This document shows, in pieces, positions 1 through 64,000 of a stretch of 64,000 bases of DNA. The DNA is from an uncultured bacterium. Its GTDB lineage: Bacteria; Fidelibacterota; JAANXI01. The stretch is taken from the NCBI GenBank assembly GCA_964413425.1, contig CAYPST010000010.1:5070-69069 (forward strand), read 5' to 3'. The position numbers and the translations under genes were made by a program. The first letter of the stretch is position 1. Every line of letters starts with the position of its first letter. The notes under the pieces were generated by a model. That model saw only the letters and a program-made list of their open reading frames with translations. It made no database searches and had not been told where the DNA came from.

Positions 1-396
1 ACCACTGAATGGCACCTGATAGTACAACAGGGCAAAAACAAGCATGGAAAATCCTACGATGAACGCCAGCAGAACATACGGGAGCACTTTTCCAATGATG
101 ATCTGGGAAGCGCTGGCAGGAGAGAGCTGCAGCTGGATCATGGTCCCGGTTTCTTTCTCCCGGGCGATGGTGATGGAGGTGAGAATGGTGGCAATCATCA
201 TGAGAAAAACGACCACCAGGCCCGGAACAATAAAGTTCGCCCCTTCCATCTCCGGATTATACCAGACCCGCGGTTCCATGGAAAACAGGCCCCGTGGGGG
301 TTCATCTCCAAAGGTGGTTTCGGAAAGAATTACCGTAATTCCCGTCTGAATGATCTTTCCTGTGTTGGCATCCGAACCGTCGATAACGACCTGCAT
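1..396 (-). CDS. ABC-2 family transporter permease (partial; C-terminal part lies beyond window start)
   Basis: Manual reverse-complement translation of 1-396 gives AMQVVIDGSDANTGKII...IVPGLVVVFLMMIATILTSITIAREKETGTMIQLQLSPASASQIIIGKVLPYVLLAF.... The REKExGT motif followed by TM helices is the ABC-2 permease hallmark (YbhS/YbhR-like). Candidate ATG is at 396-394 with no clear RBS, and TM1 appears to be missing. Confidence 0.55.
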   Translation of the reverse strand, partial: MQVVIDGSDANTGKIIQTGITVILSETTFGDEPPRGLFSMEPRVWYNPEMEGANFIVPGLVVVFLMMIATILTSITIAREKETGTMIQLQLSPASASQIIIGKVLPYVLLAFIVGFSMLVFALLYYQVPFSG

Positions 397-593
397 TGCC
401 GGGGATTTGCCCCGGCCGAAGGCAGCAGGATTCCACAGAGCATGCGAATGGTGGTGGTTTTCCCGGCACCGTTTGCCCCGAGAAATCCGAAAATTTCGCC
501 GTCTTTAACGGCAAACTCGATGTGATCCACCGCAGTGAATTTCCCGAAATTCCGGGTCAGGTTCCGGACTGCAACAGCGTGCGCTGAATTCAT
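330..593 (-). pseudogene. ABC transporter ATP-binding domain fragment (Walker A region only), frame-disrupted and running into the permease
   Basis: Translation begins MNSAHAVAVRNLTRNFGKFTAVDHIEFAVKDGEIFGFLGANGAGKTTTIRMLCGILLPSAG (P-loop) and then becomes nonsense. A full NBD needs about 650 nt, but only about 180 nt precede the permease reading frame. ATGA start/stop overlap with the upstream ATPase at 590-593. Confidence 0.45.
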
Positions 594-1498
594 GAAACCT
601 CCTCCAGGGCGGCGAAGACGTCCTCCATTCCGGGCCTGATTTCCTGAACCTCAAAGTCCGCCTCGAAAAGTGAGCGGAGCTTTTTGTGGACATCTGATTC
701 GGTCAGACCGGTTTCATGACTGCTCAAATGCAGGGTATCTCCCTTGGGATAGATCATGTGGATCCAGGATTCTGTTTCCAGACGATCCAGTGCAGTCATG
801 ATATTCGCGGTTCGGACCTCAAATAATTTGTGTTGATACTCCTGCTTCAACCCGTCCGGCGAATGGCCGGCCAGCATTTTTCCATGGGAAAGAAAAATCA
901 CCTGATCGCATTGCACTGCCTCTTCCATATAAGGCGTGCTGACCAGGATAGTGCGGCCTTCGGCCTGCAATTGCGCCAGCATTTCCCAGAGCTCCGCCCG
1001 GGCCATGGGATCCACTCCGGTGGTCGGTTCATCCAGGATGAGAAAGGGCGGCGCATACATAAGGAGGCTGATAAGCGCCAGTTTCTGCTTCATGCCGCCG
1101 GAGAGATTCTCCGCGCGTCTGTTCGTAAATTGGGTGAGCCGGCTGAACTGAAGCAATCGTTCATAGCGCTCCATCCGCTGATTCCCTGGAATTTTATAGA
1201 GGTTGGCGAAAAACAGCAGGTTCTCCCGCACGGTGAGGTCCGGATACAGGGAAAACTCCTGGGGCATGTAGCCAATCCCCCCGGGCTGTCGAATGTCCGG
1301 CGATCGGAAACGCAGCTCGCCCGCATCGGGCTTCAGCAGCCCGACGATGATTTTCATCAACGTCGACTTGCCGGCGCCATCCGGTCCGATAATGCCAAAG
1401 ATGGACTGTTCCGGAATCGGCACTGAAATATCATCCAGAGCTGTGATGTCTCCGTAGTATTTGCGTATATTCCCAATCTGTAAAAAGTGTTGTCCCAT
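590..1498 (-). CDS. ABC transporter ATP-binding protein (ABC-2/CcmA-like NBD, 302 aa)
   Basis: Walker A GPDGAGKST, Q-loop, signature LSGGMKQKLAL, Walker B LILDEPTTGVD, H-loop. C-terminal ~80-aa extension. Confidence 0.9.
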   Translation of the reverse strand: MGQHFLQIGNIRKYYGDITALDDISVPIPEQSIFGIIGPDGAGKSTLMKIIVGLLKPDAGELRFRSPDIRQPGGIGYMPQEFSLYPDLTVRENLLFFANLYKIPGNQRMERYERLLQFSRLTQFTNRRAENLSGGMKQKLALISLLMYAPPFLILDEPTTGVDPMARAELWEMLAQLQAEGRTILVSTPYMEEAVQCDQVIFLSHGKMLAGHSPDGLKQEYQHKLFEVRTANIMTALDRLETESWIHMIYPKGDTLHLSSHETGLTESDVHKKLRSLFEADFEVQEIRPGMEDVFAALEEVS

Positions 1499-1764
1499 GT
1501 ACCACTCTTTCGTTAAGTGTATCGAGAATTGATACCCGGGAGTGTTCTACACAGAGATCCAGAAGACCACGCCAATCGAACTTCCTTTGGGATAAAGGCC
1601 TCTGGAGAACTAAAGGACTCTTCGGGAGCATCCCTACTGAACCATAAAATATCCGAGCTTCCAGACAGCTTCTGCCTTTTGACTTTTCACGTTTCACTTT
1701 TCACGGACGTTTATCTGTGGTCATCTGTTGTTTCTGTGTCCATCCGCGTGCTATTTTTTTTGAA

Positions 1765-2649
1765 TTACTTAGAGTAGGTCAAGGTCACCGGCATCCCGAT
1801 TTTCAGCACCCCATCCGGATTTGGGATTTGCACCCGGATGCCATAAGTCAGCGACGTTCGCGTATCTTCGGTATACACCGTTTTCGGGGTGAATTCTGCT
1901 TCCGAGGCGATCCAGGCAACTGTTCCCCGGAGGGCGTTCTGCCGGCCGTCCAAGTGCACGGCGATCTCTTCACCCAGCGTAATTTCCGAGAGCAGGGGCT
2001 CCGGGATGTACATCATCACCCAGACGGTGTCGGTTAATCCGAGAGTGGTCACCAGATGTCCCGGCTGGAGGCGTTCGCCCCGTTCCACATAACGTTCCAG
2101 AACCACTCCTCCGGCGGGCGCCCGGATCACCGCCTCATCTATCCGAAAATCAAGGAGCGGCAGCTGTTCACGCAGCTGCTCCTGCTGATTGACCAGCAAC
2201 TGTCTCTGAACAGGGATATCCTCCAGCTGCGCTTGGGTCACGTCCCGTTCCATCTGCAGTTCGTCCAGCTTATCTTGGGCGACCCCGTCGCTGGCAACCA
2301 GCTTCTGCAGTCGATCGTGCTGCTTGTTCAGATAATTCAGTTTAATTTGCAGTTGCTCCGCTTTGTTGGAGAGCGATTGGAGTTGAATCGAAATTCCATT
2401 CAACCTGGTGTGCACCTGCTGCTTCTGAAGATGGAAGTCTGTGGTGTCAATAACCGACAGGAGGTGGCCCCGGGAGATTTTAACTCCCTCGGGCATATCT
2501 GAATACAGTATTTTTCCCGGTGAGGCTGTCCGGATATCGATGGTGTAGGCTTCTACCGTGCCGGTCGTCGTATACCCCTGCTGATCTCTTCCGTTGCAGG
2601 TGAAGAGGAACAGAAGGGAAGTCAGGAAACATACCTGTATGCGGCTCAT
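1765..2649 (-). CDS. HlyD-family periplasmic adaptor (membrane fusion) lipoprotein
   Basis: N-terminal signal with lipobox LFTCNG, coiled-coil central region rich in L/Q, C-terminal beta-barrel-like segment. Stop/start abuts the TetR gene (2649/2650). Confidence 0.85.
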   Translation of the reverse strand: MSRIQVCFLTSLLFLFTCNGRDQQGYTTTGTVEAYTIDIRTASPGKILYSDMPEGVKISRGHLLSVIDTTDFHLQKQQVHTRLNGISIQLQSLSNKAEQLQIKLNYLNKQHDRLQKLVASDGVAQDKLDELQMERDVTQAQLEDIPVQRQLLVNQQEQLREQLPLLDFRIDEAVIRAPAGGVVLERYVERGERLQPGHLVTTLGLTDTVWVMMYIPEPLLSEITLGEEIAVHLDGRQNALRGTVAWIASEAEFTPKTVYTEDTRTSLTYGIRVQIPNPDGVLKIGMPVTLTYSK

Positions 2650-3282
2650 TCACGATCTCCTTTCAAGGCCGGTCATTAAAATCTCTTCGAGATGTTCTAA
2701 TCGTCCATCGAGAAATGTATCAACATCATCAATATCCAGAATCTCTATGAACAAGGGTTTCGCCACAAAGAAAAAAACGATTGAGCTAATGGTGGTAATG
2801 AGAAACTGTCGCGGATCAACCGGATTGAAGTGTCCCCGGGTGACTCCTTCGTCGATGACCTGCGCAAATGCTTTGGGATAGTTAGGATTTTCGGAAATCA
2901 ACCTGCCAAAGAAATCCACCACTTCCTGTGGAGAGGACATGATTTCATGGACCATCAGTTTTGGCAACTCGGGGAGTGATCTGATAAATGTAAAATAGGA
3001 ACGGATAAGTGCCCGGATTTGTTTTCCGGGCTCCAGAGGAAGATCCAGGGACTGCGAAATCTGAGAGAATCCCTTCTCAAACACCCGCCGCAAGACCTCC
3101 CTGTGGAGATTCTCTTTGGTTGAAAAGTAATAGTGGAGAAGTGCCTTGTTGACACCTGCCCGGTCGGCAATGGACTGCATCCGGGCGCCTTTTTTTCCGA
3201 ACTCGATAAACTCGTCCATGGCTCCCTGCAAAATTTCTGCCTGGGGTGATTTCTCGTTAAAATACGGTGGTTGCCGGTTCAT
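2650..3282 (-). CDS. TetR/AcrR family transcriptional regulator
   Basis: HTH motif ARMQSIADRAGVNKALLHYYFSTKENL. Start ATG at 3282-3280 is preceded by a strong SD (GAGGGGGAG, minus strand). The longer ORF to 3426 lacks an RBS and overlaps the operator region. First gene of the TetR-HlyD-ABC operon. Confidence 0.85.
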   Translation of the reverse strand: MNRQPPYFNEKSPQAEILQGAMDEFIEFGKKGARMQSIADRAGVNKALLHYYFSTKENLHREVLRRVFEKGFSQISQSLDLPLEPGKQIRALIRSYFTFIRSLPELPKLMVHEIMSSPQEVVDFFGRLISENPNYPKAFAQVIDEGVTRGHFNPVDPRQFLITTISSIVFFFVAKPLFIEILDIDDVDTFLDGRLEHLEEILMTGLERRS

Positions 3283-3370
3283 GGCATTCTCCCCCTCAAT
3301 AGGATTCGTTCCGAAACCGGATCGATAATCCGGGAAGGAGTAGAAGGATATCGCAGAAGTTGACCATACT

Positions 3371-3415
3371 TTTAAACCTTTTGGTTTAATTATTTGGTTA
3401 AAGTATATGGTTAAA
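3371..3415. promoter_or_regulatory. Candidate TetR operator: inverted repeat TTAAACC-tttt-GGTTTAA plus two direct GGTTAAA half-sites
   Basis: Perfect 7-bp arms at 3372-3378 and 3383-3389. GGTTAAA repeats at 3396-3402 and 3409-3415. Located 90-130 bp upstream of the TetR start, in the divergent promoter region. Confidence 0.4.
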
Positions 3416-3851
3416 CTGTTTGACATGCAAGAAGAAATGTGATCTGACGGATGACCCGAGGGATTTGGAATGCGGAATGTATATCTATCTTCAACAGATG
3501 ATTATCACTATGAAGAACATCGAGCTCTCATTAACTTTCTGAGGCGGTGTGGTGTGTGGCGCGTTATAGATCAGATGAGAAACCAGGTCATGAGTGTGGT
3601 GGAACGAAAGCGTTAAATCATTGGAAAGACCTGCTGACACGTGAAGTTCCTTCCGCCGGTTGAAGCAAAGAACCGTCCGGCCGGCGGATAACTGTTCGTT
3701 GAATTGCCGTCAGGTTATGATCGAGATCTGTGGCGCACAATGAAGGGATTGTAATCAGACCACGGATATATTGTATTTGCACAATACATTATATGATAGT
3801 ATGTATCAACCGGACTGTATCCAAATTACTGACCTCATGGAGTAGGAACCG

Positions 3852-4469
3852 ATGCGTCGATTGATCTTCCTGCTGGTGCTCTGCACAGCACACTTCATTT
3901 CCGCACAACCACGAGAAATCAATCCACTCAATTTACGGTTTTCCGGTCAGCTTCATCCTTTGTTCCGGTATCAAACCAGTAATTACACCCAGCTTGACCT
4001 GCCATTTCGCATCGCCAGCGGGGAAGTGGAAGGCAGCATCGGTGAACTGGAGGTGAAGGGACGCGGAGTGCTGGAAACCCGCTGGTCGGAGATTCAGTTC
4101 ATAGAGCCTGTGCTGCGGGAGCTCTATCTGCATTGGTATCCGGAGTTCGGAGAAGTCAAAATCGGGCAATTGATTCACCGCTGGGGGCTGGCAGACGGCA
4201 GGAATCCCACAGATAACCTCTCTCCCTATAACTTCTATTATCTATTTGAGACAGGAAATGAACGAAAGGTTGGGGAGCTCTCTTTGAGTATGACCGTGAA
4301 TTTTGGTCGCTGGGATCTGGAAACCCTGATTGTCAATGCACACAGACCAAATGTCTTGCCGTTTGACGAGGAGGATCTTCCACTTACCACTGCACTCTAT
4401 CGGCATTCTGAGCATACTCATATGCACAAAACCATAAAGAAAAAGCAGGCAGGAAAGTGGGGCAATTGA
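3852..4469 (+). CDS. hypothetical secreted protein
   Basis: N-terminal signal peptide (LIFLLVLCTAHFISAQP); no recognisable domain. Confidence 0.45.
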   Translation: MRRLIFLLVLCTAHFISAQPREINPLNLRFSGQLHPLFRYQTSNYTQLDLPFRIASGEVEGSIGELEVKGRGVLETRWSEIQFIEPVLRELYLHWYPEFGEVKIGQLIHRWGLADGRNPTDNLSPYNFYYLFETGNERKVGELSLSMTVNFGRWDLETLIVNAHRPNVLPFDEEDLPLTTALYRHSEHTHMHKTIKKKQAGKWGN

Positions 4470-4522
4470 TTTGAGGGTATCCATAGAGATGAACCACGCG
4501 GCTTAACAAAAACAAGGGAGAA

Positions 4523-5194
4523 GTGATGAATTTACCATTCACCGCGGATGAATTTCTGGAAGTTTTCCGGCTGTATAACCTGAGTATATGGCCTGCCCAG
4601 ATCGTCGCCTATCTCCTGGGGATCGGGGCGGTCATCCTGGTCCTCCGGCGCCGGAAGTATTCGGACCGGATCATCTCGGAAATCCTGGGGTTCTTCTGGC
4701 TCTGGATCGGCATTGTCTATCATCTCATGTTCTTCAGCGCCATCAATCCTGCGGCGAGAATATTTGGCGCATTTTTCATTCTGCAGGGATTACTGTTTGC
4801 CTGGCACGGCGTGGTGAAAAAGAATCTGCAGTTCGAGTTTGAGAATAATTTATATTCATGGACAGGGGCCGTTTTTATTCTGTATGCGTTGATTGTTTAT
4901 CCGATCATCGGTACTATGGCAGGACATGGCTGGCCTTACAGTCCCATGTTTGGTGTGACGCCGTGTCCGGGCACCATCTTCACCTTCGGGCTCCTCCTGT
5001 GGACCGGTGAACGATTTTCAAAATGGATACTCGTCATTCCGTTCGTATGGTCGCTCATCGGGAGCTCAGCCGCAGTGTCGTTTGGGATATGGGAAGATTT
5101 GGGATTACTGGTTGCCGGCCTGGCGGGAGTTGCTCTGTTGATACTCCGGGATCGAAAGGTAATTCAGGGGACTGCGGCGGAAAGTTCGGCTTAA
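4523..5194 (+). CDS. hypothetical polytopic membrane protein
   Basis: About 6 hydrophobic helices; no recognised catalytic motif. Confidence 0.5.
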   Translation: MMNLPFTADEFLEVFRLYNLSIWPAQIVAYLLGIGAVILVLRRRKYSDRIISEILGFFWLWIGIVYHLMFFSAINPAARIFGAFFILQGLLFAWHGVVKKNLQFEFENNLYSWTGAVFILYALIVYPIIGTMAGHGWPYSPMFGVTPCPGTIFTFGLLLWTGERFSKWILVIPFVWSLIGSSAAVSFGIWEDLGLLVAGLAGVALLILRDRKVIQGTAAESSA

Positions 5195-5437
5195 GAGAGA
5201 ACACAAACAAATTACGGAATCAGGCACTGTCGTCCTCAGGGATAGAACCGGTGTTCCGCCGGTGAATCCTGACCTGATCACCGACAGTGATTGCCCGGAT
5301 CACCGGAAGAATAAAATAACCATTAGTCATCAAAGGGGTTCGCAAAGGAAGAATACGCTGAGTGGAAAGACTTCGTACCTGGATCGGCAGTCAGTAAATT
5401 ATTTCCCAAAGACAATACAAAACAGGAGAGTAAGGAC

Positions 5438-7081
5438 ATGTCTGAAAAATTCGCATTCATGATTGTTGTGGTGTGTGCGATTGCCTTGCCAACCACCGGC
5501 TTGGGAGCTGATCAAACCGCTATCCGGACGAAGTTCGAAACCAGTTTCCGGAGCAGCAAAACCTATGAAAATCCCCTCTATGATGTGGAATCGTTTACCG
5601 TACAATTTACCTCGCCGACTGGTCGCGAGAAAAATATCCTGGGATTCTGGGATGGCGGCGCCACCTGGCGGGTGCGGTTCATGCCGGATGAACCGGGCAC
5701 CTGGACCTATATCACCGAATGTTCCGATCAGGAGAATGCGGGCCTGCACCAGGTGAGGGGCTCCTTTGAATGCACGGACAATTCCAGTGAACACGAGATT
5801 TATACTCACGGCGCCATCAAACGTCCTCCCGGCTCCTATCATTTAACCTACAGCGATGGGACGCCCTTTTTCTACACGGCCTGTACTGCCTGGAACGGGG
5901 CGCTGAAATCCACGGAAGAAGAGTGGGATACCTATTTGCAGAATCGGGTGGACAAAGGATTCAATACCATTCAATTCGTCACCACCCAATGGCGGGGAGG
6001 TGAGTCCAACCGTTTCGGACAGAAAGCCTTTGAGGGATGCGGCCGCATCCGGCTGAACGTGGAATTTTTTCAGCATCTGGATACCAAAGTGGATCGGGTG
6101 AACGAATACGGACTGGTGGCTGCTCCGGTGCTGCTGTGGGCGCTTCCCTTCGGGGAAGGGATGGAACTGAGTCCAGGGTATTATTTGCCGGAACGGGAAG
6201 CCATCCTGCTGGCACGCTATATGGTCGCTCGCTATGGGGGTAATCACGTGATCTGGATACTCGGCGGTGACGGCCGCTACGTGGAGGCCTTCGAACAGCG
6301 GTGGAAGAACATCGGCCGGGGCGTGTTCGGTGACGAGCATCCGGGCGTTGTGGCCCAACATCCGCACGGCCGGTCCTGGATTGGGAATGTATATGCCGAC
6401 GAAGACTGGCTGGATATCTACGGCTATCAATCCAGCCATAGCGCCAGTCAGGGAACTGTGGACTGGATCAACAAAGGTCCGGTGAGCGAAAATTGGCATC
6501 GCATTCCGGCAAAGCCGATTATCAATATGGAACCGTGCTATGAAGAAATTCACTTTGCAATCTCCGCCGCAGATGTACGTAACGCTTCCTACTGGAGCCT
6601 CATGAACGCACCGGCAGCCGGAATTACCTACGGTCATAACGGCATCTGGCCCTGGCTTCGTGAGGGAGAAGAAATTCTGAATCACCGGCACGAGCCGGGA
6701 GTGACTCCCTGGTACGAGGCGATCCATGCCCCCGGCAGCACCCAGATTGGCTATCTTTCAAAGTTCTTCCGGCAATTCGATTGGTGGGAGTTCCGTCCGG
6801 ATCAGTCTCTGCTGGCAGAACAGCCAGGGAAGAAACAGTTTAATCACTTCATTTCCGCCACCCGCACAGGAGATTACGGCGTTATTCTCGCTTATGTGCC
6901 AGTGAAGTCCACGGTGAAACTGTATAATAGCAGGCAGTATCAATACGAAGGTCAATGGTTTGATCCGGTGGAAAACACCACTTCCGGGGCAAACGTGATG
7001 CATGAAGATGGAATCCTGGAAGTGACTTCTCCCAAAGAACAGGATATGGTGCTGGTTTTGAGACAGTCATTTCGGGAATGA
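5438..7081 (+). CDS. secreted putative glycoside hydrolase (DUF4038/TIM-barrel type, GH140/GH5-like)
   Basis: Signal peptide, N-terminal Ig-like region, then a TIM-barrel-like core (FNTIQFVTTQWRGGE, NMEPCYEEIH). Family assignment is recalled from memory, not searched. Confidence 0.5.
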   Translation: MSEKFAFMIVVVCAIALPTTGLGADQTAIRTKFETSFRSSKTYENPLYDVESFTVQFTSPTGREKNILGFWDGGATWRVRFMPDEPGTWTYITECSDQENAGLHQVRGSFECTDNSSEHEIYTHGAIKRPPGSYHLTYSDGTPFFYTACTAWNGALKSTEEEWDTYLQNRVDKGFNTIQFVTTQWRGGESNRFGQKAFEGCGRIRLNVEFFQHLDTKVDRVNEYGLVAAPVLLWALPFGEGMELSPGYYLPEREAILLARYMVARYGGNHVIWILGGDGRYVEAFEQRWKNIGRGVFGDEHPGVVAQHPHGRSWIGNVYADEDWLDIYGYQSSHSASQGTVDWINKGPVSENWHRIPAKPIINMEPCYEEIHFAISAADVRNASYWSLMNAPAAGITYGHNGIWPWLREGEEILNHRHEPGVTPWYEAIHAPGSTQIGYLSKFFRQFDWWEFRPDQSLLAEQPGKKQFNHFISATRTGDYGVILAYVPVKSTVKLYNSRQYQYEGQWFDPVENTTSGANVMHEDGILEVTSPKEQDMVLVLRQSFRE

Positions 7082-7125
7082 AGCCATAAAAAAGTGAGAG
7101 TGTATTCTGAGATAAGGAGGCTTCA

Positions 7126-8382
7126 ATGATGGAAAGATGTTTATTCAGATGGTTTATCTTTGTATTCGCCACTGTCAGTATGCTGGGATGTAACAGGCAG
7201 GTTTCCCTGGAAACGAATATTTCAGCCGGCATGTTTCAGCATCACTTTATTACCCGGGATCTGCCGGGCGACCAGGGGTGGGGATACGGAACGCCTGCCA
7301 TGGCCGATTTTGATAACGATGGTGATCTGGATTATGCCTTCTGCGTGCGAAATGACAGTCTATACTGGTTCGAGAATCAGGGAGGGCAAACATGGGTGAG
7401 ACACACTGCGGGTGAAATCCCCTTGCGCACCCTGGGAGCGACAGTGACAGACGTCGATAATGACGGATGGCAGGATATTGTCATCGGCGGTTACTGGTAC
7501 CGGAACAGTCAGGATCCGCAAAATACACAATTCGAGTTATACCGGTTCGATAATTCCATCGAAAATGAAATCCATGACATTGTAACTGCAGATATCGACG
7601 GAGATAATCAGCCGGATATCGTACTCACCGGGGATCACGAAGGAGCATTCTGGTATAGTATTCCGGAGAATCCCCGTCAGGATATGAATTGGCCCAAAAC
7701 CACTATCACTCTGGCTGTGTTGCACGACAGTGTGGCCATCCACGCAGGATTTTTTCCTCGGGGTGTGGATGATCTGGATAATGACGGGGATGCCGATATC
7801 GTTTTGCCGGATCGCTGGCTCGAGAACCGGGAGCGTGGCCAGAGGTGGATCGAGCACTCAATTCCGTTCGGTAAACGGGGACCATGGGGATTGTCTTCCC
7901 GGAGCTGGATAACTGATCTGGATGAAGATGGCGACAATGATATCGTCATGGTAGACTGTGATCAAAAGGCTTCCAGAGGAGCCTGGCTGGAAAATAATGG
8001 CGATCGGCCACCGACCTTTACTGCCCATTTCCTTCCCATGAGTGCACCCGGAATTCGGGGGTCATTCCATTCGCTCTACGTGGGAGATTTTGACCTGGAC
8101 GGGGACCTGGATATTTTTACCTGCGAGCAGGAAGATTCCGCCATTCTGCCGGAAGGAGCGCCGCCTCGCTGGTATATCTGGGAAAATGTCAGTTCCGCTG
8201 AACATATTCAGTTCAGAGAGCAGGTCATCCATGACGCCCGGCTGGGAGGGCATGATGCGCTGGTCGGTGATGCCGATGGCGACGGGGATCTCGATATCTT
8301 CTCAAAGATATGGAACGTCTGGGACAGCAACGGTAATCAGGGCAGAGAGCATGGTGATTTTCTGGAGAATCTGATGAAATAG
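7126..8382 (+). CDS. FG-GAP/VCBS repeat lipoprotein (7-bladed beta-propeller)
   Basis: Lipobox MLGC. Seven Dx(D/N)xDGxxD(I/V/Y) repeats (DFDNDGDLDYAF, TDVDNDGWQDIVIGG, ...). Confidence 0.75.
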   Translation: MMERCLFRWFIFVFATVSMLGCNRQVSLETNISAGMFQHHFITRDLPGDQGWGYGTPAMADFDNDGDLDYAFCVRNDSLYWFENQGGQTWVRHTAGEIPLRTLGATVTDVDNDGWQDIVIGGYWYRNSQDPQNTQFELYRFDNSIENEIHDIVTADIDGDNQPDIVLTGDHEGAFWYSIPENPRQDMNWPKTTITLAVLHDSVAIHAGFFPRGVDDLDNDGDADIVLPDRWLENRERGQRWIEHSIPFGKRGPWGLSSRSWITDLDEDGDNDIVMVDCDQKASRGAWLENNGDRPPTFTAHFLPMSAPGIRGSFHSLYVGDFDLDGDLDIFTCEQEDSAILPEGAPPRWYIWENVSSAEHIQFREQVIHDARLGGHDALVGDADGDGDLDIFSKIWNVWDSNGNQGREHGDFLENLMK

Positions 8383-8732
8383 ATGGGAATGTGTACGCCG
8401 CTCTCCGGCCCGGTCATTGATTCGTGGATAATTACGCGGAACACACAAAATGGTATTCCGCATTCTCCGAGTGCATAACAAACCATCCGGAAGCCCAGGC
8501 CGGGTCTTTGAAAGGCCGCGAGGAATAAATGTCTGTTCAGGTACTTTCGCATTTATCCAGAACTCTCTCCCCTGATACCTCAGCCATTGGGGATTCTGTA
8601 TGTGCCTGTTTTTACACCGGACGAGAAGGAAGAAGTCCGCGGTTGTGGCTGAACTTCCGCACAGTACGTTGTTTCAGGGTTGGCTTGTGCCCGTTAATTT
8701 GAGTATGAGAGTGCATCAACAGGAGCGTTCGC

Positions 8733-11135
8733 ATGCTGCATCAGGAACAGTGGAAGTTATTCATAAGAATTATCGTCGTATCCGGATTGTTCTCAGTTCA
8801 TGGGATATTCGGACAGGCAAAGTTCATCAGGCAGACTCTCGATTCTGATCACGGGATCGTTGCGGTATGCGACCTGAATAATGACGGACAGAACGACGTG
8901 GTAAAGGCCGCTTCCGGAGGAGAATCGCTGGTGCTCTATCGATATGTGGAACCGGGGTCGCTTGTCAAGCATGTTCTTCTCAGAGATGTCCGGTTCCGCG
9001 GCGACCGGATTGCCAGCGGGGATATCGATAATGACGGTGATATAGATCTGGTCGCCGGATTGAATGTAGCCCCGCCGAATGAGGAGGAACAGTATGCGAT
9101 AGTGTGGCTCCAAAACCCACTGCCCGAAGGTGACCCGACCGCGGAAAGCAGCTGGACGATTCAGACCATCGGGTCGCAGAACGAGTATGTCAAAAACATA
9201 GCACTTGTTGATATGAATCGGGACGGGCATCTGGATGTGGTCACCCGTGCTCAGAGAGAGACAGCACTCTATCTCCAAACGAACACTTCCACCTGGCATA
9301 AGGATTTGGTGCTTGAACACGAGAGCCGTGCTGGCATGGGTGTGGGTGATCTGGATAATGACGGTGGTGTGGATATCGTTTTGAATGGATTCTGGTTCGA
9401 GAATCCGGACAATCCGACCTATCAGGACTTTCAGAGACACGTGTTCGACGAGAAATGGTTCACACCAGTCGATTATTCCTGGCGGGATAATAATGCCGAA
9501 GTGAAAGTCGTCGACCTGAACCAGGATAACCTCCTGGACATCCTGATTTCTCACTCTGAGCTTCCTGGTTATCCGATCTCCTACTACACTGCCAACCCGG
9601 TTGAAAATATCAGGAAGGATCACTGGACCGAGGTCAGGATCACATCACAATTCAATTTCTGCCAGACCCTGGATGCCGGTGATGTCGACAATGACGGAGA
9701 TATTGATGTGCTGGCAGCCAAATTTCAGCGCAATCCGGAGGAAGGCGAACAGTGGACCAATGCCCCGCCGTTTCCTGTGGTACTCTATGAGAATAAGGAC
9801 GGCATCGGACTGGAATGGCAGCCAACGATTATCGCCGAAGACGGTATGTATGCCGGTGTTCTTGGTGATGTGGGAAGCGATGGAGATCTGGATATTGTGG
9901 GATCCGGAAGTTACTGGAGAGGACCATTGCACTTCTGGGAAAATACGCTGGCGGATAATCCGTTATCGCTGGATGCCTGGACATATATTCTTGTTGACAG
10001 CAGCCGAGGCAAGTGGGGAGATTTCGATGAGCCGGAGTGGTTGAAGTACTTCGGGCTGGATATGGCCGACGTCACAGGAGACGGCTACCAGGATATTGTG
10101 TCGGGTCGCTATTTTTATCGCAATCCGGGTGGAGATATGAACCGGTTCTGGCCCCGGGTAGATCTGGGCCTGAATGTAGACGGGATGTTGTTCGTCGATG
10201 TGGACGGCGATGAATACGGAGATATTATCGGAACAGCTTTCCCCGAGGTTTTTTGGCTGGAGGCCAGCGATAGAGAGGGAAGTTCCTGGAATGCACATCA
10301 TATCGGCTACCTGAAGGAAACCGATCACATCAACGGGCAGGGATATGCTTCTGCGCAAATTGTCCGGGGCGGCAAGCAGGAACTTCTGCTAACTGCCGGA
10401 GATGGAATATATTATCTGGAAATTCCCAACCGTCCGGAGCGGGATCAATGGCCTGCCACCTTAATTGCTCCCTCCGCCTATGCGGAGGGAATCGCTGCCG
10501 GTGATATCGATCGCGACGGGGATATCGACGTAATCGGCGGGTATGTCAGCGGCGGAGAGAAGCTGGTACCCGGGACGGGCGACATCCGCTGGGATAATAC
10601 TACGGTGGCCTGGTGGGAAAATCCCGGCGATGGGAGCGCGAAATGGACCCGGCACGATATCGGCGAAGCAACCCAGGCCGACCGGTTCGAACTGGGCGAT
10701 ATCAATGGCGACGGCCGAACTGATGTGATTATCAGTGAGGAACGATATCCCGGCACCGAGCCGAATGCCAGCCTGCATTGGTTTGAGGCACCGGAGAATC
10801 CCAGAGATGGCAGGTGGGTGCGACACACGATATTTACCGGATATTCTCTGAATAATCTCGATGTTGCTGATCTGGATCGGGACGGCGATCCGGACATCAT
10901 CACCAATGAACACAAGGGCCCGGCAGAGAAAACGCTGATCTTTGAAAATAACGGCGGTGGGCATTTTATTCAGCATATCCTCGGACGCGGCAAAGAAGCC
11001 CACCTCGGTGCGCAGGCGGCCGATCTTGATGGCGACGGTGATCTTGATATCGTCAGTCATGCCTGGGACGAGCATCAGTACCTCCATCTCTGGAGGAATG
11101 ATGCCATTCCCGATATCAACTCCAACCAACCGTAG
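8733..11135 (+). CDS. FG-GAP/VCBS repeat protein, about 14 repeats (two beta-propellers)
   Basis: Signal peptide; 13-14 copies of the DxDxDGxxDhh calcium-binding FG-GAP motif. Confidence 0.8.
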   Translation: MLHQEQWKLFIRIIVVSGLFSVHGIFGQAKFIRQTLDSDHGIVAVCDLNNDGQNDVVKAASGGESLVLYRYVEPGSLVKHVLLRDVRFRGDRIASGDIDNDGDIDLVAGLNVAPPNEEEQYAIVWLQNPLPEGDPTAESSWTIQTIGSQNEYVKNIALVDMNRDGHLDVVTRAQRETALYLQTNTSTWHKDLVLEHESRAGMGVGDLDNDGGVDIVLNGFWFENPDNPTYQDFQRHVFDEKWFTPVDYSWRDNNAEVKVVDLNQDNLLDILISHSELPGYPISYYTANPVENIRKDHWTEVRITSQFNFCQTLDAGDVDNDGDIDVLAAKFQRNPEEGEQWTNAPPFPVVLYENKDGIGLEWQPTIIAEDGMYAGVLGDVGSDGDLDIVGSGSYWRGPLHFWENTLADNPLSLDAWTYILVDSSRGKWGDFDEPEWLKYFGLDMADVTGDGYQDIVSGRYFYRNPGGDMNRFWPRVDLGLNVDGMLFVDVDGDEYGDIIGTAFPEVFWLEASDREGSSWNAHHIGYLKETDHINGQGYASAQIVRGGKQELLLTAGDGIYYLEIPNRPERDQWPATLIAPSAYAEGIAAGDIDRDGDIDVIGGYVSGGEKLVPGTGDIRWDNTTVAWWENPGDGSAKWTRHDIGEATQADRFELGDINGDGRTDVIISEERYPGTEPNASLHWFEAPENPRDGRWVRHTIFTGYSLNNLDVADLDRDGDPDIITNEHKGPAEKTLIFENNGGGHFIQHILGRGKEAHLGAQAADLDGDGDLDIVSHAWDEHQYLHLWRNDAIPDINSNQP

Positions 11136-11293
11136 TTGACATACCACTGGCATGTTTCCGGGATAACCAATGTATTTCCAATGATCTTTGACCAAACGGG
11201 TATGTTGTTTCACCAGCGGTCGGGTTCATCAATAAACCCGCTGGTGCGTTGAGGACGATTTGCGAAGAACTGCTGAGATCCGGTGGAGTGCTG

Positions 11294-11545
11294 CTGAGTC
11301 TTTGTGAAAGGCCGCTGACTTTCTGGGAATGGCCGCTGAGTTCCGGGGGAAGGTTGCTGCGGATCGGTGAATGGTGGCTATGTTCCGGGGATCGACTGCT
11401 GACTTTCGGGCATCACCTGCTGTATTTCGGTGAACGGCGGCTGTATTTCGGTGAACGGCGGCTGTGGTTCGGGGGACGACGGCTGAGTTTTGGTGGACGG
11501 TGGCTGTGCTTCGGTGGACGGTGGCTGACTATGGAAGAAGGACTG
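11294..11545. repeat. 21-bp tandem repeat array, about 12 units (e.g. CTGTATTTCGGTGAACGGCGG x2, perfect)
   Basis: Two adjacent identical 21-mers at 11420-11461. The repeat is in frame as 7-aa units on both strands: + gives ..FGERRL.., - gives QPPFTEI/QPPSTEA. Confidence 0.7.
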
Positions 11546-11726
11546 CCGGGTATGGCTCGAAGGCGACTGATTTTCAATAGCCCTCAATGATATTTGTGGA
11601 ATCGGGCGGCTTTTCTCATGGAGACTGATGTTTTTGTCGGCAGACCTATTCCAGGTACTGGCGGAGCTGAGAATTTGTTCGTTTTCTCTGAATTCTGCAT
11701 CCGGGAAGGAAAGGGGAGAACTGAAG

Positions 11727-12380
11727 TTACTGTGCTCGGAACTCATATTGACGAATGACACGCAAAGCCATCTTCCCCTTGTTGGCGAGGGGCATATATT
11801 TCGAGCGAAAGGCGGCATCAATGGCCAGATGTTCCAGCTCCTGGTTACTGGTGGTATTCCGCAGCACCCAGACGCTGTCTACCAGCCCATCCTGGTTGAC
11901 CAGCAATCCGAGCTCCACCAGACCCGATACGCCTTTTTTGCGAAGCCGATCCGGGTACTCCGGAATTGCTTCCACCACCGGGCGGGGGTTCCCGGCCCCG
12001 GGAAGCGCATGCTGCCGTCCGGTGCCCCCCATTCCCATACCGGTATCGAACTCCTCCAGGGATACCCTGAATTCATCTATGGGAATCACTTCCGGCAAAT
12101 CTTCCATGGGCACAGGCACCGGAACCTTGGGACGGCTGGGAGTTCTGGGGGGACTTCCCTGGACGGTCGGAGCAATGTCCGGAACCACGGCGATGGTTGT
12201 GACTTCCGGAAGGTGTGATTGTGGGTGCCGGAAAGGGATGTGGAGGGCTGCAACCATCAGGATAATGGTTAAAAACAAGCTGCCAGCCAGTGCCATGCGC
12301 AAACGCAATTCATAAGCATTTTCCCGTTCGAACAGATGGTCATTCTGCCGTTGCCGCATGGTATGGCTTCTTTTTAACAT
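11727..12380 (-). CDS. TonB-family energy transducer (TM anchor, Pro-rich linker, TonB C-terminal domain)
   Basis: TM LAGSLFLTIILMVAAL; PKVPVPVP linker; C-terminal domain with EYPDRLRKKGVSGLVELGLLVNQDGLV. Confidence 0.7.
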   Translation of the reverse strand: MLKRSHTMRQRQNDHLFERENAYELRLRMALAGSLFLTIILMVAALHIPFRHPQSHLPEVTTIAVVPDIAPTVQGSPPRTPSRPKVPVPVPMEDLPEVIPIDEFRVSLEEFDTGMGMGGTGRQHALPGAGNPRPVVEAIPEYPDRLRKKGVSGLVELGLLVNQDGLVDSVWVLRNTTSNQELEHLAIDAAFRSKYMPLANKGKMALRVIRQYEFRAQ

Positions 12381-12530
12381 CTCGTCAGCAACTGAAATTA
12401 TTTCAGGATTTGCCGGGACATACAGTGGCTGCTCCCAAGGAATCCCCCCGGTGATATTCCGGTTTCTTGGATTGAGTTCTTATGATTCGTGTTAATCCGT
12501 GTGACTTCCAGGTTACTCTACCGGTTATTT

Positions 12531-14966
12531 TTATTCTTTTAGAATCCGGAACCGGAGGCCTTTCTGCACTTGCTGATCGGAATTCAGATCCCGGATGGTC
12601 ACCGCAAGCGTATACAGACCAGGGTCCCACTCGCTGATATCCACCACCGATCGCTGGCGTTCAATCTCCGCATTGCCCTGGTATTCCTGATGGAGACTCA
12701 CGCTGCGGTCTCCCGGCTGTAAGCCCAGCAGCCGGCGCATGCTCCTCCAGACCTTCTGCAGCCCGCCCTGGGGCGTTTTTGCCGTGCTGACTTCTGTCGT
12801 TACGGCGAACCTGGTGTTTCGCAGCTCCGGTGATGTGGACAGATTGTACACTTCGTAATACAGATGCAGCATCTGGCCGGGTTCGAAAGCGAAAGCCGGA
12901 TTAGGAGCAATGTGCAGACTATCTCTGGAACTCACGGGATATCGATTCGCCCGGATATCGGACGCCAAAAGTATATCGCTGATCATCAGACTGTCGCTCC
13001 GATACGAAGGGATAGTCAGCTCATCCCGGACGATACTGATATTCTGTGAATAGTGGTTCTTGAATTCCAATGAAAAGAGGTATTCTCCGGGATTCAGGGA
13101 GACGGAGGTTCGATCTGCAATTTGATCCGCCTCGCTGGAATCCGGCAGCATGGAACGGGTATAGTGCTGCTCCTCTGTTTGTTTATGGATATCGTTGAAT
13201 TCAGCATCGAACAAGAATAAGCCCCGGGTATACGAACCCTGATATCCTTCTGCAGACGAACGCAAGTCGGCAGGCATCACCGGAATGCCGTACATAATCT
13301 CAAGGTCGGTACCCTTGTTCTCCCCGCGGAACGTGGCCAGCTGACAGGGGATGTACCACAGCTCTCCTTCCGTCGGCAGCTGATACTCTTCCGGATTATT
13401 CCGGAATTCCTGCCGGGCAATTTCGTTGAAATCAATGCCGTAATAGGCACCGAGATCATAGCCGGTTCTCCCGTCACCCCAGGGATCGTCGAAGCAGAAG
13501 GTTTTATCTTTGTAATACCAGAATTCGTAGTAGTGGCCGGCTGCTTCCGGTCGTTTCCGTTTGATTTCCAATGGTTCTCCATAGCGGACATAGACCTTGC
13601 CCCGATCCGTCCGCAGTCCATCGATGTTTCTGGGCGGGAAACCGAACCGGAAATGCGCATAGGCACACCGTGCGTAATGTGCCAGCCGGCGTTCGTTCTC
13701 CGGGGATAAGAACAAGGGATCCCGGGCACGCCAGTATTTTCGGTGATCCACAGCAGCGGCCAGATCCTCCGCTTCCTCCGAATCCTGCATCTCGGGCCCC
13801 GCCACCGGTAATAAATACTGCGGAGATTCATAGATGAACTGTTCCTCAGGGTGCATGTGAGCGAGGGCTTCGGCAAACAGGTGTTCGGATTGCTCGTATT
13901 CCCGGAGGGCGTAGGACGCCAGACCGGCAAATAACAGGGTCTGTTTATTCTTCGGAGCGCGGTGTAACACTTTATCAAGACGTATTGCAAGTAAAGCCGT
14001 GCTGTCCTGTTCATAGGCCAGCAGTCCTAGTTCCAGGAGAGAGGGCCAATGGGTTGAATCCACCTGCAGGGCATCCCGAAAGGCCTGTTCGGCATTTGTA
14101 TACAGATCCTCGCCGAATCGATCAAACCTGATCATTCCGACCTGGGAAAATTGCTCTTCAAGTATCCGATCGTATGTAATGGTTTCCCCGGTCATGTGCA
14201 ATCCGACCGGGGAGGGGTTGTCGGCATCATACAAACCAAATTCGTATGCACCAGGATTCCGGGAGGCATTGCGGGCACCAAAATACCGCATCATGTTGTC
14301 GTCAAAAAGCAGGTACGGTGATTCTACGGAGATCATGGAACCATAGGCGTGCATCTGGTCGCGATAATGTAAACCCAGTCGATAGAATGCTTCGATGCTG
14401 GTGCTGTCGATTTGTAAAGCACGTTTGTACTGCTCCGCGGCGTTATGATGCGAGCACTGCTTTTCATAGATGGCTGCCAGCAGGAGATGATACTCGGGAT
14501 TTTTCCAGTCCACCCGGAGAGCCTCCTTTGCCGCGCGTTCGGCCAGCGTCCAGTCATACCAATGCTCGGATTGTAACAGGATCCGGGCCTTCAATATGTA
14601 AGCGTCGGCACAAGAATCATCCAGTTTCACAGTTTCATCGAGGGCTTTTAGTGCCTGGGAATACTGTTCGAGTTCATAATAATTCTGCGCCAGTGCATAG
14701 AACTTTTCCGCCTGTGCACGCCGCTCCTCCCTGCGCCTGCGAAACTCATGAAGAATCCGGGAAATGATACCATGTTTGGTCTTCGTTTGTCTGAGTGAAT
14801 CGATCGTGTTTTCAATCTGATTGCTATCCGAGAAGCTGAAATCATATCCTTCCATAGAAGGGAAAGGCAAGGCCAGGAGGAGCAGTATCAACACCAAAGA
14901 TTTCAGGAGATACGACCACTTCATCATTTTCCGTAACCGATTAAGGATAGTGTCCGGTTTATTCAA
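12531..14966 (-). CDS. secreted TPR-repeat protein with GWxTD-like domain
   Basis: Signal peptide, N-terminal TPR helices, and the motif GLRTDRGKVYVRYGEP, which resembles the GWxTD domain signature (G-W/L-x-T-D-R-G...YG.P). Confidence 0.65.
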   Translation of the reverse strand: MNKPDTILNRLRKMMKWSYLLKSLVLILLLLALPFPSMEGYDFSFSDSNQIENTIDSLRQTKTKHGIISRILHEFRRRREERRAQAEKFYALAQNYYELEQYSQALKALDETVKLDDSCADAYILKARILLQSEHWYDWTLAERAAKEALRVDWKNPEYHLLLAAIYEKQCSHHNAAEQYKRALQIDSTSIEAFYRLGLHYRDQMHAYGSMISVESPYLLFDDNMMRYFGARNASRNPGAYEFGLYDADNPSPVGLHMTGETITYDRILEEQFSQVGMIRFDRFGEDLYTNAEQAFRDALQVDSTHWPSLLELGLLAYEQDSTALLAIRLDKVLHRAPKNKQTLLFAGLASYALREYEQSEHLFAEALAHMHPEEQFIYESPQYLLPVAGPEMQDSEEAEDLAAAVDHRKYWRARDPLFLSPENERRLAHYARCAYAHFRFGFPPRNIDGLRTDRGKVYVRYGEPLEIKRKRPEAAGHYYEFWYYKDKTFCFDDPWGDGRTGYDLGAYYGIDFNEIARQEFRNNPEEYQLPTEGELWYIPCQLATFRGENKGTDLEIMYGIPVMPADLRSSAEGYQGSYTRGLFLFDAEFNDIHKQTEEQHYTRSMLPDSSEADQIADRTSVSLNPGEYLFSLEFKNHYSQNISIVRDELTIPSYRSDSLMISDILLASDIRANRYPVSSRDSLHIAPNPAFAFEPGQMLHLYYEVYNLSTSPELRNTRFAVTTEVSTAKTPQGGLQKVWRSMRRLLGLQPGDRSVSLHQEYQGNAEIERQRSVVDISEWDPGLYTLAVTIRDLNSDQQVQKGLRFRILKE

Positions 14967-15193
14967 AAGAGACTGTCAACAATATACATCATTTTCTGTA
15001 AAGCTCAAATAGGTTGCAAGTCCGGAAAAAAGTGTAGGTGTTTCGGTTTATTTGTTCTTATCTTGAAATACCATTTACTGATGCTGAGAGTTCATATCAG
15101 TGCACATGGCTGCGTTGACTGAGGACAATATCTGATAGTAATATACACTTTGCATAAAACCCAAATCCAATAACCTGAAAGGCAGGAAATATC

Positions 15194-16087
15194 GTGAAAC
15201 GTCGAGAATTTATATCCAGATCCTTAGCCGGAATTGGGGGGCTGGTTGTTGGGGGAAGACTGCTGGGAGTGCTGCCGGAAGCCGCCGGGTATGATCCTTA
15301 CGGTATGGTTTCGTTAGGGAATACCGGCATAACAGCCAGCCGGGTGGGGTTGGGTACCGGTATGCGCGGATACCAGCGCTCCTCGAACCAGACCCGGATG
15401 GGAGCGGAGAGATTCAATCGATTGATCCGGCAGTCCTATGAGCGGGGAATTCGCATGTTCGACATGGCGGATTTGTATGGCTCGCACCCGTATCTGAGGC
15501 CTGCCCTGGAGGGGGTTCCCAGGGAAGATTATGTGATCACTTCCAAGATCTGGTTCCGGAAAGGTGGATTGCCGGAAGAAGAGCGTCCTGATGCAGATGT
15601 AGTGGTGAAGCGGTTCCTGAAAGAGCTGCAGACTGATTATATTGATATCGTTCACCTCCACTGCGTGGTTTCCCCAACCTGGAATCAGGATCTCCGGAAA
15701 CAGATGGATATACTTGAAGAGCTGAAACAACAGGAGATCATAAGAGCCCATGGCGTGTCGGTTCACTCGCTGCCTGCTCTGGAAGTCGCTGCCGATGAAC
15801 CCTGGGTGGATATCGTTAATACCCGAATAAATGCGTTCGGTGTGAAAATGGATGATATCCCTGAGAAAGTCACACCGGTTCTGGAGAAAATGCATAAGAA
15901 CGGCAAAGGGATCGTCGGAATGAAACTAATTGGCGAAGGGGAGTTCCGAGATGATCCTGAGAAGCGGAGGCAATCTGTGGAGTATGTGCTGAACTCCGGG
16001 GTGGTGGACGTCATGGCCGTGGGCTTCGAGGCGATAGAGGAAGTGGATGATTTTGCACAAATCGTGGCGCAGGTTCGGAAATCATAG
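15194..16087 (+). CDS. aldo/keto reductase with Tat signal peptide
   Basis: RREFISRSLAGIGGLVV twin-arginine motif; AKR fold motifs (DMADLYG, ITSKIW). Confidence 0.85.
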   Translation: MKRREFISRSLAGIGGLVVGGRLLGVLPEAAGYDPYGMVSLGNTGITASRVGLGTGMRGYQRSSNQTRMGAERFNRLIRQSYERGIRMFDMADLYGSHPYLRPALEGVPREDYVITSKIWFRKGGLPEEERPDADVVVKRFLKELQTDYIDIVHLHCVVSPTWNQDLRKQMDILEELKQQEIIRAHGVSVHSLPALEVAADEPWVDIVNTRINAFGVKMDDIPEKVTPVLEKMHKNGKGIVGMKLIGEGEFRDDPEKRRQSVEYVLNSGVVDVMAVGFEAIEEVDDFAQIVAQVRKS

Positions 16088-16338
16088 CCGGGCCGCCGGC
16101 TGGTGACTGTCCCTGTGGGGTTTTTGTCGAATAAGCAACTTATTGATCATTCACATGCCATCCCTTCGGGGCTATTTGTGTTTCCCAAGGGGATCTCTCA
16201 GAGGCAATCACGGCGGGATTTGTTACTGCCTTTTGTTTCCTCAATCAGCAGAGCAAATCCTCCGGAATAATTGCGATAATGATAGACAACGAGCACGGAA
16301 ACTGGTTCCGGATATTCCCCTGTCTTTATTACAATACT

Positions 16339-16920
16339 ATGCAAGAGATCACTCAGGAAGGAACAGATTTATCCGTTTCACTGCTGGCGGCAAATCTCTA
16401 CAGTCTTGTGCTAATACTCCCGCTGGCCGCATTCATTATCGTGGCTGTTTATCTGATTCACGGTTTGCAGATATTGGTGGATGGATTCTTTTACTGGCAT
16501 GATCGTTTGTTACTTGGGATCTCAATTTTACTGGTAGGCATTATCGTACATGAGGGCTTGCATGGAATTGCCTGGCTGTTTGTCGCAAAGAACGGCCGGT
16601 ATGCGATAAAATTCGGCTTCCATCTGGCTGCATTCTCACCTTATGCGCATTGCACAGAACCTATGCCTGCACGCAGCTATCGTATCACAGTTATATTACC
16701 GGGCATGGTGTTGGGTGTAGTTCCTCTGGCTATTGGCATTCTCCTGGGAAACGGACCGGTAATAGTATTCGGATTCCTTTTCACTCTTTCCGCAGGCGGC
16801 GATGCGTTGATTCTCTGGCAAGTGCGTAAAATTCCACCAGGCACTCTGGTACGCGATCATCCTGATCGTGCCGGTTGTCTGGTTATCAGAGACACCCACG
16901 AGCAAGATACTTCTGAATAA
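16339..16920 (+). CDS. DUF3267-like membrane zincin (HExxH) protein
   Basis: HEGLHG motif between TM helices; start chosen at the internal ATG at 16339. Confidence 0.55.
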   Translation: MQEITQEGTDLSVSLLAANLYSLVLILPLAAFIIVAVYLIHGLQILVDGFFYWHDRLLLGISILLVGIIVHEGLHGIAWLFVAKNGRYAIKFGFHLAAFSPYAHCTEPMPARSYRITVILPGMVLGVVPLAIGILLGNGPVIVFGFLFTLSAGGDALILWQVRKIPPGTLVRDHPDRAGCLVIRDTHEQDTSE

Positions 16921-17061
16921 TATTTTCAACAGTGGAATACTTCTTCTCACTGCTCTAATTTATATATAAAGAGAAATTTGGTCATCTTAAGTCCTGTAAA
17001 CGCAGATTATCTCGAAAGCTGTTTACCGGAAATTCATCATCAACATTAACCGAATGAAGAG

Positions 17062-17640
17062 GTGAGGCAGATGTCTGATGAACATATATCATTTGATACG
17101 GAGCCCCAGATTAGCGGGGTAGTGCAGTCCCCGAAACAATGTATTCGTGAAATCCTGACCGACGACGGGACGTTTCCAAACAACGAAAAGTTGCCATTAC
17201 TGGTCTATAAAGGCGCCCTGAATCTGACCGAGAGCGACGCCGCATCAGATATTGAGCGTGTGTTTCATGCAAACAACTGGCGGGGCTCCTGGCGGAACGG
17301 CATTTATGGATTTCAGCATTACCACAGCACAGCCCATGAGGTGCTGGGTGTGTATAGTGGATCGGTACAGGTACAGCTGGGGGGTCCGGAAGGGATCACT
17401 TTAACAGCAGAGACGGGAGATGTGATTATTATCCCGGCCGGCGTGGCGCACAAAAATCTGGGCAGCAGGAATTTCCGATGTGTGGGTGCCTATCCCCGCG
17501 GCCAATCCTGGGATATGAATTATGGCAAGGCAAAAGAGCGTCCCCAGGCCGACAGGAACATTGCCAGGGTGCCGCTGCCGGAGCTCGACCCGGTGTATGG
17601 TGCTGACGGGCTGCTGATAGAGTATTGGCTGCAGGGGTGA
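17062..17640 (+). CDS. cupin-domain protein (YjlB-like)
   Basis: Cupin beta-barrel motifs (HYHSTAHEVLGVYSG ... GDVIIIPAGVAH). Confidence 0.65.
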   Translation: MRQMSDEHISFDTEPQISGVVQSPKQCIREILTDDGTFPNNEKLPLLVYKGALNLTESDAASDIERVFHANNWRGSWRNGIYGFQHYHSTAHEVLGVYSGSVQVQLGGPEGITLTAETGDVIIIPAGVAHKNLGSRNFRCVGAYPRGQSWDMNYGKAKERPQADRNIARVPLPELDPVYGADGLLIEYWLQG

Positions 17641-18024
17641 ATAACTAATGGGAGTTCGGGTTAATTACAAAGCGCCTCACCCCGACGAAAATCGATGTTG
17701 AAGCGCTCCTCCGGTCGAGCCCTTCGGACCTTCGGGATATCCTGGAATGAGAAATATGCCATCAACTATACACCAGTAGTAACGACTTTGAATCGACTGA
17801 ATCACCAGTCAGACAATAGTTTTAAATATGCATAAATTCATTATTGGATTCCCGATGTATAAAAAGTAGTTTCTACTGACTGTCCGCGGATTGTTTCAGA
17901 TATATTTGCCGGTTCTGATGAGTCAGGGATAAAACTATACTACCCGTGAGAATGGATTCCAGCCAGGTATCCTATGCGAGCTTTTTGAAAATGCACACCC
18001 CTGAAATAATAAAGGACTATCTCA

Positions 18025-18372
18025 ATGAGAAATGAGATTACGGAAATGATCGACGGATGGGAATATCCCAACCGGGAAATCGGGCATAAATTGCGATTGA
18101 TTATTCTGAAAATCGATGAAGAAATCACCGAAGCGGTAAAGTGGGGTGCTCCGGCGTTCACTTACAAGAAAAACCTGTGCAGTATTATGCCGCATACTGA
18201 TCATGTGAATCTCCGGTTTTTTAACGGCGGGGCGTTATCTGATCCTCACAATGTACTGGAGGGCACCGGAAAATCTATGCGGCACATGAAAGTACATGCG
18301 ATCGAAGATATCAAAGAAAATGTCATTGCTGAGCTGGTTCGGGAGGCTGTATCATTGCAGGACGACGATTAG
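18025..18372 (+). CDS. DUF1801-domain protein
   Basis: About 115-aa protein with a YdhG-like pattern. Confidence 0.55.
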   Translation: MRNEITEMIDGWEYPNREIGHKLRLIILKIDEEITEAVKWGAPAFTYKKNLCSIMPHTDHVNLRFFNGGALSDPHNVLEGTGKSMRHMKVHAIEDIKENVIAELVREAVSLQDDD

Positions 18373-18420
18373 ATTCATCACTAAAGCACGGGATTCCCAA
18401 ACATTTGAAGGGATAAGATC

Positions 18421-18759
18421 ATGAATTGGTTGAAGAGCATACTGCTGGATATCATCGTAACCGCTCTTATTCTACTGGCAGTAATATTCCGGATCCACTG
18501 GCTTAAAATTTTCATTATGGTGTATTCGGTCTTGATAGTAGTAATCCGGACTGCGGTATTGTTTAATGAAGACACCTTAAGAGCTATTTTCCGCAGGATT
18601 AAGGAGACGCCGTCGTGGCCTCTGCATGTCTTATACGGTATTAACGTCATAGTTCTTCTGGCGGGATCCTGGTATATCGTCAGCATTTTATGGATGTTTA
18701 TATGGATACTTTCGGTCCTCACGGAACGAAAAGCGAACAAGATTGGCGGTACTGCATAA
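18421..18759 (+). CDS. small hypothetical membrane protein (3 TM)
   Basis: Hydrophobic helices only. Confidence 0.4.
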   Translation: MNWLKSILLDIIVTALILLAVIFRIHWLKIFIMVYSVLIVVIRTAVLFNEDTLRAIFRRIKETPSWPLHVLYGINVIVLLAGSWYIVSILWMFIWILSVLTERKANKIGGTA

Positions 18760-19208
18760 TCTCCGGATAGTGTTTGCCGAGGATCCTCAACTCAGCACCG
18801 GGGTGATCAATGGGGGAATGAGCAAGCGGTTCCCATTCGATAGCGGAGTGTGGGATTACCTCACCGGTGCACCCGGTGCTCAGTTAATCTTGTGGCTGGA
18901 AGGGAGTCGTGGCCTGGTACTTCCGGCGGGTTCTCTGGCCGTCTCGACAGTATTCGGAAACGGAGGGATAATCCTCTTTGCCCGGGCACGATTCATTAGA
19001 ACGGCCAGCCCGAAAACCGCAGTGATTTCGGGAATGCTCACTTCACTCGGTTTCGGTTTTGATATCCGATGCACCGGAAAAGGAGATTACTTTTCTTACT
19101 GAGATTCAATACTTTTGAAGTGTCAAAAATACATTTATACCGGATGAGGTAGAGCAGTGAAAGTATCGTCGAACTGTCATCTATTCTGAAAAGAGGAACG
19201 AAAGCACG

Positions 19209-20492
19209 ATGTCGAAGCGAGCTACTTTTCTGTTTGTTGCAGTGTTTATGGGGTTAGCCTGGGCGCTCCGCGGTCATTTCGGACATGAAAACGGGGCGGC
19301 GTGGGCCGGAGCGATCGGTACGCTGGCTATTCTGGTTGCAGTCCGCCGGGGAGACTGGATAAACCGGCTCCCGGTGGTGATATCGCTGGGAGCGATTGGA
19401 TGGGGAGTGGGGGGGATGATGAGTTACGGCCGCATCATTGGCTATACCCGGGGCACGGATTTCGGCAATGTTTTTTATGGTCTGCTTATGCTGGGGATTG
19501 TAGGGGCGTTGTACGGCTATATTGGCGGGGGATTATTCGGACTGGGTCTGGAAACCGAACCCGACCATAAACCGCGCTGGCCTGCAATTATCACCGAAAT
19601 GACCGTTGGTGGTTTACTTGCCTGGAGTCTGTTGATCTATCAATTCGGATGGAAAATGACGCCCCCCAGATCCGAACTCTGGGCCGCCTGTTTTGGCGCA
19701 GCCATAGCCCTGGCCTGGTATGCATACCGGAATCGCTTCTATGGAACACTCCGGCTGGCCGCCTATTCCGCACTAGGCGCCGGATTGGGGTTCGCATGTG
19801 GGGACTTTGTGCAAACACTCGGGAATGTAACCGGTCTCCGGTTTAACTGGTGGAACGTGATGGAATTCATTCTCGGATTCGGGGGAGGATTGGGAATGAT
19901 GTATGGAATCACAACCAGAGAATGGCCGGAATCCGCACAACCGTCCCGCCTGTCAAACTGGGTCGGACTGGTATTTCTGCTGGTTGTGCTGCCGGTGGTC
20001 AATATATTCCAGGGAATGGAGTATTCACATTTTACCCAGCTGGCAGAGCAGATCGGTCACCTGGAGCCCGCAGTATTCGCGCAGACGCAAATTCTGGTTG
20101 CCTGGATAATGGTGCTGTTGCTGGTGATCCCGGGAATCCTGTTCTGGAGATTAATGGAGCAGAAATCGGCAGTTCACCCGCTAACCTATGGGACGGGTTT
20201 GCTGTTCGGATATACTGTCTTGTATATCCTCTTCAGCCATGTCAAAAAAGGGATGCTTCATATCCCAGGGCAACCCGAACAGTATTTCTACTGGCTCATT
20301 CTTCTGGTAGCGTTAGCTCTCTGGTGGAAAGGAGAACAGGCTGATTCCGAAGTACCCTTTCAGCACATCAAACCTGATACATTAAAACGGTGGATGATCA
20401 TTCTGGCGGTCTCCATTCTCCTGATTGCATTATTCGCTTTGATTTCAATTTCCATTCATCAGGGATTGTCCGGGGCGTACACGCGCTTCTAA
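19209..20492 (+). CDS. hypothetical integral membrane protein (about 12 TM)
   Basis: Gly-rich TM helices throughout; no known motif recognised. Confidence 0.55.
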   Translation: MSKRATFLFVAVFMGLAWALRGHFGHENGAAWAGAIGTLAILVAVRRGDWINRLPVVISLGAIGWGVGGMMSYGRIIGYTRGTDFGNVFYGLLMLGIVGALYGYIGGGLFGLGLETEPDHKPRWPAIITEMTVGGLLAWSLLIYQFGWKMTPPRSELWAACFGAAIALAWYAYRNRFYGTLRLAAYSALGAGLGFACGDFVQTLGNVTGLRFNWWNVMEFILGFGGGLGMMYGITTREWPESAQPSRLSNWVGLVFLLVVLPVVNIFQGMEYSHFTQLAEQIGHLEPAVFAQTQILVAWIMVLLLVIPGILFWRLMEQKSAVHPLTYGTGLLFGYTVLYILFSHVKKGMLHIPGQPEQYFYWLILLVALALWWKGEQADSEVPFQHIKPDTLKRWMIILAVSILLIALFALISISIHQGLSGAYTRF

Positions 20493-20647
20493 TATGCTGT
20501 TTTGCATTTCAATGAATCGTATATCCGGGACGACCCTGCTACTTATTTCAGCCTGCGGACATCCGGTGGGATGATCCTCCTTGCAGGAGACACCGGAGAA
20601 TATTATCATGTGAAGGGTCTGAAAATCAGAAAAGGGGAAATAGTTCT

Positions 20648-21376
20648 ATGAAACTCGAAGCACAGGTTGCCGTTATTACCGGCGGCAGTACAGGAGTCGG
20701 CAGAGCCGTCGGTGAATTGTTCGTTCAGGAGGGAGCGAGTGTGGTGCTGGCGGCCAGGACTGAATCAAAATTGGAAGCAGCCGCGAAATCACTGCGCAGC
20801 AAGGGAGGCGAAGTGCGGGCTGTCCCGACCGACGTCAGCCGGCGCCGGGATTGTGAGCAGTTGATTGCGCAAGCAGTCGAGGCCTTCGGAACGGTGGATA
20901 TCCTGGTGAATAACGCCGGAGTTGGTATTTATAATCCTGTGGATGACCTGAGTGATGAGGAGCTGGAAACACTGCTTTCAATCAATTTAAAGGGAACCAT
21001 TTATTGTTCGCAGGCCGTATATCCAATGATGAAGGAGCGAGGATCCGGCCATATTATCAATGTAGCATCTATTGCAGGGAAAACGGGACTGCCGCGAGAA
21101 AGCGGGTACAATGCTTCGAAATTTGCCATGGTGGGGTTCGGACAAAGTCTGAAGAAGGAAGCCATCCGATATGGTGTACGAGTCCATAATATTTGTCCGG
21201 GAGGAATAAACACGCCATTCTGGGATGATGTACCGGATAAGCCCGATATCTCAAAGTTCCTGGATCCTGCCCATGTGGCCGGTCTGGTGCACTATGTTGC
21301 CCTGTCACCTGCCATGATGGTTTTTGATGATATTGTGGTACATCCGCACCATGAATATCTGGAGCGGTTTGCCTGA
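20648..21376 (+). CDS. SDR-family oxidoreductase
   Basis: TGGSTGVG cofactor motif, NNAG, catalytic YNASK. Confidence 0.9.
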   Translation: MKLEAQVAVITGGSTGVGRAVGELFVQEGASVVLAARTESKLEAAAKSLRSKGGEVRAVPTDVSRRRDCEQLIAQAVEAFGTVDILVNNAGVGIYNPVDDLSDEELETLLSINLKGTIYCSQAVYPMMKERGSGHIINVASIAGKTGLPRESGYNASKFAMVGFGQSLKKEAIRYGVRVHNICPGGINTPFWDDVPDKPDISKFLDPAHVAGLVHYVALSPAMMVFDDIVVHPHHEYLERFA

Positions 21377-21598
21377 TATACGGAAGTGTACGTCGATTCC
21401 GTGTGTTATTTTTCCGTGATTTCCGCCGGGAGATTCTCCTGTTGGGGTGACCGGGGTTAACGAGAATGAAGGGTAATTATTCAATACTGAAGTCGGTCAG
21501 GTCTTGGATCAAGCCATTGAAGGTCGCAGGTTCGAAACTGTCATACACGGTATTTCCGGAGGCTGTTATGTGTAAGCGGAAACGGTGATAGCATCCGC

Positions 21599-22939
21599 GT
21601 GTTCAGCAAGGTGAAGCGAGTGCTCTCATTTAATTTCTTCCGTCGCATTGTTGATGTCCGGCGCGAAGAATTGAAAGCCCTGCTCTGGTCTTTCTTCTAT
21701 TTTTTCAGCCTGCTCAGCAGCTACTATATTCTCCGGCCGCTCCGGGATGAAATGGGGATTGCCGGTGGAGTTCAACATCTCCAGTGGGTGTTTACGGGCA
21801 CATTCATTGTCATGCTCTTGATCGTGCCGGTATTCGGGGCAATCACTTCCCGCTACCGGTTACGAAAAATTCTCCCGTTCATTTATATATTTTTTATTAC
21901 GAATATCCTCATCTTTTTCTTTCTCTTCCGGTCGTTCGGGCAACCAACGGTTCTTGCGCACGCCTTTATGATCTGGACCAGTGTGTTTAATCTTTTTGTT
22001 ATCTCCGTGTTCTGGAGTTTCATGGCAGATATGTTCAGCAATGAACAGGCACATCGTCTGTTCGGATTTATTGCCGCAGGCGGCAGTGCCGGAGCACTGG
22101 TTGGACCAGGTGTGGCTGCGCTGCTTGCAACCTTCGCAGGAGTGGTGAATCTGCTCCCTCTTTCGGCCGGGTTTTTATCCATCACAATTTTGTGTATTCA
22201 TCAGCTGCTTCGATGGCGTGACACAACGGAAAGGTCAAGGGAATCAGAAATAAAGCACCAGGGAGAGGAGACCAGGAATTCCGCGTTCTCTCCGGGCATC
22301 CGGACTGAAGAACCTATCGGCGGCGGCTGGCTGGGGGGGATTAAACTCCTCCTGAAATCCCCTTATCTGCTGGGTATCTGCGCGTTCATTCTGTTGACCG
22401 CCACGGTACAGACTTTTTTATATTTCACCCAGGCACACATTGTGGAAAGTGCCTTCGATGACCCCGGGAAGCGAACCACCTTATTTGCTCTTATGGATTT
22501 AAGTGTGAATATTTTCACAATCTCTTTGCAGGTATTTATTACCGGCCGACTGCTGACCGAATACGGCGTACCGGTTGTCCTCGCATTGATACCGGTGTAC
22601 GTGTTGCTTTCATTTGTGGGATTGGGTATTGCCCCCATCTTGCCGGTGCTGGTGGTTGCTCAGGTGGGTACCCGGGCAGGCAATTATGCTATCACCCGCC
22701 CCGGCAGAGAGGTGCTGTTTACCGTCCTGGGGCGGGAGAAGAAATATAAAGCCAAAAACTTTATTGATACCGTGGTGTATCGAGCCGGGGATGCTCTCAG
22801 CGGATGGACGTTTGCCGGGCTGACTTCCATAGGAATCGGGTTATCCGGGATTGCACTCATCGCAATTCCCTTCTCTCTCGGATGGATGGCCGTCGGATAT
22901 CTCCTGGGACGGCGTCAGGAAGAGGAACGACCGGTTTGA
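21599..22939 (+). CDS. MFS-type transporter, Npt1/Npt2 (ATP/ADP translocase-like) family candidate
   Basis: 12 TM; N-terminal ...SYYILRPLRDEMG resembles NTT/TLC family motifs. Confidence 0.55.
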   Translation: MFSKVKRVLSFNFFRRIVDVRREELKALLWSFFYFFSLLSSYYILRPLRDEMGIAGGVQHLQWVFTGTFIVMLLIVPVFGAITSRYRLRKILPFIYIFFITNILIFFFLFRSFGQPTVLAHAFMIWTSVFNLFVISVFWSFMADMFSNEQAHRLFGFIAAGGSAGALVGPGVAALLATFAGVVNLLPLSAGFLSITILCIHQLLRWRDTTERSRESEIKHQGEETRNSAFSPGIRTEEPIGGGWLGGIKLLLKSPYLLGICAFILLTATVQTFLYFTQAHIVESAFDDPGKRTTLFALMDLSVNIFTISLQVFITGRLLTEYGVPVVLALIPVYVLLSFVGLGIAPILPVLVVAQVGTRAGNYAITRPGREVLFTVLGREKKYKAKNFIDTVVYRAGDALSGWTFAGLTSIGIGLSGIALIAIPFSLGWMAVGYLLGRRQEEERPV

Positions 22940-23495
22940 CTTCCGGAGTTGCTGCTGTTCATTTCGGACAACGGAGGTTTACTTCGTGTCGGGGCCAATA
23001 ACGGCAGCCTGCGCGGGGGCAAACAAATGGTCTACGAAGGAGGTATTCGGGTTCCCATGTGCGGCGGCTGGCCCGGGAAAATTCAACCGGATTCGCGTAC
23101 CAGCCAGATTGCACTCACCATGGATTTATTTCCGACGATTTGTGAAGCCGCCGGCGCCGAAATACCGCATTCCATCGATGGCATTTCCATACCGGATATT
23201 CTCACCGGGCAGACCAAAACGCTGCCGGAGCGTGATCTGTTCTGGACCAGACGGGAAGGGGGAAACCGATATATGGGCAAGACCATCCGGGCGATACGAC
23301 GCGGGGACTGGAAATTACTGCAGAACAGCCCGATGGAACCATTCAGGCTGTATAACCTGAGGGGAGGATCCGCTGGAAGAACACGATCGCTCGGAAAGCC
23401 ATCCGGAGCAGTTCGACGAACTGGCAGAAGCGCTGCGAGCCCATATTCAGCGGGGCGGTGCAGTGCCCTGGCAGAAACCAAAATATGGCGGTTGA
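22940..23495 (+). pseudogene. sulfatase C-terminal remnant (N-terminal ~270 aa missing, plus frameshift near 23355)
   Basis: LLFISDNGG...YEGGIRVP...WPGKI...DLFPTI...RDLFW...YNL, then a frame change continuing DPLEEHDRSESHPEQFDELAEALRAHIQ..KYGG*. Starts in frame immediately after the transporter stop codon. Confidence 0.6.
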
Positions 23496-23633
23496 TTTGC
23501 GTGTGTCGATTGACTGGCCCGGAATATTCGCCCGTCCAGGTACAGCTGCATGCAGAGCTGTGTTAGAAACATACAGCACGAGAGTGTCAGATCAGATTTT
23601 CAATGTTGGAGCCGACTGACATTGATTATACAT

Positions 23634-23773
23634 GAGTCTGTTTAGAAAACGCCTCGCCCCGAAGAGATGCCTTTGGCAAAGAGATCCCTCTGGGACAAAG
23701 AAAATATACAATATCTCCGTCCAAATAGCGGAATACATTGTGCTTATATCTTCTCTCCCTACTAAACATATAA
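23634..23773. repeat. R1 repeat copy 1 (interrupted by MITE-1; resumes 24157-~24205)
   Basis: GAGTCTGTTTAGAAAACGCCTCGCCCCGAAG...GGGACAAAGAAA..GTCCAAATAGCGGAATACATT, shared with copies at 34774 and 57507. Confidence 0.5.
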
Positions 23774-24156
23774 GACTATTAAGATAACGCAGTCCAGTAT
23801 CGACATGCTCCCTTAGGTGGATCATCTCTCCACCCATCCCGGCCCCGAACACTCTATCCTCCTGGCCCCCTTTCTCTCACCAGAGAAAGGGGGGACGGGG
23901 TGCGGCGCGTTGGGCGCCATTTCGGTCCCCTGTCCACCATCTCCTCGGGACAGACTGAGGAATGAGAGCACGCATGGTTGTGTGGGCCGCATGAGGGACT
24001 GCAGCCCGCCTCCCCCTCTCATGGGCTGCGGAAGATGGGGGAAGGGATCCAGGAGAGGGGGACCGAGGGGGGGGGAGTGCTCGCCGCTCCGCCAAGTCAG
24101 CCGTCCGGCCGAAGGAACGCAACCAGCTCGCTCTTTCCTGAGTTAACTTAATAGTC
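23774..24156. mobile_element. MITE-1 copy (383 bp) with terminal inverted repeats GACTATTAAG/CTTAATAGTC and flanking ATATAA duplication
   Basis: Homologous to 43064-43313. ATATAA is present at 23768-23773 and again at 24157-24162. GC-rich interior with hairpins (CTTTCTCTC..GAGAGAAAG). Confidence 0.6.
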
Positions 24157-24359
24157 ATATAAACATAAGCCAAGTTCACCAACTTGTATCCGACGCATGT
24201 TTTCTAAATAGGCTCATAGTACAGACATCATGTCCCGGGGCAGTACTGTTGAATTAATAACGAAGCAATCTGCAATGGAAGTAAAAGAAAAAGCCGGGTA
24301 TGGAAGAACCCGGCTTCCAGGATGACCTCTTGCGACAACAGGATAACTCGGCCTGGTGA

Positions 24360-24788
24360 TTACTGAATCTTCACCTCGATGGTGGCGCTTTTTCCGGTCC
24401 ACTGATTGGCCAGCTCTTCCGTCACCAATTCATTGCCCTGTTTATCATACACGCTGACATCGATGTGATAGGTCCCGCTCGGAGCATCCCAGGGCACTTC
24501 AAAGGAAGAACTCCAGATATTATCGCCTGCAACTTTGTCCGCACCCTCGCCGTTATTCTGCAATTGCCCCCGGAATTCAGTGTATTCACGGACGGTGGTT
24601 TCCACCCGATCAACATTTTCTGCAGGCCCGTTGACCACCACGTACAGGGATAGATCATTACCGGGGCCTACGGGTTGTGGTTCTGCATAGGCGTTCTCCA
24701 CGCTTAATTTCCCCCCGGCGCAATTCACCAGGAAGATTGAAACAAAGATAGTAAGGCTCAGAACGGAAAAACCTCTTTTCATAACCAT
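24360..24788 (-). CDS. hypothetical lipoprotein
   Basis: Signal and lipobox LVNCAGG; 142 aa. Confidence 0.5.
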   Translation of the reverse strand: MVMKRGFSVLSLTIFVSIFLVNCAGGKLSVENAYAEPQPVGPGNDLSLYVVVNGPAENVDRVETTVREYTEFRGQLQNNGEGADKVAGDNIWSSSFEVPWDAPSGTYHIDVSVYDKQGNELVTEELANQWTGKSATIEVKIQ

Positions 24789-25102
24789 ACCCCTCTGATT
24801 GAGTTCGGAATAACACTAAAAAGATTAGTACGGATTTTGCCGAAATGCAACATCCAAATGCTAGTCTCACTGACAATTCAGAAGTATAATCCGGACATTG
24901 TAGGTCCATGTCGATCTCTCCACCGATCTCAACGTGGAAGGCTGAAGGGATTTCATATTGCTATTCAGAGATATTTGGATAATATTATTGTGACCTCTGT
25001 AGAAACCACGAATGAACACGAATTACCACAAATTAAATCAAACCCATAATAAACAATTATTAATCAGAGAATTGATTTTACTATCACGGCAAATTACTTC
25101 AA

Positions 25103-25282
25103 CCCAAATTGAGCGATTTATTTCCATAAATCGCTCAACCGACAAAGAAAATGTACGTGTTCACCTCCCCGAAAACGGCGTCGGGACGTTTCGCACCCAT
25201 TCGGTGAAAACACACATTTTCTCAGTCGGGGTTATACCTAAGTACAGCGATACTTCGCGAAGCTCGTATCGCTCAACTTAGG
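25103..25282. mobile_element. MITE-2 copy (180 bp): TIR CCCAAATTGAGCGAT / ATCGCTCAACTTAGG, 5-bp TTCAA target duplication
   Basis: Reverse complement is about 90% identical to 43314-43514. TTCAA at 25098-25102 and 25283-25287. Internal palindrome TTGAGCGATTTAT-ttcc-ATAAATCGCTCAA. Confidence 0.6.
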
Positions 25283-25480
25283 TTCAATTATTTAAAGTGA
25301 GAGTTCTTTGATCTCCTTTTCAAAACCGACTATTTATTTCTGTCATACTAAAGAAAACGATCAAAAGCATTTTTACACTTCCGTATATTACTTGGAAGAC
25401 CATCAGCAGGGGTTAAAATCCGGGATCATTGGAACTTTATCCAATTTTCTTAACAAATGTGCAGCGAAGGAGAATGAACG

Positions 25481-26842
25481 GTGAGTGGTGTCTGGTTGCT
25501 GATCATACTACTGCTGGCGATTGTTTTCATCATCTATGGAACCGCCGGATTGAAATGGCATCCCTTTCTGGTTTTGCTGCTGGCATCCTATGCCGTAGGA
25601 TTACTTGCCGGTCTTCCGGGCTCAGAGACCATTAAAGCCATCACTGACGGGTTTGGCGGGACGTTAGGGTCCATCGGAATCATCATCGCTGCCGGGACCA
25701 TTATCGGTGCCATTCTTGAAAAAAGCGGTGGGACTATCGTCATGGCGAACACGGTCATCCGGTGGATCGGGGAAGCCCGGTCGGCGCTTGCCATGAGTAT
25801 CACTGGTGCGGTGGTTTCCATCCCTGTATTCTGTGATTCGGGGTTTGTGATACTCTCACCACTGAACAACTCCCTTGCCGCCCGGGCAAAAAAGTCCGTG
25901 GCACTGTATGCCGTGGCCCTGAGTATGGGATTATATTCCACGCACGTCTTCGTACCGCCCACTCCCGGGCCTATTGCCGCAGCCGGCATCCTGAACGCAG
26001 ATCTGGGATCGGTGATTCTGCTGGGTATAATTACCACGGTACCGGTCATCATCGTGACCTACCTCTTTGCCAGGTATGCAGGGAATCGGATCTACATCGA
26101 TCCGGCACAGGTGGTCGAAACAACACAACAGGAAGATTCGGATTCCCCGCCTGCCCAACCTGATGAACGGGAGCTTCCCCGTCCGATACTGGCCTTTTTA
26201 CCGATTCTGGTGCCGATGCTCCTCATTGCCCTCCGGTCGGTGGCCGAATTCCCTGGAAAAATTTTCGGTGAAGGAGTTGCCTTCAAGATCATTACCTTTT
26301 TCGGTGATCCCAATACTGCCCTGATTCTGGGTGTGATACTGGTGTTTCTTACGGTGCGGGAACGTGGTCCGCACGTGTATCGGGACTGGGTTGGCACCGG
26401 GTTAAAAAATGCCGGGACAATCATTTTAATCACCGGTGCCGGAGGAGCATTGGGGAGCGTTCTCCGGGCGACGCCAATCGGAGATTATCTGGGCAGCACT
26501 CTGGCGAACTGGAATATCGGGATCTTCCTGCCGTTTCTCATTGCCGCCGCTATTAAAACAGCCCAGGGATCATCGACGGTCTCGATTATCACGACCGCTT
26601 CCATTGTAACTCCGCTCCTGACAACCATGGGATTAGCCGGCGGGATGGGACCGGTGCTGGTGACATTGGCTATCGGTGCCGGAGCAATGACTGTCTCCCA
26701 TGCGAATGATAGCTATTTCTGGGTGGTCAGCCAGTTTTCGGGGATGGATGTTTCCCAGGCATACCGACTGCAAACTGTGAGCTCCGGGATAGCCGGCGTG
26801 ACCGGGATTCTTATGGTATTTATCTTCAGTTTACTCGTGTAA
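25481..26842 (+). CDS. GntP-family permease (gluconate/H+ symporter family)
   Basis: Typical GntP TM organisation and conserved Gly/Pro-rich helices. Confidence 0.8.
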   Translation: MSGVWLLIILLLAIVFIIYGTAGLKWHPFLVLLLASYAVGLLAGLPGSETIKAITDGFGGTLGSIGIIIAAGTIIGAILEKSGGTIVMANTVIRWIGEARSALAMSITGAVVSIPVFCDSGFVILSPLNNSLAARAKKSVALYAVALSMGLYSTHVFVPPTPGPIAAAGILNADLGSVILLGIITTVPVIIVTYLFARYAGNRIYIDPAQVVETTQQEDSDSPPAQPDERELPRPILAFLPILVPMLLIALRSVAEFPGKIFGEGVAFKIITFFGDPNTALILGVILVFLTVRERGPHVYRDWVGTGLKNAGTIILITGAGGALGSVLRATPIGDYLGSTLANWNIGIFLPFLIAAAIKTAQGSSTVSIITTASIVTPLLTTMGLAGGMGPVLVTLAIGAGAMTVSHANDSYFWVVSQFSGMDVSQAYRLQTVSSGIAGVTGILMVFIFSLLV

Positions 26843-27130
26843 CTGAGCAGTATGAGTGTCAGCAGGGATCTCCGATCCCATTCGCAGAGATTAGAGAAAA
26901 AGTATATCCATGAGAGTGGTTAAAAAAACAAGTGAAAGACAGAACATGTTCAAATGGACATGTAGGTAGTGGGCAAAGTTGAATATCAAGTTTCATATTA
27001 TCAGTGTCTTTCAGTGCGTTTCAGTGTTTCATTCAGGTATTATTTTTGTCCCAGAGGGATCTCTTCGAGGCGGTTCTGGCGATCTTTGCGCTTTCTCTCA
27101 TTCATAGAATTACAACGAGGGAGGTGATTC

Positions 27131-27823
27131 ATGTCCCGTTCATACCAGAAGATGTCGGTATTTTTGGCAATCCTGTTAGTTTTCCTGGGTCCTCAGCACG
27201 TATTCGGACAACCCGAGCGATGGGAAACCGCTATTCAGGCCTTTGAGGCACAAGACAGACAAGATCCTCCACCCGCCGGAGCAGTATTGTTCGCCGGAAG
27301 TTCCAGCATTCGCGGATGGGAATCTCTGCAGCAGGATTTTCCGTTCGTGCCGGTGATACAGCGGGGTTTCGGCGGTTCGGAAATGGAAGATTTGCTTTAT
27401 TATACAGATCGCATCGTTACTCCGTATAAGCCGTCGGTGATCATTGTCTACGAGGGCGATAATGATATTGCAAACGGGAAGAGCCCTGCCCGGGTTTTTA
27501 CCGACTTTAAAAAATTTGTGGAGCAGGTGCATACCGCACTTCCCGATGCCAAAATCGGTTACATTTCGATTAAACCCAGTATTGCCAGATGGTCGTTGGT
27601 GGAGGAAATGGCGGAAGCCAACCGGATGATTCGTAAGTTCACCCTGTGGGCACCGAACCTTGAATATATCGATATCTTTTCACCGATGCTGGGGTTGGAT
27701 GGAAAACCGCGCAATGAGCTGCTGATTGAAGACGGACTGCATCTGACACCGGCCGGGTATGAGCTCTGGACGGAAATAGTGACCCCATATCTGCAACCTG
27801 TAAAAATTACTCAGAATGATTAA
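27131..27823 (+). CDS. secreted SGNH/GDSL hydrolase
   Basis: Signal peptide; GSSSI(R)GW block I, GxND block, DGLH catalytic block. Confidence 0.7.
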   Translation: MSRSYQKMSVFLAILLVFLGPQHVFGQPERWETAIQAFEAQDRQDPPPAGAVLFAGSSSIRGWESLQQDFPFVPVIQRGFGGSEMEDLLYYTDRIVTPYKPSVIIVYEGDNDIANGKSPARVFTDFKKFVEQVHTALPDAKIGYISIKPSIARWSLVEEMAEANRMIRKFTLWAPNLEYIDIFSPMLGLDGKPRNELLIEDGLHLTPAGYELWTEIVTPYLQPVKITQND

Positions 27824-27844
27824 AAGTGAGAGGAGGAAAAATCC

Positions 27845-28693
27845 ATGCGAAAAAAATGGTCCGGTTTTTTATCTCTGGGAGTAGTTGTTTTTCTTATCAT
27901 GGGAGATGTGGTATTGGCGCAGCCGGAAAATGTTGACGAGTTAAGAAAAGGGCATAATTTTATTCCTACGCCGGTCTACTCAATGGAAGAAGATCAGGCA
28001 ATTCTCAAGCTATTCGAGGGATTACGAGTGGCAGACGTTTCCGATGGTATGGATAAAGTCGGTCTGCAGAACGTCGGGCTTATGACTCCGGAAATCCATG
28101 CGCTGTGGAAAGATACCGAAGACTTTTCGCACCAATTTGTCGGGATTGCGGTGACAGTACGCTACGTTCCCACCAATAAGCCGCCCGCCGGTCATATGGA
28201 GACCGAACAGTTTGATCAGTGGGTGGGACACTGGTACGGGGAGTATTCTTCGGAACCTTTTGTGCCGCTGCTCCGGGAGGGCTCAGCGCTGGTGATTGAT
28301 GATGCGAACAGTGTTGATGTGGGATCCATCGGGTCGAATAATATTATGGGATGGGCCATCCGGGGCTGCGTCGGAGTCGTCACGGATGCCACCGCCCGGG
28401 ATACGGATGAAATCATCGCGGAAGGTATTCCGTTATATTTTAAAGAAACGGGAAGAGGCATCCGTCCCGGCCGGAATGAAGTAGAGTCAGTCAATCGTCC
28501 CATAGAAGTGGGAGGCGTACTGGTGCGTCCGGGCGATGTGATTGTGGCCGATGGTGACGGTGTCATCTGTGTGCCCCGGGAATACGCGGAAGAAGTAGCG
28601 GAGTATGCACGAAAGACCATTGAAGGCGATAAAGAGAGCCGCCGGCAGAAGTACGAAAAATTGGGCATCCCATTCGATGAAACAGTAAAGTAA
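27845..28693 (+). CDS. RraA-family protein (HMG/CHA aldolase / RNase E regulator fold) with apparent signal peptide
   Basis: LRVADVSDGMD...GDVIVADGDGVICVP motifs; N-terminal MRKKWSGFLSLGVVVFLIMGDVVLAQP. Confidence 0.65.
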   Translation: MRKKWSGFLSLGVVVFLIMGDVVLAQPENVDELRKGHNFIPTPVYSMEEDQAILKLFEGLRVADVSDGMDKVGLQNVGLMTPEIHALWKDTEDFSHQFVGIAVTVRYVPTNKPPAGHMETEQFDQWVGHWYGEYSSEPFVPLLREGSALVIDDANSVDVGSIGSNNIMGWAIRGCVGVVTDATARDTDEIIAEGIPLYFKETGRGIRPGRNEVESVNRPIEVGGVLVRPGDVIVADGDGVICVPREYAEEVAEYARKTIEGDKESRRQKYEKLGIPFDETVK

Positions 28694-28753
28694 ACCTTGG
28701 TGTGGCTCGCAGTATATACGCCAAATTAAGTAAAGGATTCGTTAAAAAATCCG

Positions 28754-30826
28754 ATGATGAAAAACCAACTGAAGAGACAATCCTGTGGGGACTTGTTTCG
28801 AAGCATTTCGATACTCTGCATATTGTTAGTCGTTTGTTTTCCAGTTTCATTTGCTGTTTCCGAAGCCCAGGAGTATCCGGAACGTCTCCGACGAGCCGAG
28901 AGCTTTCTGGGGATCCATTTCGATTTTCACGCCGGAGACGACTGCATGGATATCGGCAGAGATGTGGATCGCGAGATGGTGGAGTATGTCATAGAGATGG
29001 TCCACCCTGATTATATCCAGGTCGATTGTAAGGGCCATCCGGGATTATCCAGCTATCCCACAGAGGTCGGTCACCGGGCACCGGGATTCGTGCAGGATCC
29101 CCTGCGCATCTGGCGGGAGGTTACTGCTGAACATGGGATCGCGCTGTACGTGCATTATTCGGGAGTATGGGACGCCGAAGCAGTAAACCGGCATCCGGAG
29201 TGGGCCCGGATTAATGAGCAGGGACGTCCCGACAACAGACTGACTTCCGTGTATGGACCGTACGTTGACAGCCTTCTGATCCCCCAAGTGAAAGAACTCA
29301 TCGATCAATACCAGATTGATGGGGCCTGGGTAGATGGTGAGTGCTGGGCGATCGAACGCGATTACCGGTTTGCGAATTTCCTCACCATGCACAAACAATT
29401 TGGCCTGGAGCGATTACCTCGCTCGCCGGATGATCCCTATTGGTACGAGTTTTCGCGGTACAGCCGGGAGGGATTCCGGGATTACCTGAAGTATTATGTC
29501 ACTACCCTTCACGACTATGCGCCGGATTTCCAGATCGCCAGTAACTGGGCATACAGTTCGATGATGCCGGAACCGGTGACCATTGATGTCGATTTCATTT
29601 CCGGCGATTATTCCGCCATGAACAGCATCAACAGTGCGCGTCTGGAGGGGCGCAGTATGGTACATCAGGGCAAACCCTGGGATCTGATGGCCTGGAGTTT
29701 CACCTGGACAGACCGGCACTTCAGCACCAAATCGATTCCTCAGCTTCAACAGGAAGCAGCCATGGTTCTTTCTCTGGGCGGAGGATTCCAGGCCTATTTT
29801 CCCCAGCGGAGAGATGGCTCTATTCGGCGTTGGCAGATGAAACTCATGAAAGAAGCAGCCGAATTCTGTCGTGCCAGAGAAGCTCTCTGCCACAATGCCG
29901 AACCTATTCCACAGATCGGGTTGATCTACTCCGGAGAGGCGTTTTACCGGAACAATCAGAAGTTATTTGCTGCGTGGCACGGCGAGCTGGTGCCGCTTCG
30001 GGGCAATCTGCAGGCTCTGCTGGAATCGCAGAATGTGGTGGATGTAGTGATGGAGCATCATCTCAGGGATCGGATGAGAGAATATCCGCTCCTTATTTAC
30101 CCGGAGTGGGAATATATCGATCCGGAGTTTAAGCAGGAGCTGCTTGAGTATGTGAACGCCGGAGGGAACTTGCTGATGATCGGGCCCAGGGCTGCGGCCC
30201 TTTTCGAAGAAGAACTCGGTGTCACCCTGGTAGGAGAGCCAGAAGAAAGGCTGAATGGATTGGAGTATGGTGGGTGGCTGGGAGGTGTCCGCTCGCTGTT
30301 TCAGAGGGTCCGGCTCGGCGAATCGGCCAGACCATTCGGAAAGATATATAACAGCGATCCGAACAACGTAAACGACATGAAAGGCCCAGCCGAAACTGCG
30401 GCCTCAATTCGCCGATACGGAGAAGGTCGGATCGCGGCAACATACCTGAATCTGGGAGAACGATACTATAATGCGGCGACCTCGGTCAGCCGGGATTTTC
30501 TGGATACCCTGGTCCGGGAGCTCTTCCCGGAACCCTTAGTGACAGTTGAAGGATCGCATCACGTGGATGTTACCGCGAACAGAAAAAATGGACGGGTGCT
30601 AATCAATCTGGTGAATACGGCAGGGCCCCACGCCAATGAGAATATCTATGTGTACGATGACATCCCCTCTGTGGGACCTCTGCAGGTGACTATAAGATCG
30701 GAAGAGGAACCCGAAATCCTTCGACTCGAACCTCTCGGCAGGGAATTGGAGTATACTTTCAGAGAGGGAACACTTACCACGACAGTGAAATCGCTTGATT
30801 TACACCAGATTCTGGTGCTGGAGTGA
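28754..30826 (+). CDS. secreted putative glycoside hydrolase with GH42-like trimerisation/GATase-like C-terminal domain
   Basis: Signal peptide; TIM-barrel-like N-terminal half. C-terminal ...DVVMEHHLRDRMREYPLLIYPEWEYIDPEFKQELLEYVNAGGNLLMIGP resembles the GH42 M domain. Confidence 0.45.
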   Translation: MMKNQLKRQSCGDLFRSISILCILLVVCFPVSFAVSEAQEYPERLRRAESFLGIHFDFHAGDDCMDIGRDVDREMVEYVIEMVHPDYIQVDCKGHPGLSSYPTEVGHRAPGFVQDPLRIWREVTAEHGIALYVHYSGVWDAEAVNRHPEWARINEQGRPDNRLTSVYGPYVDSLLIPQVKELIDQYQIDGAWVDGECWAIERDYRFANFLTMHKQFGLERLPRSPDDPYWYEFSRYSREGFRDYLKYYVTTLHDYAPDFQIASNWAYSSMMPEPVTIDVDFISGDYSAMNSINSARLEGRSMVHQGKPWDLMAWSFTWTDRHFSTKSIPQLQQEAAMVLSLGGGFQAYFPQRRDGSIRRWQMKLMKEAAEFCRAREALCHNAEPIPQIGLIYSGEAFYRNNQKLFAAWHGELVPLRGNLQALLESQNVVDVVMEHHLRDRMREYPLLIYPEWEYIDPEFKQELLEYVNAGGNLLMIGPRAAALFEEELGVTLVGEPEERLNGLEYGGWLGGVRSLFQRVRLGESARPFGKIYNSDPNNVNDMKGPAETAASIRRYGEGRIAATYLNLGERYYNAATSVSRDFLDTLVRELFPEPLVTVEGSHHVDVTANRKNGRVLINLVNTAGPHANENIYVYDDIPSVGPLQVTIRSEEEPEILRLEPLGRELEYTFREGTLTTTVKSLDLHQILVLE

Positions 30827-30839
30827 CCTTTCGTCTTGC

Positions 30840-31181
30840 TTATTCCGGCCAGATGGAGTCGCTGCCCAGGTTGTAGAATCGATCCAGCATCCATTCTTCG
30901 TACGTTTTCGTCTGTTCTATGGGATCCACCGGCAGGTTAATAAGCAGCTCGACCAGTTTATCATTTTCCAGGAGAGACGTGGGACCGGATTTGCCAGGAG
31001 TTAACCGGGCATAGGCCTGGTTAATGGCGCCCATAATCCGCTCGTCACGTTCACCGATGTCCGGATGGACCTGCTTGGCTTTCCGGCGATAGGCTTTTTG
31101 AATATTCTCCTGTGGCGCACCTTCAGAGAGACCCAGAATTTTTCTCGCCCGGTCCGTGATTTCCTGATCTCTTAATTTCAT
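30840..31181 (-). CDS. small J-domain protein
   Basis: AYRRKAKQVHPDIG with HPD tripeptide. Confidence 0.65.
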   Translation of the reverse strand: MKLRDQEITDRARKILGLSEGAPQENIQKAYRRKAKQVHPDIGERDERIMGAINQAYARLTPGKSGPTSLLENDKLVELLINLPVDPIEQTKTYEEWMLDRFYNLGSDSIWPE

Positions 31182-31249
31182 ATCTTCCTCACGTTATTCC
31201 CGACTTACGGGAGTTTTTTGTCTGATTAAAAAACATACGAAATTTTGCT

Positions 31250-31490
31250 GGAAATGCAACCGAAGATTCAAGATTCAAGAATTCAAAACTTCAAAACTCA
31301 ATAAGGCAAACAACCCGGCCCATCCCCTGAGAACAGCCACAGATTGCCACAGATTTTCACTGATAAAAGGCCATTATAAATGAGAATTCAAGAACTCAAG
31401 GACTCGAGAAGGCAAGTATTCAAAACTCCAAATTCAAAAGTTCAAAAAGACAAGGGGCAAAATTTTCAATCCAAACTCCAATTGGATCCC
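31250..31490. repeat. low-complexity 7-8-bp periodic TTCAA(R)A tract in two blocks
   Basis: gattcaagattcaagaattcaaaacttcaaaactcaa ... gaattcaagaactcaaggactcgagaaggcaagtattcaaaactccaaattcaaaagttcaaaaag. Confidence 0.4.
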
Positions 31491-31714
31491 TAGGCCCATA
31501 AGTGCAGAGCGGGAGTATCGGAGACCGGCCTTTCCACGTCCACCGCCCGATTAGCACACAGTTTTGTATACGAATGTACCCCTCTGCCCCGAGTAGAAAT
31601 CCCGACCCTTCCGGGGTTGTCATTATCGGAGTCTTTCACCGTGCGGCTCCTTTTTTCTGTGTTCATCCCCGTCAGGAGGCCGTCAGGGTCAGGCCTTCGA
31701 CCGGCGTGTGCGAT

Positions 31715-32677
31715 TTATGAGGCGTCCATGACGCACCGGAAGCCGATATTTCCGGTTGAACTGTCCGGCGTATTGGCAGTGCGGGCAGCCACCCGGTACC
31801 GGTTACAGTAGGATTTATGGCAGAGGTATGAGCCACCCCGCATCACCCGGGCCTGCCCCTGTGAGGGTCCGGTGGGATTTTCCCGGGGGCCGTCGATATG
31901 ATAATCCGGACTGAACCAGTCCGCACACCATTCCCACACATTCCCGGACACATCAAAGAGTTCATATCCGTTGGGTTTAAATGATCCCACGGGAGCGGTA
32001 CCAACGTAACCATCCTCTGCGGTGTTATGATCCGGAAATGATCCCTGCCAGATGTTACAGCGATGTTCTCCGTCCGGGGTCAATTCATCTCCCCAGGGGA
32101 ATTTTTTTTGCTCCAGCCCCCCTCGTGCTGCATGCTCCCATTCCGCTTCAGTCGGCAACCGCTTTCCCGCCCAATCCGCATACGCCTGCGCGTCATTCCA
32201 GGATATGTGAATGGCCGGGTGATCCATGCGGTTCCGGATAGAGCTGCCGGAGCCTTCCGGCGATTTCCAGCTGGCTCCTTCAACCGGAATCCACCACGGT
32301 GCATCCGGCACCACCTGGACGGTTTGATGCACGGTTTCCGGGGGAAGGAACTGAAAAAAGACAAATGACCATCCGAAGCGTTCAGCCTCAGTAGTATATC
32401 CGGTGGATTTGACAAATTGCTTGAACTGCCGGTTGCTCACAGCTTTCTTATCTATGTAGAAGGGATCGAGAACGACTTCCCGGACGGGCCCTTCGCCGTC
32501 TGCCGGGAATCCTTCCTCGTCATCGGTTCCCATGAGAAATGCCCCGCCTTCCAGCCTGACCATCCCTCTGGTTGACCCATTTGTGCCCTTTTTTGCGTTG
32601 TGTCTGGTGAGCGTTTTACTCTCAGAGCCTGTTCTGCTCGCACTGCAGCAGGCATGTTCCTGATGCTTATCATCCAT
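31715..32677 (-). CDS. formylglycine-generating enzyme (FGE/SUMF1 family)
   Basis: RGGSY..., GNVWEWCADW, NxGFRC motifs typical of FGE. Confidence 0.9.
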   Translation of the reverse strand: MDDKHQEHACCSASRTGSESKTLTRHNAKKGTNGSTRGMVRLEGGAFLMGTDDEEGFPADGEGPVREVVLDPFYIDKKAVSNRQFKQFVKSTGYTTEAERFGWSFVFFQFLPPETVHQTVQVVPDAPWWIPVEGASWKSPEGSGSSIRNRMDHPAIHISWNDAQAYADWAGKRLPTEAEWEHAARGGLEQKKFPWGDELTPDGEHRCNIWQGSFPDHNTAEDGYVGTAPVGSFKPNGYELFDVSGNVWEWCADWFSPDYHIDGPRENPTGPSQGQARVMRGGSYLCHKSYCNRYRVAARTANTPDSSTGNIGFRCVMDAS

Positions 32678-32874
32678 GGTAAATCACCTGAATTTGGTAC
32701 CGTTTTTTATAGGTAACATGATTGATTATATCATCATAACACAACCATTTTATAAATCCTTAACCGGGAAAACAATAGTTTTTTTATGCCGGTTTTTATA
32801 GAATTCGGTCTGGCTGAGGAAACTGTATACTATCGAGAGAAAATATAAAAAAGATCGAAATTAAGGAATCAGGC

Positions 32875-33744
32875 ATGCAAGGACCACCGGTGAAATCAGC
32901 GGTACTGTTAATCCATTGTCCGGACAAAAAGGGGATTGTGGCTTCGGTCACTTCGTTCCTTTATGAACACAACGGGAATATTCTCTACCTGGACCAGCAC
33001 GTAGACGTGGAAAAGCATATTTTCTTCATGCGTATCGAGTGGGATTTAGCCGGGTTCAACCTCTCCGTCGATCAAGTAGGACAGGAGTTTCGGCAAACAG
33101 TGGGGGCACAGTTCGGAATGCAGTGGCAACTCTATTTTTCCGATGAAATCCCGCGGATGGCCATCTTCGTCTCCCGGCTTTCGCACTGTTTGTACGATAT
33201 CCGCGCCCGATATGAAATTGGTGAGTGGCAGGTGGAGATTCCCGTGATTATCAGCAATCACCGGAAGCTTCGTCCCATTGCTGATCGGTTCGGCATTGAC
33301 TATCACTATTTTCCGATAACAGGAGCAAACAAACACCAGCAGGAAAGGAAACAACTGCATCTTCTAAAAGAGTATGGTATCGATGTGAATGTGCTGGCGA
33401 GATACATGCAAATACTGACCGAACAGTTTGTGACCGCATATCCTGAAAAAATCATAAATATCCACCATTCCTTTCTGCCGGCTTTTCCTGGCGCCCGGCC
33501 GTATCATTCAGCGTATGAAAGGGGGGTGAAAGTAATAGGCGCAACCAGCCACTATGTGATACCGGAGCTTGATGCCGGTCCGATCATCGAACAGGATGTT
33601 GTTCGGGTAAGTCATACACACACGGTGGGAGATATGGTTCGGATGGGGCGTGATTTAGAAAAGGTCGTACTCTCCCGTGCCATCGGGTACCACCTGCAGC
33701 GCAAGATTTTGGTATACGATAATCGTACGGTGATTTTCGCCTGA
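32875..33744 (+). CDS. purU: formyltetrahydrofolate deformylase
   Basis: N-terminal ACT domain plus formyltransferase core (HHSFLPAF, GATSHYV). Confidence 0.9.
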   Translation: MQGPPVKSAVLLIHCPDKKGIVASVTSFLYEHNGNILYLDQHVDVEKHIFFMRIEWDLAGFNLSVDQVGQEFRQTVGAQFGMQWQLYFSDEIPRMAIFVSRLSHCLYDIRARYEIGEWQVEIPVIISNHRKLRPIADRFGIDYHYFPITGANKHQQERKQLHLLKEYGIDVNVLARYMQILTEQFVTAYPEKIINIHHSFLPAFPGARPYHSAYERGVKVIGATSHYVIPELDAGPIIEQDVVRVSHTHTVGDMVRMGRDLEKVVLSRAIGYHLQRKILVYDNRTVIFA

Positions 33745-33963
33745 GTGGAGTTCGCTGATATATCGGGAATTGTGCGCATTGCTGATGTCGATTGATCGAA
33801 GATGCTCACTCGGTGACATCCCATCGGCTGCGCTGATGACTCACATGCCACAGTGGGAACCCACGAGATCGCTTCTTCACCAATGATCTCGATTATATAT
33901 TAAAAGCACGGCAGCAGAGATAGTCGCCGTGGCAGAGCCGGTACAGTACGATTCGGGTTATTT

Positions 33964-34632
33964 TTACCGGTCACGGATACGAAAATTCACGGTGATTGAA
34001 TCCCAGTACGCGATTGGTTGATCAAATCTCCGGGCCGGTTTGAACCGCGTTTTTTCAATTCCGGCGATTGCGGCTTCATTAAAGCCGGTGCGCGGAATTC
34101 CCTCGATTATAGCGGTCTCAGTGACCTTCCCGTCCACATTAATGTGCACGCGCACAACAACCGTCCCCTCAATTCCTGCCTGTCTGGCAAGCGGAGGATA
34201 CTCGATGTTTCGTCTTAATGTTTCATAGCCCCCGTCCGGTTCGGGTTTTCGAAGGTACGTGTCTGGAGTGGGGGAAATAGTCAGGTCAGGTTCCGGATCC
34301 GGAGAAGGGGGATAATCGATTGCTTTATACTCCTGAAATTCGATGGGAGCAATGGTGACATCCTCCGGGAGATCTTCTGACTCCACAGGCACCGGAACCG
34401 TGGGCCGGGGGGGTGCGGGAGGACGTAAATGCAGGTCAGTGGAAGGGATCTCCACTATATCAACATTCATGGAAGGCGGGGATGCGGGTTCACGATCCGG
34501 AAGCGAATCGGGCGTGACCAGAAATAGAGCAATAACGATGAGCAGTGCCCCGATCAATGACAGGCGAAGACGCCTCCCATAATAGTGTCTTACAATTTGA
34601 TTCTGAGTAAAACTGTCCTTATCTCGATACAC
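33964..34632 (-). CDS. TonB-family protein (second paralog)
   Basis: TM anchor, Pro-rich PPAPPRPTVPVPVESEDLPE linker, TonB C-terminal domain (YPPLARQAGIEGTVVVRVHINVDGKV). Confidence 0.7.
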   Translation of the reverse strand: MYRDKDSFTQNQIVRHYYGRRLRLSLIGALLIVIALFLVTPDSLPDREPASPPSMNVDIVEIPSTDLHLRPPAPPRPTVPVPVESEDLPEDVTIAPIEFQEYKAIDYPPSPDPEPDLTISPTPDTYLRKPEPDGGYETLRRNIEYPPLARQAGIEGTVVVRVHINVDGKVTETAIIEGIPRTGFNEAAIAGIEKTRFKPARRFDQPIAYWDSITVNFRIRDR

Positions 34633-34773
34633 ATTTTCGTCTGTATGCTGTGACTCATAACGCTGAATGGTTTACATGTGATGATATACGAACCTGATGT
34701 TCGTTATCACCATTCCGGCAAACTCTTCTCTCTTTTGAAAAAATTTATACCTTTTCTATTGGATTATCGATAT

Positions 34774-34975
34774 GAGTCTGTTTAGAAAACGCAGAGATCG
34801 AGTCTATATAGAAAACGCCTCGCCCCGAAGGGATGCTCCGAAGTCCCAGAAGGTCCGAGGCCTTTGGCAAAGAGATCCCGTGACGACGGGACAAAGAAAC
34901 TACAACATATATCTGTCCAAATCGCGGACTAAAGTATGCAGATATTTTGTACACATAATACCTATACGTCAGGTG
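34774..34975. repeat. R1 repeat copy 2 (with internal partial duplication of its 5' 19 bp)
   Basis: GAGTCTGTTTAGAAAACGC..GAGTCTATATAGAAAACGCCTCGCCCCGAAGGG...ATACCTATACGTCAGGT; lies between TonB (-) and the hybrid kinase (+). Confidence 0.5.
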
Positions 34976-35582
34976 CATTATTATCTCTTTGTGCTCCTTG
35001 CGTTCCCGGCGAACTCTACATTTTCTCACTAGACTCAATGCTATCGAATCGTTGGAACCGCTCACCACTGGTATTGCAGAGTATAGGATAGTTTTCTGAG
35101 TTGACGAACGCAATAAAAATGTGCACCACCCCGGGCTTTATCAGACGGAATTCTCTTCTTGCAGCTCTGCCTGTATCAAAGAACCGGGCAAGTAAAAAAT
35201 GTGAACTGGTTCGCCCGGAGACAGACAACATTCCGTGGAGATTTTTCCGGTGAGATGATTTGTCTGGTACTCAGAAAACACATTCTTTTGATGCAGACTC
35301 CCGACATTTTAATTATATTTTCGCATTAGAATTTCACAGCCGGATTGCGTAGTTTCGTTCCTGGGTGTTTGATTTGAGGTATATTAACAGTTGGTTATGT
35401 TTGCAGAACTGAATCATCCATTAAAGAATACCGTTTCCAAGCTCGATTTTACCTTAATAAACTCACAAGAAATTACTGGCTGAAGAAGAGACCAGGTATC
35501 TTCGAAGGAAGCCGGAATGAAAGAATAGATTCGTAATGCTGACAGGAGATTTGACCAATAAATCTATTTAAAGAGGTAAGAG

Positions 35583-38324
35583 ATGGATGATAGCGCATTC
35601 CGGAACAAAACACGGCAGCAGTTACTTGATGAAATCGGAACATTACGGGCAAGGATAACTCGATTGGAAGAGGAGCATACTCGCCGTATCCAGCTGGAAG
35701 AAGCGCTGCACGAGAGTGATGCCCGGTTCAGCACGTTACTGCGAACCGCTCCCATAGGCATGGGCATAGTCATAAACCGGACTCTGATATTTGTAAATGA
35801 TTATCTCTGCAGGATGGTCGGGTATTCGCAGAACGAACTCCTGGAGAAGAATACCCGGATTCTGTATCCGAATGAAGAAGAATATCAGCATATAGAACGT
35901 GCCTATGTCCAGATTACGGAGCAGGGTCGGGGAGTAATAGAGTCAAAATTTGCGAAGAAGGACGGATCAATTCTCCATGTTATGTTGAACGGAATGCCCA
36001 TTGATCAGGACGATTGGTCCCGAGGGATCATATTCACTGCGCTGGATATTACGCCCTTGAAACAATCTCAAAAAGCAGTGAAAGAGGGCGAAAATCTGCT
36101 GCATTCTTTGATGAATGGTATCGATGAATCGATCCTCTTACTTGATAAGCAGGGGAAGGTTCTGATTATCAATGATGAAGGAGCCCGAAGAAACGGGGTC
36201 TCACCGGAAGAAATGCAGGGGAGAGATGTGTTCTCCTTTATGCCTCCGAAGCTTGCCCGGGGGCGAAGGGCCCAATTTGAGAGAATCCTGGAGGAACAAA
36301 AGCCGCTTCGATTCACTGATCAACGTCCGGGCGGACAAATCTATGACAACCTGGTTTATCCGATATTCAATTCCCAAAATGTGCTGTCCCAGATAGCGGT
36401 GATTGCCCAGAACATCACCGAGCGCAGCCAGATGGAAATGAACATGCGCAACACGAAAAATATTCTGCTGGCGCTTATAGAAGCCTCGCCGCTGCCCATG
36501 TTTGACATGGATCTGGAAGGTAATGTTCAGACTATCTGGAATACGGCTGCAGAAGAAACATTCGGATGGCAACGGGAGGAGGTTCTGGGACGCCAAACGC
36601 CGTTGGTTTCGGAAGAAAATGAAGAAGAGTTGGATGATCTGCTGGATCATATTGCTGCCGGAAACTCTATCACCGAACTGGAAGTCCAACGGATGCGAAA
36701 GGACGGGACTCCCATCGATGTCAGTATTTCGGCAGCTCCGGTGCGCATTTCTTCCGGGGAAGTAACCGGGGTGATGGTGGTGCTGGCCAATGTTACGGAG
36801 CGAAAACGGGCCGAAAATCAGCTCCGGAAGTTCAAACTGGGTATTGAGCGTTCCGGAGAGGTTATTTTTATGACGGACTCCGAAGGCGTTATCGGCTATG
36901 TCAATCCGACTTTTACAGAGGTATATGGTTATGACGAGTCTGAAGCAATCGGATCCACACCTCGAATCCTGAAGTCAGGCAAATATGGGGAGGAATTTTA
37001 CGAGCAATTCTGGCAAGCTATTCTGTCAAAACAGGTTGTGGACGGCGAAATCGTGAATAGAACCAAACATGGTGATCTTGTCACTGTCCAGGGCTCCGCC
37101 AGTCCTATTTTAAATGAGGAAGGAGAAACAATCGGGTTCCTGGCGATACACCGGGATGTGACCAAGCAGAAACAGATGGAAGAACAATACCGTCAGTCAT
37201 TGAAAATGCAGTCCATTGGCAGATTGGCGGGCGGCGTAGCCCATGATCTGAATAATTTACTCACTCCCATAATGGGTTATGCGGAGCTCCTCACCACCAG
37301 AATCAATGATGACGAGACACTGTTGGGATATGCCCAACAGATTCATCATGCTACTGATCGCGCCAAAGATTTGACTCAGCAGCTGCTGGCGTTCGGACGA
37401 AAACAAACCCTGAAGATGGAGACCATTGATTCGGTTGCGGCCATTGCCAAATTTGAAAAAATCCTCCGCCGCACCATCCGGGAGGATATTGAACTCCGGT
37501 TTCATTTGAAACCCGAGAGCGGCCATGTCCGGATTGATCAATCGCAGATTGGTCAGGTGATTGTTAACCTGGCAGTCAATGCCCAGGATGCGATGCCGGA
37601 AGGCGGCAGACTGACTATCGGAACGGATGACATTGAATTAACCCGGAAAGAAGCGCAAAGGATTCCGGAACTCGAGCCGGGATCGTATGTCATGATTACC
37701 ATCAGTGATACGGGTGAAGGTATTGATTCGGAGATCTTGCCCCAAATCTTTGAGCCGTTTTTTACCACGAAAGTCAACGGCGAAGGAACCGGATTAGGAT
37801 TAGCTACTGTTTATGGAATCGTCAAACAACATGAGGGACATATTTCCGTATACAGTGAGAAAAGCCTGGGCACGACGTTCCGGATTTACCTGCCCCGGGT
37901 AGAACCCGGAACCACCCAAACAACAGACGAATCGCAGCTCTCTCGGGCTAACGCCGGAGAAGAGACTATTGTAATTGCAGAAGATGACGATATGGTGAGA
38001 AATTATGTCTATAATCTTCTGATGGAGAAAGGGTATCAGGTCATTGAGGCGGCAAACAGCAGGGAAGCACTCGACGCCGTCCAAAAGCAGTCAGGTCAAA
38101 TTGACCTGCTTATCAGCGACGTAATAATGCCCGGGATGAATGGGAAGGAACTCTATAATCAAATCGCCGATCGGTATCCGGATATCAAGGTGTTGTATAT
38201 TTCCGGTTATACTGACGACGTGATTTCAAAACATGGGATACTGGAGCAGGGCGTTTCGTTCCTGCAGAAACCCTTTTCCAATCATCAGCTGACGGAGAAG
38301 ATCCGGGATATCCTGGACTCGTAA
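35583..38324 (+). CDS. cytoplasmic multi-PAS hybrid sensor histidine kinase (HisKA-HATPase-REC)
   Basis: Coiled-coil N-terminus, about 4 PAS domains, H-box GGVAHDLNNLLTPIMGYAELL, G-boxes, C-terminal receiver (IAEDDDMVRN...DLLISDVIMPGMNG). Confidence 0.85.
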   Translation: MDDSAFRNKTRQQLLDEIGTLRARITRLEEEHTRRIQLEEALHESDARFSTLLRTAPIGMGIVINRTLIFVNDYLCRMVGYSQNELLEKNTRILYPNEEEYQHIERAYVQITEQGRGVIESKFAKKDGSILHVMLNGMPIDQDDWSRGIIFTALDITPLKQSQKAVKEGENLLHSLMNGIDESILLLDKQGKVLIINDEGARRNGVSPEEMQGRDVFSFMPPKLARGRRAQFERILEEQKPLRFTDQRPGGQIYDNLVYPIFNSQNVLSQIAVIAQNITERSQMEMNMRNTKNILLALIEASPLPMFDMDLEGNVQTIWNTAAEETFGWQREEVLGRQTPLVSEENEEELDDLLDHIAAGNSITELEVQRMRKDGTPIDVSISAAPVRISSGEVTGVMVVLANVTERKRAENQLRKFKLGIERSGEVIFMTDSEGVIGYVNPTFTEVYGYDESEAIGSTPRILKSGKYGEEFYEQFWQAILSKQVVDGEIVNRTKHGDLVTVQGSASPILNEEGETIGFLAIHRDVTKQKQMEEQYRQSLKMQSIGRLAGGVAHDLNNLLTPIMGYAELLTTRINDDETLLGYAQQIHHATDRAKDLTQQLLAFGRKQTLKMETIDSVAAIAKFEKILRRTIREDIELRFHLKPESGHVRIDQSQIGQVIVNLAVNAQDAMPEGGRLTIGTDDIELTRKEAQRIPELEPGSYVMITISDTGEGIDSEILPQIFEPFFTTKVNGEGTGLGLATVYGIVKQHEGHISVYSEKSLGTTFRIYLPRVEPGTTQTTDESQLSRANAGEETIVIAEDDDMVRNYVYNLLMEKGYQVIEAANSREALDAVQKQSGQIDLLISDVIMPGMNGKELYNQIADRYPDIKVLYISGYTDDVISKHGILEQGVSFLQKPFSNHQLTEKIRDILDS

Positions 38325-38769
38325 CTGATGGATCCTCCCCACCAAAATAATGAATGCAGTCCAACCGGAAGGGTAGAGGCCAGGCTTTTATTTTCGGGTC
38401 ATCCCGAATTATCGAGGGAGTGAGAGGGCCCGGAACCCTGTGAGGGATACTGCAGACCCGCGTGGTGGGAGAATCCCCGGAATTCGGCAAGGTTGAATTC
38501 CGTTGGAATCGAACCGGCGCACGCTGCCGAATCAACCGGTTTGCCACGGTTCCGATATCGTTTTGATACCGGCCGTGTTCTCCGCGTCAGCAGTGGTTCC
38601 CGGTACAGGGCCTCCGGGGCAGGCGTCCGGTTCACCGTGAGTGATAACTTTATCCTGGCGCTGGATTACGGGAGCGCTATCCATCTCCGGGAAGGCACGA
38701 GCGGGATCAGCGCGAATTGTTATGTATAATAATTTGATCAATCACATTGCCGGGGCCGGCCGGTGCACG

Positions 38770-40383
38770 TCACTCGGTCTTTCCTTGCACAGAGGGGAAC
38801 TGTGAACCCGCACTCTCTTCTTCGGTGACGTACCCCTTCAGATCAGAGATGGTCCGAACACCCAGCTCTTCTGCATGGGATTCTCTCATGAGCAGGGCAT
38901 AGGTATTATTGAATCCCAGGGGACTGAGCCACTCCAGATCATACTGTTTCTCGAATTGAGTCCTGACGTATTCATAGACTTTTTGCCTGTCCTGTAAGAT
39001 GGATTGCGTGGTCTCCTGGTCGGTGTCCAGGAGCACAAGCAGTCCGGTTCCGGTGTATTCGGGATACAGGTCGATTTCGCCGTGGACCAGCGCATCGAAG
39101 CAAATTTTTGTCCCGCCCAGACCGGTTTTCAGGCCAACGGTGAGATCGGTATAGTTTTCGATCAGCCGATAAAAGATATGGGCAAGTATGAACTGTTCGG
39201 TAAAGTTTTTTGATGCCACTATGATATCAGGGGTTCCGGTCCGTTCGATTTCTGTCCGGAAGCCGTGTTCCCGTAAGTAATTTTTTGCCACCGCGGCCGG
39301 CCCCTGCTGATGCTGATCTACCTGGAAATTCAGGTTTCGCATGGTTTCATTGGAAATTGTTCCTGCAATTTTTTCAAGTGCCGTCCGCAGTTGAGGATAC
39401 TTTCGAATGGTCTCACCCCGCACGACAGGTGCGGCCTGATACGGAGGGAAATATTGTCTGTCATCCCGCAGGACGCGAAAATTATAGGCTGTAATACGAC
39501 CATCGGTGGAAAATCCGCTGATAACATCCACCTTTTTATCCCGCAATGCCCGGTACATCAACTGGGGATCGACCTCGACCGTGTTTAACGTCAGGCCATA
39601 ATGTTCCTTCATCCCCTGATATCCGTCGGATCGGGCCATGAATTCAGCCGTAAATCCCGCTTGAAAAGTTTCCGTAAACAGTGGGGGAAGCACCAAAACG
39701 GGTACGACAATGAATAACACGGCGACAGCACCTATGAGAGCCGGCTTGATTATCTGCCGGATCACGGTTTCCAACCGTCCCAGAATGAAGTCAAACAGCA
39801 GTGCCAGTAAAGCGGCAGGGATTGCGCCTGCCAGAATCATGTTCGTGTTATTCAGCGCAATCCCCCGAAAGATGAATTCGCCGAGTCCGCCGGATCCAAT
39901 CAGTGCACAGAGGGTAGCGATCCCGACATTGATAACGGTGGCGGTCCGAATCCCTGCAAAAATAACGGGCAGAGCCAGCGGCAGTTCAACCTTCATAAGA
40001 ATCTGTCTGTCGGCCATCCCCATGCCGCGCGCAGATTCAATAACACTGTCATCCACGTCATTGATTCCGGCATAGGTGTTGCGAACAATAGGGAGCAGGG
40101 CGTACAGAAATAATGCGATAATGGCCGGTGTCGCACCAATGCCGAAAAGCGGGAGGAGGAGGCCCAGAAGGGCCACGCTTGGAATAGTCTGGATGACCCC
40201 GATGCCCCCGATGACGACATCCGACACATTCCGGTGGCGGGTCAGCAGTATTCCTGCCGGAAGGCTGATCACCGTAGCAATGGCCATAGCGAAAAAGGTC
40301 AGACCAATGTGTTCTATTGTCTGCTCGATCAGGTCGGTTTGATGCGCAATGAGAAATTGAAAGATATTTGCCGGAGAGCTCAT
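38770..40383 (-). CDS. glycine betaine/choline-type (OpuC/OpuABC-like) ABC transporter, permease fused to substrate-binding domain
   Basis: N-terminal 6-TM permease with EAA-like loop, C-terminal OpuAC-type SBP. Confidence 0.8.
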   Translation of the reverse strand: MSSPANIFQFLIAHQTDLIEQTIEHIGLTFFAMAIATVISLPAGILLTRHRNVSDVVIGGIGVIQTIPSVALLGLLLPLFGIGATPAIIALFLYALLPIVRNTYAGINDVDDSVIESARGMGMADRQILMKVELPLALPVIFAGIRTATVINVGIATLCALIGSGGLGEFIFRGIALNNTNMILAGAIPAALLALLFDFILGRLETVIRQIIKPALIGAVAVLFIVVPVLVLPPLFTETFQAGFTAEFMARSDGYQGMKEHYGLTLNTVEVDPQLMYRALRDKKVDVISGFSTDGRITAYNFRVLRDDRQYFPPYQAAPVVRGETIRKYPQLRTALEKIAGTISNETMRNLNFQVDQHQQGPAAVAKNYLREHGFRTEIERTGTPDIIVASKNFTEQFILAHIFYRLIENYTDLTVGLKTGLGGTKICFDALVHGEIDLYPEYTGTGLLVLLDTDQETTQSILQDRQKVYEYVRTQFEKQYDLEWLSPLGFNNTYALLMRESHAEELGVRTISDLKGYVTEEESAGSQFPSVQGKTE

Positions 40384-41351
40384 AACTCGATAGTTTGTCT
40401 TACCCTGTAAAAGGCGTTCAAGATCGCCTGGGGAGTGAAGTCAATACCAGCGGATGCCTCATCCCTGATACTAACCACCGGCTGCTCTGCGTCGGCATTT
40501 TCCACCGTTTCCAATGCCTCGTACAGGGACGTATCGCCGGCAAATTCGAAGGACTGATCTGCAGTGGTTTCCTGCGGCTTGAGCTGAGAGACAATATCAT
40601 TGAGCGTCAGGGTTTGCAGTTCCAGCTGCAGTCTGTTTCCTTTTAAAAAGTCCCGTACGAAATCGTTTTTCGGTGCGAAGAGGAGTTCTTTTGGTGTTCC
40701 CAGTTGCTGAACATTGCCCTCATCCATCAGGCAGATAATGTCGCCAAGCTCGAAAGCTTCCATGACATCATGGGTCACCAGGATCATGGTTTTGTCCAGA
40801 AACTGCTCCAGGCGTTTAAATTCAGTGCGGATATCCAGCCGGGTAATAGGATCTAATGCGCCGAAGGGTTCGTCCAATAAAACGATGGGAGGATCGGCGG
40901 CTAAGGCCCGGATCAACCCGATGCGCTGTTGCTGCCCACCGCTCAGTTCATGTGGCATACGCCCGAGGTATTCTTCCGGCGGAAGGCCTACCAGTTCCAT
41001 GAGTTCATGCTGGCGCTGCTGCATCTTTTTTTCATCCCAGTGGAGGAGTTTGGGGACCACTGCGATATTTTCGCCGACCGTATAATGGGGAAACAGCCCG
41101 ATTTCCTGGATGACGTACCCGATATGCTTTCGCAGTTCCACCGGGTTCTGCTGCTGGATTTCTTTCCCCTCGATGCGAATGGAACCCGCGGTTGGTTCAA
41201 TCAGCCGGTTAATCATTTTGAGGGTCGTGGTTTTCCCGCTGCCGCTCGTTCCCAGCAGCACCAGTGTCTCTCCCTGTTCGACGGCAAAGGAAATCCCATC
41301 AACGGCGGTAAACCCATTAAAAGTTTTTTTAAGATGTGAGACGTCTATCAC
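40380..41351 (-). CDS. quaternary-amine ABC transporter ATP-binding protein (OpuCA/ProV-like) with C-terminal extension
   Basis: Walker A GTSGSGKTT, LSGGQQQRIGLIRALA, Walker B, plus an ~80-aa C-terminal regulatory-like tail. 4-bp overlap with the permease gene. Confidence 0.85.
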   Translation of the reverse strand: MIDVSHLKKTFNGFTAVDGISFAVEQGETLVLLGTSGSGKTTTLKMINRLIEPTAGSIRIEGKEIQQQNPVELRKHIGYVIQEIGLFPHYTVGENIAVVPKLLHWDEKKMQQRQHELMELVGLPPEEYLGRMPHELSGGQQQRIGLIRALAADPPIVLLDEPFGALDPITRLDIRTEFKRLEQFLDKTMILVTHDVMEAFELGDIICLMDEGNVQQLGTPKELLFAPKNDFVRDFLKGNRLQLELQTLTLNDIVSQLKPQETTADQSFEFAGDTSLYEALETVENADAEQPVVSIRDEASAGIDFTPQAILNAFYRVRQTIEL

Positions 41352-41360
41352 AGCAGCAGC

Positions 41361-42611
41361 TTATTTATGAATTTGTAGAATCACCAGGAGACTGTGTCCG
41401 CATCCCAGCCCTTGTTGCAAGCCGTGCTCCAGTCCACGGAGAGCGTAGCTCAGCTGGGGCTCAATAATATTTGCTCTCGGATCACCAACCCACATCCAGT
41501 TCGTGCTGGCAATTACCCGGTCGATGGTCATCAAACCGAATTGCAGTTCCTTGGAATACGCCGTCCAGTCGGACAGATCGTTCAGGGTCATATCGTCGTT
41601 CAATTTCTGTTGAGTGTACTCAACTAAAATATTCCAGCGTTCGATCAAATTCCGAAGAAACGGAGCGGCCACCGGATGCTCCGGTACAATCTCCGGATCG
41701 AGCAGCAGATTCTCTAAGTCTGTCCGGAGATAATCTTCATGCAGAGAATTGAGAAATCGCCTGATCGGAGGGAGCGAAGGATTGTATTCTCCGGTATCCG
41801 TATGCCGGCCAACCAGGATTGAGCGATCTCCCATGTGCGATACCTCAAAAGGAAGATTTTGCTGGGCTGATAGGTCGTTCACAAATTCCCGAATTTCGTC
41901 GCCAGTCCAGAATCGAATGGGAAAATGGTCGATATGCTGATGAATTCCGTTGTCGGTATAGAGATAACTCATCGAGTAATCGCGCATTTTTTCATCTTCC
42001 GTGCTCGCCGTCCAATATCCGGGCCACTCAATAGAATATCGTCCCATGAGATCTAATGTTACGATACTGTCATTATTCCCATGGTGATAGATGTCCGTCA
42101 ATACTCTCCGAAGGCTCTCGGTGTCCAGATGAGAAAGGGAACTGTAGGACGAGAAATAAATATCGAAGGCTGGTTCTGCGGATGAAATGCCGGAGAGCCC
42201 TTGATTTAAGTCGTGTTGCTGAAATTGAACGTGTGGGTTATGCACATAGATTTCCTGCCCTTTCCGAATCATATCCGGGTTGATATCAACACCCAGGTAG
42301 CATTCAATATCCTCTTCCTGTAAAATGTAATTGTATTCAAGCCCTAAGTCAGATTCTTTTGCATTGACTTTCGTCAGGAGTTCGTAACCCTGTCCGCTGC
42401 CGCATCCCAAATCAAGTATCCTGACTTTTTCACCCTGATCCCGCTTTTTTTGCACCAGCGAGCGTAAAAAGGGCCGGATAGTATATCTGGTTAATTGGTC
42501 CTCCCAATAGATGCGGAGATTATCATATTTTCCGGAGAGATTCCCCTCATAGAGATTATAATAGCCATGTTGGACGGCACTTTTATAATTAATAAAACTG
42601 TTTGATTCCAT
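41361..42611 (-). CDS. class I SAM-dependent methyltransferase with long C-terminal extension (416 aa)
   Basis: Motif I ILDLGCGSGQG, post-I acidic residue; about 200 extra C-terminal residues of unknown function. Confidence 0.7.
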   Translation of the reverse strand: MESNSFINYKSAVQHGYYNLYEGNLSGKYDNLRIYWEDQLTRYTIRPFLRSLVQKKRDQGEKVRILDLGCGSGQGYELLTKVNAKESDLGLEYNYILQEEDIECYLGVDINPDMIRKGQEIYVHNPHVQFQQHDLNQGLSGISSAEPAFDIYFSSYSSLSHLDTESLRRVLTDIYHHGNNDSIVTLDLMGRYSIEWPGYWTASTEDEKMRDYSMSYLYTDNGIHQHIDHFPIRFWTGDEIREFVNDLSAQQNLPFEVSHMGDRSILVGRHTDTGEYNPSLPPIRRFLNSLHEDYLRTDLENLLLDPEIVPEHPVAAPFLRNLIERWNILVEYTQQKLNDDMTLNDLSDWTAYSKELQFGLMTIDRVIASTNWMWVGDPRANIIEPQLSYALRGLEHGLQQGLGCGHSLLVILQIHK

Positions 42612-43063
42612 ATCCCGCGCCTCCCATCTATCATTAATTTGTACTTATCACTGAAGCGATTTTTGTTCAAAACGACCATTCTTATGTAATACATTTTTCG
42701 AGAGACAAGTAAACAAGCGACTGCAACCCCTTCCTGAAACGGGAAGGGGATACCTGCGACATCACAGCCACTCAATTCGGAATAGTGTAACGATTGTGAA
42801 TGATTTATTCAATCGATAAGACAACACTATTCAGACGCCAGGATTTCTCTGATTTTCCGAACAAACGAGCAATTGGGCTGCGCTTCACTGTGAATCCGCA
42901 GTCAAACCGTTGTTGTGAAGAGAGGTGAGTGTTCATAGAAGGCCGGTAATGGAGGGGTGTTAGTTCTGCTAATTCTCTGACTTGTTCACTGCTGTCCGCA
43001 TTGAAGTGCAGGTTGAAATCACATTTCAATGATTAACATTCAGTGCGGTAGGTTTTCTTGATC

Positions 43064-43525
43064 ATGACTATTAAGATACCTCAGTACAATAGCGACATGC
43101 TCCTCCGGGTGGACCATCTCTCCACCCATCCCGGCCCCGATCACTCTATCCCCCTTGACCCTCTTTCTCTCGCCAGAGAAAGGGGGGGCGGGCCCCAAGA
43201 GAGGGGGACCGAGGGGGGGAGTGCCCGCTGCTCCGGTCCACCAAATCGGCCCTCCGCCCGGACTGCCTCGTCGGGAGCGCAACCAGCTCGCTCTTTACGG
43301 AGTTAACTTAATACCTAAGTTGAGCGATACGAGTTTCGCGAAGTATCGCTGTACTTAGGGAAAACCCCGCCCTAGAAAATGTGTGTTTTCACCGAATGGG
43401 TGCGGAACGTCCCGACGCCGTTCTCGGGGAGGTGAACACGTATGCCGACGGCATTCTTCGAACATTTTCTTTTGTCGGTTGAGCGATGTATGGAAATAAA
43501 TCGCTCAATTTGGGTTAATAGTCAT
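43064..43525. mobile_element. composite MITE: MITE-1 (TIR ATGACTATTAAG) with MITE-2 (43314-43514) nested inside its right end, flanked by TTAATA duplication
   Basis: Left TIR at 43064-43075, right CTTAATAGTCAT at 43514/43515-43525. TTAATA at 43308-43313 and 43515-43520 brackets the MITE-2 insert. Confidence 0.6.
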
Positions 43526-43530
43526 ATTCT

Positions 43531-44997
43531 CTATTTGAACGGATCCCACCGGGCAACCATACTTTCGTAACCGACCGGGAAATGATCCTGAAATAATTTA
43601 TAATAATACACTTCTTTTGGTGAATTTAATTCAAGGCCGCCTTCGGATTGCCCCTTGTTTTTGTATTCGTCCTCCGAGGTATTATCAGCAGTCAGCTCAT
43701 CCATCAAATCATCCACCCCTGTTCCGCCGGCGAATCGAAGTTTCGGTCGGTTGGCAATTTCATCAGGCAGCCATTTCTTCATTGCCTCCCGGAGAATCCA
43801 CTTCTCGACAGTCCGGGCTTGTTCTTCATCATACCGGGTCTTTAATTCCATGGGTATTTTGTTGCTGAATGCGACCACTGCCGGATCCAGATAAGGCGTG
43901 CGGTAATTCACGGAATTGGCAAGCCAGCCGCGATCCAGTCTGCGTAATGCGGTATTATAGGCAATAGTTACCAGTTTCCGGGCCACCCGTTCTTTTTTTT
44001 CGACATCCGGTATGTCCTCCAGTTCCTGAAAGTATCCGCCGAACAATTCATCGGCACCTTCACCGACCACCACACAATTGGTATAATCAGAAATCATTTT
44101 CGAGGTGTAGAAATTCGCGATGGCTCCGGAAATGCAATCCTCATCAAATGTTTCCATATACCAGACGGCTTCCGGGATCAGACTCTTGATATCGTTGTCA
44201 GTGATTTCATAGATATAGTGCTCTAATCCGAGGTAATCGGCCATGAGTTTGGCATATTTCATATCTTTGCTCGGATATCGCTGGATCGTGGTGCTGAAGA
44301 GTTTCAGATCGGGATTCACAGATTTGGCTACTGCTGCGGATACAGAACTATCCAGTCCACCGCTCAGAGCGACCCCCTGTACTGCTCCATCTGCCATCCG
44401 TTTTTCAACCGCCTTCACAAAAAGCCGTTCCAGGATGTCAGCGGCTTCCTGGGAGCTGTCAAAGTCGGGAAGGTTCGGGGTGTAGCCGTCAAATTGCTGC
44501 AATCCGTCTTTGGTGGAATAATAATGTCCCGGAGGAAGTTCTTCCACAGCCGGGACATGCCCCAGTAATGATTTTGCCTCCGAAGCGAAGTAGAGGGTGC
44601 CATCCCGCTCTTTATATATTAAGGGCCGGGATCCGACATGGTCGCGTACAAGAAGAGTTTGACCCTTATCAATAACGGCGCATGAAAACGAACCATCCAG
44701 GTGTGAAAAACATGCCGGCCCCATTTGCATGTACTGGTCTCTGATAAACTCGGCATTCGTGGTGGTCTCAGAAATGGAATTATAGATATCACCGTCCAGT
44801 AAAACCACAGGGTACTCATCACCTGCTATGGCTGGGGTCGACCGGGGAGAGAGTGTTAATTCACCTGCTGCCACTCCGCCATCCGGCAGGGCCCTGACGG
44901 TGGAATTGTCCGGACCACGATGGCGGATTTTCTCCAGCATGTCTGCGAGCTGCTGTTGTTCGACTTTTTCACCGACGACACCGACGATTGCGCTCAT
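43531..44997 (-). CDS. asparagine synthetase-family protein lacking the N-terminal catalytic Cys (MSAI... instead of MCGI...)
   Basis: Aligns throughout with the neighbouring AsnB. Synthetase domain has the SGGLDSS PP-loop. Position 2 is Ser. Confidence 0.75.
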   Translation of the reverse strand: MSAIVGVVGEKVEQQQLADMLEKIRHRGPDNSTVRALPDGGVAAGELTLSPRSTPAIAGDEYPVVLLDGDIYNSISETTTNAEFIRDQYMQMGPACFSHLDGSFSCAVIDKGQTLLVRDHVGSRPLIYKERDGTLYFASEAKSLLGHVPAVEELPPGHYYSTKDGLQQFDGYTPNLPDFDSSQEAADILERLFVKAVEKRMADGAVQGVALSGGLDSSVSAAVAKSVNPDLKLFSTTIQRYPSKDMKYAKLMADYLGLEHYIYEITDNDIKSLIPEAVWYMETFDEDCISGAIANFYTSKMISDYTNCVVVGEGADELFGGYFQELEDIPDVEKKERVARKLVTIAYNTALRRLDRGWLANSVNYRTPYLDPAVVAFSNKIPMELKTRYDEEQARTVEKWILREAMKKWLPDEIANRPKLRFAGGTGVDDLMDELTADNTSEDEYKNKGQSEGGLELNSPKEVYYYKLFQDHFPVGYESMVARWDPFK

Positions 44998-45035
44998 ATG
45001 CTCCTCCTGTGAAAGTTCAATTCATCAACACATTT

Positions 45036-46631
45036 TCAGTATCCACCACATTGTGAATGCTTCAGTTCACCGTCAACTGTCCCACTCACTTGTTCTCGTT
45101 CTTCTTCAAAATCAAAGCCCGTCCATATTCCTACCGAGTCGAGAATAGAATCCTGCGGGTGGTAGCGCCGGAATATTTGAAAGTAATAGGCGGCTTCTTT
45201 GGAATTGATCTGCGCCTGAGGAGCCGCCTGCTGAAGAGCAGCCAGCTCATCATCACTTATTTCCTCTTCCGCAATCTGTTCACCCAGAGATTCACATCCC
45301 GCTCCCTGAGTATACTGGACCTTACAGCGCCATAAAATGGAATCCGGAAGCAGATCCGTATTTCGGAATGCATGTCGAAGAATCCATTTTTCGATTTTGT
45401 TCTCCTGGTGTTCACGAATTTTCCATTCGGGCGGAATCGCCATGGCCAGGTCTATCATCGCGGTATCAAGAAATGGAACACGCAGCTCAAGACTGAATCG
45501 CATGCCCATACGATCCGCACGTTGCAGGTTAATATTATGGAGCGTGTCGATACACCGCCTGGATTCCTGATTCAGTTCGGATGGTTTCCAATTTTTCATG
45601 TACTGGTATCCTGCAAATATCTCATCTGCCCCTTCTCCGGTTAATACGACTGTCACATATTCGGAAGCCAGTTTGCAGGTGAAATAACAGGGTACGGCAC
45701 ACCGGACCAGAGAGGGGTCGTAACTTTCCAGATACCGGATCACCTGGGGAAGTGCCTGGTAATAATCTGCTTCTGTAAATATTAATTCATGGTGATTCGA
45801 TCCGATATGTTCCGCAACGATTCGCGATGCTTTCAGGTCGTCACTTTCATTGCCGTTCTTGTCTTTCATGCCTACGGCAAACGTGTGGAGATTCGGGATA
45901 TTCCGGGCGGCAATGGCCGCCACCAGGCTGCTGTCCAGGCCGCCGCTGCAAAAGGCGCCAACATGGATTTCAGGATCGGATAACAGCCGCTCGTGCACCG
46001 CGCCAGTAAACGTTTCCCGAATGCTCTCGGCGGCACGGTCGATCTTCCAGTCGCTTCGCTCCCGCAGCGGCGGGACATCATAGTAGCCGATAAATCCCGT
46101 CTCCGGGGAATAATAGTGACCGGCAGGAAATTCATACACCTTATTAACTCCGGCATGTGACATTGCCCCCAGCTCCGAAGAGAAATACAGGTTTTCTCCC
46201 TGATAACCATAATATAACGGTTTAATGCCAACAGGATCTCTCGCAAGGAAAAGGGTCTCTTCGTCAAAGATGGCAAAAGCGTACATGCCTTCCAGACGGT
46301 GGACACATTCATATCCTTCTTCCTCATAGAGGGGTAAAATAACTTCGGTATCCGACTGTGTCTGAAAGGGGTAGAAGTGATCAAATTCCTCTCTGAGCGT
46401 ATGGTGATTATATATTTCCCCGTTGCAGATAAGGCCCCGGGTTCCATCCGGGCCGAGAATTGGCTGATGCCCACCCCGGACATCAACGATAGACAGCCGG
46501 GTGTGTCCGAATGAACCGATACTATTGGTATGAATGCCCCTGTCATCGGGACCGCGATGTCCCATAGCATCTGTCATTCGTCGGATAGTCTGATCATCGG
46601 GTTTGCCGTAACACCCTGCTATTCCACACAT
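45036..46631 (-). CDS. asparagine synthetase (glutamine-hydrolysing) family protein
   Basis: MCGIAG N-terminal nucleophile, GATase-II domain, SGGLDSS PP-loop. Confidence 0.85.
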   Translation of the reverse strand: MCGIAGCYGKPDDQTIRRMTDAMGHRGPDDRGIHTNSIGSFGHTRLSIVDVRGGHQPILGPDGTRGLICNGEIYNHHTLREEFDHFYPFQTQSDTEVILPLYEEEGYECVHRLEGMYAFAIFDEETLFLARDPVGIKPLYYGYQGENLYFSSELGAMSHAGVNKVYEFPAGHYYSPETGFIGYYDVPPLRERSDWKIDRAAESIRETFTGAVHERLLSDPEIHVGAFCSGGLDSSLVAAIAARNIPNLHTFAVGMKDKNGNESDDLKASRIVAEHIGSNHHELIFTEADYYQALPQVIRYLESYDPSLVRCAVPCYFTCKLASEYVTVVLTGEGADEIFAGYQYMKNWKPSELNQESRRCIDTLHNINLQRADRMGMRFSLELRVPFLDTAMIDLAMAIPPEWKIREHQENKIEKWILRHAFRNTDLLPDSILWRCKVQYTQGAGCESLGEQIAEEEISDDELAALQQAAPQAQINSKEAAYYFQIFRRYHPQDSILDSVGIWTGFDFEEEREQVSGTVDGELKHSQCGGY

Positions 46632-46685
46632 ACCAACACCTTGGTTCTCTCAGCTAGTAGTTCCAAAGATTTTGGTTTCGGCACG

Positions 46686-48152
46686 TCATGAAGCAAGAAT
46701 ATCCTTCTTGATACGGTGCACATCAGTGAGATCGAGAGAGCCCTCCAATCGTGTTCCCTGGTAAAGCCAGCCGCTGCGCAATCCGGGCCGGGATGCTCTC
46801 ATAAATTTTGAGCTGCTCCTCCCGGAAGTTACGGCTTCCTGAATTAGTTCGATCTGGGTATTCACCGTCGCAGAAGAGTATTCTTCATGCTCTGCAAGGA
46901 TAAAGTCTATGCGATCCGAAATATTGTGTGCCATTTCTGACTGCATTGTTACATCAAAGAATTCCAGTGCCTTCGTGACCGCTGTCTGAGCCAATTCCCG
47001 GAGGTTGTAATTCGGAGTCTGGTTGAAGAGTCCCTTGACCATCCCGATCACCGAATCATCAATGATATACTGTTCGGGACTCACGGTGAGCACCTGTTCC
47101 AGCATCCCAAGCGCACTGTTAATAAACTGGGCGCCGCTGGCTGTCTCAAAGACCCAGGAGAAAGTTTTTTCGGCCACTGTTTGCGGATTCGGGTCTTTCT
47201 CGTCAGAAACGGCGGCGGTTCCACAGCAGGGAATCCCGTAGAAATAGGTGAGGTCCGTGATCAGCGCGATCCGGCGGATGCTCTCCGGCTGGCACCAGCG
47301 GGGCGACCCGTCGGAATAGAGATCGGAACTGATGGGGATTCCCCGGTAGAAGACCCTGGCTCCGCTTCTCACAAGATTCGCAAGCACCACCGCCGAGAGG
47401 ATTTCCGCATTGACCTGCACAAGTTCACCGATTTCGGAAAGCGGTGCCGTGGTACCTGCCTGGGGACAGCTGGAAATTGACACCGGGATATCGTGCTCGA
47501 TTACCTTCAGAAATTTGTCGATGGTGGGACTCACTAAATTCAGAGGACTCACGGTAAGTGATGCGATAAATGATATCAGTAATGGATCTTGCACGGCGGC
47601 TATAATGTCCGGCAATTTATCTATCCGGACCAAATTGGCCAGATTCATGTGCTTTGTCGTATTCTCCAGCAGAATCCGGGTCTTTGCCAGATCCATCTCC
47701 TCTTCAGGTACGTCCGGTTCCACCGGACGAGTAATGAAGTCCACATTGGGCAATTGCTCACAAATTCGCACGATATCAATGAGATCCCGGGTCGTGGCTT
47801 GTTTTTTCACAAACGCGCCATTTTCATAATGCAGCACATTGAGGGCCTGACCGCCCGTGCCGAAGTAGATCTCCGGGGCATTTACATCTATGGTAACATT
47901 ATGGTTTGAATTTCTTGCGTGAAGATGAATGGTTTTCGCTGTCCGTTGTATAGCCTGCTCCACCATTTCGCGCGGTATTTTGATCCGTTTATTTTCCAGA
48001 GAAGCACCACCATCCAGGAACATTTGGACGGCCCGGTCGCTTTCAACGTGCACGCCTGCTTCGGAAAGCAGCCGGCAGGAACCCTCATGAATCAGCCGGC
48101 AGTTTGCATCGCTGAGAAGTTTCGTTCTTTCAACTGTGAAGCCCTTACCCAT
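46686..48152 (-). CDS. MttB-family (trimethylamine/glycine betaine:corrinoid) methyltransferase paralog 1, non-pyrrolysine
   Basis: 488 aa, uninterrupted (no in-frame TAG). Shares blocks with the other two paralogs (YFGTGG.., IPVSISSCPQAGTTAP, GIPCCGTAAVSD). Confidence 0.8.
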   Translation of the reverse strand: MGKGFTVERTKLLSDANCRLIHEGSCRLLSEAGVHVESDRAVQMFLDGGASLENKRIKIPREMVEQAIQRTAKTIHLHARNSNHNVTIDVNAPEIYFGTGGQALNVLHYENGAFVKKQATTRDLIDIVRICEQLPNVDFITRPVEPDVPEEEMDLAKTRILLENTTKHMNLANLVRIDKLPDIIAAVQDPLLISFIASLTVSPLNLVSPTIDKFLKVIEHDIPVSISSCPQAGTTAPLSEIGELVQVNAEILSAVVLANLVRSGARVFYRGIPISSDLYSDGSPRWCQPESIRRIALITDLTYFYGIPCCGTAAVSDEKDPNPQTVAEKTFSWVFETASGAQFINSALGMLEQVLTVSPEQYIIDDSVIGMVKGLFNQTPNYNLRELAQTAVTKALEFFDVTMQSEMAHNISDRIDFILAEHEEYSSATVNTQIELIQEAVTSGRSSSKFMRASRPGLRSGWLYQGTRLEGSLDLTDVHRIKKDILAS

Positions 48153-48259
48153 AATCTCCTGATTGGCTAATTAAAGGTTATGAAACGGCACACGTACTGT
48201 CGTCAACGTGTAGGCTGCGTGGCAGAGCATTGATCACCAAAGCAGATGCCGGTGTGTAC

Positions 48260-48934
48260 CTATGCCACTGCTTCCAGTTTGTTAATCGCGTCAAATGCAT
48301 CTTCCCCGTACAAATCAGCGCCAATTTGTTTCGCAAAATCCTCCGATGTGGGAGCGCCGCCGATGCACACGAGCACTTCATCCCGGATCCCTTTTTCTTT
48401 GAGCAGGTCAACTACCTCTTCCATATGTCCCATGGTTGTCGTCAGGAGCGCAGAGAGCCCGAGATATTTGGCCCGGGAATTCTCCACAGCTGTTACCACG
48501 TCTTCGGCTTCCACTCCGACTCCCAGGTCCTCCACCTCAAAACCGGAACCACGGAGCAAAGTTGAGACAATATTTTTACCTATATCATGGAGATCGCCTT
48601 CCACGGTGGCGATGATAAATTTCCCGCGGCTGTTGATATCACCTTCAACCAGGAGTGGTTCCAGAATTTTGGTTGCTTCACTGACGCACTCTGCCGCTGC
48701 CAGCATATCGGGAATCAAGTACTCGCCGCTCTCATAGCGCCGGCCGACTTCTTCCATACCGGGACTCACCGCCTCATTTAAAATAGTCGACGGCGCTAAG
48801 GAATCCTCCAGACCTTGCTGCACCAGCTCAATCACACCAGGTTCACCCGCCATATCACCATCAAATCCTTCATCCGCGCTGTCGATGCGTCCATCAATCA
48901 CATTCTTCTTGATTTGTTCCAGGATGTCTGACAT
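48260..48934 (-). CDS. cobalamin-binding corrinoid protein (MtgC/MtbC-like)
   Basis: B12-binding DxHxxG (GDLHDIGKN), SALL, GGA motifs, N-terminal helical cap. Start ATG at 48934 with SD AAGGAGA. Confidence 0.85.
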   Translation of the reverse strand: MSDILEQIKKNVIDGRIDSADEGFDGDMAGEPGVIELVQQGLEDSLAPSTILNEAVSPGMEEVGRRYESGEYLIPDMLAAAECVSEATKILEPLLVEGDINSRGKFIIATVEGDLHDIGKNIVSTLLRGSGFEVEDLGVGVEAEDVVTAVENSRAKYLGLSALLTTTMGHMEEVVDLLKEKGIRDEVLVCIGGAPTSEDFAKQIGADLYGEDAFDAINKLEAVA

Positions 48935-49312
48935 GGGTTCTCCTTTTATTGTTTGATTTGCCTGAGTATTCCAAAAAATCAGCACACAGATTCACACGGA
49001 AAAAAACGGAGGATCGCAGATTATCCACACATCCCAACACCTCGAAGTATATAGGTGCATAAGTACATACGTGTCGGCGATTGTATGGTAAATTAACCAT
49101 GAATTATCGACTCCGGAGTAGTAATGCAGGAAAGAGCGACGCTTGCAGCCTCTATGCACTTATGTCCGTATGTACCCGATGAAGTGCAGGTGTGAGGCCT
49201 CCTTCCTCTTGCCTCTTTACTCATTCCTATTGTTAAATCGCTATTCATCCTTTTTTTCCGTGTTCATCTGTGTGCTATGCTTTTCATCGCAAGAATACTT
49301 CGGATTTGTATG

Positions 49313-50887
49313 TTATTTAAGTTCAAATCTCTCCCTGGGTAACAGACCGGGACACTCAGCAAGTAGTTTGTTTAACACTTCCGGTTCAATTGGTTGTCCG
49401 GGTTGTGCCATAATTTCTTGAAGACGATCCTGTGCTTTGATTAGCACCTGATCTTCCATTTCGTCAGTTTCGAACGGATACGGTGAGGAGACCAATCCCT
49501 TCCTCCGGGCTTTGCGGAAAGATCGTGCGAACAGTTTGGTGGGAGAATCGACCGTGCGTCGAATCCCCTGAACAGCGGTATCGACCTCCTCTTTTCCAAA
49601 GATGGGCTGGCGCAGAATTTCCCGGATAATCCCGAGGTGGGCATCGTCAAGTACTGCCTGTAAAGGCGAAAAGGTGTTCGTTTTTTCCAGCAGGCCAATC
49701 GCATAGTGGATATATTGTGCGCCTGCTGCCGCCACTTCCAGCTGGGAAAAGAGTTTTTCGACAGTGGCCTGTACTCCGGGCACCTTTGCATCACCGACCC
49801 CGGCAGAGGAATAGCAGGGAATACCATAATGGCGGGCCATTTGAATACAATCGACATTATAGTGGATAAATTCCGGTGCGCCGTAGAAATCATGCAGGGT
49901 GTCCTGACGGGCGCGCACCGGCACAGCGCCATATAACACCGGGGTCCCGGGATTGGTAAGCTGCGTCAACGCGATCCCTGCCAGCAGTTCGGCATTAATC
50001 AGAGACACCATCCCTTCTTCCTGGACGGGTGCTGTTGAGCCGCCCTGGGGCGAGCTGGAGATCGCCACCGGAATACCTTGTTCAGCGATCCGAATTAATT
50101 TTTCCGTGGTATCATCCACCATCTGCAACGGGCTCTTTATCACACAGGTGATAAAAGATATAATCGGATTCTGGCGAAGTGCTTCTTCGCCCCCGGCGAT
50201 ACGTTCGGCTAACTGTATGACCGTATCCAGAGATCGGAGATCTTCCAGGCCGGCCTGGACATGTTTGGTCATGTACATTAACGCCGCCATGAACATATTG
50301 ACATCTTTGTTTTCCGGCGTGATGTCCGGGTCCTGGATATTGACATTCCGGATGAAGAAATCCACATGATCTAACGCATTGCACAATTTTGCAGATTGAC
50401 AGAGATGCAGCAGTGAGCCTCGTTCCCTGTGAAAAGCGACACCTTGCTTCTCAATGGACGGCGCATCCTTTTTCACATAAGTCGTTAACTCGGATTGGAG
50501 TATGTGATTGGTTTCCGCGCCGGTCCCGAAATACACCATCGGTTCCGCAGCATTGAGTTGTAAGGTGTTGTCCGGGTTCCGGGCACCGAGCATCACTTCG
50601 GTGGGAACCGTCTCCAGTATCCGGGTGATCACCTCTTCCGGGAAACGAATATTCCAGATCGTTTGATGGGTGCTTTCCTCCCGGACATCGCATCCCGCAT
50701 TCCCATAGATTTCCGCAGCATGAGCGTTGTGGCACACAATCCCGGGATCCGCCAGAATATCCAGCGAGGCCTCATGCAGCATTTGCACCTGATCCTCGTC
50801 GATGCGCACCCGCGGCTGAACCAGGGTACCGGGCCTGACTTTCCGTTCGCTCATGCTTTCCGGGGATGAGGTCACTTTACCTGACAT
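49313..50887 (-). CDS. MttB-family methyltransferase paralog 2, non-pyrrolysine
   Basis: 524 aa; YFGTGAETN, IPVAISSSPQGGSTAP, GIPCYSSAGVGD blocks. Confidence 0.8.
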   Translation of the reverse strand: MSGKVTSSPESMSERKVRPGTLVQPRVRIDEDQVQMLHEASLDILADPGIVCHNAHAAEIYGNAGCDVREESTHQTIWNIRFPEEVITRILETVPTEVMLGARNPDNTLQLNAAEPMVYFGTGAETNHILQSELTTYVKKDAPSIEKQGVAFHRERGSLLHLCQSAKLCNALDHVDFFIRNVNIQDPDITPENKDVNMFMAALMYMTKHVQAGLEDLRSLDTVIQLAERIAGGEEALRQNPIISFITCVIKSPLQMVDDTTEKLIRIAEQGIPVAISSSPQGGSTAPVQEEGMVSLINAELLAGIALTQLTNPGTPVLYGAVPVRARQDTLHDFYGAPEFIHYNVDCIQMARHYGIPCYSSAGVGDAKVPGVQATVEKLFSQLEVAAAGAQYIHYAIGLLEKTNTFSPLQAVLDDAHLGIIREILRQPIFGKEEVDTAVQGIRRTVDSPTKLFARSFRKARRKGLVSSPYPFETDEMEDQVLIKAQDRLQEIMAQPGQPIEPEVLNKLLAECPGLLPRERFELK

Positions 50888-51144
50888 TTCCTATTGTTCC
50901 GGCACGTTTTATAACGGCAACTGAGTTTGCTTCCCGGGCAGAGAGAGGGAAGGGCATCCCTCTCCTTCCGAAGGAGAGGGAAAGAGGGAGGTTATTGTCT
51001 CCCGCTGCTAGTTCCTCCCTTATCGCCACAACGTGAGCGCTCTCGTCTGGCACCTTTGGAATGCACTGAATTATCTTAAAAGCCATCTTTAGTAATTCGT
51101 GTCAATCCGTGTTAATTAGTGGTTCCATTCCTTGTCTACTTACG

Positions 51145-51957
51145 TTACTGCGTAAATAACCCCTGTCTCTCCGCCCGGGAATAATGCCGGCAGTATCGAT
51201 CTTGTCCGGCGAACAGTTCCCCCAGCAGTATGGCTCTTTGAATCTCCGGATCCGTAGGATCACAAATGGCCGAATCGAGTCCGTGTGGGATGGCGTTGAG
51301 AAGAAACGCGGCATTCAGCACGGTTCGGGATCGCAGCCCGAACGAGATGTTCGATACGCCAACCGTTATTCTTGAGTCCGGGAATTCACTTCTGAACCGA
51401 TGCACGGCTTCCAGAGCAACCTTCCCGAACGTATGATCCGAGGAGAGAGGCATCGCCAGGGGATCAAACAGAATATTCTCTGCCGGTATGTCGAACTTTC
51501 CGGCCTCTTCGTGAATTGCCCGGCAATTCTCGATTTTCTCGTCTACTGTCTTGGGCATGGTTTCACCGCCCATGGCCAGTGCAATCATCGGCATGCCTTC
51601 CCGGGCAACCAGCGGTAAGAGTTCCTGTAAAATCCGTTCCTCATTTTTAATGGAGTTCAGAAGCCAGCCCCGGTTTCCGTTAAGATACGCAGCCGCTTTT
51701 TGTATGATCTCCGGCTCTGCAGAATCGATGCTGAATGGTTTGTCCGTGCATTCCAGTGCAATGTCAATTAACCAGGACATGTCAGCGATTTCTTGCCGGG
51801 GATCCCCGCTGCCGGTGCCGGCATTCAGATCGATGTAATCAGCACCTGCTTCATCCTGTGAGGCGATCTGATCGCGTATGACCGCATCATCCCGATTCTT
51901 AATGGCCTCTGCAATGACAGTCCTTGTGGCGTTGACTTTTTCACCGATAACTAGCAT
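51145..51957 (-). CDS. methyltetrahydrofolate:corrinoid methyltransferase (pterin-binding, MtrH/MtgA/AcsE-like)
   Basis: LVIGEKVN N-terminus (IGERIN-like), DLNAG, pterin-binding barrel pattern; 270 aa. Confidence 0.75.
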   Translation of the reverse strand: MLVIGEKVNATRTVIAEAIKNRDDAVIRDQIASQDEAGADYIDLNAGTGSGDPRQEIADMSWLIDIALECTDKPFSIDSAEPEIIQKAAAYLNGNRGWLLNSIKNEERILQELLPLVAREGMPMIALAMGGETMPKTVDEKIENCRAIHEEAGKFDIPAENILFDPLAMPLSSDHTFGKVALEAVHRFRSEFPDSRITVGVSNISFGLRSRTVLNAAFLLNAIPHGLDSAICDPTDPEIQRAILLGELFAGQDRYCRHYSRAERQGLFTQ

Positions 51958-51964
51958 AATCCCC

Positions 51965-53464
51965 TCAATCTGTACTTACAGGTTCATTCTGAAACAAATC
52001 TGCTTGAATATTTGGGAATGAGCCCCTGAACTGTTCAAGAGTATCCTCTTCAACATACAGGGTGGGGTCTTCCGCGAGGAACTGCTCCACACATTCATGA
52101 GCCTCTTCTGCGGTGGTTCTGCCGCCATTGGTTATCCAGGTTTCCCGCTTGTCCCGGTTGGTCAGGGCGGGCGTATAGTGTTCCTCGTGCATATAAGTCC
52201 GGGTATGGCGCCCCGCGACGAAATTCCCGCCGGGACCGACCTCTTTGATCGTCTCAAAGGCGAGTGTATCAGCGTTCACCTCAATACCTTGCAACACCCG
52301 CATGACCATTCCCAGGATTTCATTGTCGATGATTAATTTCTCTTTACTGACCGTGGTTGCGAACTCCATTAATCCGGCGGCATCGTGGATAAAATCTCCG
52401 CCCGCCATAGCGACCAGAAGATTGTTTATCGCGGACTCGTACCCGCTTTGCGCATCCAGAGTTTTGGAGTCGCTAATCCCGGCGGTCGAGTAGTAGGGAA
52501 AGCCATAGAAGCGGGCCAGCTGGGCACTGGCGGCGTTCAGCATGCCGCTTTCCACCGGTCCGCCCAGGTAGCTGAGATCCTGCATATTTACCGAAGAGGC
52601 CACACTCCCATAGATGGCGGGAGCGCCCGGATCGGCCAGCTGGGTCAGCATGATATGTATAAGTCCGTCGCAATTTTGCATCACCAGCGTCCCTGCCAGG
52701 GTAATAGGCGCCGTGGCTCCGCTGAGCGGCTCCACCGGCACTGCCACCGGAATGCCTTTGCGGGCCAGTTGAATGATAAATTTGCCGTACTTGCTATCCA
52801 ATCGCAGAGGACTGATACCACAGGCGATTATAGAAATAAATGGCCTTTCCCGAAGCCCTTCCGGGCTCCCGGCAAGTTTTTCAGCCATCCTGATGACATC
52901 ATTGACGCCCTGTTGAGTGTATATTCCGCCCATCACGTGTTTGGACGTATACATCATGCCGGTGAGGAACCGGTGCACATCCACGTCTTCCACCGGCAGT
53001 TCAGTGGGGTAGGTGGGGAGCAGCATTACATGGATGTTATCCAGCTGATCAACCAGCCGGACAATATCCACGAGATCCTGTAAAGTGGCGGGACGATTGG
53101 TGTCTTCTCCGTGATCCAGGATGTTCATTGCAGTGCCGCCGGTGCCAAAATAGACATTGCCTGCACCCAGCTGCACGTCCTGATCCGGTTGCCTGCCACA
53201 GAGCGTAACCTGCCGCGGCACCGACGAAATAACATCCATCACCTGGGATTCGTTCAGGCGAACGATGTCTTCCCTGGTATCGATTTCCGCGCCGATTTCG
53301 TCGAATAAGGCGAGTGCTTCCGGTTCCGTGACTTCGAATCCCACTTCTTCCAGGACCCGCATACTGGTATTGTGAATTTGCTGAATATCCTCTGAACTCA
53401 GTGGTTCATACAGCCGGCTCTGTTGGTCGAGTTCCTGTTCAAGTGTGCGAATAATGTCAATCAT
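51965..53464 (-). CDS. MttB-family methyltransferase paralog 3, non-pyrrolysine
   Basis: 499 aa; YFGTGGTAMN, IPVAVPVEPLSGATAP, GFPYYSTAGISD blocks. Confidence 0.8.
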   Translation of the reverse strand: MIDIIRTLEQELDQQSRLYEPLSSEDIQQIHNTSMRVLEEVGFEVTEPEALALFDEIGAEIDTREDIVRLNESQVMDVISSVPRQVTLCGRQPDQDVQLGAGNVYFGTGGTAMNILDHGEDTNRPATLQDLVDIVRLVDQLDNIHVMLLPTYPTELPVEDVDVHRFLTGMMYTSKHVMGGIYTQQGVNDVIRMAEKLAGSPEGLRERPFISIIACGISPLRLDSKYGKFIIQLARKGIPVAVPVEPLSGATAPITLAGTLVMQNCDGLIHIMLTQLADPGAPAIYGSVASSVNMQDLSYLGGPVESGMLNAASAQLARFYGFPYYSTAGISDSKTLDAQSGYESAINNLLVAMAGGDFIHDAAGLMEFATTVSKEKLIIDNEILGMVMRVLQGIEVNADTLAFETIKEVGPGGNFVAGRHTRTYMHEEHYTPALTNRDKRETWITNGGRTTAEEAHECVEQFLAEDPTLYVEEDTLEQFRGSFPNIQADLFQNEPVSTD

Positions 53465-53470
53465 AGTTCT

Positions 53471-54148
53471 TCACGCAGCCTCTCTTCGATATGGACAGGT
53501 ATTCTTTTTACAGGTTCTGCAAGCATTTCTGGTTAATTGTATGCCCTCCTTCCCTCCGATTCCCATGAGCCCGGAGATCGTTTTCCTCGGAGACATCAAT
53601 GCGGTGTCAAGCAGGCGCACTCCGATCCGGTCCGAGGGAAGCAGAGCAAACAGTTTTTCCTGTTCTCCTATCGGCCAGTCACAATAACCCGGACTATAGC
53701 GGAAAGTTGTTGTTTCTTCAGGTTCCAGGGTTTGTTCAATACGGTTTTGAATAGACTGTGCTGTTGTTTCCGCAGCCACCGAAGCAGCCGCATCCAGAAT
53801 AAATCCATAATGCGGCTTACGCTCCATTGTCTCCCGGATCCTTTGATCGACATCCTCACCCAGGGTCAGCAGGAAAACCACCGTCCTGTCGCAGGTAGAC
53901 AACACTTCCGCAAGCATAGGGCTCTCCAGAGGGACATCTCCTTCCAGAATCACCGTGTTCTCTTCAATATGATGGGAAATGATCCGCTCGATTGCCCGGG
54001 GATGCGCCAATTCACAGATCTCCTGCTCGGCGTGCTGCATTTCTGTTGCCACCCGAGCTGACAGGGCATGGACATTTCTTTTCCCTAACCTTCGACACAG
54101 ATCTCGCCCGGAAATTTTGACCGGAATTTTCATATAATCCAAAACCAT
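53471..54148 (-). CDS. standalone MetH-activation-domain-like protein (AdoMet-binding reactivation domain homolog) with C-terminal Cys cluster
   Basis: FRYSPGYCDWPIGEQEKLFALL resembles the MetH RxxPGY..CP.HTEK..L..LL AdoMet-binding motif. C-terminal CRTCKKNTC. Size matches split-MetH activation subunits. Confidence 0.45.
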   Translation of the reverse strand: MVLDYMKIPVKISGRDLCRRLGKRNVHALSARVATEMQHAEQEICELAHPRAIERIISHHIEENTVILEGDVPLESPMLAEVLSTCDRTVVFLLTLGEDVDQRIRETMERKPHYGFILDAAASVAAETTAQSIQNRIEQTLEPEETTTFRYSPGYCDWPIGEQEKLFALLPSDRIGVRLLDTALMSPRKTISGLMGIGGKEGIQLTRNACRTCKKNTCPYRREAA

Positions 54149-54790
54149 TTTTATCTTCTCATGACCTGTTAACTAATTCTCGAACCCATAATTTCAATCT
54201 CACTAAACCTGCATGTTATGAACATGGAACAGATAACAGTATGATAACGCTTTCTGGCCAAACTTTTATCCACTCCCGTGTCAGCCATATTGTAATGGCT
54301 GACAGACAGTTCTGGTACTGAACCGAAAAACATTTTCTTTTATCTCTCCATGCTCATACCTAAACCTCTATCACTCCTTCTATTATAAATTCACTTTTGT
54401 ATGCACTTCTATATTGTTTTCAAACCAGGTATAGAATTATGCATGCTGCCTACGGTCAGGGGATGTAATGGTGGAAAGGAAGGAAGATGCCTTCTAATCA
54501 GGCAGGCTGTATTAATCCAACTATTTAGGGTAGGTTTCGAATATTTCATGAGTCGGTGTACTTATTTTTCAATTGAAAGCGATGCATGCGCTCAGCATCA
54601 AGTCATATAAATCTTTATACATCTGTTTTTCTCATTGCCTTTTCAACTGCGATTCTGTTCCGGATTCGCTTTCCCTCGATACCTCTCTTATTCCAAAGTT
54701 TCTCATAAGTGTTATAGTTTAGGAAGATGAAATGATAACTTCTACCATTAATCTTAATTGCTTATACACTAGAATTCATTAAAATAGAAT

Positions 54791-56284
54791 ATGTCCGAAA
54801 AAGTAAACATCCGCCTGGAACCCGCAGGAAAAGAATTCCAGGTCAGTTCCGGCACCCGGCTGATGGATGTGGTGCACCAGTACGGCGTGGAATTTCCCTG
54901 CGGCGGAAAAGGTACCTGCGGGGGATGTAAAGTCAGACTACTCACCGGCGATATCCATCTCACCCCTGACCACAGGGAAGCATTGCAGGAGATCGGACTC
55001 ACTGAAGAGTGGCGATTAGCATGTCTCAGTTCCGTCGAAAGTGATGTGGTGCTGGAAGTGGATCAATGGGAGCATATCATCCTGGCAGACAATACCACCT
55101 TCGAGTTCCTTCCGCGTGAAGGGTACGGCATTGCGGTGGATCTGGGCACCACAACCATCGTTTCACAACTGGTGGATCTGTCCGACGGGAATGTGATCAG
55201 CGTTCAGAGAGCCTTAAATCCCCAATCGCGGTATGGGACGGATATTATGTCGAGGATAGAGTTTGGTATACGATCACAGGAGAACGAGGAATTACTTACC
55301 GCCCTCTCCAGAGAGGTTGTCGGACAGCAGATAGAGGATTTGTTGCAGCAATCGGATGGGACGGTTTCCACCATCGTCATTGTCGGAAACACGGTCATGC
55401 ATCATACCTTCTCCGGCATTGACCTGAAGCCGCTTTCCGCGTATCCTTTTCACTCTGCCGACAGTGGAGCCCAAACCTTTCATCCCTTCGACCTTGAGCT
55501 CGACCTTCCCGGTGAGCCGCGTATCACATTCCTCCCCTGTATCGGCGGATTTGTGGGCAGCGATATCCTGGCAGGGATTATGGCAGCCAGGATGCATCGC
55601 AGTGACGAATGGATCGCCTTAATAGATTTAGGCACCAATGGTGAAATCGCCATCGGGAGTAAAGAACGGATCCTCTGTGCTTCGACGGCAGCAGGGCCCG
55701 CGTTTGAAGGCATGAATATCTCCATGGGAATGAGTGCGACCACCGGAGCCATATCTTCGGTATCTGTGGAGGAGGGGAAACTGCGATGTCATGTGATCGG
55801 AGATGAGCGGCCCAGGGGAATCTGCGGGAGTGGATTAATTGATGCCGTTGCTGTGCTGTTACAGGAGGGAAGAATCAATAATCGGGGACGATTTACCGGT
55901 TCTTCCGATACCATCGAATTGCTTTCGCCGGTATATCTCAGCCGAAGAGATATCGGGGAATTTCAGCTGGCGAAGGGCGCCATTGCCACCGGAATGCAAA
56001 TATTAATGGATCAACTCGGACCGGATCATGTGGATCTTCGGCAAGTCTATATTGCCGGAGCCTTTGGTCATTATCTCAATCCGCACAATATCCGGCAAAT
56101 CGGCATGCTGCAGCACGACCCGGATAAGATACAGAAGCTGGGGAACAGTGCATTGATCGGGGCAAAGATGTCTCTGTTTCAGGAATTTGATACCATCAAT
56201 GAGATATTAGAAAAAACCGAGCACATCTCACTGGAATCCGAACCGGACTTTCAACATATTTTTACTGAAAAAATGCTGTTCTAA
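54791..56284 (+). CDS. RamA/RACo-type ATP-dependent reductive activase of corrinoid proteins (2Fe-2S ferredoxin plus ASKHA ATPase)
   Basis: N-terminal CGGKGTCGGCKV...C ferredoxin motif; actin-like ATPase blocks (VDLGTTT, DLGTNGE). Confidence 0.8.
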   Translation: MSEKVNIRLEPAGKEFQVSSGTRLMDVVHQYGVEFPCGGKGTCGGCKVRLLTGDIHLTPDHREALQEIGLTEEWRLACLSSVESDVVLEVDQWEHIILADNTTFEFLPREGYGIAVDLGTTTIVSQLVDLSDGNVISVQRALNPQSRYGTDIMSRIEFGIRSQENEELLTALSREVVGQQIEDLLQQSDGTVSTIVIVGNTVMHHTFSGIDLKPLSAYPFHSADSGAQTFHPFDLELDLPGEPRITFLPCIGGFVGSDILAGIMAARMHRSDEWIALIDLGTNGEIAIGSKERILCASTAAGPAFEGMNISMGMSATTGAISSVSVEEGKLRCHVIGDERPRGICGSGLIDAVAVLLQEGRINNRGRFTGSSDTIELLSPVYLSRRDIGEFQLAKGAIATGMQILMDQLGPDHVDLRQVYIAGAFGHYLNPHNIRQIGMLQHDPDKIQKLGNSALIGAKMSLFQEFDTINEILEKTEHISLESEPDFQHIFTEKMLF

Positions 56285-56492
56285 TCAGGAGGAAAACAGC
56301 AAAAAGCTGTTTGGCCGCTATTCCGGGATATGCCTGCCCAGCTCCTGCAAAGCCAGATGTGCTTCCCCGGTATTGTATCACAGGAACACATTGCAGGACT
56401 GACGCGATTGCCTTCCGTACTTTCGGGGTTCATTCTGGAAACAGCTTCAGCGCAAGGTCAGATTGATACAGGTACAGGCTGCGGTATCCCGG

Positions 56493-56789
56493 TCACGTTT
56501 GCCGGGTGAGTCGCTGCCTGGGGCGCCGGCGTTCCGAGTCCTGCAGAATGTGATATGTCTTCGGTTCCGTGGAGTGCAGCAGATAGGGAAGAGTATAGCC
56601 ATGTTGCCTGCAGAGTGTGGACATTTCGGCAAATGAAGATTCTTTGCGCAGATGAGTGACAGTCCGGGACCGGCTGTGGAAGACGCGAACCGTACGGTCA
56701 TGTACACTGATGACAAACTGGCCCAGAGAGAATTCCCCGCCCGCAATCAATCTGTCCCACACTGTTTCCTCAATTGTAGTGGTATCCAT
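56493..56789 (-). CDS. hypothetical small protein
   Basis: ORF only; no motif recognised. Confidence 0.25.
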   Translation of the reverse strand: MDTTTIEETVWDRLIAGGEFSLGQFVISVHDRTVRVFHSRSRTVTHLRKESSFAEMSTLCRQHGYTLPYLLHSTEPKTYHILQDSERRRPRQRLTRQT

Positions 56790-56872
56790 GGTACACCTTA
56801 TCCTTTCGGGTCCACTGTTTATTTTTCACCGGGCATATCTGCCGCATCGACAACAGGCGTGTATTCGGAGTT

Positions 56873-57094
56873 CTAAAGTACGGGCTCGGTCTCAGGATGT
56901 TGAAGGGAAGAGATTCGGACATTCAGAGTCGTTCCGCACTCCCGGTGGTTGAACAATAAAAACGCCAGGAGCGGATCTTCAAAATGCGGCTGGTAGCCAA
57001 TGAATACAATGTTCGGATCATCGAGAAATTCCGATTGAAAATCCCATATTCTGCCACAGTTTGTACAAATCTTGAAGGGGATGGTATCGTCCAT
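56873..57094 (-). CDS. hypothetical small Cys-containing protein
   Basis: ORF only; CTNCG...HREC possible zinc-ribbon. Confidence 0.25.
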   Translation of the reverse strand: MDDTIPFKICTNCGRIWDFQSEFLDDPNIVFIGYQPHFEDPLLAFLLFNHRECGTTLNVRISSLQHPETEPVL

Positions 57095-57307
57095 GATGTA
57101 TCCCCCTTTGCATCTATTTGCATAACGATGTAAAAATATGCAAAATTAGGGCCAAACCGGTTTATTATATAAAACATCCTAGTAATTGTATTATTAAGGG
57201 AAAATTTTTCCGCACCCGGAAATTTTTTCCTGGTGAATTATTTCGAAAATCCACGGAGAAATGAAGAATATTTAACTATATGCAGGATATTTTAAAATGA
57301 TTTACAT

Positions 57308-57469
57308 GACTATTAAGTCAGTTCAGGAAAGCAATGGTATTGGCAACCTGTATGGTAGAGCGGTTGTCCCGTATCGGGGCATGCTCGTTGTTTCTGTGTC
57401 AATCTGCCTCGAAGAGATCCCGTCGGGATGTGCTATTTTTTATGAATTATCCAGGTTAGCTTAATAGCC
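57308..57469. mobile_element. mini MITE-1-like element (162 bp) with the same TIRs (GACTATTAAG ... CTTAATAGCC) and an internal hairpin plus T-tract
   Basis: TIRs match MITE-1. Interior differs but contains GATCCCGTCGGGATG-TGCTATTTTTT, a terminator-like structure. Right flank ATATTCT is identical to the composite copy. Confidence 0.5.
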
Positions 57470-57506
57470 ATATTCTTTCTTTACCCTGAAGAATCATCTA
57501 GGGATT

Positions 57507-57674
57507 GAGTCTATTTAGAAAACGCCTCGCCCCGAAGGGGTGCCTTCGGCACAGAGATCCTGTGACGACGGGACAAAGAAATTACAACATACATCTGTCC
57601 AAATAGCGGAATACATTTTGCAGATATTTTGTATACATAATACCTATACGTCAGGTTCAGCATCTTGTATCAGG
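57507..57674. repeat. R1 repeat copy 3
   Basis: GAGTCTATTTAGAAAACGCCTCGCCCCGAAGGGGTGCCTTCGGCAC...ATACCTATACGTCAGGTTCAGCATCTTGTATCAGG; 230 bp upstream of the response-regulator gene. Confidence 0.5.
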
Positions 57675-57903
57675 CCCATGATCTCTAAACACTCTCAGGG
57701 AATAACATACAAGGGAATTCTTTGAGACGTTTTTGAGACAGACCCAGTTATAGGTTTATTTGCGGATGGCAGGGCAGACCTCCCTCATTTCTCAATTCAT
57801 CGACTGTAAGAACTAAATCTGTTTGATCCACCCGAACTGCATGGCATCCGTTCCCGCCTCTTAGGCAATTTGCTGCAATTTACGGCTTAAGCGTTCGACA
57901 TAT

Positions 57904-58347
57904 TTGCCGATTATAACATTATCAATATATAATGGTCCGATACTGGAAGAAGAGGGCCCTCTGGTTCTGGTCGTGGATGATGAGGAGAGTGTGCTGCGGA
58001 ATGTTGGCCGCATCCTCCAGATCAATAATTATCGAGTAATGACGGCCGCGACCGGGGAAGCAAGTTTCAATCTGGCCCGTGAACATAAGCCGGACGTTGT
58101 GGTGATGGATATTGCAATGCCCGGATTAACAGGAGTCGAAGCGGTGAAAGTGTTGAAGAAGCATCAGCGCACCAGTGATATCCCTGTTATTATGATGACG
58201 GCATATGCCACTGAGGATTATGTGATGTTTTCTAAACAGGCCGGAGCTGACGATTATATTGCGAAACCTTTTCGTGCTTCGACACTTGTTCGAAGAATAG
58301 AGCGTATTTTAGATACACCGTCCTCTACAGCGGGAGAAAAGAGTTGA
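57904..58347 (+). CDS. single-domain response regulator (REC only)
   Basis: VVDDEE acidic pocket, phospho-acceptor D in VVVMDIAMPG, conserved T and K. Apparent TTG start. Confidence 0.7.
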   Translation: MPIITLSIYNGPILEEEGPLVLVVDDEESVLRNVGRILQINNYRVMTAATGEASFNLAREHKPDVVVMDIAMPGLTGVEAVKVLKKHQRTSDIPVIMMTAYATEDYVMFSKQAGADDYIAKPFRASTLVRRIERILDTPSSTAGEKS

Positions 58348-58492
58348 GTTATATGCAATAGAAGGAATCCCAATAGTCCGATGCTTCCCGAATATCAGAT
58401 CCCTCTCACTTCCGTAATTATTTGCTGACTCGAACTGCAGTTTCTTCATAATTCAACACACTGTGTAACTTCTGTAGAGTAGAGATAGGAAA

Positions 58493-61400
58493 TTGAGACG
58501 TACAATGAATCTCCGGAGATTATTAACCGAGAAACAATTCAGGATGACAGTCCTCATATCCGTATTGCTCGGCATTTTGTATGGAGTCGTTGATGCAGCC
58601 CTGGATGCGTATGTCTTTTATGGGGGGCAATTCCTCGAACTGGCAATCTATGAAGTACCCCCGCATGAAATATATGTCCGGGGCATATCCCTGGCGATTT
58701 TTGTTGCTTTCGGCGTAATTCTGGGTGTATTACGCCACCATCATCAACAGGAATTGCAGCATCACAACGATCAGGATCTGAGAATACTCCAGGGGATGGG
58801 ATGTGGCCTGATTACCACCGATTGTGCGGGGAACATCACCTTTCTGAATACGGCTGCTCAACAGCTTACCGGCTGGCGCGAGGGAGAAGCCACAGGCAAG
58901 CATTATTCTGATGTCTTCCGCATTCCGGCTGCGGATATGATCACCCCGGTGATCCAGGAGCATCGGATTGTCGAATCGCTTGATGGCAACCAGTTGGTTT
59001 CAAAAGAAGGCCATGAATCGCTGATCACTTACACGGTCGCTCCCAGGTATCATTCCGGGAACATCAGCGGTGCGATCATCACCTTTCACGAGAACACTCC
59101 CAGAGATGAATTAACCGGAAAAATTCGTGAAAACGAGGAGCTCCACCGTCTGGTTCTGAGGGAAATCAGTGATACTGTTCTTATCACGGATGACCAGGGC
59201 GAATTTACATACGTCTGTCCTAATGTGGAAGTGATTTTCGGTTATACTCCACAGGAAGTGAACGCCATGGGTTCAATCACGGTGTTAATGGGAGAGGTGC
59301 AGATGGAGCCGTCGGAAGTGGAAAAACTCGGTGAACTCCGAAACCTGGAACACACCATCATTGATAAATCCGGCCATGCTCACCATCTGCTGACCTCGGT
59401 CAAGGCAGTCGATATTCAGGGGGGCACTCTTCTCTATACCTGCCGGGATATCAGTGACCGCAAAGCGGTGGAAGAGGAGCTGCAGTTCCACTCCCGGATG
59501 TTGAACCAGGTGGGCGAAGCGGTGATTGCTACCGATCCGGCAGGGGAAATCATCTACTGGAATACGACTGCGGAGGTTCTCTACGGATGGAGCCGGAGTG
59601 AAGCTGTGGGCAAAAACGTTGTTGAAGTTACCACTACACCGGAGGTTGCCGAGGGGGCCGAGGAAATAATCCAAACGCTGCGGAACGGGCAATGCTGGTC
59701 CGGCACATTTCCGGTGCGGCGGAAGGATGGCAGTGTTTTCCAGGCTTTCGTCACCGATGCTCCGGTGCTGGACAGCAATGGGAACCTTGCTGCGATTATC
59801 GGAACCTCCAGAGATATTTCCGAACAAGTTGCGGCCTATACAGCCCTTAAGGAGAGCGAAGCACAATTCCGTACCATCTTTGAGGAAGCCCCCATCGGAA
59901 TGGCACTGGTAGATGAATCCGGCATTTTTCTGGAAGTCAATAGCAACCTCTGTCGCCTGTTGGGGTATTCGAAGGAAGAATTGTGTACCAAAAACTGGGA
60001 GGATCTCACCCATCCGGATGATCTCCAAAAGAATAAACGGGAAGCAACCCGGCTGATTTCCGGCGAAATATCCAGCCTGCAATTAGAAAAAAGATATATC
60101 ACAAAGCACGGGACTACCATGTGGGCAAATGTGAGTGTATCCCTGGGGGGCACAATTGAAGATCGAGTATTTCAGATTACCATGATAGAAGACATTACCA
60201 GCCAGAAACAGGCGGAACGTGCGTTAATGGACAGTGAAACCCGGTTCCGGAATATCTGGGAATGTTCCCCGGAAGCCATGTGTCTTACTGATGCGGAAGG
60301 GGTTCTCATGCTGGTGAATCCGGCATTTGCCCGGTTGGTGAACATCGACAGTGAGAAGTTGGTCGGCACCTCGTTTATCGAATTATTCCAGGAGAGTGAC
60401 CGGCAGGAGTATTTGCAGCAATACCGGGAATATTTTCGCAGGGAGGGTTTACCGGACACCATTGAAGAAGAAGTCACCTTTGTTGGTGAGAAAACGAAAT
60501 ACCTTGAGATTACCAATTCCTTCATGGAATTCGGGGATGATCGACAACCACTGTTGTTCAGTATTATTCGCGATTTGACTGTGCAGAAATCCATGGAACA
60601 AGAACTGATCCAGGCACAAAAGCTGGAATCACTGGGAGAAATCGCTGGTGGGATTGCACATGATTTCAACAATGTATTAACTGCCATTGATATTCCCGCA
60701 CATATCCAGGAAACGCAAAATACACAAAAGGAACTGGACCAGTATATTAAGATCATTCAGTCAAGTCTTGAGTGGGGTAAATCAGTTACGGAACGTATGC
60801 TGACATTTATTCGCTCCACCGAGCCGAAGAAGCAGGTGATTTCTCTGGAATCTTTTTTAAACGACTTCAAAGAAATTGCCGTCCATACTCTTCCGCCTTA
60901 TGTGAATCTGCGAATCCTGTCAGGTACGGAACCTGATGGAATTCTGGCTGATCCCGGACAGTTGCAGCAAATACTCTTCACATTGTGTATCAATGCGTCA
61001 GATGCCATGCCCAGGGGTGGCACGATCACGCTTGGATTCCGCGAACTGAGTGAAGAAGAACTCCAAAAACACGCCAGCGGTCGCCGGGATAGCTATCGCT
61101 GTTTGCTTGTCGAGGATGAAGGGGATGGGATGAATAGTGAAACATTGCACCATATTTTTGAGCCATTTTTTACAACCAAGAGTCCTGAGATAGGGACCGG
61201 ACTCGGGTTGGCAGTGGTGAAGAAACTTGTGCACATGCATCAGGGATGGATTGACGTTTCCAGTGAACCTAGAGCAGGCACCAGGTTCATAATCGGACTG
61301 CCTGCGGCGAAAACGCCTTCTGACCGCATCCGAACGACCACAGAACATAGGGAGGAAAGTCTGCCTGCTGGCAATGGTGAGACGCTCTTACTGGTAGAGG

Positions 61401-61771
61401 ATGAACGAAGCATCCTGAACGCCTTATCTAAATCATTTGAACATCTGGACTATAAAGTACTTACCGCTTCCAGTGGTACCGAGGCGGGAATTCGGATGAA
61501 GGAAAATCCCGGAAAGATCGATATGTTGATCACGGATATCGGACTGCCGGATATGAACGGCCGGGAGCTTGTCTTCAAATTCAAAGCACTTTTTCCTCAT
61601 GCACCAGTCATTGTCACAACCGGATATGTGGATGAATCGCTGAAGGATGAACTCTATGCCGCCGGAGTGAACAAAATCGTAACAAAGCCTTTCAATATTC
61701 GAACTATCTCACCCGTGATCAGACGTTTATTCAAACAGAGACCGGTAATGGAAACTGATCAGAAGGAGTAA
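58493..61771 (+). CDS. membrane-anchored multi-PAS hybrid sensor histidine kinase (HisKA-HATPase-REC)
   Basis: Two N-terminal TM helices, about 5 PAS/PAC domains, H-box GGIAHDFNNVL, ATPase G-boxes, C-terminal receiver (LVEDERS...DMLITDIGLPDMNG). Confidence 0.85.
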   Translation: MRRTMNLRRLLTEKQFRMTVLISVLLGILYGVVDAALDAYVFYGGQFLELAIYEVPPHEIYVRGISLAIFVAFGVILGVLRHHHQQELQHHNDQDLRILQGMGCGLITTDCAGNITFLNTAAQQLTGWREGEATGKHYSDVFRIPAADMITPVIQEHRIVESLDGNQLVSKEGHESLITYTVAPRYHSGNISGAIITFHENTPRDELTGKIRENEELHRLVLREISDTVLITDDQGEFTYVCPNVEVIFGYTPQEVNAMGSITVLMGEVQMEPSEVEKLGELRNLEHTIIDKSGHAHHLLTSVKAVDIQGGTLLYTCRDISDRKAVEEELQFHSRMLNQVGEAVIATDPAGEIIYWNTTAEVLYGWSRSEAVGKNVVEVTTTPEVAEGAEEIIQTLRNGQCWSGTFPVRRKDGSVFQAFVTDAPVLDSNGNLAAIIGTSRDISEQVAAYTALKESEAQFRTIFEEAPIGMALVDESGIFLEVNSNLCRLLGYSKEELCTKNWEDLTHPDDLQKNKREATRLISGEISSLQLEKRYITKHGTTMWANVSVSLGGTIEDRVFQITMIEDITSQKQAERALMDSETRFRNIWECSPEAMCLTDAEGVLMLVNPAFARLVNIDSEKLVGTSFIELFQESDRQEYLQQYREYFRREGLPDTIEEEVTFVGEKTKYLEITNSFMEFGDDRQPLLFSIIRDLTVQKSMEQELIQAQKLESLGEIAGGIAHDFNNVLTAIDIPAHIQETQNTQKELDQYIKIIQSSLEWGKSVTERMLTFIRSTEPKKQVISLESFLNDFKEIAVHTLPPYVNLRILSGTEPDGILADPGQLQQILFTLCINASDAMPRGGTITLGFRELSEEELQKHASGRRDSYRCLLVEDEGDGMNSETLHHIFEPFFTTKSPEIGTGLGLAVVKKLVHMHQGWIDVSSEPRAGTRFIIGLPAAKTPSDRIRTTTEHREESLPAGNGETLLLVEDERSILNALSKSFEHLDYKVLTASSGTEAGIRMKENPGKIDMLITDIGLPDMNGRELVFKFKALFPHAPVIVTTGYVDESLKDELYAAGVNKIVTKPFNIRTISPVIRRLFKQRPVMETDQKE

Positions 61772-61775
61772 ACCG

Positions 61776-63878
61776 ATGTCAGTCGAAACCAGTATCGAAA
61801 CCTTCGATCTGCATCTCAACAATGTTTTGGACGGAGGAATCCCGGCACCCTCATTCAATATTCTTGCCGGGCAGCCCGGCACGGGAAAAACCATCTTCTG
61901 TCAGCAGCTGCTTTTCCATCATATCACCACGCATCCGGATTCGTCGGTTTTATATCTCACTACCTTATCGGAACCCCCGGCGAAAATTCTGCGATTTATG
62001 CGCGGCTTTACATTTTTCCATGCTGATCTCATTGGTTCGACTATCCACATCGATGATATTGGGGGAACCCTACGGAAAAATTCTCTCGAAGAGGTGCTGA
62101 AAACCATCCTGAGCAAAGTGCAAAAGGTTGACGCTGAAGTCCTGGTCATAGATTCGTTCAAAGCTATTCGGGACTTTACCGAAGATAAGGAGGTATTTCG
62201 GAAATTTATTTATCGCCTGGCCATTCGGCTGTATAATGAAGGTTGTACCGCCATACTGGTGGGGGAATATGATACACAACGACTGACCAGCGGGGCAGAG
62301 TTTGCCATTGCAGATGGGATTATTTCTCTGACGCTTAAATTGGTTGCCGGAGAGTATCAGCGCACGCTCCAGGTTATGAAACTCCGTGGCCGAAATGCAT
62401 GGCTGGGACCAATACCTTTTATCATCGTACCGGAGGGAATAACAGCGCTGACATCCGGACTGAGCAATCCGGTATCATCGGAATTAAGGAGGAGGACTTG
62501 CGAGCCGACCGGAATTACAGGCCTGGATGCTCTGCTGAATGGAGGACTGTGTCGGGGGCGGGCCATCATTTTGTCCGGCGTCTCAGGGACCGGGAAAACC
62601 ACCTTGTCGCTCCAGATCCTTTCCAATGCCTCTAAGTGTGGGCAGCGAGGCTTGTATTATTCCTTTGAAGAGCCGGCAGCAGATTTATTGACGACAGCAG
62701 CGTCGTTCGGCTGGGAGTTACACTCGAAGCTGGAATCCGGGTTGATAAGACTGGTGCATATCCCCCAAACCGCCATTCGCATTGAAGAGAACCTAAAAGC
62801 TATCCGGGACGACATCGAGGAATTTCAGCCTGACTGGGTCGTACTGGATTCCTTTTCGTTGTTTCTCCACCGCGTGAAAAACGATGCCATAATTCGGGAG
62901 AAGACCTATCAGGTGAAAAACATGGTGTACCAGGCAAATGCAGTCGGATTGTTACTCTCGGATATCCCGGCAGACGCACCGGAGCAGTTCTCACGATTTG
63001 GAGTTGAAGAGACCATCGGAGATGGGACAATTCGATTAAGCAGCAAGATGAAACATACAGCCAGGCACAGATTCATAGAAGTGTACAAAATGCGACAGGT
63101 GAACCACGTTACCGGACAACATCGCATGGAAATTTCCGGGAACGGAATCGAAGTGATGTATATACCACCTTCAAACCATGGAAAGTTGAAATCCCCTTCG
63201 CCCCTTACGTTTTCTCCGGTGCAACCACTATTTCATGATGAGATTCGGTACGGATCAGCCTGGCTCGTCCGCGGTCAGGCAGGCATAGGAAAATCCACAC
63301 TCGCACTTCAGTTCGCTGCGGAAGGATTACAAAACGGAGAATCCGTATTGTTTATCACTGCCGATACGATACAAAATGGATTGGAAAAAATGAACATTCA
63401 ACCGGAACAGTATCAAAAAAAGCACAAGTTTCATCTGCTGGATGGGTATAGTGGAAGCCAGAAGGGGCTCAATTTGACAGATGGGAGTGGATTACTGTAT
63501 GTCATTGCCCGGACGATGGAATCCTATGACCCTCCGTTGAGAATTATCTTCGATTCGGTCACCCCGCTGGCAGCCAGTTTTAACAGTGCTCAATTTATTG
63601 ATTTGATACAGCAAAAGAACCGGTTATTGCGTCAACCCGGCGTCGTAATTCTGGATACCCACCTGCATGAGAATATGGATAATGAACCTTTACCGGAATT
63701 ACTTAATGTGTATGATATCGTGATGGATTTGTTCAGTACTGCCGGTGCTGATTTCTCCGAGGGCACTGAAAACCGGAGATATCTGCGAATGAGGAAATCC
63801 AGAGGAGGTCGGACCGATCGGACCGCCGTTCCGTTCTCCATCTCAGCGGAACAAGGTATTGTCATCGATGCCCCCTAA
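61776..63878 (+). CDS. KaiC-like RecA-superfamily ATPase with three tandem KaiC domains
   Basis: Three Walker A sites (AGQPGTGKT at ~res 35, SGVSGTGKT at ~270, GQAGIGKS at ~500), each followed by hhhh-DS Walker B (VLVIDSF, VVLDSFS, IIFDSVT) and a K(M/L)R-G motif. The gene starts 4 bp after the kinase gene. Confidence 0.75.
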   Translation: MSVETSIETFDLHLNNVLDGGIPAPSFNILAGQPGTGKTIFCQQLLFHHITTHPDSSVLYLTTLSEPPAKILRFMRGFTFFHADLIGSTIHIDDIGGTLRKNSLEEVLKTILSKVQKVDAEVLVIDSFKAIRDFTEDKEVFRKFIYRLAIRLYNEGCTAILVGEYDTQRLTSGAEFAIADGIISLTLKLVAGEYQRTLQVMKLRGRNAWLGPIPFIIVPEGITALTSGLSNPVSSELRRRTCEPTGITGLDALLNGGLCRGRAIILSGVSGTGKTTLSLQILSNASKCGQRGLYYSFEEPAADLLTTAASFGWELHSKLESGLIRLVHIPQTAIRIEENLKAIRDDIEEFQPDWVVLDSFSLFLHRVKNDAIIREKTYQVKNMVYQANAVGLLLSDIPADAPEQFSRFGVEETIGDGTIRLSSKMKHTARHRFIEVYKMRQVNHVTGQHRMEISGNGIEVMYIPPSNHGKLKSPSPLTFSPVQPLFHDEIRYGSAWLVRGQAGIGKSTLALQFAAEGLQNGESVLFITADTIQNGLEKMNIQPEQYQKKHKFHLLDGYSGSQKGLNLTDGSGLLYVIARTMESYDPPLRIIFDSVTPLAASFNSAQFIDLIQQKNRLLRQPGVVILDTHLHENMDNEPLPELLNVYDIVMDLFSTAGADFSEGTENRRYLRMRKSRGGRTDRTAVPFSISAEQGIVIDAP

Positions 63879-64000
63879 CGGGGGGCGAGAGGCATTCCCC
63901 TTTCGAATTTCTGGCAGAAGGAAGGCATGACCTGCATAGAAAGCCCTGCGACCTCGGCCAGTTCCGGAGAGTAGCAAGCGGCGAGATTTTCCCGAAAAGT

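What the first reader, a model, noticed from the sequence alone, without database searches (positions are those of the whole stretch)
38770..56284. Corrinoid-dependent quaternary-amine methyltransferase island with three non-Pyl MttB paralogs, dual reactivation proteins and a dedicated OpuC-type importer
A contiguous, mostly co-directional block encodes the following. (1) An OpuC/OpuABC-type ABC importer: ATPase plus a fused permease-SBP. (2) A 416-aa SAM methyltransferase. (3) Two AsnB-family amidotransferases. (4) Three full-length MttB-superfamily methyltransferases with no in-frame amber codon. (5) A B12-binding corrinoid protein (DxHxxG). (6) A methyl-H4folate:corrinoid methyltransferase. 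(7) A standalone MetH-activation-domain-like protein. (8) Divergently, a RamA/RACo reductive activase. In characterised systems (MtgBCA of Desulfitobacterium/Acetobacterium) one MttB homolog, one corrinoid protein and one THF methyltransferase demethylate glycine betaine. Here three substrate-methyltransferase paralogs share one corrinoid protein, suggesting a multi-substrate hub for betaines such as proline betaine, carnitine or gamma-butyrobetaine. It is physically linked to an ABC rather than BCCT importer and to enzymes (AsnB pair, long methyltransferase) not part of any described methylotrophy cluster. The host is Gram-negative (TonB, lipoproteins), an unusual setting for this chemistry.
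Basis: partly seen in the sequence, partly recalled or inferred. Interest (0 to 1): 0.75.

Follow-up and report, generated by a model that had tools for sequence, protein, structure and literature searches.

The report
Three-MttB corrinoid operon tied to asparagine synthetases
The 13 genes are all real, but the three MttB enzymes are a fixed trio that travels with asparagine synthetases in many anaerobes, which points to the making or breaking of one unknown asparagine-derived betaine rather than a hub for several known betaines.

Summary
Observation confirmed: all 13 genes are present at the stated coordinates.

The island fuses two conserved modules.
- **Module A:** AsnB, a 416-aa SAM methyltransferase (MT416) and an ABC importer with a fused permease and binding domain. 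It recurs in cyanobacteria, Scalindua, Caldilineaceae, Myxococcota and others.
- **Module B:** a MetH-activation-like protein, MttB1, a methyl-THF:corrinoid methyltransferase, MttB2, a corrinoid protein, MttB3 and a Cys-less AsnB-like enzyme. AsnB or a CN-hydrolase, MetVF and the same importer are optional. It recurs as a unit in about 25 loci from anaerobes of at least four phyla.

The three MttBs are three orthogroups, about 30% identical to each other. Each has its own conserved pocket residues, and none matches the glycine-betaine site of MtgB. The importer is one orthologous family across both modules. Only this window combines Module B with MT416 and RamA.

My best reading is a three-step methyl relay between THF and one asparagine-derived betaine. 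I slightly favour the synthetic direction over demethylation. Neither the solute nor the direction is shown. I found no paper describing the operon.

The claim that a Gram-negative host is unusual is wrong.

The parts
38770..40383 (-). ABC permease fused to a C-terminal betaine-type substrate-binding domain (OpuF/EgtU architecture). The binding domain is circularly permuted relative to solved OpuBC/EgtUC structures.
   Evidence: Pfam BPD_transp_1 plus OpuAC. Best PDB matches are Lmo1422/EgtUC, OpuBC and OpuCC at 160-203 bits, with the two halves in swapped order. It is 58-68% identical to the transporters of both module A and module B loci.
40380..41351 (-). ProV-type ABC ATPase of the importer.
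   Evidence: PF00005. TIGR01186 proV, 311 bits. Orthologs are 54-66% identical in both modules.
41361..42611 (-). MT416: a class I SAM-dependent methyltransferase with a conserved helical C-terminal domain. It is the hallmark of module A and a candidate N-methyltransferase that makes the betaine.
   Evidence: Pfam Methyltransf_25/12/31/11. There are 931 homologs, the closest 50-60% identical, in cyanobacteria, Scalindua and Caldilineaceae. It sits next to AsnB in about 20 of 33 genome loci. The AF2 model has pLDDT 87.7. The top Foldseek hit is glycine sarcosine N-methyltransferase, but the margin is generic. It is absent from all 30 module B loci.
42612..43530 (.). Non-coding gap that marks the junction between module B and the MT416-importer block. 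It contains a structured repeat of about 210 bp (43313-43516).
   Evidence: No ORF and no pseudogene by blastx. Repeats of 75-87% identity also lie at 23774-25283 (alignment). RNA fold z = -3.7. In L058 the corresponding spacer is 77 bp.
43531..44997 (-). AsnB488: an asparagine-synthetase-like enzyme without the glutaminase nucleophile (starts MSAIVG) but with an intact synthetase site. It is the most constant partner of the MttB trio.
   Evidence: Pfam Asn_synthase. NF006949 scores 291 bits against a cutoff of 499. PP-loop and synthetase motifs are invariant with AsnB. All orthologs start MSA or MAG. An AsnB-type gene follows MttB3 in 21 of 22 informative loci, and it is AsnB488 in 20 of them. 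Homologs also occur alone in Desulfurivibrio.
45036..46631 (-). AsnB531: a canonical glutamine-hydrolysing asparagine synthetase B (starts MCG).
   Evidence: NF006949 scores 591 bits against a cutoff of 499. 295 bits to E. coli AsnB 1ct9. Cys2 is present in all orthologs. It is present in a subset of module B loci (65-77% identity) and in most module A loci (42-46%).
46686..48152 (-). MttB3: a divergent MttB-superfamily methyltransferase (orthogroup 3).
   Evidence: PF06253, 181 bits. It belongs to a tight family of about 85 proteins with a sharp score drop below it. The AF2 model has pLDDT 87.6 and matches every MttB-superfamily structure at TM about 0.70 and 21-23% identity. Pocket signature: PCCG, INSA, EQV.
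48260..48985 (-). Corrinoid (B12-binding) protein shared by the three MttBs. The true start is probably the ATG at 48934.
   Evidence: PF02310 plus PF02607. DLHDIG motif. Orthologs are 224-227 aa.
49313..50887 (-). MttB2: a divergent MttB-superfamily methyltransferase (orthogroup 2).
   Evidence: PF06253, 191 bits. 31% identical to MttB1 and 30% to MttB3. Orthologs are 49-80% identical. Pocket signature: PCYS, IHYA, D[KG]T.
51145..51957 (-). Methyl-THF:corrinoid protein methyltransferase (MtgA/MtqA/AcsE-like).
   Evidence: PF00809. NF005719, 247 bits.
51965..53464 (-). MttB1: the most canonical MttB-superfamily member (orthogroup 1).
   Evidence: PF06253, 375 bits, full length. 254 bits to DhMtgB and 250 bits to Pyl-MttB. 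The glycine-betaine-binding residues of MtgB are not conserved (Y97 to T, R312 to Y, H348 to D, F356 to A).
53471..54148 (-). MetH-activation-domain-like protein with a conserved C-terminal Cys motif. It is the first gene of module B in most loci.
   Evidence: PF02965, 30.3 bits. RYSPGYCDW and NACxxCxxxxCxYRR are conserved in orthologs.
54791..56284 (+). RACo/RamA-type ATP-dependent corrinoid reductive activase with an N-terminal 2Fe-2S domain. It is divergently transcribed and its adjacency is specific to this window.
   Evidence: Fer2 plus Raco_middle plus RACo_C_ter. AcsV-like, 323 bits. No RamA homolog lies within 10 kb in any other module B locus.

Best explanation
**What it is.** The island is a metabolism island for one betaine-type solute that is built on asparagine. 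The candidate is N-trimethyl-asparagine ('asparagine betaine'). It was assembled from two conserved modules.

**Module A** is AsnB531 + MT416 + importer. It is the SAM-dependent synthesis and recapture route found in cyanobacteria, anammox bacteria and others.

**Module B** is MetH-activation-like protein + MttB1 + methyl-THF:corrinoid methyltransferase + MttB2 + corrinoid protein + MttB3 + Cys-less Asn synthetase AsnB488. It is a corrinoid relay. Each of the three MttB orthogroups handles one of the three N-methylation states of the same solute. All three exchange the methyl group with a single corrinoid protein, which the pterin-binding methyltransferase couples to THF.

**Direction.** I favour methyl-THF to solute. 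That would be a SAM-independent, MetH-like ('split MetH') way for anaerobes to make the betaine. The Asn synthetases would supply the precursor and the importer would recapture leaked solute. In this window the SAM enzyme MT416 has been added as a second methylation route.

**Shown:**
- gene identities;
- conservation of the trio and of its linkage with AsnB488;
- the shared transporter family;
- distinct conserved pockets in the three MttBs.

**Inferred:**
- the solute;
- one methyl group per MttB;
- the direction.
For: 1. **The trio is a unit.** MttB1, MttB2 and MttB3 are 30-31% identical to each other. Each has orthologs of 46-83% identity, in the same order, in about 25 loci. These come from Bacillota (Dethiobacter, Phosphitispora), Aminicenantes, Spirochaetota, Chitinivibrionales and an FCB-type bacterium.
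2. **Three distinct pockets.** Each orthogroup has its own strictly conserved residues at the positions that bind substrate in MtgB. All three are therefore under selection for different ligand states.
3. **Asn synthetase linkage.** An Asn-synthetase-type gene follows MttB3 in 21 of 22 informative loci. AsnB488 keeps all synthetase-site motifs. It also occurs alone in Desulfurivibrio, so it looks like a plain NH3-dependent Asn synthetase. Where AsnB531 is missing, a CN-hydrolase often sits beside it. That resembles the glutaminase partner of NAD synthetase (my inference).
4. **Same design with SAM.** AsnB, a methylating enzyme and the same importer also occur with the irreversible SAM enzyme MT416 in photoautotrophs and others. 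The importers of the two modules are 58-68% identical and do not separate by module.
5. **MetH-like composition.** Module B holds the four functional modules of MetH. The MetH-activation-like protein, not RamA, is the conserved reactivation partner.
6. **Hosts.** Carriers include specialists not known to use methylated amines. Phosphitispora sp. TUW77 'grows exclusively on testosterone' and has no importer at the locus (PMC11912376). Dethiobacter is a soda-lake lithotroph (PMC10376724).
7. **Precedents for direction.** Homologous corrinoid methyltransferases run in opposite physiological directions (EmtAB against AbeAB, PMC11912376). MtgD works in both directions (PMC12478193).
8. **Binding domain.** It has the AfProX/OpuC-type aromatic motifs, which fits a trimethylammonium ligand (PMC9732360).
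Against: - Every characterised non-Pyl MttB member (MtgB, MtpB, MtcB, MtyB, MthB) is a catabolic demethylase of a quaternary amine (PMC13080624, PMC12155760). None is known to methylate an amine or to act on secondary or tertiary amines.
- Methylation of an amine by methyl-Co(III) is chemically unprecedented in physiology.
- The solute has never been reported.
- The binding domain would also fit glycine betaine or choline.
- MT416 is redundant in this window if the trio also methylates.
- Single MttB homologs next to MT416 look like a make-and-break pairing: in Caldilineaceae with GntR, GNAT and GcvT, and in Sumerlaeota.
- An importer in the operon is classically a catabolic feature.
- The thermodynamic argument (N-methyl to THF transfer roughly thermoneutral) is my own rough estimate, not a tool result.
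Confidence: 0.4

Rival explanations
1. Catabolic relay. The same solute, made by module A organisms, is imported and stripped of all three N-methyl groups by MttB1, MttB2 and MttB3 in turn. The methyls pass through the corrinoid protein to THF and on to oxidation or acetyl-CoA. AsnB488 (with AsnB531 or a CN-hydrolase as ammonia donor) either conditions an acidic precursor by amidation before demethylation, as the kinase MthK conditions choline for MthB, or has a side role.
For: - All characterised family members are demethylases (PMC13080624, PMC12155760).
- An ATP-dependent substrate-conditioning enzyme inside an MttB cluster has a direct precedent in MthK (PMC12155760).
- The importer is in the operon in 10 loci.
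- MetVF inside the operon parallels metF2 in Ruegeria betaine catabolism (PMC12478193).
- MttB homologs lie beside MT416 in Caldilineaceae (with GcvT and GntR) and in Sumerlaeota.
- PurU lies 5 kb away in this window.
- RamA is present here.
Against: - Co-expressing one or two ATP-consuming Asn synthetases with a pathway whose end product would be asparagine is paradoxical.
- AsnB488 also occurs alone, so it is not specialised for a betaine.
- Demethylation of tertiary and secondary amines without pyrrolysine is as unprecedented as the reverse reaction.
- Some carriers have no importer and a very narrow substrate range (PMC11912376).
Confidence: 0.3
2. Complete anaerobic demethylation (or synthesis) of glycine betaine itself: betaine to dimethylglycine to sarcosine to glycine by MttB1, MttB2 and MttB3. 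The Asn synthetases would be unrelated passengers.
For: - The binding domain carries AfProX/OpuC-like features: Phe at the EgtU G244 position and Tyr at the F293 position (PMC9732360).
- The best structural match of MT416 is glycine sarcosine N-methyltransferase.
- Similar clusters in candidate division KB1 were read as betaine utilisation (PMC4993014).
Against: - The MtgB glycine-betaine-binding residues are replaced in all three orthogroups.
- It gives no role for the near-universal AsnB488, for AsnB in module A, for the CN-hydrolase or for the glutaminase neighbours.
- The Foldseek margin for MT416 is generic.
Confidence: 0.1
3. One reading: a multi-substrate hub in which each MttB paralog feeds a different known quaternary amine (proline betaine, carnitine, butyrobetaine and so on) into one corrinoid protein.
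For: - Eubacterium limosum does share MtqC and MtqA among MtpB, MtcB and MtyB (PMC12155760).
- The three pockets differ.
Against: - The same three orthogroups are co-inherited in one operon across phyla. In E. limosum the substrate enzymes are scattered and separately induced.
- There is a single importer of one orthologous family.
- The model does not explain the Asn synthetases.
Confidence: 0.08
4. The AsnB genes, MT416 and the importer are unrelated neighbours of an ordinary MttB cluster, and their adjacency is coincidental.
For: - A 919-bp gap with repeats separates MT416 from AsnB488.
- AsnB488 homologs exist alone.
Against: - The linkage of MttB3 with AsnB488 holds in 21 of 22 loci.
- The linkage of AsnB with MT416 holds in about 20 loci across phyla.
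Confidence: 0.04

Closest known systems
MtgBCA glycine betaine:THF methyltransferase system (Desulfitobacterium hafniense, Acetobacterium woodii, Methanolobus)
   Same: A non-Pyl MttB-superfamily TIM-barrel enzyme, a cognate DxHxxG corrinoid protein, a pterin-binding methyltransferase and reductive reactivation.
   Different: - Three fixed MttB orthogroups instead of one.
- The MtgB betaine-binding residues are not conserved.
- There is an obligatory Asn-synthetase partner.
- The conserved reactivation gene is MetH-activation-like rather than RamA.
Eubacterium limosum MtqC/MtqA hub (MtpB, MtcB, MtyB) and MthBCA with the kinase MthK
   Same: Several MttB paralogs use one corrinoid protein. MthK shows that an ATP-dependent enzyme in the cluster can modify the substrate first (PMC12155760).
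   Different: - There the paralogs are separate, substrate-induced loci for different betaines, and each removes only one methyl group.
- Here the trio is one co-inherited operon, and the accessory enzyme is an amide synthetase.
Methanogen trimethylamine pathway (MttB/MtbB/MtmB with MttC/MtbC/MtmC)
   Same: Three dedicated methyltransferases remove three methyl groups from one nitrogen step by step.
   Different: - Those three enzymes are unrelated folds, need pyrrolysine and each has its own corrinoid protein.
- Here there are three MttB-fold enzymes, no pyrrolysine and one corrinoid protein.
Cobalamin-dependent methionine synthase MetH (and split MetH in Roseobacters)
   Same: The same four functional modules: an acceptor-binding barrel, a pterin-binding barrel, a B12 domain and an activation domain with an RxxPGY-type motif. 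MtgD is bidirectional in Ruegeria (PMC12478193).
   Different: - The acceptor module is an MttB barrel in three copies, not the Zn-homocysteine barrel.
- All modules are separate proteins.
- The activation-like protein has an extra Cys motif.
SAM-dependent betaine synthesis (GSMT/SDMT for glycine betaine; EgtD for hercynine) and amidated osmolytes (NAGGN with AsnO)
   Same: Module A pairs a small-molecule class I methyltransferase with an AsnB-family amidotransferase. Amidation to neutralise a carboxylate is a known osmolyte strategy (my background knowledge).
   Different: - MT416 has no sequence-level membership in the GSMT, SDMT or EgtD families.
- It has a unique C-terminal domain.
- Its product is unknown.
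EgtUV / OpuF-type ABC transporters
   Same: An ATPase plus a single polypeptide that carries the permease and a C-terminal binding domain. The binding domain scores 186-203 bits to EgtUC/Lmo1422.
   Different: - The EgtU signature residues are not kept (G244 to Phe, F293 to Tyr), so it is not ergothioneine-specific.
- The two halves of the binding domain are in permuted order.

Membership tests
MttB superfamily (PF06253) | Sequence match above the Pfam gathering score. | tested here: met
   375, 191 and 181 bits against a cutoff of 25.
MttB superfamily (PF06253) | Full-length MttB TIM-barrel fold. | tested here: met
   The MttB3 AF2 model (pLDDT 87.6) matches 7xcl, 9yce, 4yyc and 2qne at TM 0.68-0.71 over the whole chain. 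MttB1 and MttB2 were not modelled.
Pyrrolysine-dependent trimethylamine methyltransferase MttB (TIGR02369) | An in-frame UAG (pyrrolysine) at the active-site position and a score above the equivalog cutoff. | tested here: not met
   There is no internal stop. Ile, Val and Val occupy the Pyl position. Scores are 435, 245 and 215 bits against a cutoff of 525. The PYLIS_3 hit of 33 bits is below the gathering score of 38 and reflects coding homology.
MtgB (glycine betaine methyltransferase) | Betaine-binding residues Y97, R312, H348 and F356 (PMC13080624). | tested here: not met
   Aligned residues are T, Y, D, A in MttB1; T, Y, Y, T in MttB2; and T, C, S, V in MttB3. Each set is conserved within its orthogroup.
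MtgB (glycine betaine methyltransferase) | Betaine-dependent methylation of cob(I)alamin or the corrinoid protein. | not testable with these tools
   Needs an enzyme assay.
Methyltransferase cognate corrinoid protein (TIGR02370; MtgC/MtqC-like) | A B12-binding_2 cap plus a Rossmann B12 domain with DxHxxG. | tested here: met
   PF02607 plus PF02310. DLHDIG. TIGR02370 scores 186 bits, below its cutoff of 215, and the MtgC exception models are also below cutoff. It is therefore a family member but not a named equivalog.
RACo/RamA corrinoid reductive activase | An Fe-S domain plus the RACo middle domain plus the ASKHA ATPase domain. | tested here: met
   Fer2 plus Raco_middle plus RACo_C_ter. It is below the equivalog cutoffs for AcsV (323 against 800) and RamA (157 against 500).
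Asparagine synthetase B (NF006949) | An N-terminal Cys nucleophile and a score above the equivalog cutoff. | tested here: met
   AsnB531 starts MCG and scores 591 bits against a cutoff of 499.
Asparagine synthetase B (NF006949), applied to AsnB488 | An N-terminal Cys nucleophile and a score above the equivalog cutoff. | tested here: not met
   It starts MSAIVG, scores 291 bits against 499 and has deletions in the glutaminase domain. The synthetase motifs are retained.
EgtU (ergothioneine importer) | A fused permease and binding domain plus the EgtU signature (Gly244, Phe293) (PMC9732360). | tested here: not met
   The architecture is met. The signature positions read Phe and Tyr, as in AfProX-type binders. 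The residue mapping is my own, made through the Lmo1422 alignment.
GSMT/SDMT or EgtD betaine-forming methyltransferases, applied to MT416 | Sequence membership in the family. | tested here: not met
   There is no NCBIfam hit and no significant PDB sequence hit. The only similarity is at the class I fold level, with GSMT on top at E = 3e-8 and TMq = 0.35.

The most novel reading that the evidence does not exclude
Anaerobes from several phyla make a trimethylated, asparagine-derived compatible solute without SAM. They would do this by running an MttB/corrinoid/methyl-THF system in the methylating direction: a 'split MetH' whose three MttB barrels add the first, second and third N-methyl group. 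This would be the first biosynthetic role for the MttB superfamily, the first corrinoid-dependent N-methylation pathway and a new osmolyte.
Probability: 0.38. Interest if true: 0.92.

Novelty: new variant of a known kind. Interest (0 to 1): 0.78.

Why it matters
Thousands of non-pyrrolysine MttB homologs have no assigned substrate. The few that do each remove one methyl group from a known betaine.

This case is different in three ways:
- It defines a widespread operon type with three co-inherited MttB orthogroups and a single corrinoid protein. It is absent from the literature I could search.
- The operon is tied to asparagine synthetases and to a transporter shared with a SAM-dependent module in cyanobacteria and anammox bacteria.
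- That linkage gives a concrete, testable candidate, an Asn-derived betaine, both for an unknown osmolyte and for the substrates of three orphan enzyme families.

Whichever direction proves right, the result would be new. It would be either the first pyrrolysine-free stepwise removal of all three N-methyl groups, or the first corrinoid-dependent synthesis of a betaine. Cultured carriers exist (Dethiobacter alkaliphilus, Phosphitispora sp. TUW77, Nodularia spumigena), so the question is directly testable.

Tried and rejected
- **Source genome:** exact-sequence look-ups of window proteins found no stored contig.
- **MT416 against PDB sequences:** nothing significant.
- **RNA elements:** an Rfam scan of the island and of the repeat region found no riboswitch or known RNA.
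- **Promoters and terminators:** the scan gave fewer sites than shuffled sequence and was uninformative.
- **The 919-bp gap:** blastx found no AsnB or other pseudogene.
- **Literature:** no paper links MttB with asparagine synthetase, names asparagine betaine or related terms, or describes the MT416-AsnB cluster in Nodularia. The Roberts osmolyte review has no relevant solute. No supplementary expression tables are held for the TUW77 paper.
- **Ergothioneine or hercynine as the ligand:** considered and rejected, because the EgtU signature residues are not kept.
- **Recent paralog expansion of the MttBs:** considered and rejected, because the three are only about 30% identical.
- **AsnB488 as a dead pseudoenzyme:** considered and rejected, because its synthetase motifs are invariant.

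Full report
**1. Observation**

Twelve genes lie on the minus strand and one on the plus strand.

| Coordinates | Gene | Key evidence |
|---|---|---|
| 38770-40383 (-) | Permease fused to an OpuAC-type binding domain | |
| 40380-41351 (-) | ProV-type ATPase | |
| 41361-42611 (-) | 416-aa class I SAM methyltransferase (MT416) | |
| 43531-44997 (-) | AsnB-family protein, 488 aa (AsnB488) | |
| 45036-46631 (-) | AsnB-family protein, 531 aa (AsnB531) | |
| 46686-48152 (-) | MttB3, PF06253 181 bits | |
| 48260-48985 (-) | Corrinoid protein with DLHDIG | |
| 49313-50887 (-) | MttB2, PF06253 191 bits | |
| 51145-51957 (-) | Pterin-binding methyltransferase | |
| 51965-53464 (-) | MttB1, PF06253 375 bits | |
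| 53471-54148 (-) | MetH-activation-like protein | |
| 54791-56284 (+) | Divergent RACo/RamA activase | |

None of the three MttB proteins has an internal stop codon.

Two refinements matter later.
- AsnB531 is a canonical glutamine-dependent AsnB. It starts MCG and scores 591 bits against the NCBIfam AsnB cutoff of 499.
- AsnB488 starts MSAIVG and has deletions in the glutaminase domain. It scores only 291 bits but keeps every synthetase-site motif.

A 919-bp non-coding gap separates AsnB488 from MT416.

**2. The three MttBs are three old orthogroups, not a local expansion**

- They are 30-31% identical to each other, and alignable only over the barrel.
- All are roughly equally distant from the solved family members: DhMtgB, Pyl-MttB and the Sinorhizobium homolog.
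- The MttB3 model (pLDDT 87.6) has the full MttB fold at TM about 0.70 but only 21-23% identity.
- MttB3 defines a tight family of about 85 proteins with a sharp score drop below it. All are uncharacterised.

**3. Module B, a conserved operon**

Context look-ups and a metagenome scan followed by tblastn with all 12 island proteins show the same order in about 25 loci:

MetH-activation-like, MttB1, pterin-binding methyltransferase, MttB2, [MetV-MetF], corrinoid protein, MttB3, [AsnB531 or CN-hydrolase], AsnB488, [ATPase, permease-binding domain].

The extra genes were identified by Pfam.

Carriers named by the sources are:
- Dethiobacter alkaliphilus, Phosphitispora sp. TUW77 and Ca. Contubernalis (Bacillota);
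- Aminicenantes, Spirochaetota and Chitinivibrionales;
- a bacterium with Por-secretion genes.

Counts:
- An AsnB-type gene follows MttB3 in 21 of 22 loci that have enough downstream sequence.
- MT416 is in none of the 30 loci.
- RamA is in none of the 30 loci.

This window is therefore a module B locus of the L058 type. It has gained a 2.2-kb insert (the gap plus MT416) and an adjacent RamA.

Within each MttB orthogroup, the residues aligned to the MtgB substrate-binding positions (Y97, R312, H348, F356; PMC13080624) are strictly conserved. They differ between orthogroups, and none matches MtgB. All three are thus selected for distinct ligands or ligand states.

**4. Module A**

MT416 has hundreds of homologs. 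The closest are 50-60% identical and come from cyanobacteria (Nodularia, Crocosphaera, Leptolyngbya PCC 7375, Calothrix, Scytonema and diatom endosymbionts), Ca. Scalindua and Caldilineaceae. More distant ones (34-48%) occur in Vicinamibacterales, Myxococcota, Binatia, Opitutaceae, Sumerlaeota and Methanoperedens.

- In about 20 of 33 genome loci it lies next to a canonical AsnB.
- In about 12 of those loci the same ATPase and fused permease-binding-domain follow.
- These loci have no MttB trio.

The fused transporter proteins of module A and module B loci are 58-68% identical and do not separate by module. The Scalinduaceae protein is closer to module B proteins than to Nodularia. Both modules therefore handle the same or a very similar solute.

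The MT416 model (pLDDT 87.7) is a class I methyltransferase with a unique helical C-terminal domain. Glycine sarcosine N-methyltransferase is the top structural hit, but the margin over other small-molecule methyltransferases is slight.

**5. The transporter**

The binding domain is closest to Lmo1422/EgtUC, OpuBC and OpuCC (160-203 bits). Its two halves are in permuted order. The architecture is that of OpuF/EgtU (PMC9732360).

I mapped residues through the Lmo1422 alignment. The EgtU signature Gly244 and Phe293 read Phe and Tyr here, as in AfProX-type binders. I therefore infer a trimethylammonium head group but not ergothioneine. Glycine betaine cannot be excluded on this evidence alone.

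**6. What AsnB488 is**

- All orthologs lack Cys2, starting MSA or MAG.
- Close homologs (63% and 51%) stand alone in Desulfurivibrio alkaliphilus and in another genome.
- The simplest reading is an ammonia-dependent asparagine synthetase.
- Where AsnB531 is absent, a CN-hydrolase often sits beside it. By analogy with the glutaminase domain of NAD synthetase, I infer that it donates ammonia.

Both modules therefore combine asparagine synthesis, a methyl-transfer system and one transporter family.

**7. Mechanism**

The core inference is that the three MttB orthogroups are three fixed steps on one solute. Each moves one of three N-methyl groups between the solute and the single corrinoid protein. 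The pterin-binding enzyme couples that protein to THF. The likely solute is an N-methylated asparagine, candidate trimethyl-asparagine.

The direction is not shown. Arguments for synthesis (methyl-THF to solute):
- Module B mirrors the clearly biosynthetic module A, with only the methylation machinery swapped.
- Co-expressed Asn synthetases make sense as precursor supply. They are paradoxical in a pathway that would end in asparagine.
- The conserved reactivation partner is MetH-like, with RYSPGYCDW and a C-terminal Cys motif. Module B therefore has the four modules of MetH.
- Carriers include Phosphitispora sp. TUW77, which 'grows exclusively on testosterone' and has no importer at the locus (PMC11912376).
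- Homologous corrinoid systems do run in opposite physiological directions (EmtAB against AbeAB, PMC11912376). MtgD is bidirectional (PMC12478193).
- From standard formation energies I estimate that N-methyl to THF transfer is roughly thermoneutral, so a high methyl-THF/THF ratio could drive accumulation. This is my own rough estimate from memory, not a tool result.

Arguments for catabolism:
- Every characterised non-Pyl MttB is a demethylase.
- MthK shows that an ATP-dependent enzyme can condition the substrate (PMC12155760). AsnB488 might do the same by amidation.
- metF next to the system has a catabolic precedent (PMC12478193).
- Single MttB homologs sit beside MT416 in Caldilineaceae (with GntR, GNAT and GcvT) and in Sumerlaeota.
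- MT416 would be redundant in this window if the trio also methylates.

**8. Comparison with what is known**

The parts belong to known families. The system works like MtgBCA, MtqBCA or MetH. It fails the membership tests for Pyl-MttB, MtgB, EgtU and, in the case of AsnB488, AsnB.

I found no paper that links MttB with asparagine synthetase or that names asparagine betaine. Similar clusters in candidate division KB1 were read simply as betaine use (PMC4993014).

**9. Host**

The rest of the window encodes an apiosidase-like hydrolase, FG-GAP proteins, an FGE-sulfatase-type enzyme, GntP and MFS transporters, PurU and TonB. That suggests an uncultured Gram-negative polysaccharide degrader. Its proteins are singletons at 90% identity.

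**10. Verdict**

The real finding is a widespread, undescribed three-MttB/Asn-synthetase operon, fused here uniquely with a SAM-dependent module for the same solute. I rate it a new variant of a known kind, of high interest, and testable in cultured organisms.

Noticed in passing
window 43313-43516 and 25101-25283 (inverted); also 23774-23899 and 24037-24153: A repeat of about 210 bp (88% identical in the MAFFT alignment) lies directly after the AsnB488 stop codon and again upstream of the GntP gene. It contains two hairpins. Its RNA fold has z = -3.7. It has no Rfam match. More fragments lie in the ORF-poor stretch 23.6-25.5 kb.
   Followed up: partly
window 52378-52475 (-), inside MttB1: A sub-threshold match to the mttB pyrrolysine insertion element PYLIS_3 (33.2 bits against a gathering score of 38). 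It sits at the codons aligned to the Pyl position, where MttB1 has Ile and no UAG. It most likely reflects coding homology.
   Followed up: partly
window 38773-39711 (-), the binding domain of the fused permease: The two lobes of the OpuAC-type binding domain are in swapped (circularly permuted) order relative to Lmo1422, EgtUC, OpuBC and OpuCC. Orthologs in both modules align over their full length, so they share this order.
   Followed up: partly
window 35583-38324 (+), 57904-58347 (+), 58493-61771 (+): Two large hybrid histidine kinases rich in PAS domains and a stand-alone response regulator flank the island. An Aminicenantes module B locus also has a PAS kinase nearby. They are possible regulators. 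This was not tested.
   Followed up: no
window 32875-33744 (+): PurU (formyl-THF deformylase: ACT plus Formyl_trans_N) lies about 5 kb from the island, beyond TonB and a kinase. It is a possible link to C1-THF oxidation.
   Followed up: no
window 5438-11135, 28754-32677: An apiosidase-like hydrolase, two large FG-GAP repeat proteins, a GHL6/fucosidase-like protein and an FGE-sulfatase-type enzyme. Together they suggest a host that degrades sulfated polysaccharides.
   Followed up: no
L018 6949-8290 (endosymbiont of Rhopalodia gibberula); also L021 and L013: The AsnB next to MT416 is broken into several frames, while MT416 itself gives a near-full-length match. This may be decay of the module or a sequencing artefact.
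   Followed up: no
L004 4383-6347 (-) and L009 7856-9826 (-), Crocosphaera: A 654-aa protein with two glutaminase domains is divergently transcribed from MT416. This is another amide-nitrogen enzyme linked to the module.
   Followed up: partly
L020 1232-16009 (Caldilineaceae); also L022, L031 and L030: Here MT416-AsnB is embedded in a Dpp/Opp-type ABC transporter (SBP_bac_5) instead of the betaine-type one. It lies beside a divergent GntR-MttB-GNAT-GcvT cluster, which looks like a synthesis-plus-breakdown arrangement.
   Followed up: partly
L064 and L065 (JGI Ga0180433/Ga0180431): This lineage has MttB2 and MttB3 but no MttB1 ortholog between the MetH-activation-like gene and the pterin-binding gene. 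Only a 32%-identical MttB lies further upstream.
   Followed up: no
L092 1445-2350 (Phosphitispora sp. TUW77): An MscS-type mechanosensitive channel gene lies about 4 kb upstream of the minimal module B (three MttBs, corrinoid protein, AsnB488), which sits among ribosomal-protein and DnaB genes.
   Followed up: no
window 48934-48985: The corrinoid protein ORF starts at a GTG, but the orthologs (224-227 aa) suggest that the true start is the ATG at 48934 (MSDILEQ...).
   Followed up: partly

What the first reader, a model, noticed from the sequence alone, without database searches (positions are those of the whole stretch)
43314..43514. MITE-2 nested inside MITE-1, with target-site duplications at both of its loci
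A 201-bp element with TIR CCYAARTTGAGCGAT is inserted in the right TIR of the composite MITE-1, flanked by TTAATA on both sides. An independent, opposite-orientation 180-bp copy at 25103-25282 is flanked by TTCAA on both sides. It carries a 13-bp perfect internal palindrome (TTGAGCGATTTAT/ATAAATCGCTCAA) and a second hairpin with a palindromic TTCGCGAA loop. Nested insertion with clean 5-6-bp duplications argues for recent, transposase-mediated mobility of two distinct MITE families in this genome.
Basis: seen in the sequence. Interest (0 to 1): 0.55.

Follow-up and report, generated by a model that had tools for sequence, protein, structure and literature searches.

The report
Small hairpin-rich transposon nested in another
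This is a real 180-200-bp non-coding mobile element, a MITE, caught once inside another repeat and once in a site that a related genome still has empty; it is a previously undescribed family of an ordinary kind.

Summary
Copy A (43314-43514, +, 201 bp) and copy B (25103-25282, -, 180 bp) are 92.8% identical. Both end in CCTAAGTTGAGCGAT / ATCGCTCAATTTGGG, flanked by TTAATA/TTAATA and TTCAA/TTCAA.

Both insertions have an empty site:
- Copy A: two other copies of the MITE-1 end read CTTAATAGTC uninterrupted.
- Copy B: the orthologous spacer of a related MAG lacks the element and one TTCAA.

The family is large. 73 of 99 fetched loci carry relatives, and every genome-collection relative is in a Bacteroidota assembly. 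Of 58 bounded copies with both flanks, 29 have a perfect 5-bp duplication with consensus T-N-N-W-A.

Members keep three hairpins through compensatory changes.

It is a non-autonomous cut-and-paste transposon that a DDE transposase moves in trans. The CC ends, 15-bp repeats, 5(-6)-bp duplication and the resemblance to ISEcp1 ends (CCTAAATT/CCTAGATT) point to an IS1380-type parent. No transposase partner was found, so that assignment is inferred.

"Recent" mobility is not shown. The kind is ordinary and the family is undescribed; interest is modest.

The parts
43314..43514 (+). MITE-2 copy A, 201 bp, nested in MITE-1
   Evidence: family profile hit E=2e-31
43308..43313 (.). Left copy of the target duplication of copy A (TTAATA; probably the 5-bp target TAATA)
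   Evidence: a single copy is present in the unoccupied paralogs
43515..43520 (.). Right copy of the target duplication of copy A (TTAATA = an extra T plus TAATA)
   Evidence: family duplication statistics
43314..43328 (+). Left terminal inverted repeat, CCTAAGTTGAGCGAT
   Evidence: nearly invariant in 39 family members
43500..43514 (+). Right terminal inverted repeat, ATCGCTCAATTTGGG (reverse complement CCCAAATTGAGCGAT)
43314..43359 (+). Left hairpin: the left terminal repeat paired with an inner, altered copy of itself (CCTAAGTACAGCGAT on the other strand); the loop holds TTCGCGAA
   Evidence: kept with compensatory changes across the family (helix 2: 93% of cells paired)
43367..43477 (+). 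Central long hairpin (AGAAAATGTGTGTTTTCACC ... GGTGAACACGTA..TTTTCT)
   Evidence: compensatory pairs AU/GC, UA/AU and CG/GC across the family
43444..43464 (+). 21-nt segment present only in copy A; it interrupts the central stem (placement uncertain by a few bases)
   Evidence: absent from copy B and from all relatives
43478..43508 (+). Right hairpin: inner TTGAGCGAT paired with the right terminal repeat
   Evidence: D13; helix 8: 89% of cells paired
25103..25282 (-). MITE-2 copy B, 180 bp, in the divergent spacer between a 142-aa gene (24360-24788, -) and a GntP permease gene (25481-26842, +)
   Evidence: profile hit E=1e-35; absent from the orthologous spacer of L128
25098..25102 (.). Target duplication of copy B, TTCAA
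25283..25287 (.). Target duplication of copy B, TTCAA
43066..43523 (+). Host element MITE-1 (ends GACTATTAAG / CTTAATAGTC), interrupted by copy A inside its right end
   Evidence: (D5, D8, D9, D10)
24133..24163 (+). Unoccupied paralogous site: right end of the MITE-1 copy 23774-24156, reading CTTAATAGTC with one TTAATA (24148-24153)
   Evidence: (D9, I4)
57301..57331 (-). Second unoccupied paralogous site: the same 30-bp element end in reverse orientation
   Evidence: (I4)

Best explanation
MITE-2 is a miniature inverted-repeat transposable element: a non-coding, non-autonomous cut-and-paste DNA transposon.

Proposed mechanism:
- A DDE transposase encoded elsewhere binds the 15-bp terminal repeats (CCYAAR plus the core TTGAGCGAT) and brings the two ends together.
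- It joins them to a target cut with a 5-base stagger at T-N-N-W-A sites.
- Repair of the stagger gives the 5-bp duplication. TTCAA at copy B fits this. TAATA plus one extra base at copy A fits it nearly.
- Copy A landed in the AT-rich right end of another small element, MITE-1. Copy B landed in a divergent promoter spacer.

The parent is most likely an IS1380-type insertion sequence (Pfam PF13701, the bacterial relatives of piggyBac). I put that sub-claim at about 0.45.

Each end of the element is itself a hairpin. It is made of the terminal repeat and an inner, altered copy of it, and a third long hairpin sits in the middle.

Shown: the ends, the duplications, the empty sites, the copy number and the spread of the family.
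Inferred: the enzyme, its family, movement in trans, and any role for the hairpins.
For: 1. Two copies are 92.8% identical, in unrelated contexts and opposite orientations, each flanked by a direct repeat.

2. Both copies have an empty site.
- Copy A: the MITE-1 ends at 24133-24163 and 57301-57331 read AACTTAATAGTCAT where the copy at 43066 reads AACTTAATA[201 bp]TTAATAGTCAT.
- Copy B: the orthologous spacer of MAG contig DATFLS010000505.1 lacks it. That contig has the same gene order, and its GntP protein is 93% identical. It reads GACTAT-TCCAT-AACTTTCAGGTGAGGG where the window reads AATTAC-TTCAA-[180 bp]-TTCAA-TTATTTAAAGTGAGAG.

3. The family is large.
A scan of metagenomes gave 24 more loci.
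- A family profile hits 73 of the 99 loci.
- One Bacteroidales MAG (JBBQIQ01) accounts for 25 of the 75 genome-scan loci.

4. Duplication statistics:
- Of 58 bounded elements with both flanks, 29 have a perfect 5-bp duplication and 11 more match at 4 of 5.
- Position 1 is T in 29 of 29, position 5 is A in 28 of 29, and position 4 is A or T in 29 of 29.
- Flanks offset by 3 bases give 2 perfect matches.

5. There is no coding capacity. The longest stop-free stretch is 52-58 codons in the window copies and 26-61 in relatives, with no conserved frame.

6. Leads toward IS1380:
- The ends start with CC and are 15 bp long.
- ISEcp1 ends read from a plasmid are CCTAGATTCTACGTC and CCTAAATTCCACGTG, against CCTAAGTTGAGCGAT and CCCAAATTGAGCGAT here.
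- IS1247 and ISPme1 ends are CCCACATT, CCTGCATT and CCGACATT.
- Those elements are flanked by 5- or 6-bp repeats: TAGAA(G), TGATTT, AGATT, GCATAA.
- IS1247 is listed with a 5-bp duplication in PMC3281130, Table 2.
Against: - No autonomous element with these ends was found.
  - No inverted pair of ends 0.6-4 kb apart encloses a transposase gene in the 75 genome loci checked.
  - No repeated long DNA or repeated protein turned up among the loci.
  - tblastn with four IS1380 transposases is negative on the window and all 99 loci.
  - None of 21 IS1380-encoding viral contigs carries TTGAGCGAT.
- The resemblance to ISEcp1 ends is 9 of 15 bases. That is a lead, not a test.
- The strict T...A target is not seen in the few IS1380 insertions I read.
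- The window holds only two copies, and the rest of its genome could not be read.
- Copy A has a 6-bp flank, which is atypical for the family.
Confidence: 0.85

Rival explanations
1. It is a MITE, but the parent transposase is not IS1380-type. It belongs to another DDE family that gives about 5-bp duplications, such as IS1634 (5-6 bp), ISH3 (4-5 bp), an IS4/IS5-like group, or Tn3 (5 bp; its derivatives are called TIMEs).
For: No partner was found. The T-N-N-W-A target recalls the T-N-A and Y-T-A-R targets of IS5-type enzymes (my own knowledge). Tn3-derived miniature elements also make 5-bp duplications (PMC4133298, listed but not read).
Against: Tn3-family ends are about 38 bp and start GGGG (my own knowledge); these are 15 bp and start CC. 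The first 8 bases match ISEcp1, IS1247 and ISPme1 ends, with shared consensus CCYNNRTT. I could not read the ends of IS1634 or ISH3 members for comparison.
Confidence: 0.4
2. It is a hairpin element moved as single-stranded DNA by an HUH (Y1) transposase, like REP/BIME elements with RAYT or the palindrome-associated derivatives of IS200/IS605.
For: The element has three strong local hairpins. The single-strand fold z-score is -5.3 for copy A and -9.5 for copy B. The hairpins are kept across 39 relatives by compensatory changes: 78% of cells are paired against about 42% in slid controls, and 20 pairs changed on both sides. Forms of 42-46 bp look like REPs.
Against: HUH elements have no terminal inverted repeats and make no target duplication (established knowledge). 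Here 40 of 58 copies have a 4-5 of 5 duplication, and both window copies have empty sites showing one copy of the target. There is no fixed tetra- or pentanucleotide 5' of the element.
Confidence: 0.03
3. It is a structured RNA gene or regulatory element (small RNA, terminator or riboswitch) that was duplicated, not a mobile element.
For: Conserved hairpins with covariation. Both copies are intergenic.
Against: No Rfam family matches even at E up to 1. There is no terminator-like or promoter-like site inside the element. The copies sit in either orientation relative to their neighbours, one inside another repeat. They carry flanking duplications, and a related genome lacks one of them.
Confidence: 0.03
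4. The nested structure is an assembly chimera that joined two repeats.
For: The region is repeat-rich, and MAG assemblies break at repeats. Several family copies lie at contig ends (L010, L026, L043, L056).
Against: A chimeric join would not duplicate TTAATA and then resume MITE-1 exactly where it stopped (GTCAT...). The element occurs intact elsewhere in the window and in dozens of independent assemblies. Nested and tandem insertions of the family are seen elsewhere too, in L022 and L029.
Confidence: 0.01

Closest known systems
IS1380 family insertion sequences (ISEcp1, IS1247, ISPme1, IS1678; transposase Pfam PF13701)
   Same: Ends begin with CC. Terminal repeats are 14-16 bp. The first 8 bases resemble each other: CCTAAGTT and CCCAAATT here, CCTAGATT and CCTAAATT in ISEcp1, CCCACATT in IS1247. 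Duplications are 5 bp and sometimes 6 bp.
   Different: Those are about 1.66-kb elements that encode their own transposase. This one is 180-201 bp and non-coding. No IS1380-type gene with TTGAGCGAT ends was found. The strict T...A target and the terminal hairpins are not features I could see in those elements.
piggyBac (eukaryotic relatives of IS1380; IS1380 is used as the outgroup in PMC10813416)
   Same: CC(C)TA... ends and an AT-rich T...A target; TTAA for piggyBac (my own knowledge).
   Different: piggyBac uses a 4-bp TTAA target and is a eukaryotic element. The resemblance is only suggestive.
Classical bacterial MITEs and structured intergenic repeats (Correia/NEMIS of Neisseria, RUP of Streptococcus, ERIC/IRU of enterobacteria, Nezha of cyanobacteria)
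   Same: Size of 100-200 bp, terminal inverted repeats, intergenic location, strong secondary structure, many copies, nesting.
   Different: Correia and RUP duplicate TA (my own knowledge). These elements duplicate 5 bp at T-N-N-W-A, have different ends, and occur mainly in Bacteroidales/Marinilabiliales-type genomes.
TIMEs, Tn3-derived inverted-repeat miniature elements (PMC4133298)
   Same: Non-autonomous elements with a 5-bp duplication.
   Different: Tn3-type ends are about 38 bp and start GGGG (my own knowledge). Here they are 15 bp and start CC.
REP/BIME elements with RAYT transposases
   Same: The short 42-46-bp palindromic members of this family look like REPs.
   Different: REPs make no duplication and are moved by an HUH enzyme. 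These have inverted terminal repeats and 5-bp duplications.

Membership tests
MITE (miniature inverted-repeat transposable element) | Small size (under about 500 bp) and no transposase gene | tested here: met
   The window copies are 180 and 201 bp. Relatives span 42-233 bp. The longest stop-free stretch is at most 61 codons, with no conserved frame.
MITE (miniature inverted-repeat transposable element) | Terminal inverted repeats | tested here: met
   15-bp ends CCTAAGTTGAGCGAT / CCCAAATTGAGCGAT matching at 13 of 15, nearly invariant in 39 members.
MITE (miniature inverted-repeat transposable element) | Target-site duplication of fixed length | tested here: met
   A perfect 5-bp duplication in 29 of 58 bounded copies and a 4-of-5 match in 11 more, against 2 of 58 in offset controls. 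In the window: TTCAA, and TTAATA.
MITE (miniature inverted-repeat transposable element) | Empty (unoccupied) sites exist | tested here: met
   Paralogous MITE-1 ends at 24133-24163 and 57301-57331. Orthologous spacer in DATFLS010000505.1.
MITE (miniature inverted-repeat transposable element) | Many copies per genome | tested here: inconclusive
   Only 2 copies in the 64-kb window, and the rest of this genome could not be read. Other genomes do carry many: 25 of the 75 loci from the genome scan come from one MAG, JBBQIQ01.
MITE (miniature inverted-repeat transposable element) | An autonomous partner with the same ends | tested here: not met
   None found in the window, in the 99 loci, or in 21 viral contigs that encode an IS1380-type transposase. 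Many accepted MITE families also lack a known partner.
IS1380-derived element | Ends start with CC; inverted repeats of about 15 bp | tested here: met
   Compared with ISEcp1, IS1247, ISPme1 and IS1678 ends read.
IS1380-derived element | Duplication of 4-5 bp (5-6 bp in the examples read here) | tested here: met
   for this family. and PMC3281130 Table 2 for IS1380 members.
IS1380-derived element | End sequence similar to known members | tested here: inconclusive
   9 of 15 bases match the ISEcp1 right end, and the first 8 bases share CCYNNRTT. No control against other families was possible.
IS1380-derived element | A PF13701 transposase that carries or acts on these ends | tested here: not met
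   tblastn with four IS1380 transposases is negative on the window and 99 loci. Viral contigs that encode the enzyme lack the motif. Binding and mobilisation cannot be tested with these tools.
IS200/IS605-derived or REP/RAYT hairpin elements | No terminal inverted repeats, no duplication, insertion next to a fixed short motif | tested here: not met
   Inverted repeats and duplications are present, and the flanks vary apart from T...A.
Tn3-derived miniature elements (TIMEs) | Ends of about 38 bp starting GGGG | tested here: not met
   Ends here are 15 bp and start CC. The Tn3 end features come from my own knowledge.

The most novel reading that the evidence does not exclude
This would be the first described miniature-element family derived from IS1380/piggyBac-type transposons.

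It reaches well beyond one clade. Relatives are in Bacteroidales and Marinilabiliales genomes, in the unclassified lineage of this window, and possibly in Desulfobacca and Gemmatimonadota.

In this reading the ends are themselves 42-46-bp palindromic units that can move alone. That would make them among the smallest duplication-forming mobile DNAs known. The three conserved hairpins would be needed for transposition, for example through recognition of folded or cruciform ends, rather than being a by-product.
Probability: 0.2. Interest if true: 0.55.

Novelty: new member of a known kind. Interest (0 to 1): 0.3.

Why it matters
For annotation, the result labels two intergenic stretches of this window as mobile DNA. 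It also labels hundreds of similar stretches in Bacteroidales-type metagenome genomes. It explains why spacers here are much longer than in relatives: 692 bp against 512 bp upstream of GntP.

For transposon biology, it gives a clean end sequence (CCYAARTTGAGCGAT) and target rule (5 bp, T-N-N-W-A) with which to hunt the cognate enzyme. If the enzyme is IS1380-type, the family offers a natural minimal substrate of 42-46 bp. IS1380-type enzymes include ISEcp1, which mobilises blaCTX-M genes.

The presence/absence difference with a related MAG can also serve as a lineage marker.

Tried and rejected
- Autonomous partner in the 75 genome loci. I paired ends with up to 3 mismatches at 0.6-4 kb. The candidates enclosed ordinary genes: an outer-membrane protein, a rhomboid-like protein and a dihydrolipoamide acyltransferase.
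- All-against-all blastn and blastp of the loci found no repeated long DNA and no multi-copy protein.
- blastn of the element against 72,556 plasmids gave one chance hit.
- A literature search for the end sequences returned only unrelated PCR primers. Searches for MITE plus IS1380 or Bacteroidetes found no description of this family.
- The IS1380 route. I took ISEcp1 from pC15-1a and ran tblastn against plasmids, where no Bacteroidota member surfaced in the listed rows. A profile of four IS1380 transposases against viral contigs gave 21 loci, none with the motif. Against the protein collection, the top 120 hits were all IS1247-like proteobacterial proteins.
- Exact look-ups of four window proteins, and of a 100%-identical database protein from a 70,566-bp NCBI contig that is probably the window's source, returned no DNA. 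I could not read the rest of the genome.
- Rfam at the gathering and E-value thresholds found nothing relevant.
- Promoter and terminator scans found nothing inside the element.
- Aminicenantes contigs syntenic with 38770-54145 carry no copy of MITE-2, MITE-1 or the third repeat.
- I first read the 42-46-bp forms as proof of independently mobile mini-elements. I then saw that deletion between internal direct repeats could produce them in place. Those repeats are TTGAGCGAT, shared by the left end and the right inner arm, and ATCGCT, shared by the left inner arm and the right end. The claim is therefore downgraded.

Full report
**1. The observation**

Copy A occupies 43314-43514 on the + strand and is 201 bp long. 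It starts CCTAAGTTGAGCGAT and ends ATCGCTCAATTTGGG. TTAATA lies at 43308-43313 and again at 43515-43520.

Copy B occupies 25103-25282 in the opposite orientation and is 180 bp long. It has the same ends, with TTCAA at 25098-25102 and 25283-25287.

The repeat finder recovers the pair as two inverted arms of 130 and 51 nt, each 94% complementary. The pairwise alignment gives 167 matches, 13 mismatches and one 21-nt indel. The extra bases are in copy A, at about 43444-43464.

A profile built from the wider family finds exactly these two copies in the 64 kb, at E = 1e-35 and 2e-31.

The 13-bp palindrome is perfect only in copy B. The 5-versus-6-bp duplication is discussed in section 3.

**2. Proof of insertion**

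The host repeat, MITE-1, runs from GACTATTAAG at 43066 to CTTAATAGTC ending at 43523.
- Its paralog at 23774-24156 reads ...GAGTTAACTTAATAGTCATAT... with a single TTAATA.
- A third element end at 57301-57331, in reverse orientation, does the same.
- The interrupted copy reads ...GAGTTAACTTAATA[201 bp]TTAATAGTCATAT....

This is what an insertion with duplication predicts. An assembly join would not produce it.

For copy B, a homology search with the neighbouring GntP permease found a 93%-identical protein on MAG contig DATFLS010000505.1.
- That contig has the same gene order: an MFS gene, a 140-aa gene on the opposite strand, GntP, then a GDSL lipase.
- Its spacer aligns on both sides of the element but lacks the 180 bp and one copy of the pentamer.
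- It reads GACTAT-TCCAT-AACTTTCAGGTGAGGG where the window reads AATTAC-TTCAA-[element]-TTCAA-TTATTTAAAGTGAGAG.

Both window copies therefore have an unoccupied counterpart.

**3. The family**

A scan of JGI metagenomes with the left-hairpin pattern gave 24 loci. The family profile hits 73 of these 99 loci. The genome-collection hits are all in Bacteroidota assemblies: Bacteroidales MAGs, Marinilabilia, Salinivirgaceae and Anaerophaga thermohalophila DSM 12881. One MAG, JBBQIQ01, accounts for 25 of the 75 genome-scan loci.

I delimited 59 elements by their ends, 58 of them with both flanks.
- Lengths cluster at 140-165 bp, with shorter forms of 42-46, 68, 73 and 111 bp and longer ones up to 233 bp.
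- 29 of the 58 have a perfect 5-bp flanking repeat and 11 more match at 4 of 5. Flanks offset by 3 bases give 2 perfect matches.
- Among the perfect ones, position 1 is T in 29 of 29, position 5 is A in 28 of 29, and position 4 is A or T in 29 of 29.
- The commonest pentamers are TTAAA and TAATA.
- None is an exact 6-mer.

The unoccupied MITE-1 end contains TAATA. Copy A is therefore best read as a TAATA insertion with one extra T next to the right end, or as a rare 6-base stagger.

No relative is close to the window copies. The best profile-free score is 58 bits, against 177 bits for the self-match. The window's own lineage is therefore not otherwise sampled.

**4. Anatomy**

Folded as a single strand, the element gives three hairpins, with z-scores of -5.3 (copy A) and -9.5 (copy B).
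- The left hairpin pairs the terminal repeat with an inner copy of itself. In long elements the inner copy nearly always carries a change in the core: TTGAG becomes TAAAG, or TACAG in the window.
- The right hairpin pairs an inner TTGAGCGAT with the right terminal repeat. The inner arm lacks the outer CCYAAR.
- A long central hairpin lies between them.

In an alignment of 39 members the three hairpins are kept. 78% of cells are paired, against 39-45% when partners are slid. Twenty pairs changed on both sides, and 0 of 500 shuffles reach the observed covariation. Examples are UA/AU and UA/CG in the left stem, and AU/GC, UA/AU and CG/GC in the central stem.

These changes separate a few subfamilies, so they represent few events. 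Template-switch repair within quasi-palindromes could maintain pairing without selection (my inference).

The left and right ends differ consistently across the family (CCTAAG against CCCAAA). This probably copies the two ends of the parent element.

**5. The short forms**

Ten elements of 42-46 bp consist of the two terminal repeats and a 12-16-nt loop. Six of them have perfect 5-bp flanks (L014, L018, L019, L049, L061, L064).

They correspond to the left or the right hairpin of the long form with an intact inner end. They may move on their own: MAG DYQV01 has four of them and no long form.

They can also arise in place by deletion between internal direct repeats. TTGAGCGAT occurs in the left end and in the right inner arm. 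ATCGCT occurs in the left inner arm and in the right end. I leave the question open.

**6. What moves it**

Terminal inverted repeats together with a fixed-length duplication indicate a DDE transposase acting in trans. No such gene was found.
- None appeared among the 25 most-matched Pfam families in a scan of the window's 50 largest open reading frames. That output shows only 25 of the 97 families hit, so absence is not proven.
- None is in the 99 loci, tested by tblastn with IS1380 transposases only. The 75 genome loci also hold no end pairs enclosing a transposase gene, and the loci hold no repeated long DNA or protein.
- None of 21 IS1380-encoding viral contigs carries the end motif.

The best lead is the IS1380 family.
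- ISEcp1 ends read from plasmid pC15-1a are CCTAGATTCTACGTC and CCTAAATTCCACGTG.
- IS1247 and ISPme1 ends are CCCACATT, CCTGCATT and CCGACATT.
- The ends here are CCTAAGTT and CCCAAATT.
- Those insertion sequences are about 1.67 kb with 14-16-bp repeats. They are flanked by TAGAA(G), TGATTT, AGATT or GCATAA, that is 5 or 6 bp.
- IS1247 is tabulated with a 5-bp duplication (PMC3281130).
- IS1380 transposases are the bacterial relatives of piggyBac (PMC10813416). piggyBac's CCC... ends and TTAA target (my own knowledge) echo the T...A target seen here.

This is resemblance, not membership. I give the IS1380 parent about 0.45.

**7. Rivals**

- HUH-type single-strand elements (REP/RAYT, IS200/IS605 derivatives) fit the hairpins but not the duplications or the inverted ends.
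- A structured RNA is not supported. Rfam is negative at permissive thresholds, and no terminator-like or promoter-like site lies in the element.
- An assembly chimera is contradicted by the duplication and by the exact resumption of MITE-1.

**8. Host and context**

The window has 50% G+C.

The block 38770-54145 holds MttB-type methyltransferases, corrinoid proteins, two asparagine-synthase-like genes and a glycine-betaine-type ABC transporter. It is colinear with an Aminicenantes MAG contig at 43-71% protein identity.
- There the asparagine-synthase-like gene and the ABC ATPase gene are 141 bp apart.
- In the window they are separated by a methyltransferase gene and the 919-bp spacer that holds MITE-1 and MITE-2.

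The GntP gene's best named relatives are Balneolaceae at about 70%. The lineage is therefore unclassified. Every full-length relative of the element from a named genome is in a Bacteroidota assembly. The metagenome relatives are unassigned.

**9. Verdict**

It is a new family of a well-known kind. "Recent" activity is not shown: the copies differ at 7% of positions, and the related MAG that lacks copy B is only about 79% identical in nucleotide sequence across this region.

The points of more than routine interest are:
- the clean target rule;
- the IS1380-like ends;
- the conserved three-hairpin build;
- the 42-46-bp forms.

Noticed in passing
window 23774-24156, 43066-43523, 57301-57331: MITE-1 has ends GACTATTAAG / CTTAATAGTC. 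There are two copies about 85-93% alike over shared parts, and the second lacks about 137 internal bases. The first is flanked by ATATAA on both sides. A third locus shares only the 30-bp end. The body is G+C-rich with a CTTTCTCTC.CCAGAGAAAG palindrome.
   Followed up: partly
window 23633-23764, 34799-34977, 57506-57659, 27038-27065: A third intergenic repeat family (TGAGTCT.T.TAGAAAACGCCTCGCCCCGAAG...GGGACAAAGAAA...), 73-91% alike. It lies next to MITE-1-type ends at two loci.
   Followed up: no
window 48981-49276: A 37-nt inverted repeat pair (81% complementary) with 222 bp between the arms, in the spacer between a corrinoid-protein gene and an MttB gene. It could be another small element.
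   Followed up: no
L014, L018, L019, L064 (MAG DYQV01); L061, L057, L044 (JBBQIQ01); L065; L049 (Gemmatimonadota MAG): Palindromic elements of 42-46 bp made of the two 15-bp ends and a short loop. Six of ten have perfect 5-bp duplications. They are either independently mobile minimal elements or in-place deletion products between internal direct repeats.
   Followed up: partly
L007 2620-2781, L024 about 4780-4907, L074 about 7490-7622 (Desulfobacca MAG DYEV01): A different element of about 130 bp. It ends in ATCGCTCAATTTRGG and begins CCCGAATTAGGCGAT or CCCAAATGAGGCG. This suggests the same end type is used outside Bacteroidota.
   Followed up: partly
L022 7010-7384; L029 7030-7210; L082/L094 right ends; L099 3113-3345: Tandem and nested insertions within the family. 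Two elements share a TATAA junction, one element sits inside the right hairpin of another, and there are extra inserts of 27-100 bp.
   Followed up: no
window 38770-54145 versus L127 685-14069: Eleven genes are colinear with an Aminicenantes MAG. The window has an extra methyltransferase gene (41361-42611) and the MITE-filled 919-bp spacer between the asparagine-synthase-like gene and the ABC ATPase gene.
   Followed up: partly
window 22940-24359 versus L128 758-972: The spacer between the MFS gene and the 142-aa gene is 1420 bp in the window and 215 bp in the related MAG. The extra DNA includes the third repeat family, MITE-1 and an unsupported 205-codon reading frame (22949-23566).
   Followed up: partly
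window 7126-11132: Two large genes with FG-GAP/VCBS-type repeats (the DxDxDG motif repeated nine times at the DNA level).
   Followed up: no
window 43444-43464: A 21-nt insert specific to copy A (GCCGACGGCATTCTTCGAACA). It contains small palindromes (ATGCCGACGGCAT, TTCGAA), has no obvious duplication, and is of unknown origin.
   Followed up: no

What the first reader, a model, noticed from the sequence alone, without database searches (positions are those of the whole stretch)
57904..63878. Response regulator – multi-PAS hybrid kinase – KaiC-homolog operon without KaiB or KaiA
Three co-directional genes with 4-146-bp spacers: a stand-alone receiver, a 1092-aa membrane hybrid kinase with about 5 PAS domains, and a KaiC-family ATPase starting 4 bp after the kinase stop. 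KaiC homologs partnered with histidine kinases are known as timing or stress modules. Here no KaiB is present in the window, and the KaiC is atypical (see the next finding). An R1 repeat copy lies immediately upstream, as it does for the other hybrid-kinase locus at 35.6 kb.
Basis: partly seen in the sequence, partly recalled or inferred. Interest (0 to 1): 0.6.

Follow-up and report, generated by a model that had tools for sequence, protein, structure and literature searches.

The report
Sensor kinase paired with three-domain KaiC ATPase
An uncultured Gram-negative bacterium carries a response regulator, a five-PAS hybrid sensor kinase and an unusual three-domain relative of the clock protein KaiC as one gene cluster, and the kinase–KaiC pair is conserved in every close relative examined, so this is a KaiB-free signalling module of a known kind with an undescribed three-ring ATPase.

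Summary
Three same-strand genes encode a stand-alone receiver (57904-58347), a 1092-aa hybrid histidine kinase (58493-61771: two membrane segments, five PAS, HisKA, HATPase, receiver) and a 700-aa KaiC-family ATPase (61776-63878). The spacers are 145 and 4 bp.

A strong ribosome-binding site (GAAGGAG) for the KaiC gene lies inside the last codons of the kinase gene. No terminator separates the genes. No KaiB is encoded in the 64 kb.

The ATPase has three real KaiC domains rather than two. It is not RadA/Sms, and it scores below the curated cut-offs for circadian KaiC.

All five closest homologues (46-49% identity) have an orthologous PAS hybrid kinase directly upstream, with gaps of -8 to +45 bp. 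More distant members sit beside other signalling genes instead.

KaiC homologues linked to histidine kinases and single-domain regulators without KaiB are already documented in Ramlibacter and Pseudomonas. The operon is therefore a variant of a known kind.

The new elements are the three-domain ATPase and its fixed pairing with an upstream hybrid kinase. I found no paper describing either.

The likely function is a nucleotide- or phosphorylation-state-dependent modulator of two-component signalling, not a circadian oscillator. Interest is moderate.

The parts
57904..58347 (+). Stand-alone CheY-like receiver (147 aa from the TTG start). All phospho-acceptor residues are present: D25, D26, D69, T99, K121. 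The true start codon is uncertain.
   Evidence: Pfam Response_reg 108 bits over aa 21-132. Residues located. 44% identical to the receiver domain of the gene directly upstream of the orthologous kinase in L006. The TTG-start sequence is not in the protein collection.
58348..58492 (+). 145-bp spacer between the receiver and kinase genes. It has no terminator, and only a weak sigma-70-like match at 58425-58452.
   Evidence: Scan: the site scores 9/12, and the total number of sites does not exceed shuffles. The RNA fold is less stable than shuffles, z +1.7. The spacer is not conserved at DNA level with L009 or L006.
58493..61771 (+). Hybrid histidine kinase, 1092 aa.

- Two membrane segments (aa ~18-42 and ~62-83; nt 58544-58741) joined by a ~20-aa loop.
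- Five PAS domains (aa ~95-700; nt 58775-60592).
- HisKA with H723, then HATPase_c (aa 714-939; nt 60632-61309).
- C-terminal receiver with D1015 (aa 966-1073; nt 61388-61711).

An alternative ATG start lies at 58505.
   Evidence: Pfam and NCBIfam. Hydropathy. H-box HDFNN at 723, N-box at 834, G1 at 875, G2 at 901, receiver D1015, T1043 and K1065. The kinase core is 45-48% identical to the kinases upstream of the five closest triple-KaiC homologues, against 34-38% for paralogous hybrid kinases.
61762..61768 (+). Shine-Dalgarno sequence GAAGGAG for the KaiC-like gene. It lies inside the last codons of the kinase gene, 7 nt before the ATG at 61776. The kinase stop codon TAA is at 61769-61771.
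   Evidence: Read directly from the sequence. This is the layout expected for translational coupling.
61776..62480 (+). KaiC-like domain D1 (aa 1-235), the counterpart of KaiC CI. Walker A GQPGTGKT (K38). 'TLSEP' motif with S65-E66 where KaiC has E77-E78. Walker B D126. K202 and R204.
   Evidence: Family alignment of 38 sequences: S65, E66, K38, D126 and R204 are invariant. Mapping to S. elongatus KaiC.
62481..63200 (+). KaiC-like domain D2 (aa 236-475), the counterpart of KaiC CII. Walker A GVSGTGKT (K274). Catalytic E298-E299. Walker B D358. E412-T413 at the positions of KaiC S431-T432; the T413 codon is at 63012-63014.
   Evidence: HMMER alignment to PDB KaiC chains. T413 is invariant in 38/38 and E412 is Glu in 37/38.
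63201..63878 (+). KaiC-like domain D3 (aa 476-700, plus the stop codon), an extra third domain. Walker A GQAGIGKS (K506). A single acidic residue, D530, in place of the Glu pair. Walker B D593. K674 and R676. No Ser/Thr at the phosphosite position.
   Evidence: D3 alone scores 72 bits on Pfam KaiC, covering model positions 11-227 of 231. Conservation. In 1.84 billion representative proteins, only 18 match D3 at E<=1e-30, mostly ~700-aa proteins.

Best explanation
The locus encodes a KaiB- and KaiA-independent signalling module whose conserved core is a cytoplasm-sensing hybrid histidine kinase co-expressed with a three-domain KaiC-family ATPase.

Shown:
- The two core genes are translationally coupled and co-inherited as an orthologous pair.
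- The kinase and both receivers keep every catalytic residue.
- All three ATPase domains keep Walker A and Walker B.
- Only D2 keeps the Glu pair, and it carries one invariant Thr at the KaiC T432 position, with a fixed Glu in place of S431.

Inferred:
- The ATPase forms a KaiC-like hexamer, here three rings tall.
- Its nucleotide state and its single-site (T413) phosphorylation state report energy status or elapsed time.
- It binds the kinase. By analogy with P. putida KaiC, this could be through a PAS domain.
- Binding shifts the kinase/phosphatase balance of the kinase.
- Phosphoryl groups then flow from H723 to the kinase's own receiver (D1015) and/or to the stand-alone receiver (D69). That receiver has no output domain, so it would act on a protein target or serve as a phosphate sink.

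With one phosphosite, a phosphomimetic at the second site and no KaiB, this would behave as a switch or hourglass rather than a self-sustained oscillator.
For: - Domain content and catalytic residues.
- 4-bp spacer with the ribosome-binding site inside the kinase gene.
- No terminator between the genes.
- 5 of 5 closest homologues (P0002-P0006, 46-49% identity, including a Marinimicrobia genome) have a PAS hybrid kinase directly upstream at -8 to +45 bp.
- Those kinases are closer to ours (45-48% in the core) than paralogous kinases are (34-38%).
- An orthologous receiver is present in L006 (44% identity) and a stand-alone receiver in L009.
- All 11 related triple-KaiC loci examined sit next to a signalling gene (kinase, GGDEF-EAL, REC-HD, PAS-V4R or an RsbR/S/T-type set).
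- KaiC fold and two-domain stacking: pLDDT 87, TM 0.80-0.84 to KaiC structures.
- Motif conservation.
- Published analogues. Bacterial kaiC genes outside cyanobacteria usually lie next to kinases and are co-transcribed with them in Ramlibacter (PMC3164672). P. putida KaiC binds its hybrid kinase (the PAS domain is sufficient) and its single-domain regulator, and no KaiB exists in any Pseudomonas genome.
Against: - There is no experimental evidence of any kind for this family.
- The direction of information flow (ATPase to kinase, or kinase to ATPase) cannot be read from sequence.
- The receiver gene directly upstream of the kinase is present in only 3 of the 6 loci of the close subclade, and here it is separated by 145 bp.
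- A close cyanobacterial parallel in motif pattern, LbKaiC2 (one Glu in CI, a Glu pair in CII, one phosphosite, kinase neighbour), showed low ATPase activity and no detectable autophosphorylation (PMC11680916). T413 phosphorylation is therefore not assured.
- KaiB could be encoded elsewhere in the genome. One distant family member (L096) lies next to kaiB-kaiC.
Confidence: 0.6

Rival explanations
1. The information flows the other way. The PAS kinase and its receivers control the ATPase, for example by docking of a phosphorylated receiver domain on the hexamer. The three-ring ATPase is then the output device acting on an unknown target.
For: - The ATPase gene is the last gene, downstream of the sensor.
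- In more distant family members the ATPase is flanked by very different sensory or output partners: REC-HD, GGDEF-EAL, PAS-V4R and an RsbR/S/T-type set. This fits a common effector plugged into various inputs as well as it fits a common input.
- The stand-alone receiver has no output domain and needs a protein target.
Against: - No candidate substrate or machine for the ATPase is conserved near it.
- In the studied systems (cyanobacterial SasA/CikA, P. putida) KaiC is treated as the modulator of the kinase.
Confidence: 0.2
2. It is part of a true KaiBC-type timer, hourglass or oscillator, whose kaiB (and possibly a two-domain kaiC) lies elsewhere in the genome.
For: - Only 64 kb of the genome is visible.
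- In L096 a family member sits directly after kaiB, kaiC (557 aa) and a small gene.
- In L013 and L097 two-domain KaiC genes precede the triple one.
Against: - No KaiB lies within 7-8 kb in the window or in any of the five closest loci, and the positive control worked.
- Circadian KaiC models score below cut-off: 273 against 408 and 177 against 546 bits.
- The S431 position is a fixed Glu, so the ordered two-site cycle is impossible.
- The CI region that holds the KaiB/SasA-binding loop is about 7 residues shorter.
- The C-terminal KaiA-binding tail is replaced by D3.
Confidence: 0.12
3. The adjacency is incidental. The ATPase is a RecA/RadA-type DNA repair or helicase-loader paralogue, or a defence ATPase, unrelated to the kinase.
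For: There are weak local P-loop matches to DnaB_C, RecA, RadA and some PADLOC models.
Against: - These matches cover only the Walker A neighbourhood and fall far below cut-offs.
- There is no zinc finger or Lon-like domain.
- Three full-length KaiC domains are present.
- The fold matches KaiC.
- Kinase adjacency is conserved with co-orthologous kinases in 5 of 5 loci.
Confidence: 0.03

Closest known systems
Pseudomonas putida KT2440 KaiC homologue with its hybrid histidine kinase and single-domain response regulator (Terrettaz et al., bioRxiv 10.1101/2022.01.26.477890)
   Same: - The same three kinds of gene sit in one predicted operon.
- No KaiB is present.
- The response regulator has no output domain.
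- KaiC interacts physically with the kinase (the PAS domain is sufficient) and with the regulator.
- The proposed role is a stress or starvation 'timer' acting through phosphotransfer.
   Different: - Those proteins are described throughout as KaiC homologues, with no extra domain mentioned, whereas ours has a third KaiC domain.
- The P. putida group has an SS pair at the phosphosites, whereas ours has E-T.
- Ours has five PAS domains and a membrane anchor.
- Sequence relatedness to the Pseudomonas proteins was not measured here.
Ramlibacter tataouinensis Rta_04330 (KaiC) / Rta_04340 (kinase) operon, and the general rule that non-cyanobacterial kaiC genes lie next to signalling genes (De Luca et al. 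2011, PMC3164672)
   Same: kaiC and the kinase are co-transcribed without kaiB. The proposed role is a rudimentary hourglass.
   Different: - There, kaiC lies upstream of the kinase, and the kinase has an N-terminal KaiB/SasA-like docking domain.
- Here, the kinase is upstream and has no KaiB-like domain.
- Ours has three domains and one phosphosite.
Cyanobacterial KaiABC oscillator with SasA/CikA-RpaA output
   Same: - KaiC-family double RecA-like core.
- Glu pair and a Thr at the T432 position in the CII-like domain.
[quoted passage not shown]
   Different: - No KaiA or KaiB.
- One Glu missing in CI (S65).
- S431 replaced by Glu.
- No A-loop tail.
- An extra third domain.
- The kinase lacks the SasA KaiB-like domain, and the regulator lacks a DNA-binding domain.
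- Scores fall below the circadian KaiC model cut-offs.
LbKaiC2 of Leptolyngbya boryana (Matsukami et al. 2024, PMC11680916)
   Same: The motif pattern is the same: one catalytic Glu in CI, a Glu pair in CII, a single phosphorylatable residue, no KaiA-binding tail, and kinase genes nearby. It forms a hexamer.
   Different: It is a two-domain protein. It showed low, temperature-dependent ATPase activity and no detectable autophosphorylation. Its relatedness to our protein was not measured.
Archaeal KaiC-like ATPases proposed as signal-transduction hubs (Makarova, Galperin, Koonin 2017, as cited in PMC5847659)
   Same: KaiC-family ATPases are linked by fusion or neighbourhood to receiver, PAS and kinase components. 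Our family also has archaeal members in Thermoplasmatota, Heimdall- and Odinarchaeota.
   Different: Most of those are single-domain or inactivated KaiC domains. That paper could not be read here, so I do not know whether it lists a three-domain architecture.

Membership tests
KaiC family ATPase (Pfam PF06745) | Match to the family model above the gathering score | tested here: met
   338 bits in three stretches, cut-off 26.6. D3 alone scores 72 bits.
KaiC family ATPase (Pfam PF06745) | RecA-like fold with KaiC-type stacking of tandem domains | tested here: met
   AlphaFold model pLDDT 87, pTM 0.72. Best Foldseek PDB hits are all KaiC, TM (target) 0.80-0.84 over ~470 columns.
Circadian clock KaiC (NCBIfam TIGR02655 / NF006799 equivalogs) | Score above the curated equivalog cut-off | tested here: not met
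   177 bits against 546, and 273 bits against 408.
Circadian clock KaiC | Catalytic Glu pair in both CI (E77-E78) and CII (E318-E319) | tested here: not met
   The CI-like domain has S65-E66, invariant in the family. The CII-like domain has E298-E299.
Circadian clock KaiC | Adjacent phosphosites S431 and T432 | tested here: not met
   E412-T413. Thr is invariant in 38/38 and Glu is present in 37/38.
Circadian clock KaiC | C-terminal A-loop and tail that binds KaiA; about 520 aa with two domains | tested here: not met
   A third KaiC domain (aa 476-700) follows D2 after a ~30-aa linker.
Circadian clock KaiC | Cognate kaiB (and kaiA) gene | tested here: inconclusive
   None in the 64-kb window (best E 2.4; positive control). 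The rest of the genome is not available.
RadA/Sms DNA repair protein | Score above the TIGR00416 cut-off; N-terminal zinc finger and C-terminal Lon-like domain | tested here: not met
   76 bits against 403, covering only aa 245-361. No other domains were found. PDB RadA matches at E 1e-5 against KaiC at 1e-55.
KaiB-independent KaiC-homologue / histidine kinase / single-domain regulator modules (Pseudomonas and Ramlibacter type) | [quoted passage not shown] | tested here: met
   The pairing is conserved in 5 of 5 closest loci.
KaiB-independent KaiC-homologue / histidine kinase / single-domain regulator modules | Physical interaction of KaiC with the kinase and the regulator | not testable with these tools
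   This needs two-hybrid, pull-down or co-purification experiments.
SasA-type KaiC-interacting kinase | N-terminal KaiB-like (thioredoxin-fold) docking domain | tested here: not met
   No KaiB Pfam hit in the kinase. The KaiB phmmer search of the window had no hit in the kinase gene. The N-terminus is two membrane segments followed by PAS.
Hybrid histidine kinase (HisKA type) | H-box His, N/G1/G2 ATP-binding boxes, and a C-terminal receiver with acceptor Asp | tested here: met
   H723, N-box at 834, G1 at 875, G2 at 901, D1015, T1043 and K1065. Pfam HisKA, HATPase_c and Response_reg.
CheY-like single-domain response regulator | Receiver domain only, with the acidic pair, acceptor Asp, Thr and Lys | tested here: met
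   D25, D26, D69, T99 and K121. No output domain.

The most novel reading that the evidence does not exclude
The third KaiC domain forms an extra ATP-binding ring fused exactly where canonical KaiC carries its KaiA-binding tail. This ring would act as a built-in replacement for KaiA/KaiB. Its nucleotide state would gate phosphorylation of the single Thr (T413) in the middle ring, and it would present the docking surface for the hybrid kinase. The result would be a self-contained three-ring timer or energy gauge wired directly into two-component signalling, conserved from bacteria to Asgard archaea.
Probability: 0.15. Interest if true: 0.7.

Novelty: new variant of a known kind. Interest (0 to 1): 0.42.

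Why it matters
How KaiC-family ATPases work outside the cyanobacterial clock is an open question. They are widespread, usually lie next to sensor kinases, and almost none has been studied.

This locus belongs to a compact family. Only 18 clusters at 50% identity match the third domain at E<=1e-30. The family is phylogenetically broad and adds a third nucleotide-binding ring.

In one subclade the ATPase is locked to a specific hybrid kinase by translational coupling. That gives a clean two-protein pair, plus a receiver, for biochemistry and cryo-EM.

Such work could test whether KaiC-like hexamers modulate kinase activity without KaiB, and what a third ring contributes. If it shows only ordinary kinase modulation, the finding stays a routine variant of a known module.

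Tried and rejected
- **Source genome.** The genome-contig scan with the ATPase found no source genome and only 28-35% relatives.
- **Exact-sequence look-up.** The look-up for contigs encoding this exact protein found none on record, and the cluster look-up showed an unnamed NCBI contig of 70,566 bp.
- **Organism identity.** The asparagine synthase search was not decisive. The top hits (71-77% identity) are unnamed, and named hits at ~69% spread over Deltaproteobacteria, Chloroflexota and Spirochaetes. I can only say Gram-negative bacterium, from TonB, HlyD and TetR genes.
- **Metagenome scan.** The scan with the family alignment returned mostly two-domain KaiC homologues, because a Walker A pattern was chosen. 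It was useful for showing how common REC-KaiC-kinase clusters are, but it added no members of our D3-type family.
- **RNA families.** Rfam gave no hit in the window. The consensus fold of the three repeat copies showed no covariation.
- **Receiver-kinase spacer.** The spacers of three loci are similar in length (142-145 bp) but not conserved in sequence. I dropped the idea of a shared leader element.
- **Defence systems.** PADLOC gave only local P-loop or receiver matches, so the defence-system reading was rejected.
- **Literature.** Searches for a three-domain KaiC found nothing. Makarova et al. 2017 is not held.
- **Archaeal origin.** I first suspected a methanogen because of the RACo and MttB genes. 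I rejected this on the bacterial envelope genes and the strong Shine-Dalgarno site.
Full report
**1. What is in the sequence**

- 57904-58347: 147 aa from a TTG start.
- 58493-61771: 1092 aa.
- 61776-63878: 700 aa.

The first is a receiver domain only (Pfam Response_reg, 108 bits). It has the full set of phospho-acceptor residues: D25, D26, D69, T99 and K121.

The second is a hybrid histidine kinase.
- Two hydrophobic segments (aa ~18-42 and ~62-83) are separated by about 20 residues. The protein is therefore membrane-anchored but has no sizeable extracytoplasmic sensor.
- Five PAS domains follow (TIGR00229 in five stretches).
- The HisKA domain carries H723, and the N, G1 and G2 boxes are intact.
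- The C-terminal receiver carries D1015.

The third ORF is a KaiC-family ATPase (Pfam PF06745, 338 bits). It matches the family model in three separate stretches rather than two. The large antisense ORFs inside the kinase gene have no family match.

**2. Operon structure**

The spacers are 145 bp (receiver to kinase) and 4 bp (kinase to ATPase). GAAGGAG at 61762-61768 lies inside the last codons of the kinase gene, 7 nt before the ATG at 61776, and the kinase stop codon is at 61769-61771. This is the layout of translational coupling.

The consensus scan found no terminator-like site on the + strand between the genes, and the number of promoter-like sites does not exceed shuffled sequence. The receiver-kinase spacer folds worse than shuffles (z +1.7). 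The kinase-ATPase junction shows nothing significant.

Two short GC hairpins straddle and follow the ATPase stop codon, but they are not significant (z -1.75), and the window ends 122 nt later.

The kinase-ATPase pair is therefore almost certainly co-transcribed. The receiver gene probably is too, but the 145-bp gap leaves room for an internal promoter.

The receiver's start codon is uncertain. There is no ATG, GTG or TTG close to the first beta-strand (LVLVVDD). The best sigma-70-like match of the region (TTGCCG-18-TATAAT, 57904-57933) overlaps the TTG start. The TTG-start versions of both the receiver and the kinase are absent from the protein collection, so other gene callers chose other starts.

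**3. The ATPase is a three-domain KaiC relative**

It is neither RadA/Sms nor a circadian KaiC orthologue.
- Against solved structures, the best matches are KaiC chains (E 1e-55 to 1e-40). RadA matches only at 1e-5.
- The RadA/Sms model scores 76 bits against a cut-off of 403. No zinc finger or Lon-like domain is present.
- An AlphaFold model built on 38 family members has mean pLDDT 87 and pTM 0.72.
- All the best Foldseek hits in the PDB are KaiC, with TM 0.80-0.84 over about 470 columns. D1 and D2 therefore stack like CI and CII.
- Both NCBIfam circadian KaiC equivalog models score below their cut-offs: 273 against 408, and 177 against 546 bits.

I mapped motifs onto S. elongatus KaiC. My recalled sequence was checked against PDB 1u9i, where it scored highest over residues 1-519. 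I then scored conservation across 38 family members (and the HMMER alignment).

| Domain | Residues | Walker A | Catalytic acid(s) | Walker B | Other |
|---|---|---|---|---|---|
| D1 | 1-235 | K38 | invariant 'TLSEP': S65-E66 where KaiC has E77-E78 | D126 | R204 |
| D2 | 236-475 | K274 | Glu pair E298-E299 | D358 | E412-T413 at the S431-T432 positions (Thr invariant 38/38, Glu 37/38) |
| D3 | 476-700 | K506 | single acidic residue D530 | D593 | K674, R676; no Ser/Thr at the phosphosite position |

D3 alone scores 72 bits on Pfam KaiC over almost the whole model.

The CI region that holds the KaiB/SasA-binding loop is about seven residues shorter than in S. elongatus. D3 is attached where canonical KaiC has its KaiA-binding tail.

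The protein could thus bind up to 18 nucleotides per hexamer and has a single candidate phosphosite next to a fixed phosphomimetic. An ordered two-site cycle, as in the circadian oscillator, is not possible.

**4. Absence of KaiB**

A phmmer search with S. elongatus KaiB (verified identical to PDB 4kso) against every six-frame segment of at least 40 aa in the window gave nothing better than E 2.4. The same search found no KaiB in the loci of the five closest homologues. It did find the KaiB of locus L096 at E 1e-28, which shows the test is sensitive (Pfam confirmation).

The rest of the genome is not available, so absence is shown only locally.

**5. Related loci**

The ATPase belongs to a family of about 700-715-aa proteins. 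All of the best 120 database hits are 694-745 aa long with 91-100% coverage. Members occur in cyanobacteria, Marinimicrobia, Entotheonella, Alphaproteobacteria, Planctomycetes, Thermoplasmatota, and Heimdall- and Odinarchaeota. Sources annotate them only as 'ATPase domain-containing', 'AAA family ATPase', 'RAD55 family ATPase' or 'KaiC'.

The nearest non-self relative is only 49% identical.

In 1.84 billion representative proteins, D3 finds just 18 clusters at E<=1e-30, and most of these are ~700-aa proteins. The third domain is therefore specific to this family.

I examined 11 other distinct loci.

*Close subclade (46-49% identity; P0002-P0006).* All five have a multi-PAS hybrid kinase directly upstream, with gaps of -8, 22, 27, 45 and 21 bp.
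- Their kinase cores (DHp-CA-receiver) are 45-48% identical to ours. Paralogous hybrid kinases in the same loci or in this window reach only 34-38%. The kinase and the ATPase are thus co-inherited as a pair.
- A receiver gene precedes the kinase in two of the five. In L006 the receiver domain is 44% identical to ours. In L009, from a Marinimicrobia genome, the receiver is a stand-alone 125-aa protein.

*More distant members (41-46% identity).* The gene directly upstream is instead a small protein of about 120-156 aa with no Pfam match. The neighbours are other signalling genes:
- GAF-PAS-GGDEF-EAL.
- A PAS kinase.
- REC-HD.
- PAS-V4R.
- An RsbR/S/T-SpoIIE-type set.
- In three loci, one or two two-domain KaiC genes, once together with KaiB.

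Every locus examined places the triple KaiC next to a signalling gene.

Among 35 longer metagenome loci carrying more distant KaiC homologues, most of them two-domain proteins, receiver and/or kinase genes flank the KaiC gene in most cases, typically in the order REC-KaiC-kinase.

**6. Comparison with what is known**

KaiC homologues linked to kinases without KaiB are documented.
- De Luca et al. (PMC3164672) state that almost all bacterial kaiC genes outside cyanobacteria lie near signalling genes, most often upstream of a kinase. They showed co-transcription in Ramlibacter.
- Terrettaz et al. (bioRxiv 10.1101/2022.01.26.477890) found no KaiB in 1255 Pseudomonas genomes.
  - They found KaiC homologues in predicted operons with kinases, hybrid kinases and single-domain regulators.
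  - P. putida KaiC binds its hybrid kinase, and the PAS domain is sufficient. It also binds the regulator.
  - KaiC phosphorylation changes with culture age.
- LbKaiC2 of Leptolyngbya has the same motif pattern as our D1-D2: one Glu in CI, a Glu pair in CII, and one phosphosite. It has kinase neighbours and forms a hexamer, but it showed low ATPase activity and no detectable autophosphorylation.

I found two features described nowhere. Makarova et al. 2017 could not be read. The two features are:
- The three-domain architecture.
- In this subclade, the fixed pairing of the ATPase with an upstream, translationally coupled hybrid kinase. This is the reverse of the usual kaiC-then-kinase order, and the kinase has no KaiB-like docking domain.

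**7. Most likely mechanism**

*Shown.* The kinase and the ATPase are co-expressed and co-inherited. The two-component parts are catalytically complete. There are three nucleotide-binding domains, with one catalytic Glu pair and one conserved Thr.

*Inferred, by analogy with KaiC-SasA and P. putida.*
- The ATPase forms a hexamer.
- Its nucleotide and T413 state depend on energy status or elapsed time.
- It binds the kinase and shifts its kinase/phosphatase balance.
- The PAS array adds cytoplasmic signals.
- The phosphoryl group goes to the kinase's own receiver and/or to the stand-alone receiver, which acts on a protein target or as a phosphate sink.

I put about 0.6 on this general model. The reverse direction, in which the kinase controls the ATPase, cannot be excluded from sequence (0.2). 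A KaiB-dependent timer with kaiB elsewhere in the genome is possible but disfavoured (0.12). Incidental adjacency or a DNA-repair role is very unlikely (0.03).

**8. Verdict**

The module is a new variant of a known kind.

Interest is moderate. The pairing gives a tractable system for asking what KaiC-like hexamers do to sensor kinases without KaiB, and what a third ring adds. The general association is not surprising to specialists.

Noticed in passing
L011:7578-7997, L013:5661-6131, L096:6632-6997, L097:1745-2179 and 3917-4315, L098:5575-5958; also the ORFs just upstream of the KaiC-like genes in L001/L002, L014, L016-L020, L024, L026-L029: A small protein family of about 120-156 aa with no Pfam match lies immediately upstream of KaiC-like genes and abuts or overlaps them. 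It precedes two-domain KaiC genes and both three-domain types, in many unrelated loci. It looks like a conserved, uncharacterised KaiC partner. It is absent from this window (best E 0.79 with a family HMM), where the hybrid kinase occupies that position.
   Followed up: partly
L001:2821-4983, L014:320-2485, L016:3092-5251, L018:8091-10238, L019:7971-10160, L021:145-2328: There is a second kind of three-domain KaiC-like protein, about 716-730 aa, whose third domain resembles our D2 rather than our D3. It is also followed by histidine kinase genes in L001, L018 and L019. The three-domain architecture may have arisen more than once.
   Followed up: partly
L096:4509-14436 (GCA_964656675.1): One locus carries KaiB (122 aa), KaiC (557 aa), the small partner (121 aa) and a triple KaiC (715 aa). 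These are followed by RsbR-like, STAS, two HATPase_c_2, SpoIIE and RsbU_N/V4R genes and a hybrid kinase. This is a Kai cluster joined to a stressosome-like partner-switching set.
   Followed up: no
It contains conserved GC hairpins. It has no Rfam match and no covariation among the three copies. Two copies lie 245 and ~600 nt upstream of the two hybrid-kinase loci. The third is not near a kinase.
   Followed up: partly
window 23774-24153 and 43066-43313: A second repeat family of G-rich segments at 85-93% identity lies directly after the first R1 copy and occurs again at 43.1 kb, in another intergenic region (families D5, D8, D9, D10). It may be a composite mobile or regulatory element.
   Followed up: no
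window 46686-56284: Just upstream of the module lies a cluster of three MttB-family methyltransferases, a pterin-binding methyltransferase, a B12-related protein and a RACo-type corrinoid activase. A glycine-betaine ABC transporter fusion lies at 38770-40383. Deletion of P. putida KaiC altered betaine-utilisation genes. The proximity here may be coincidence.
   Followed up: no
window 57904-57975: The receiver ORF has no ATG, GTG or TTG near its first beta-strand. The only upstream in-frame canonical start is the TTG at 57904, which is itself the -35 hexamer of the best sigma-70-like match in the region (TTGCCG-18-TATAAT, 57904-57933). Either the protein has a 20-aa N-terminal extension or it uses a non-canonical start such as the CTG at 57961, which follows a GAGGG.
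   Followed up: partly
window 56873-57094 (- strand): A 73-aa ORF with a CxxC motif and no Pfam match sits in the 1.6-kb AT-rich gap between the corrinoid activase gene and the receiver gene.
   Followed up: no
window 35583-38324: A second PAS hybrid histidine kinase (913 aa) has no adjacent KaiC-like or receiver gene. Its core is only 34% identical to the KaiC-linked kinase.
   Followed up: partly
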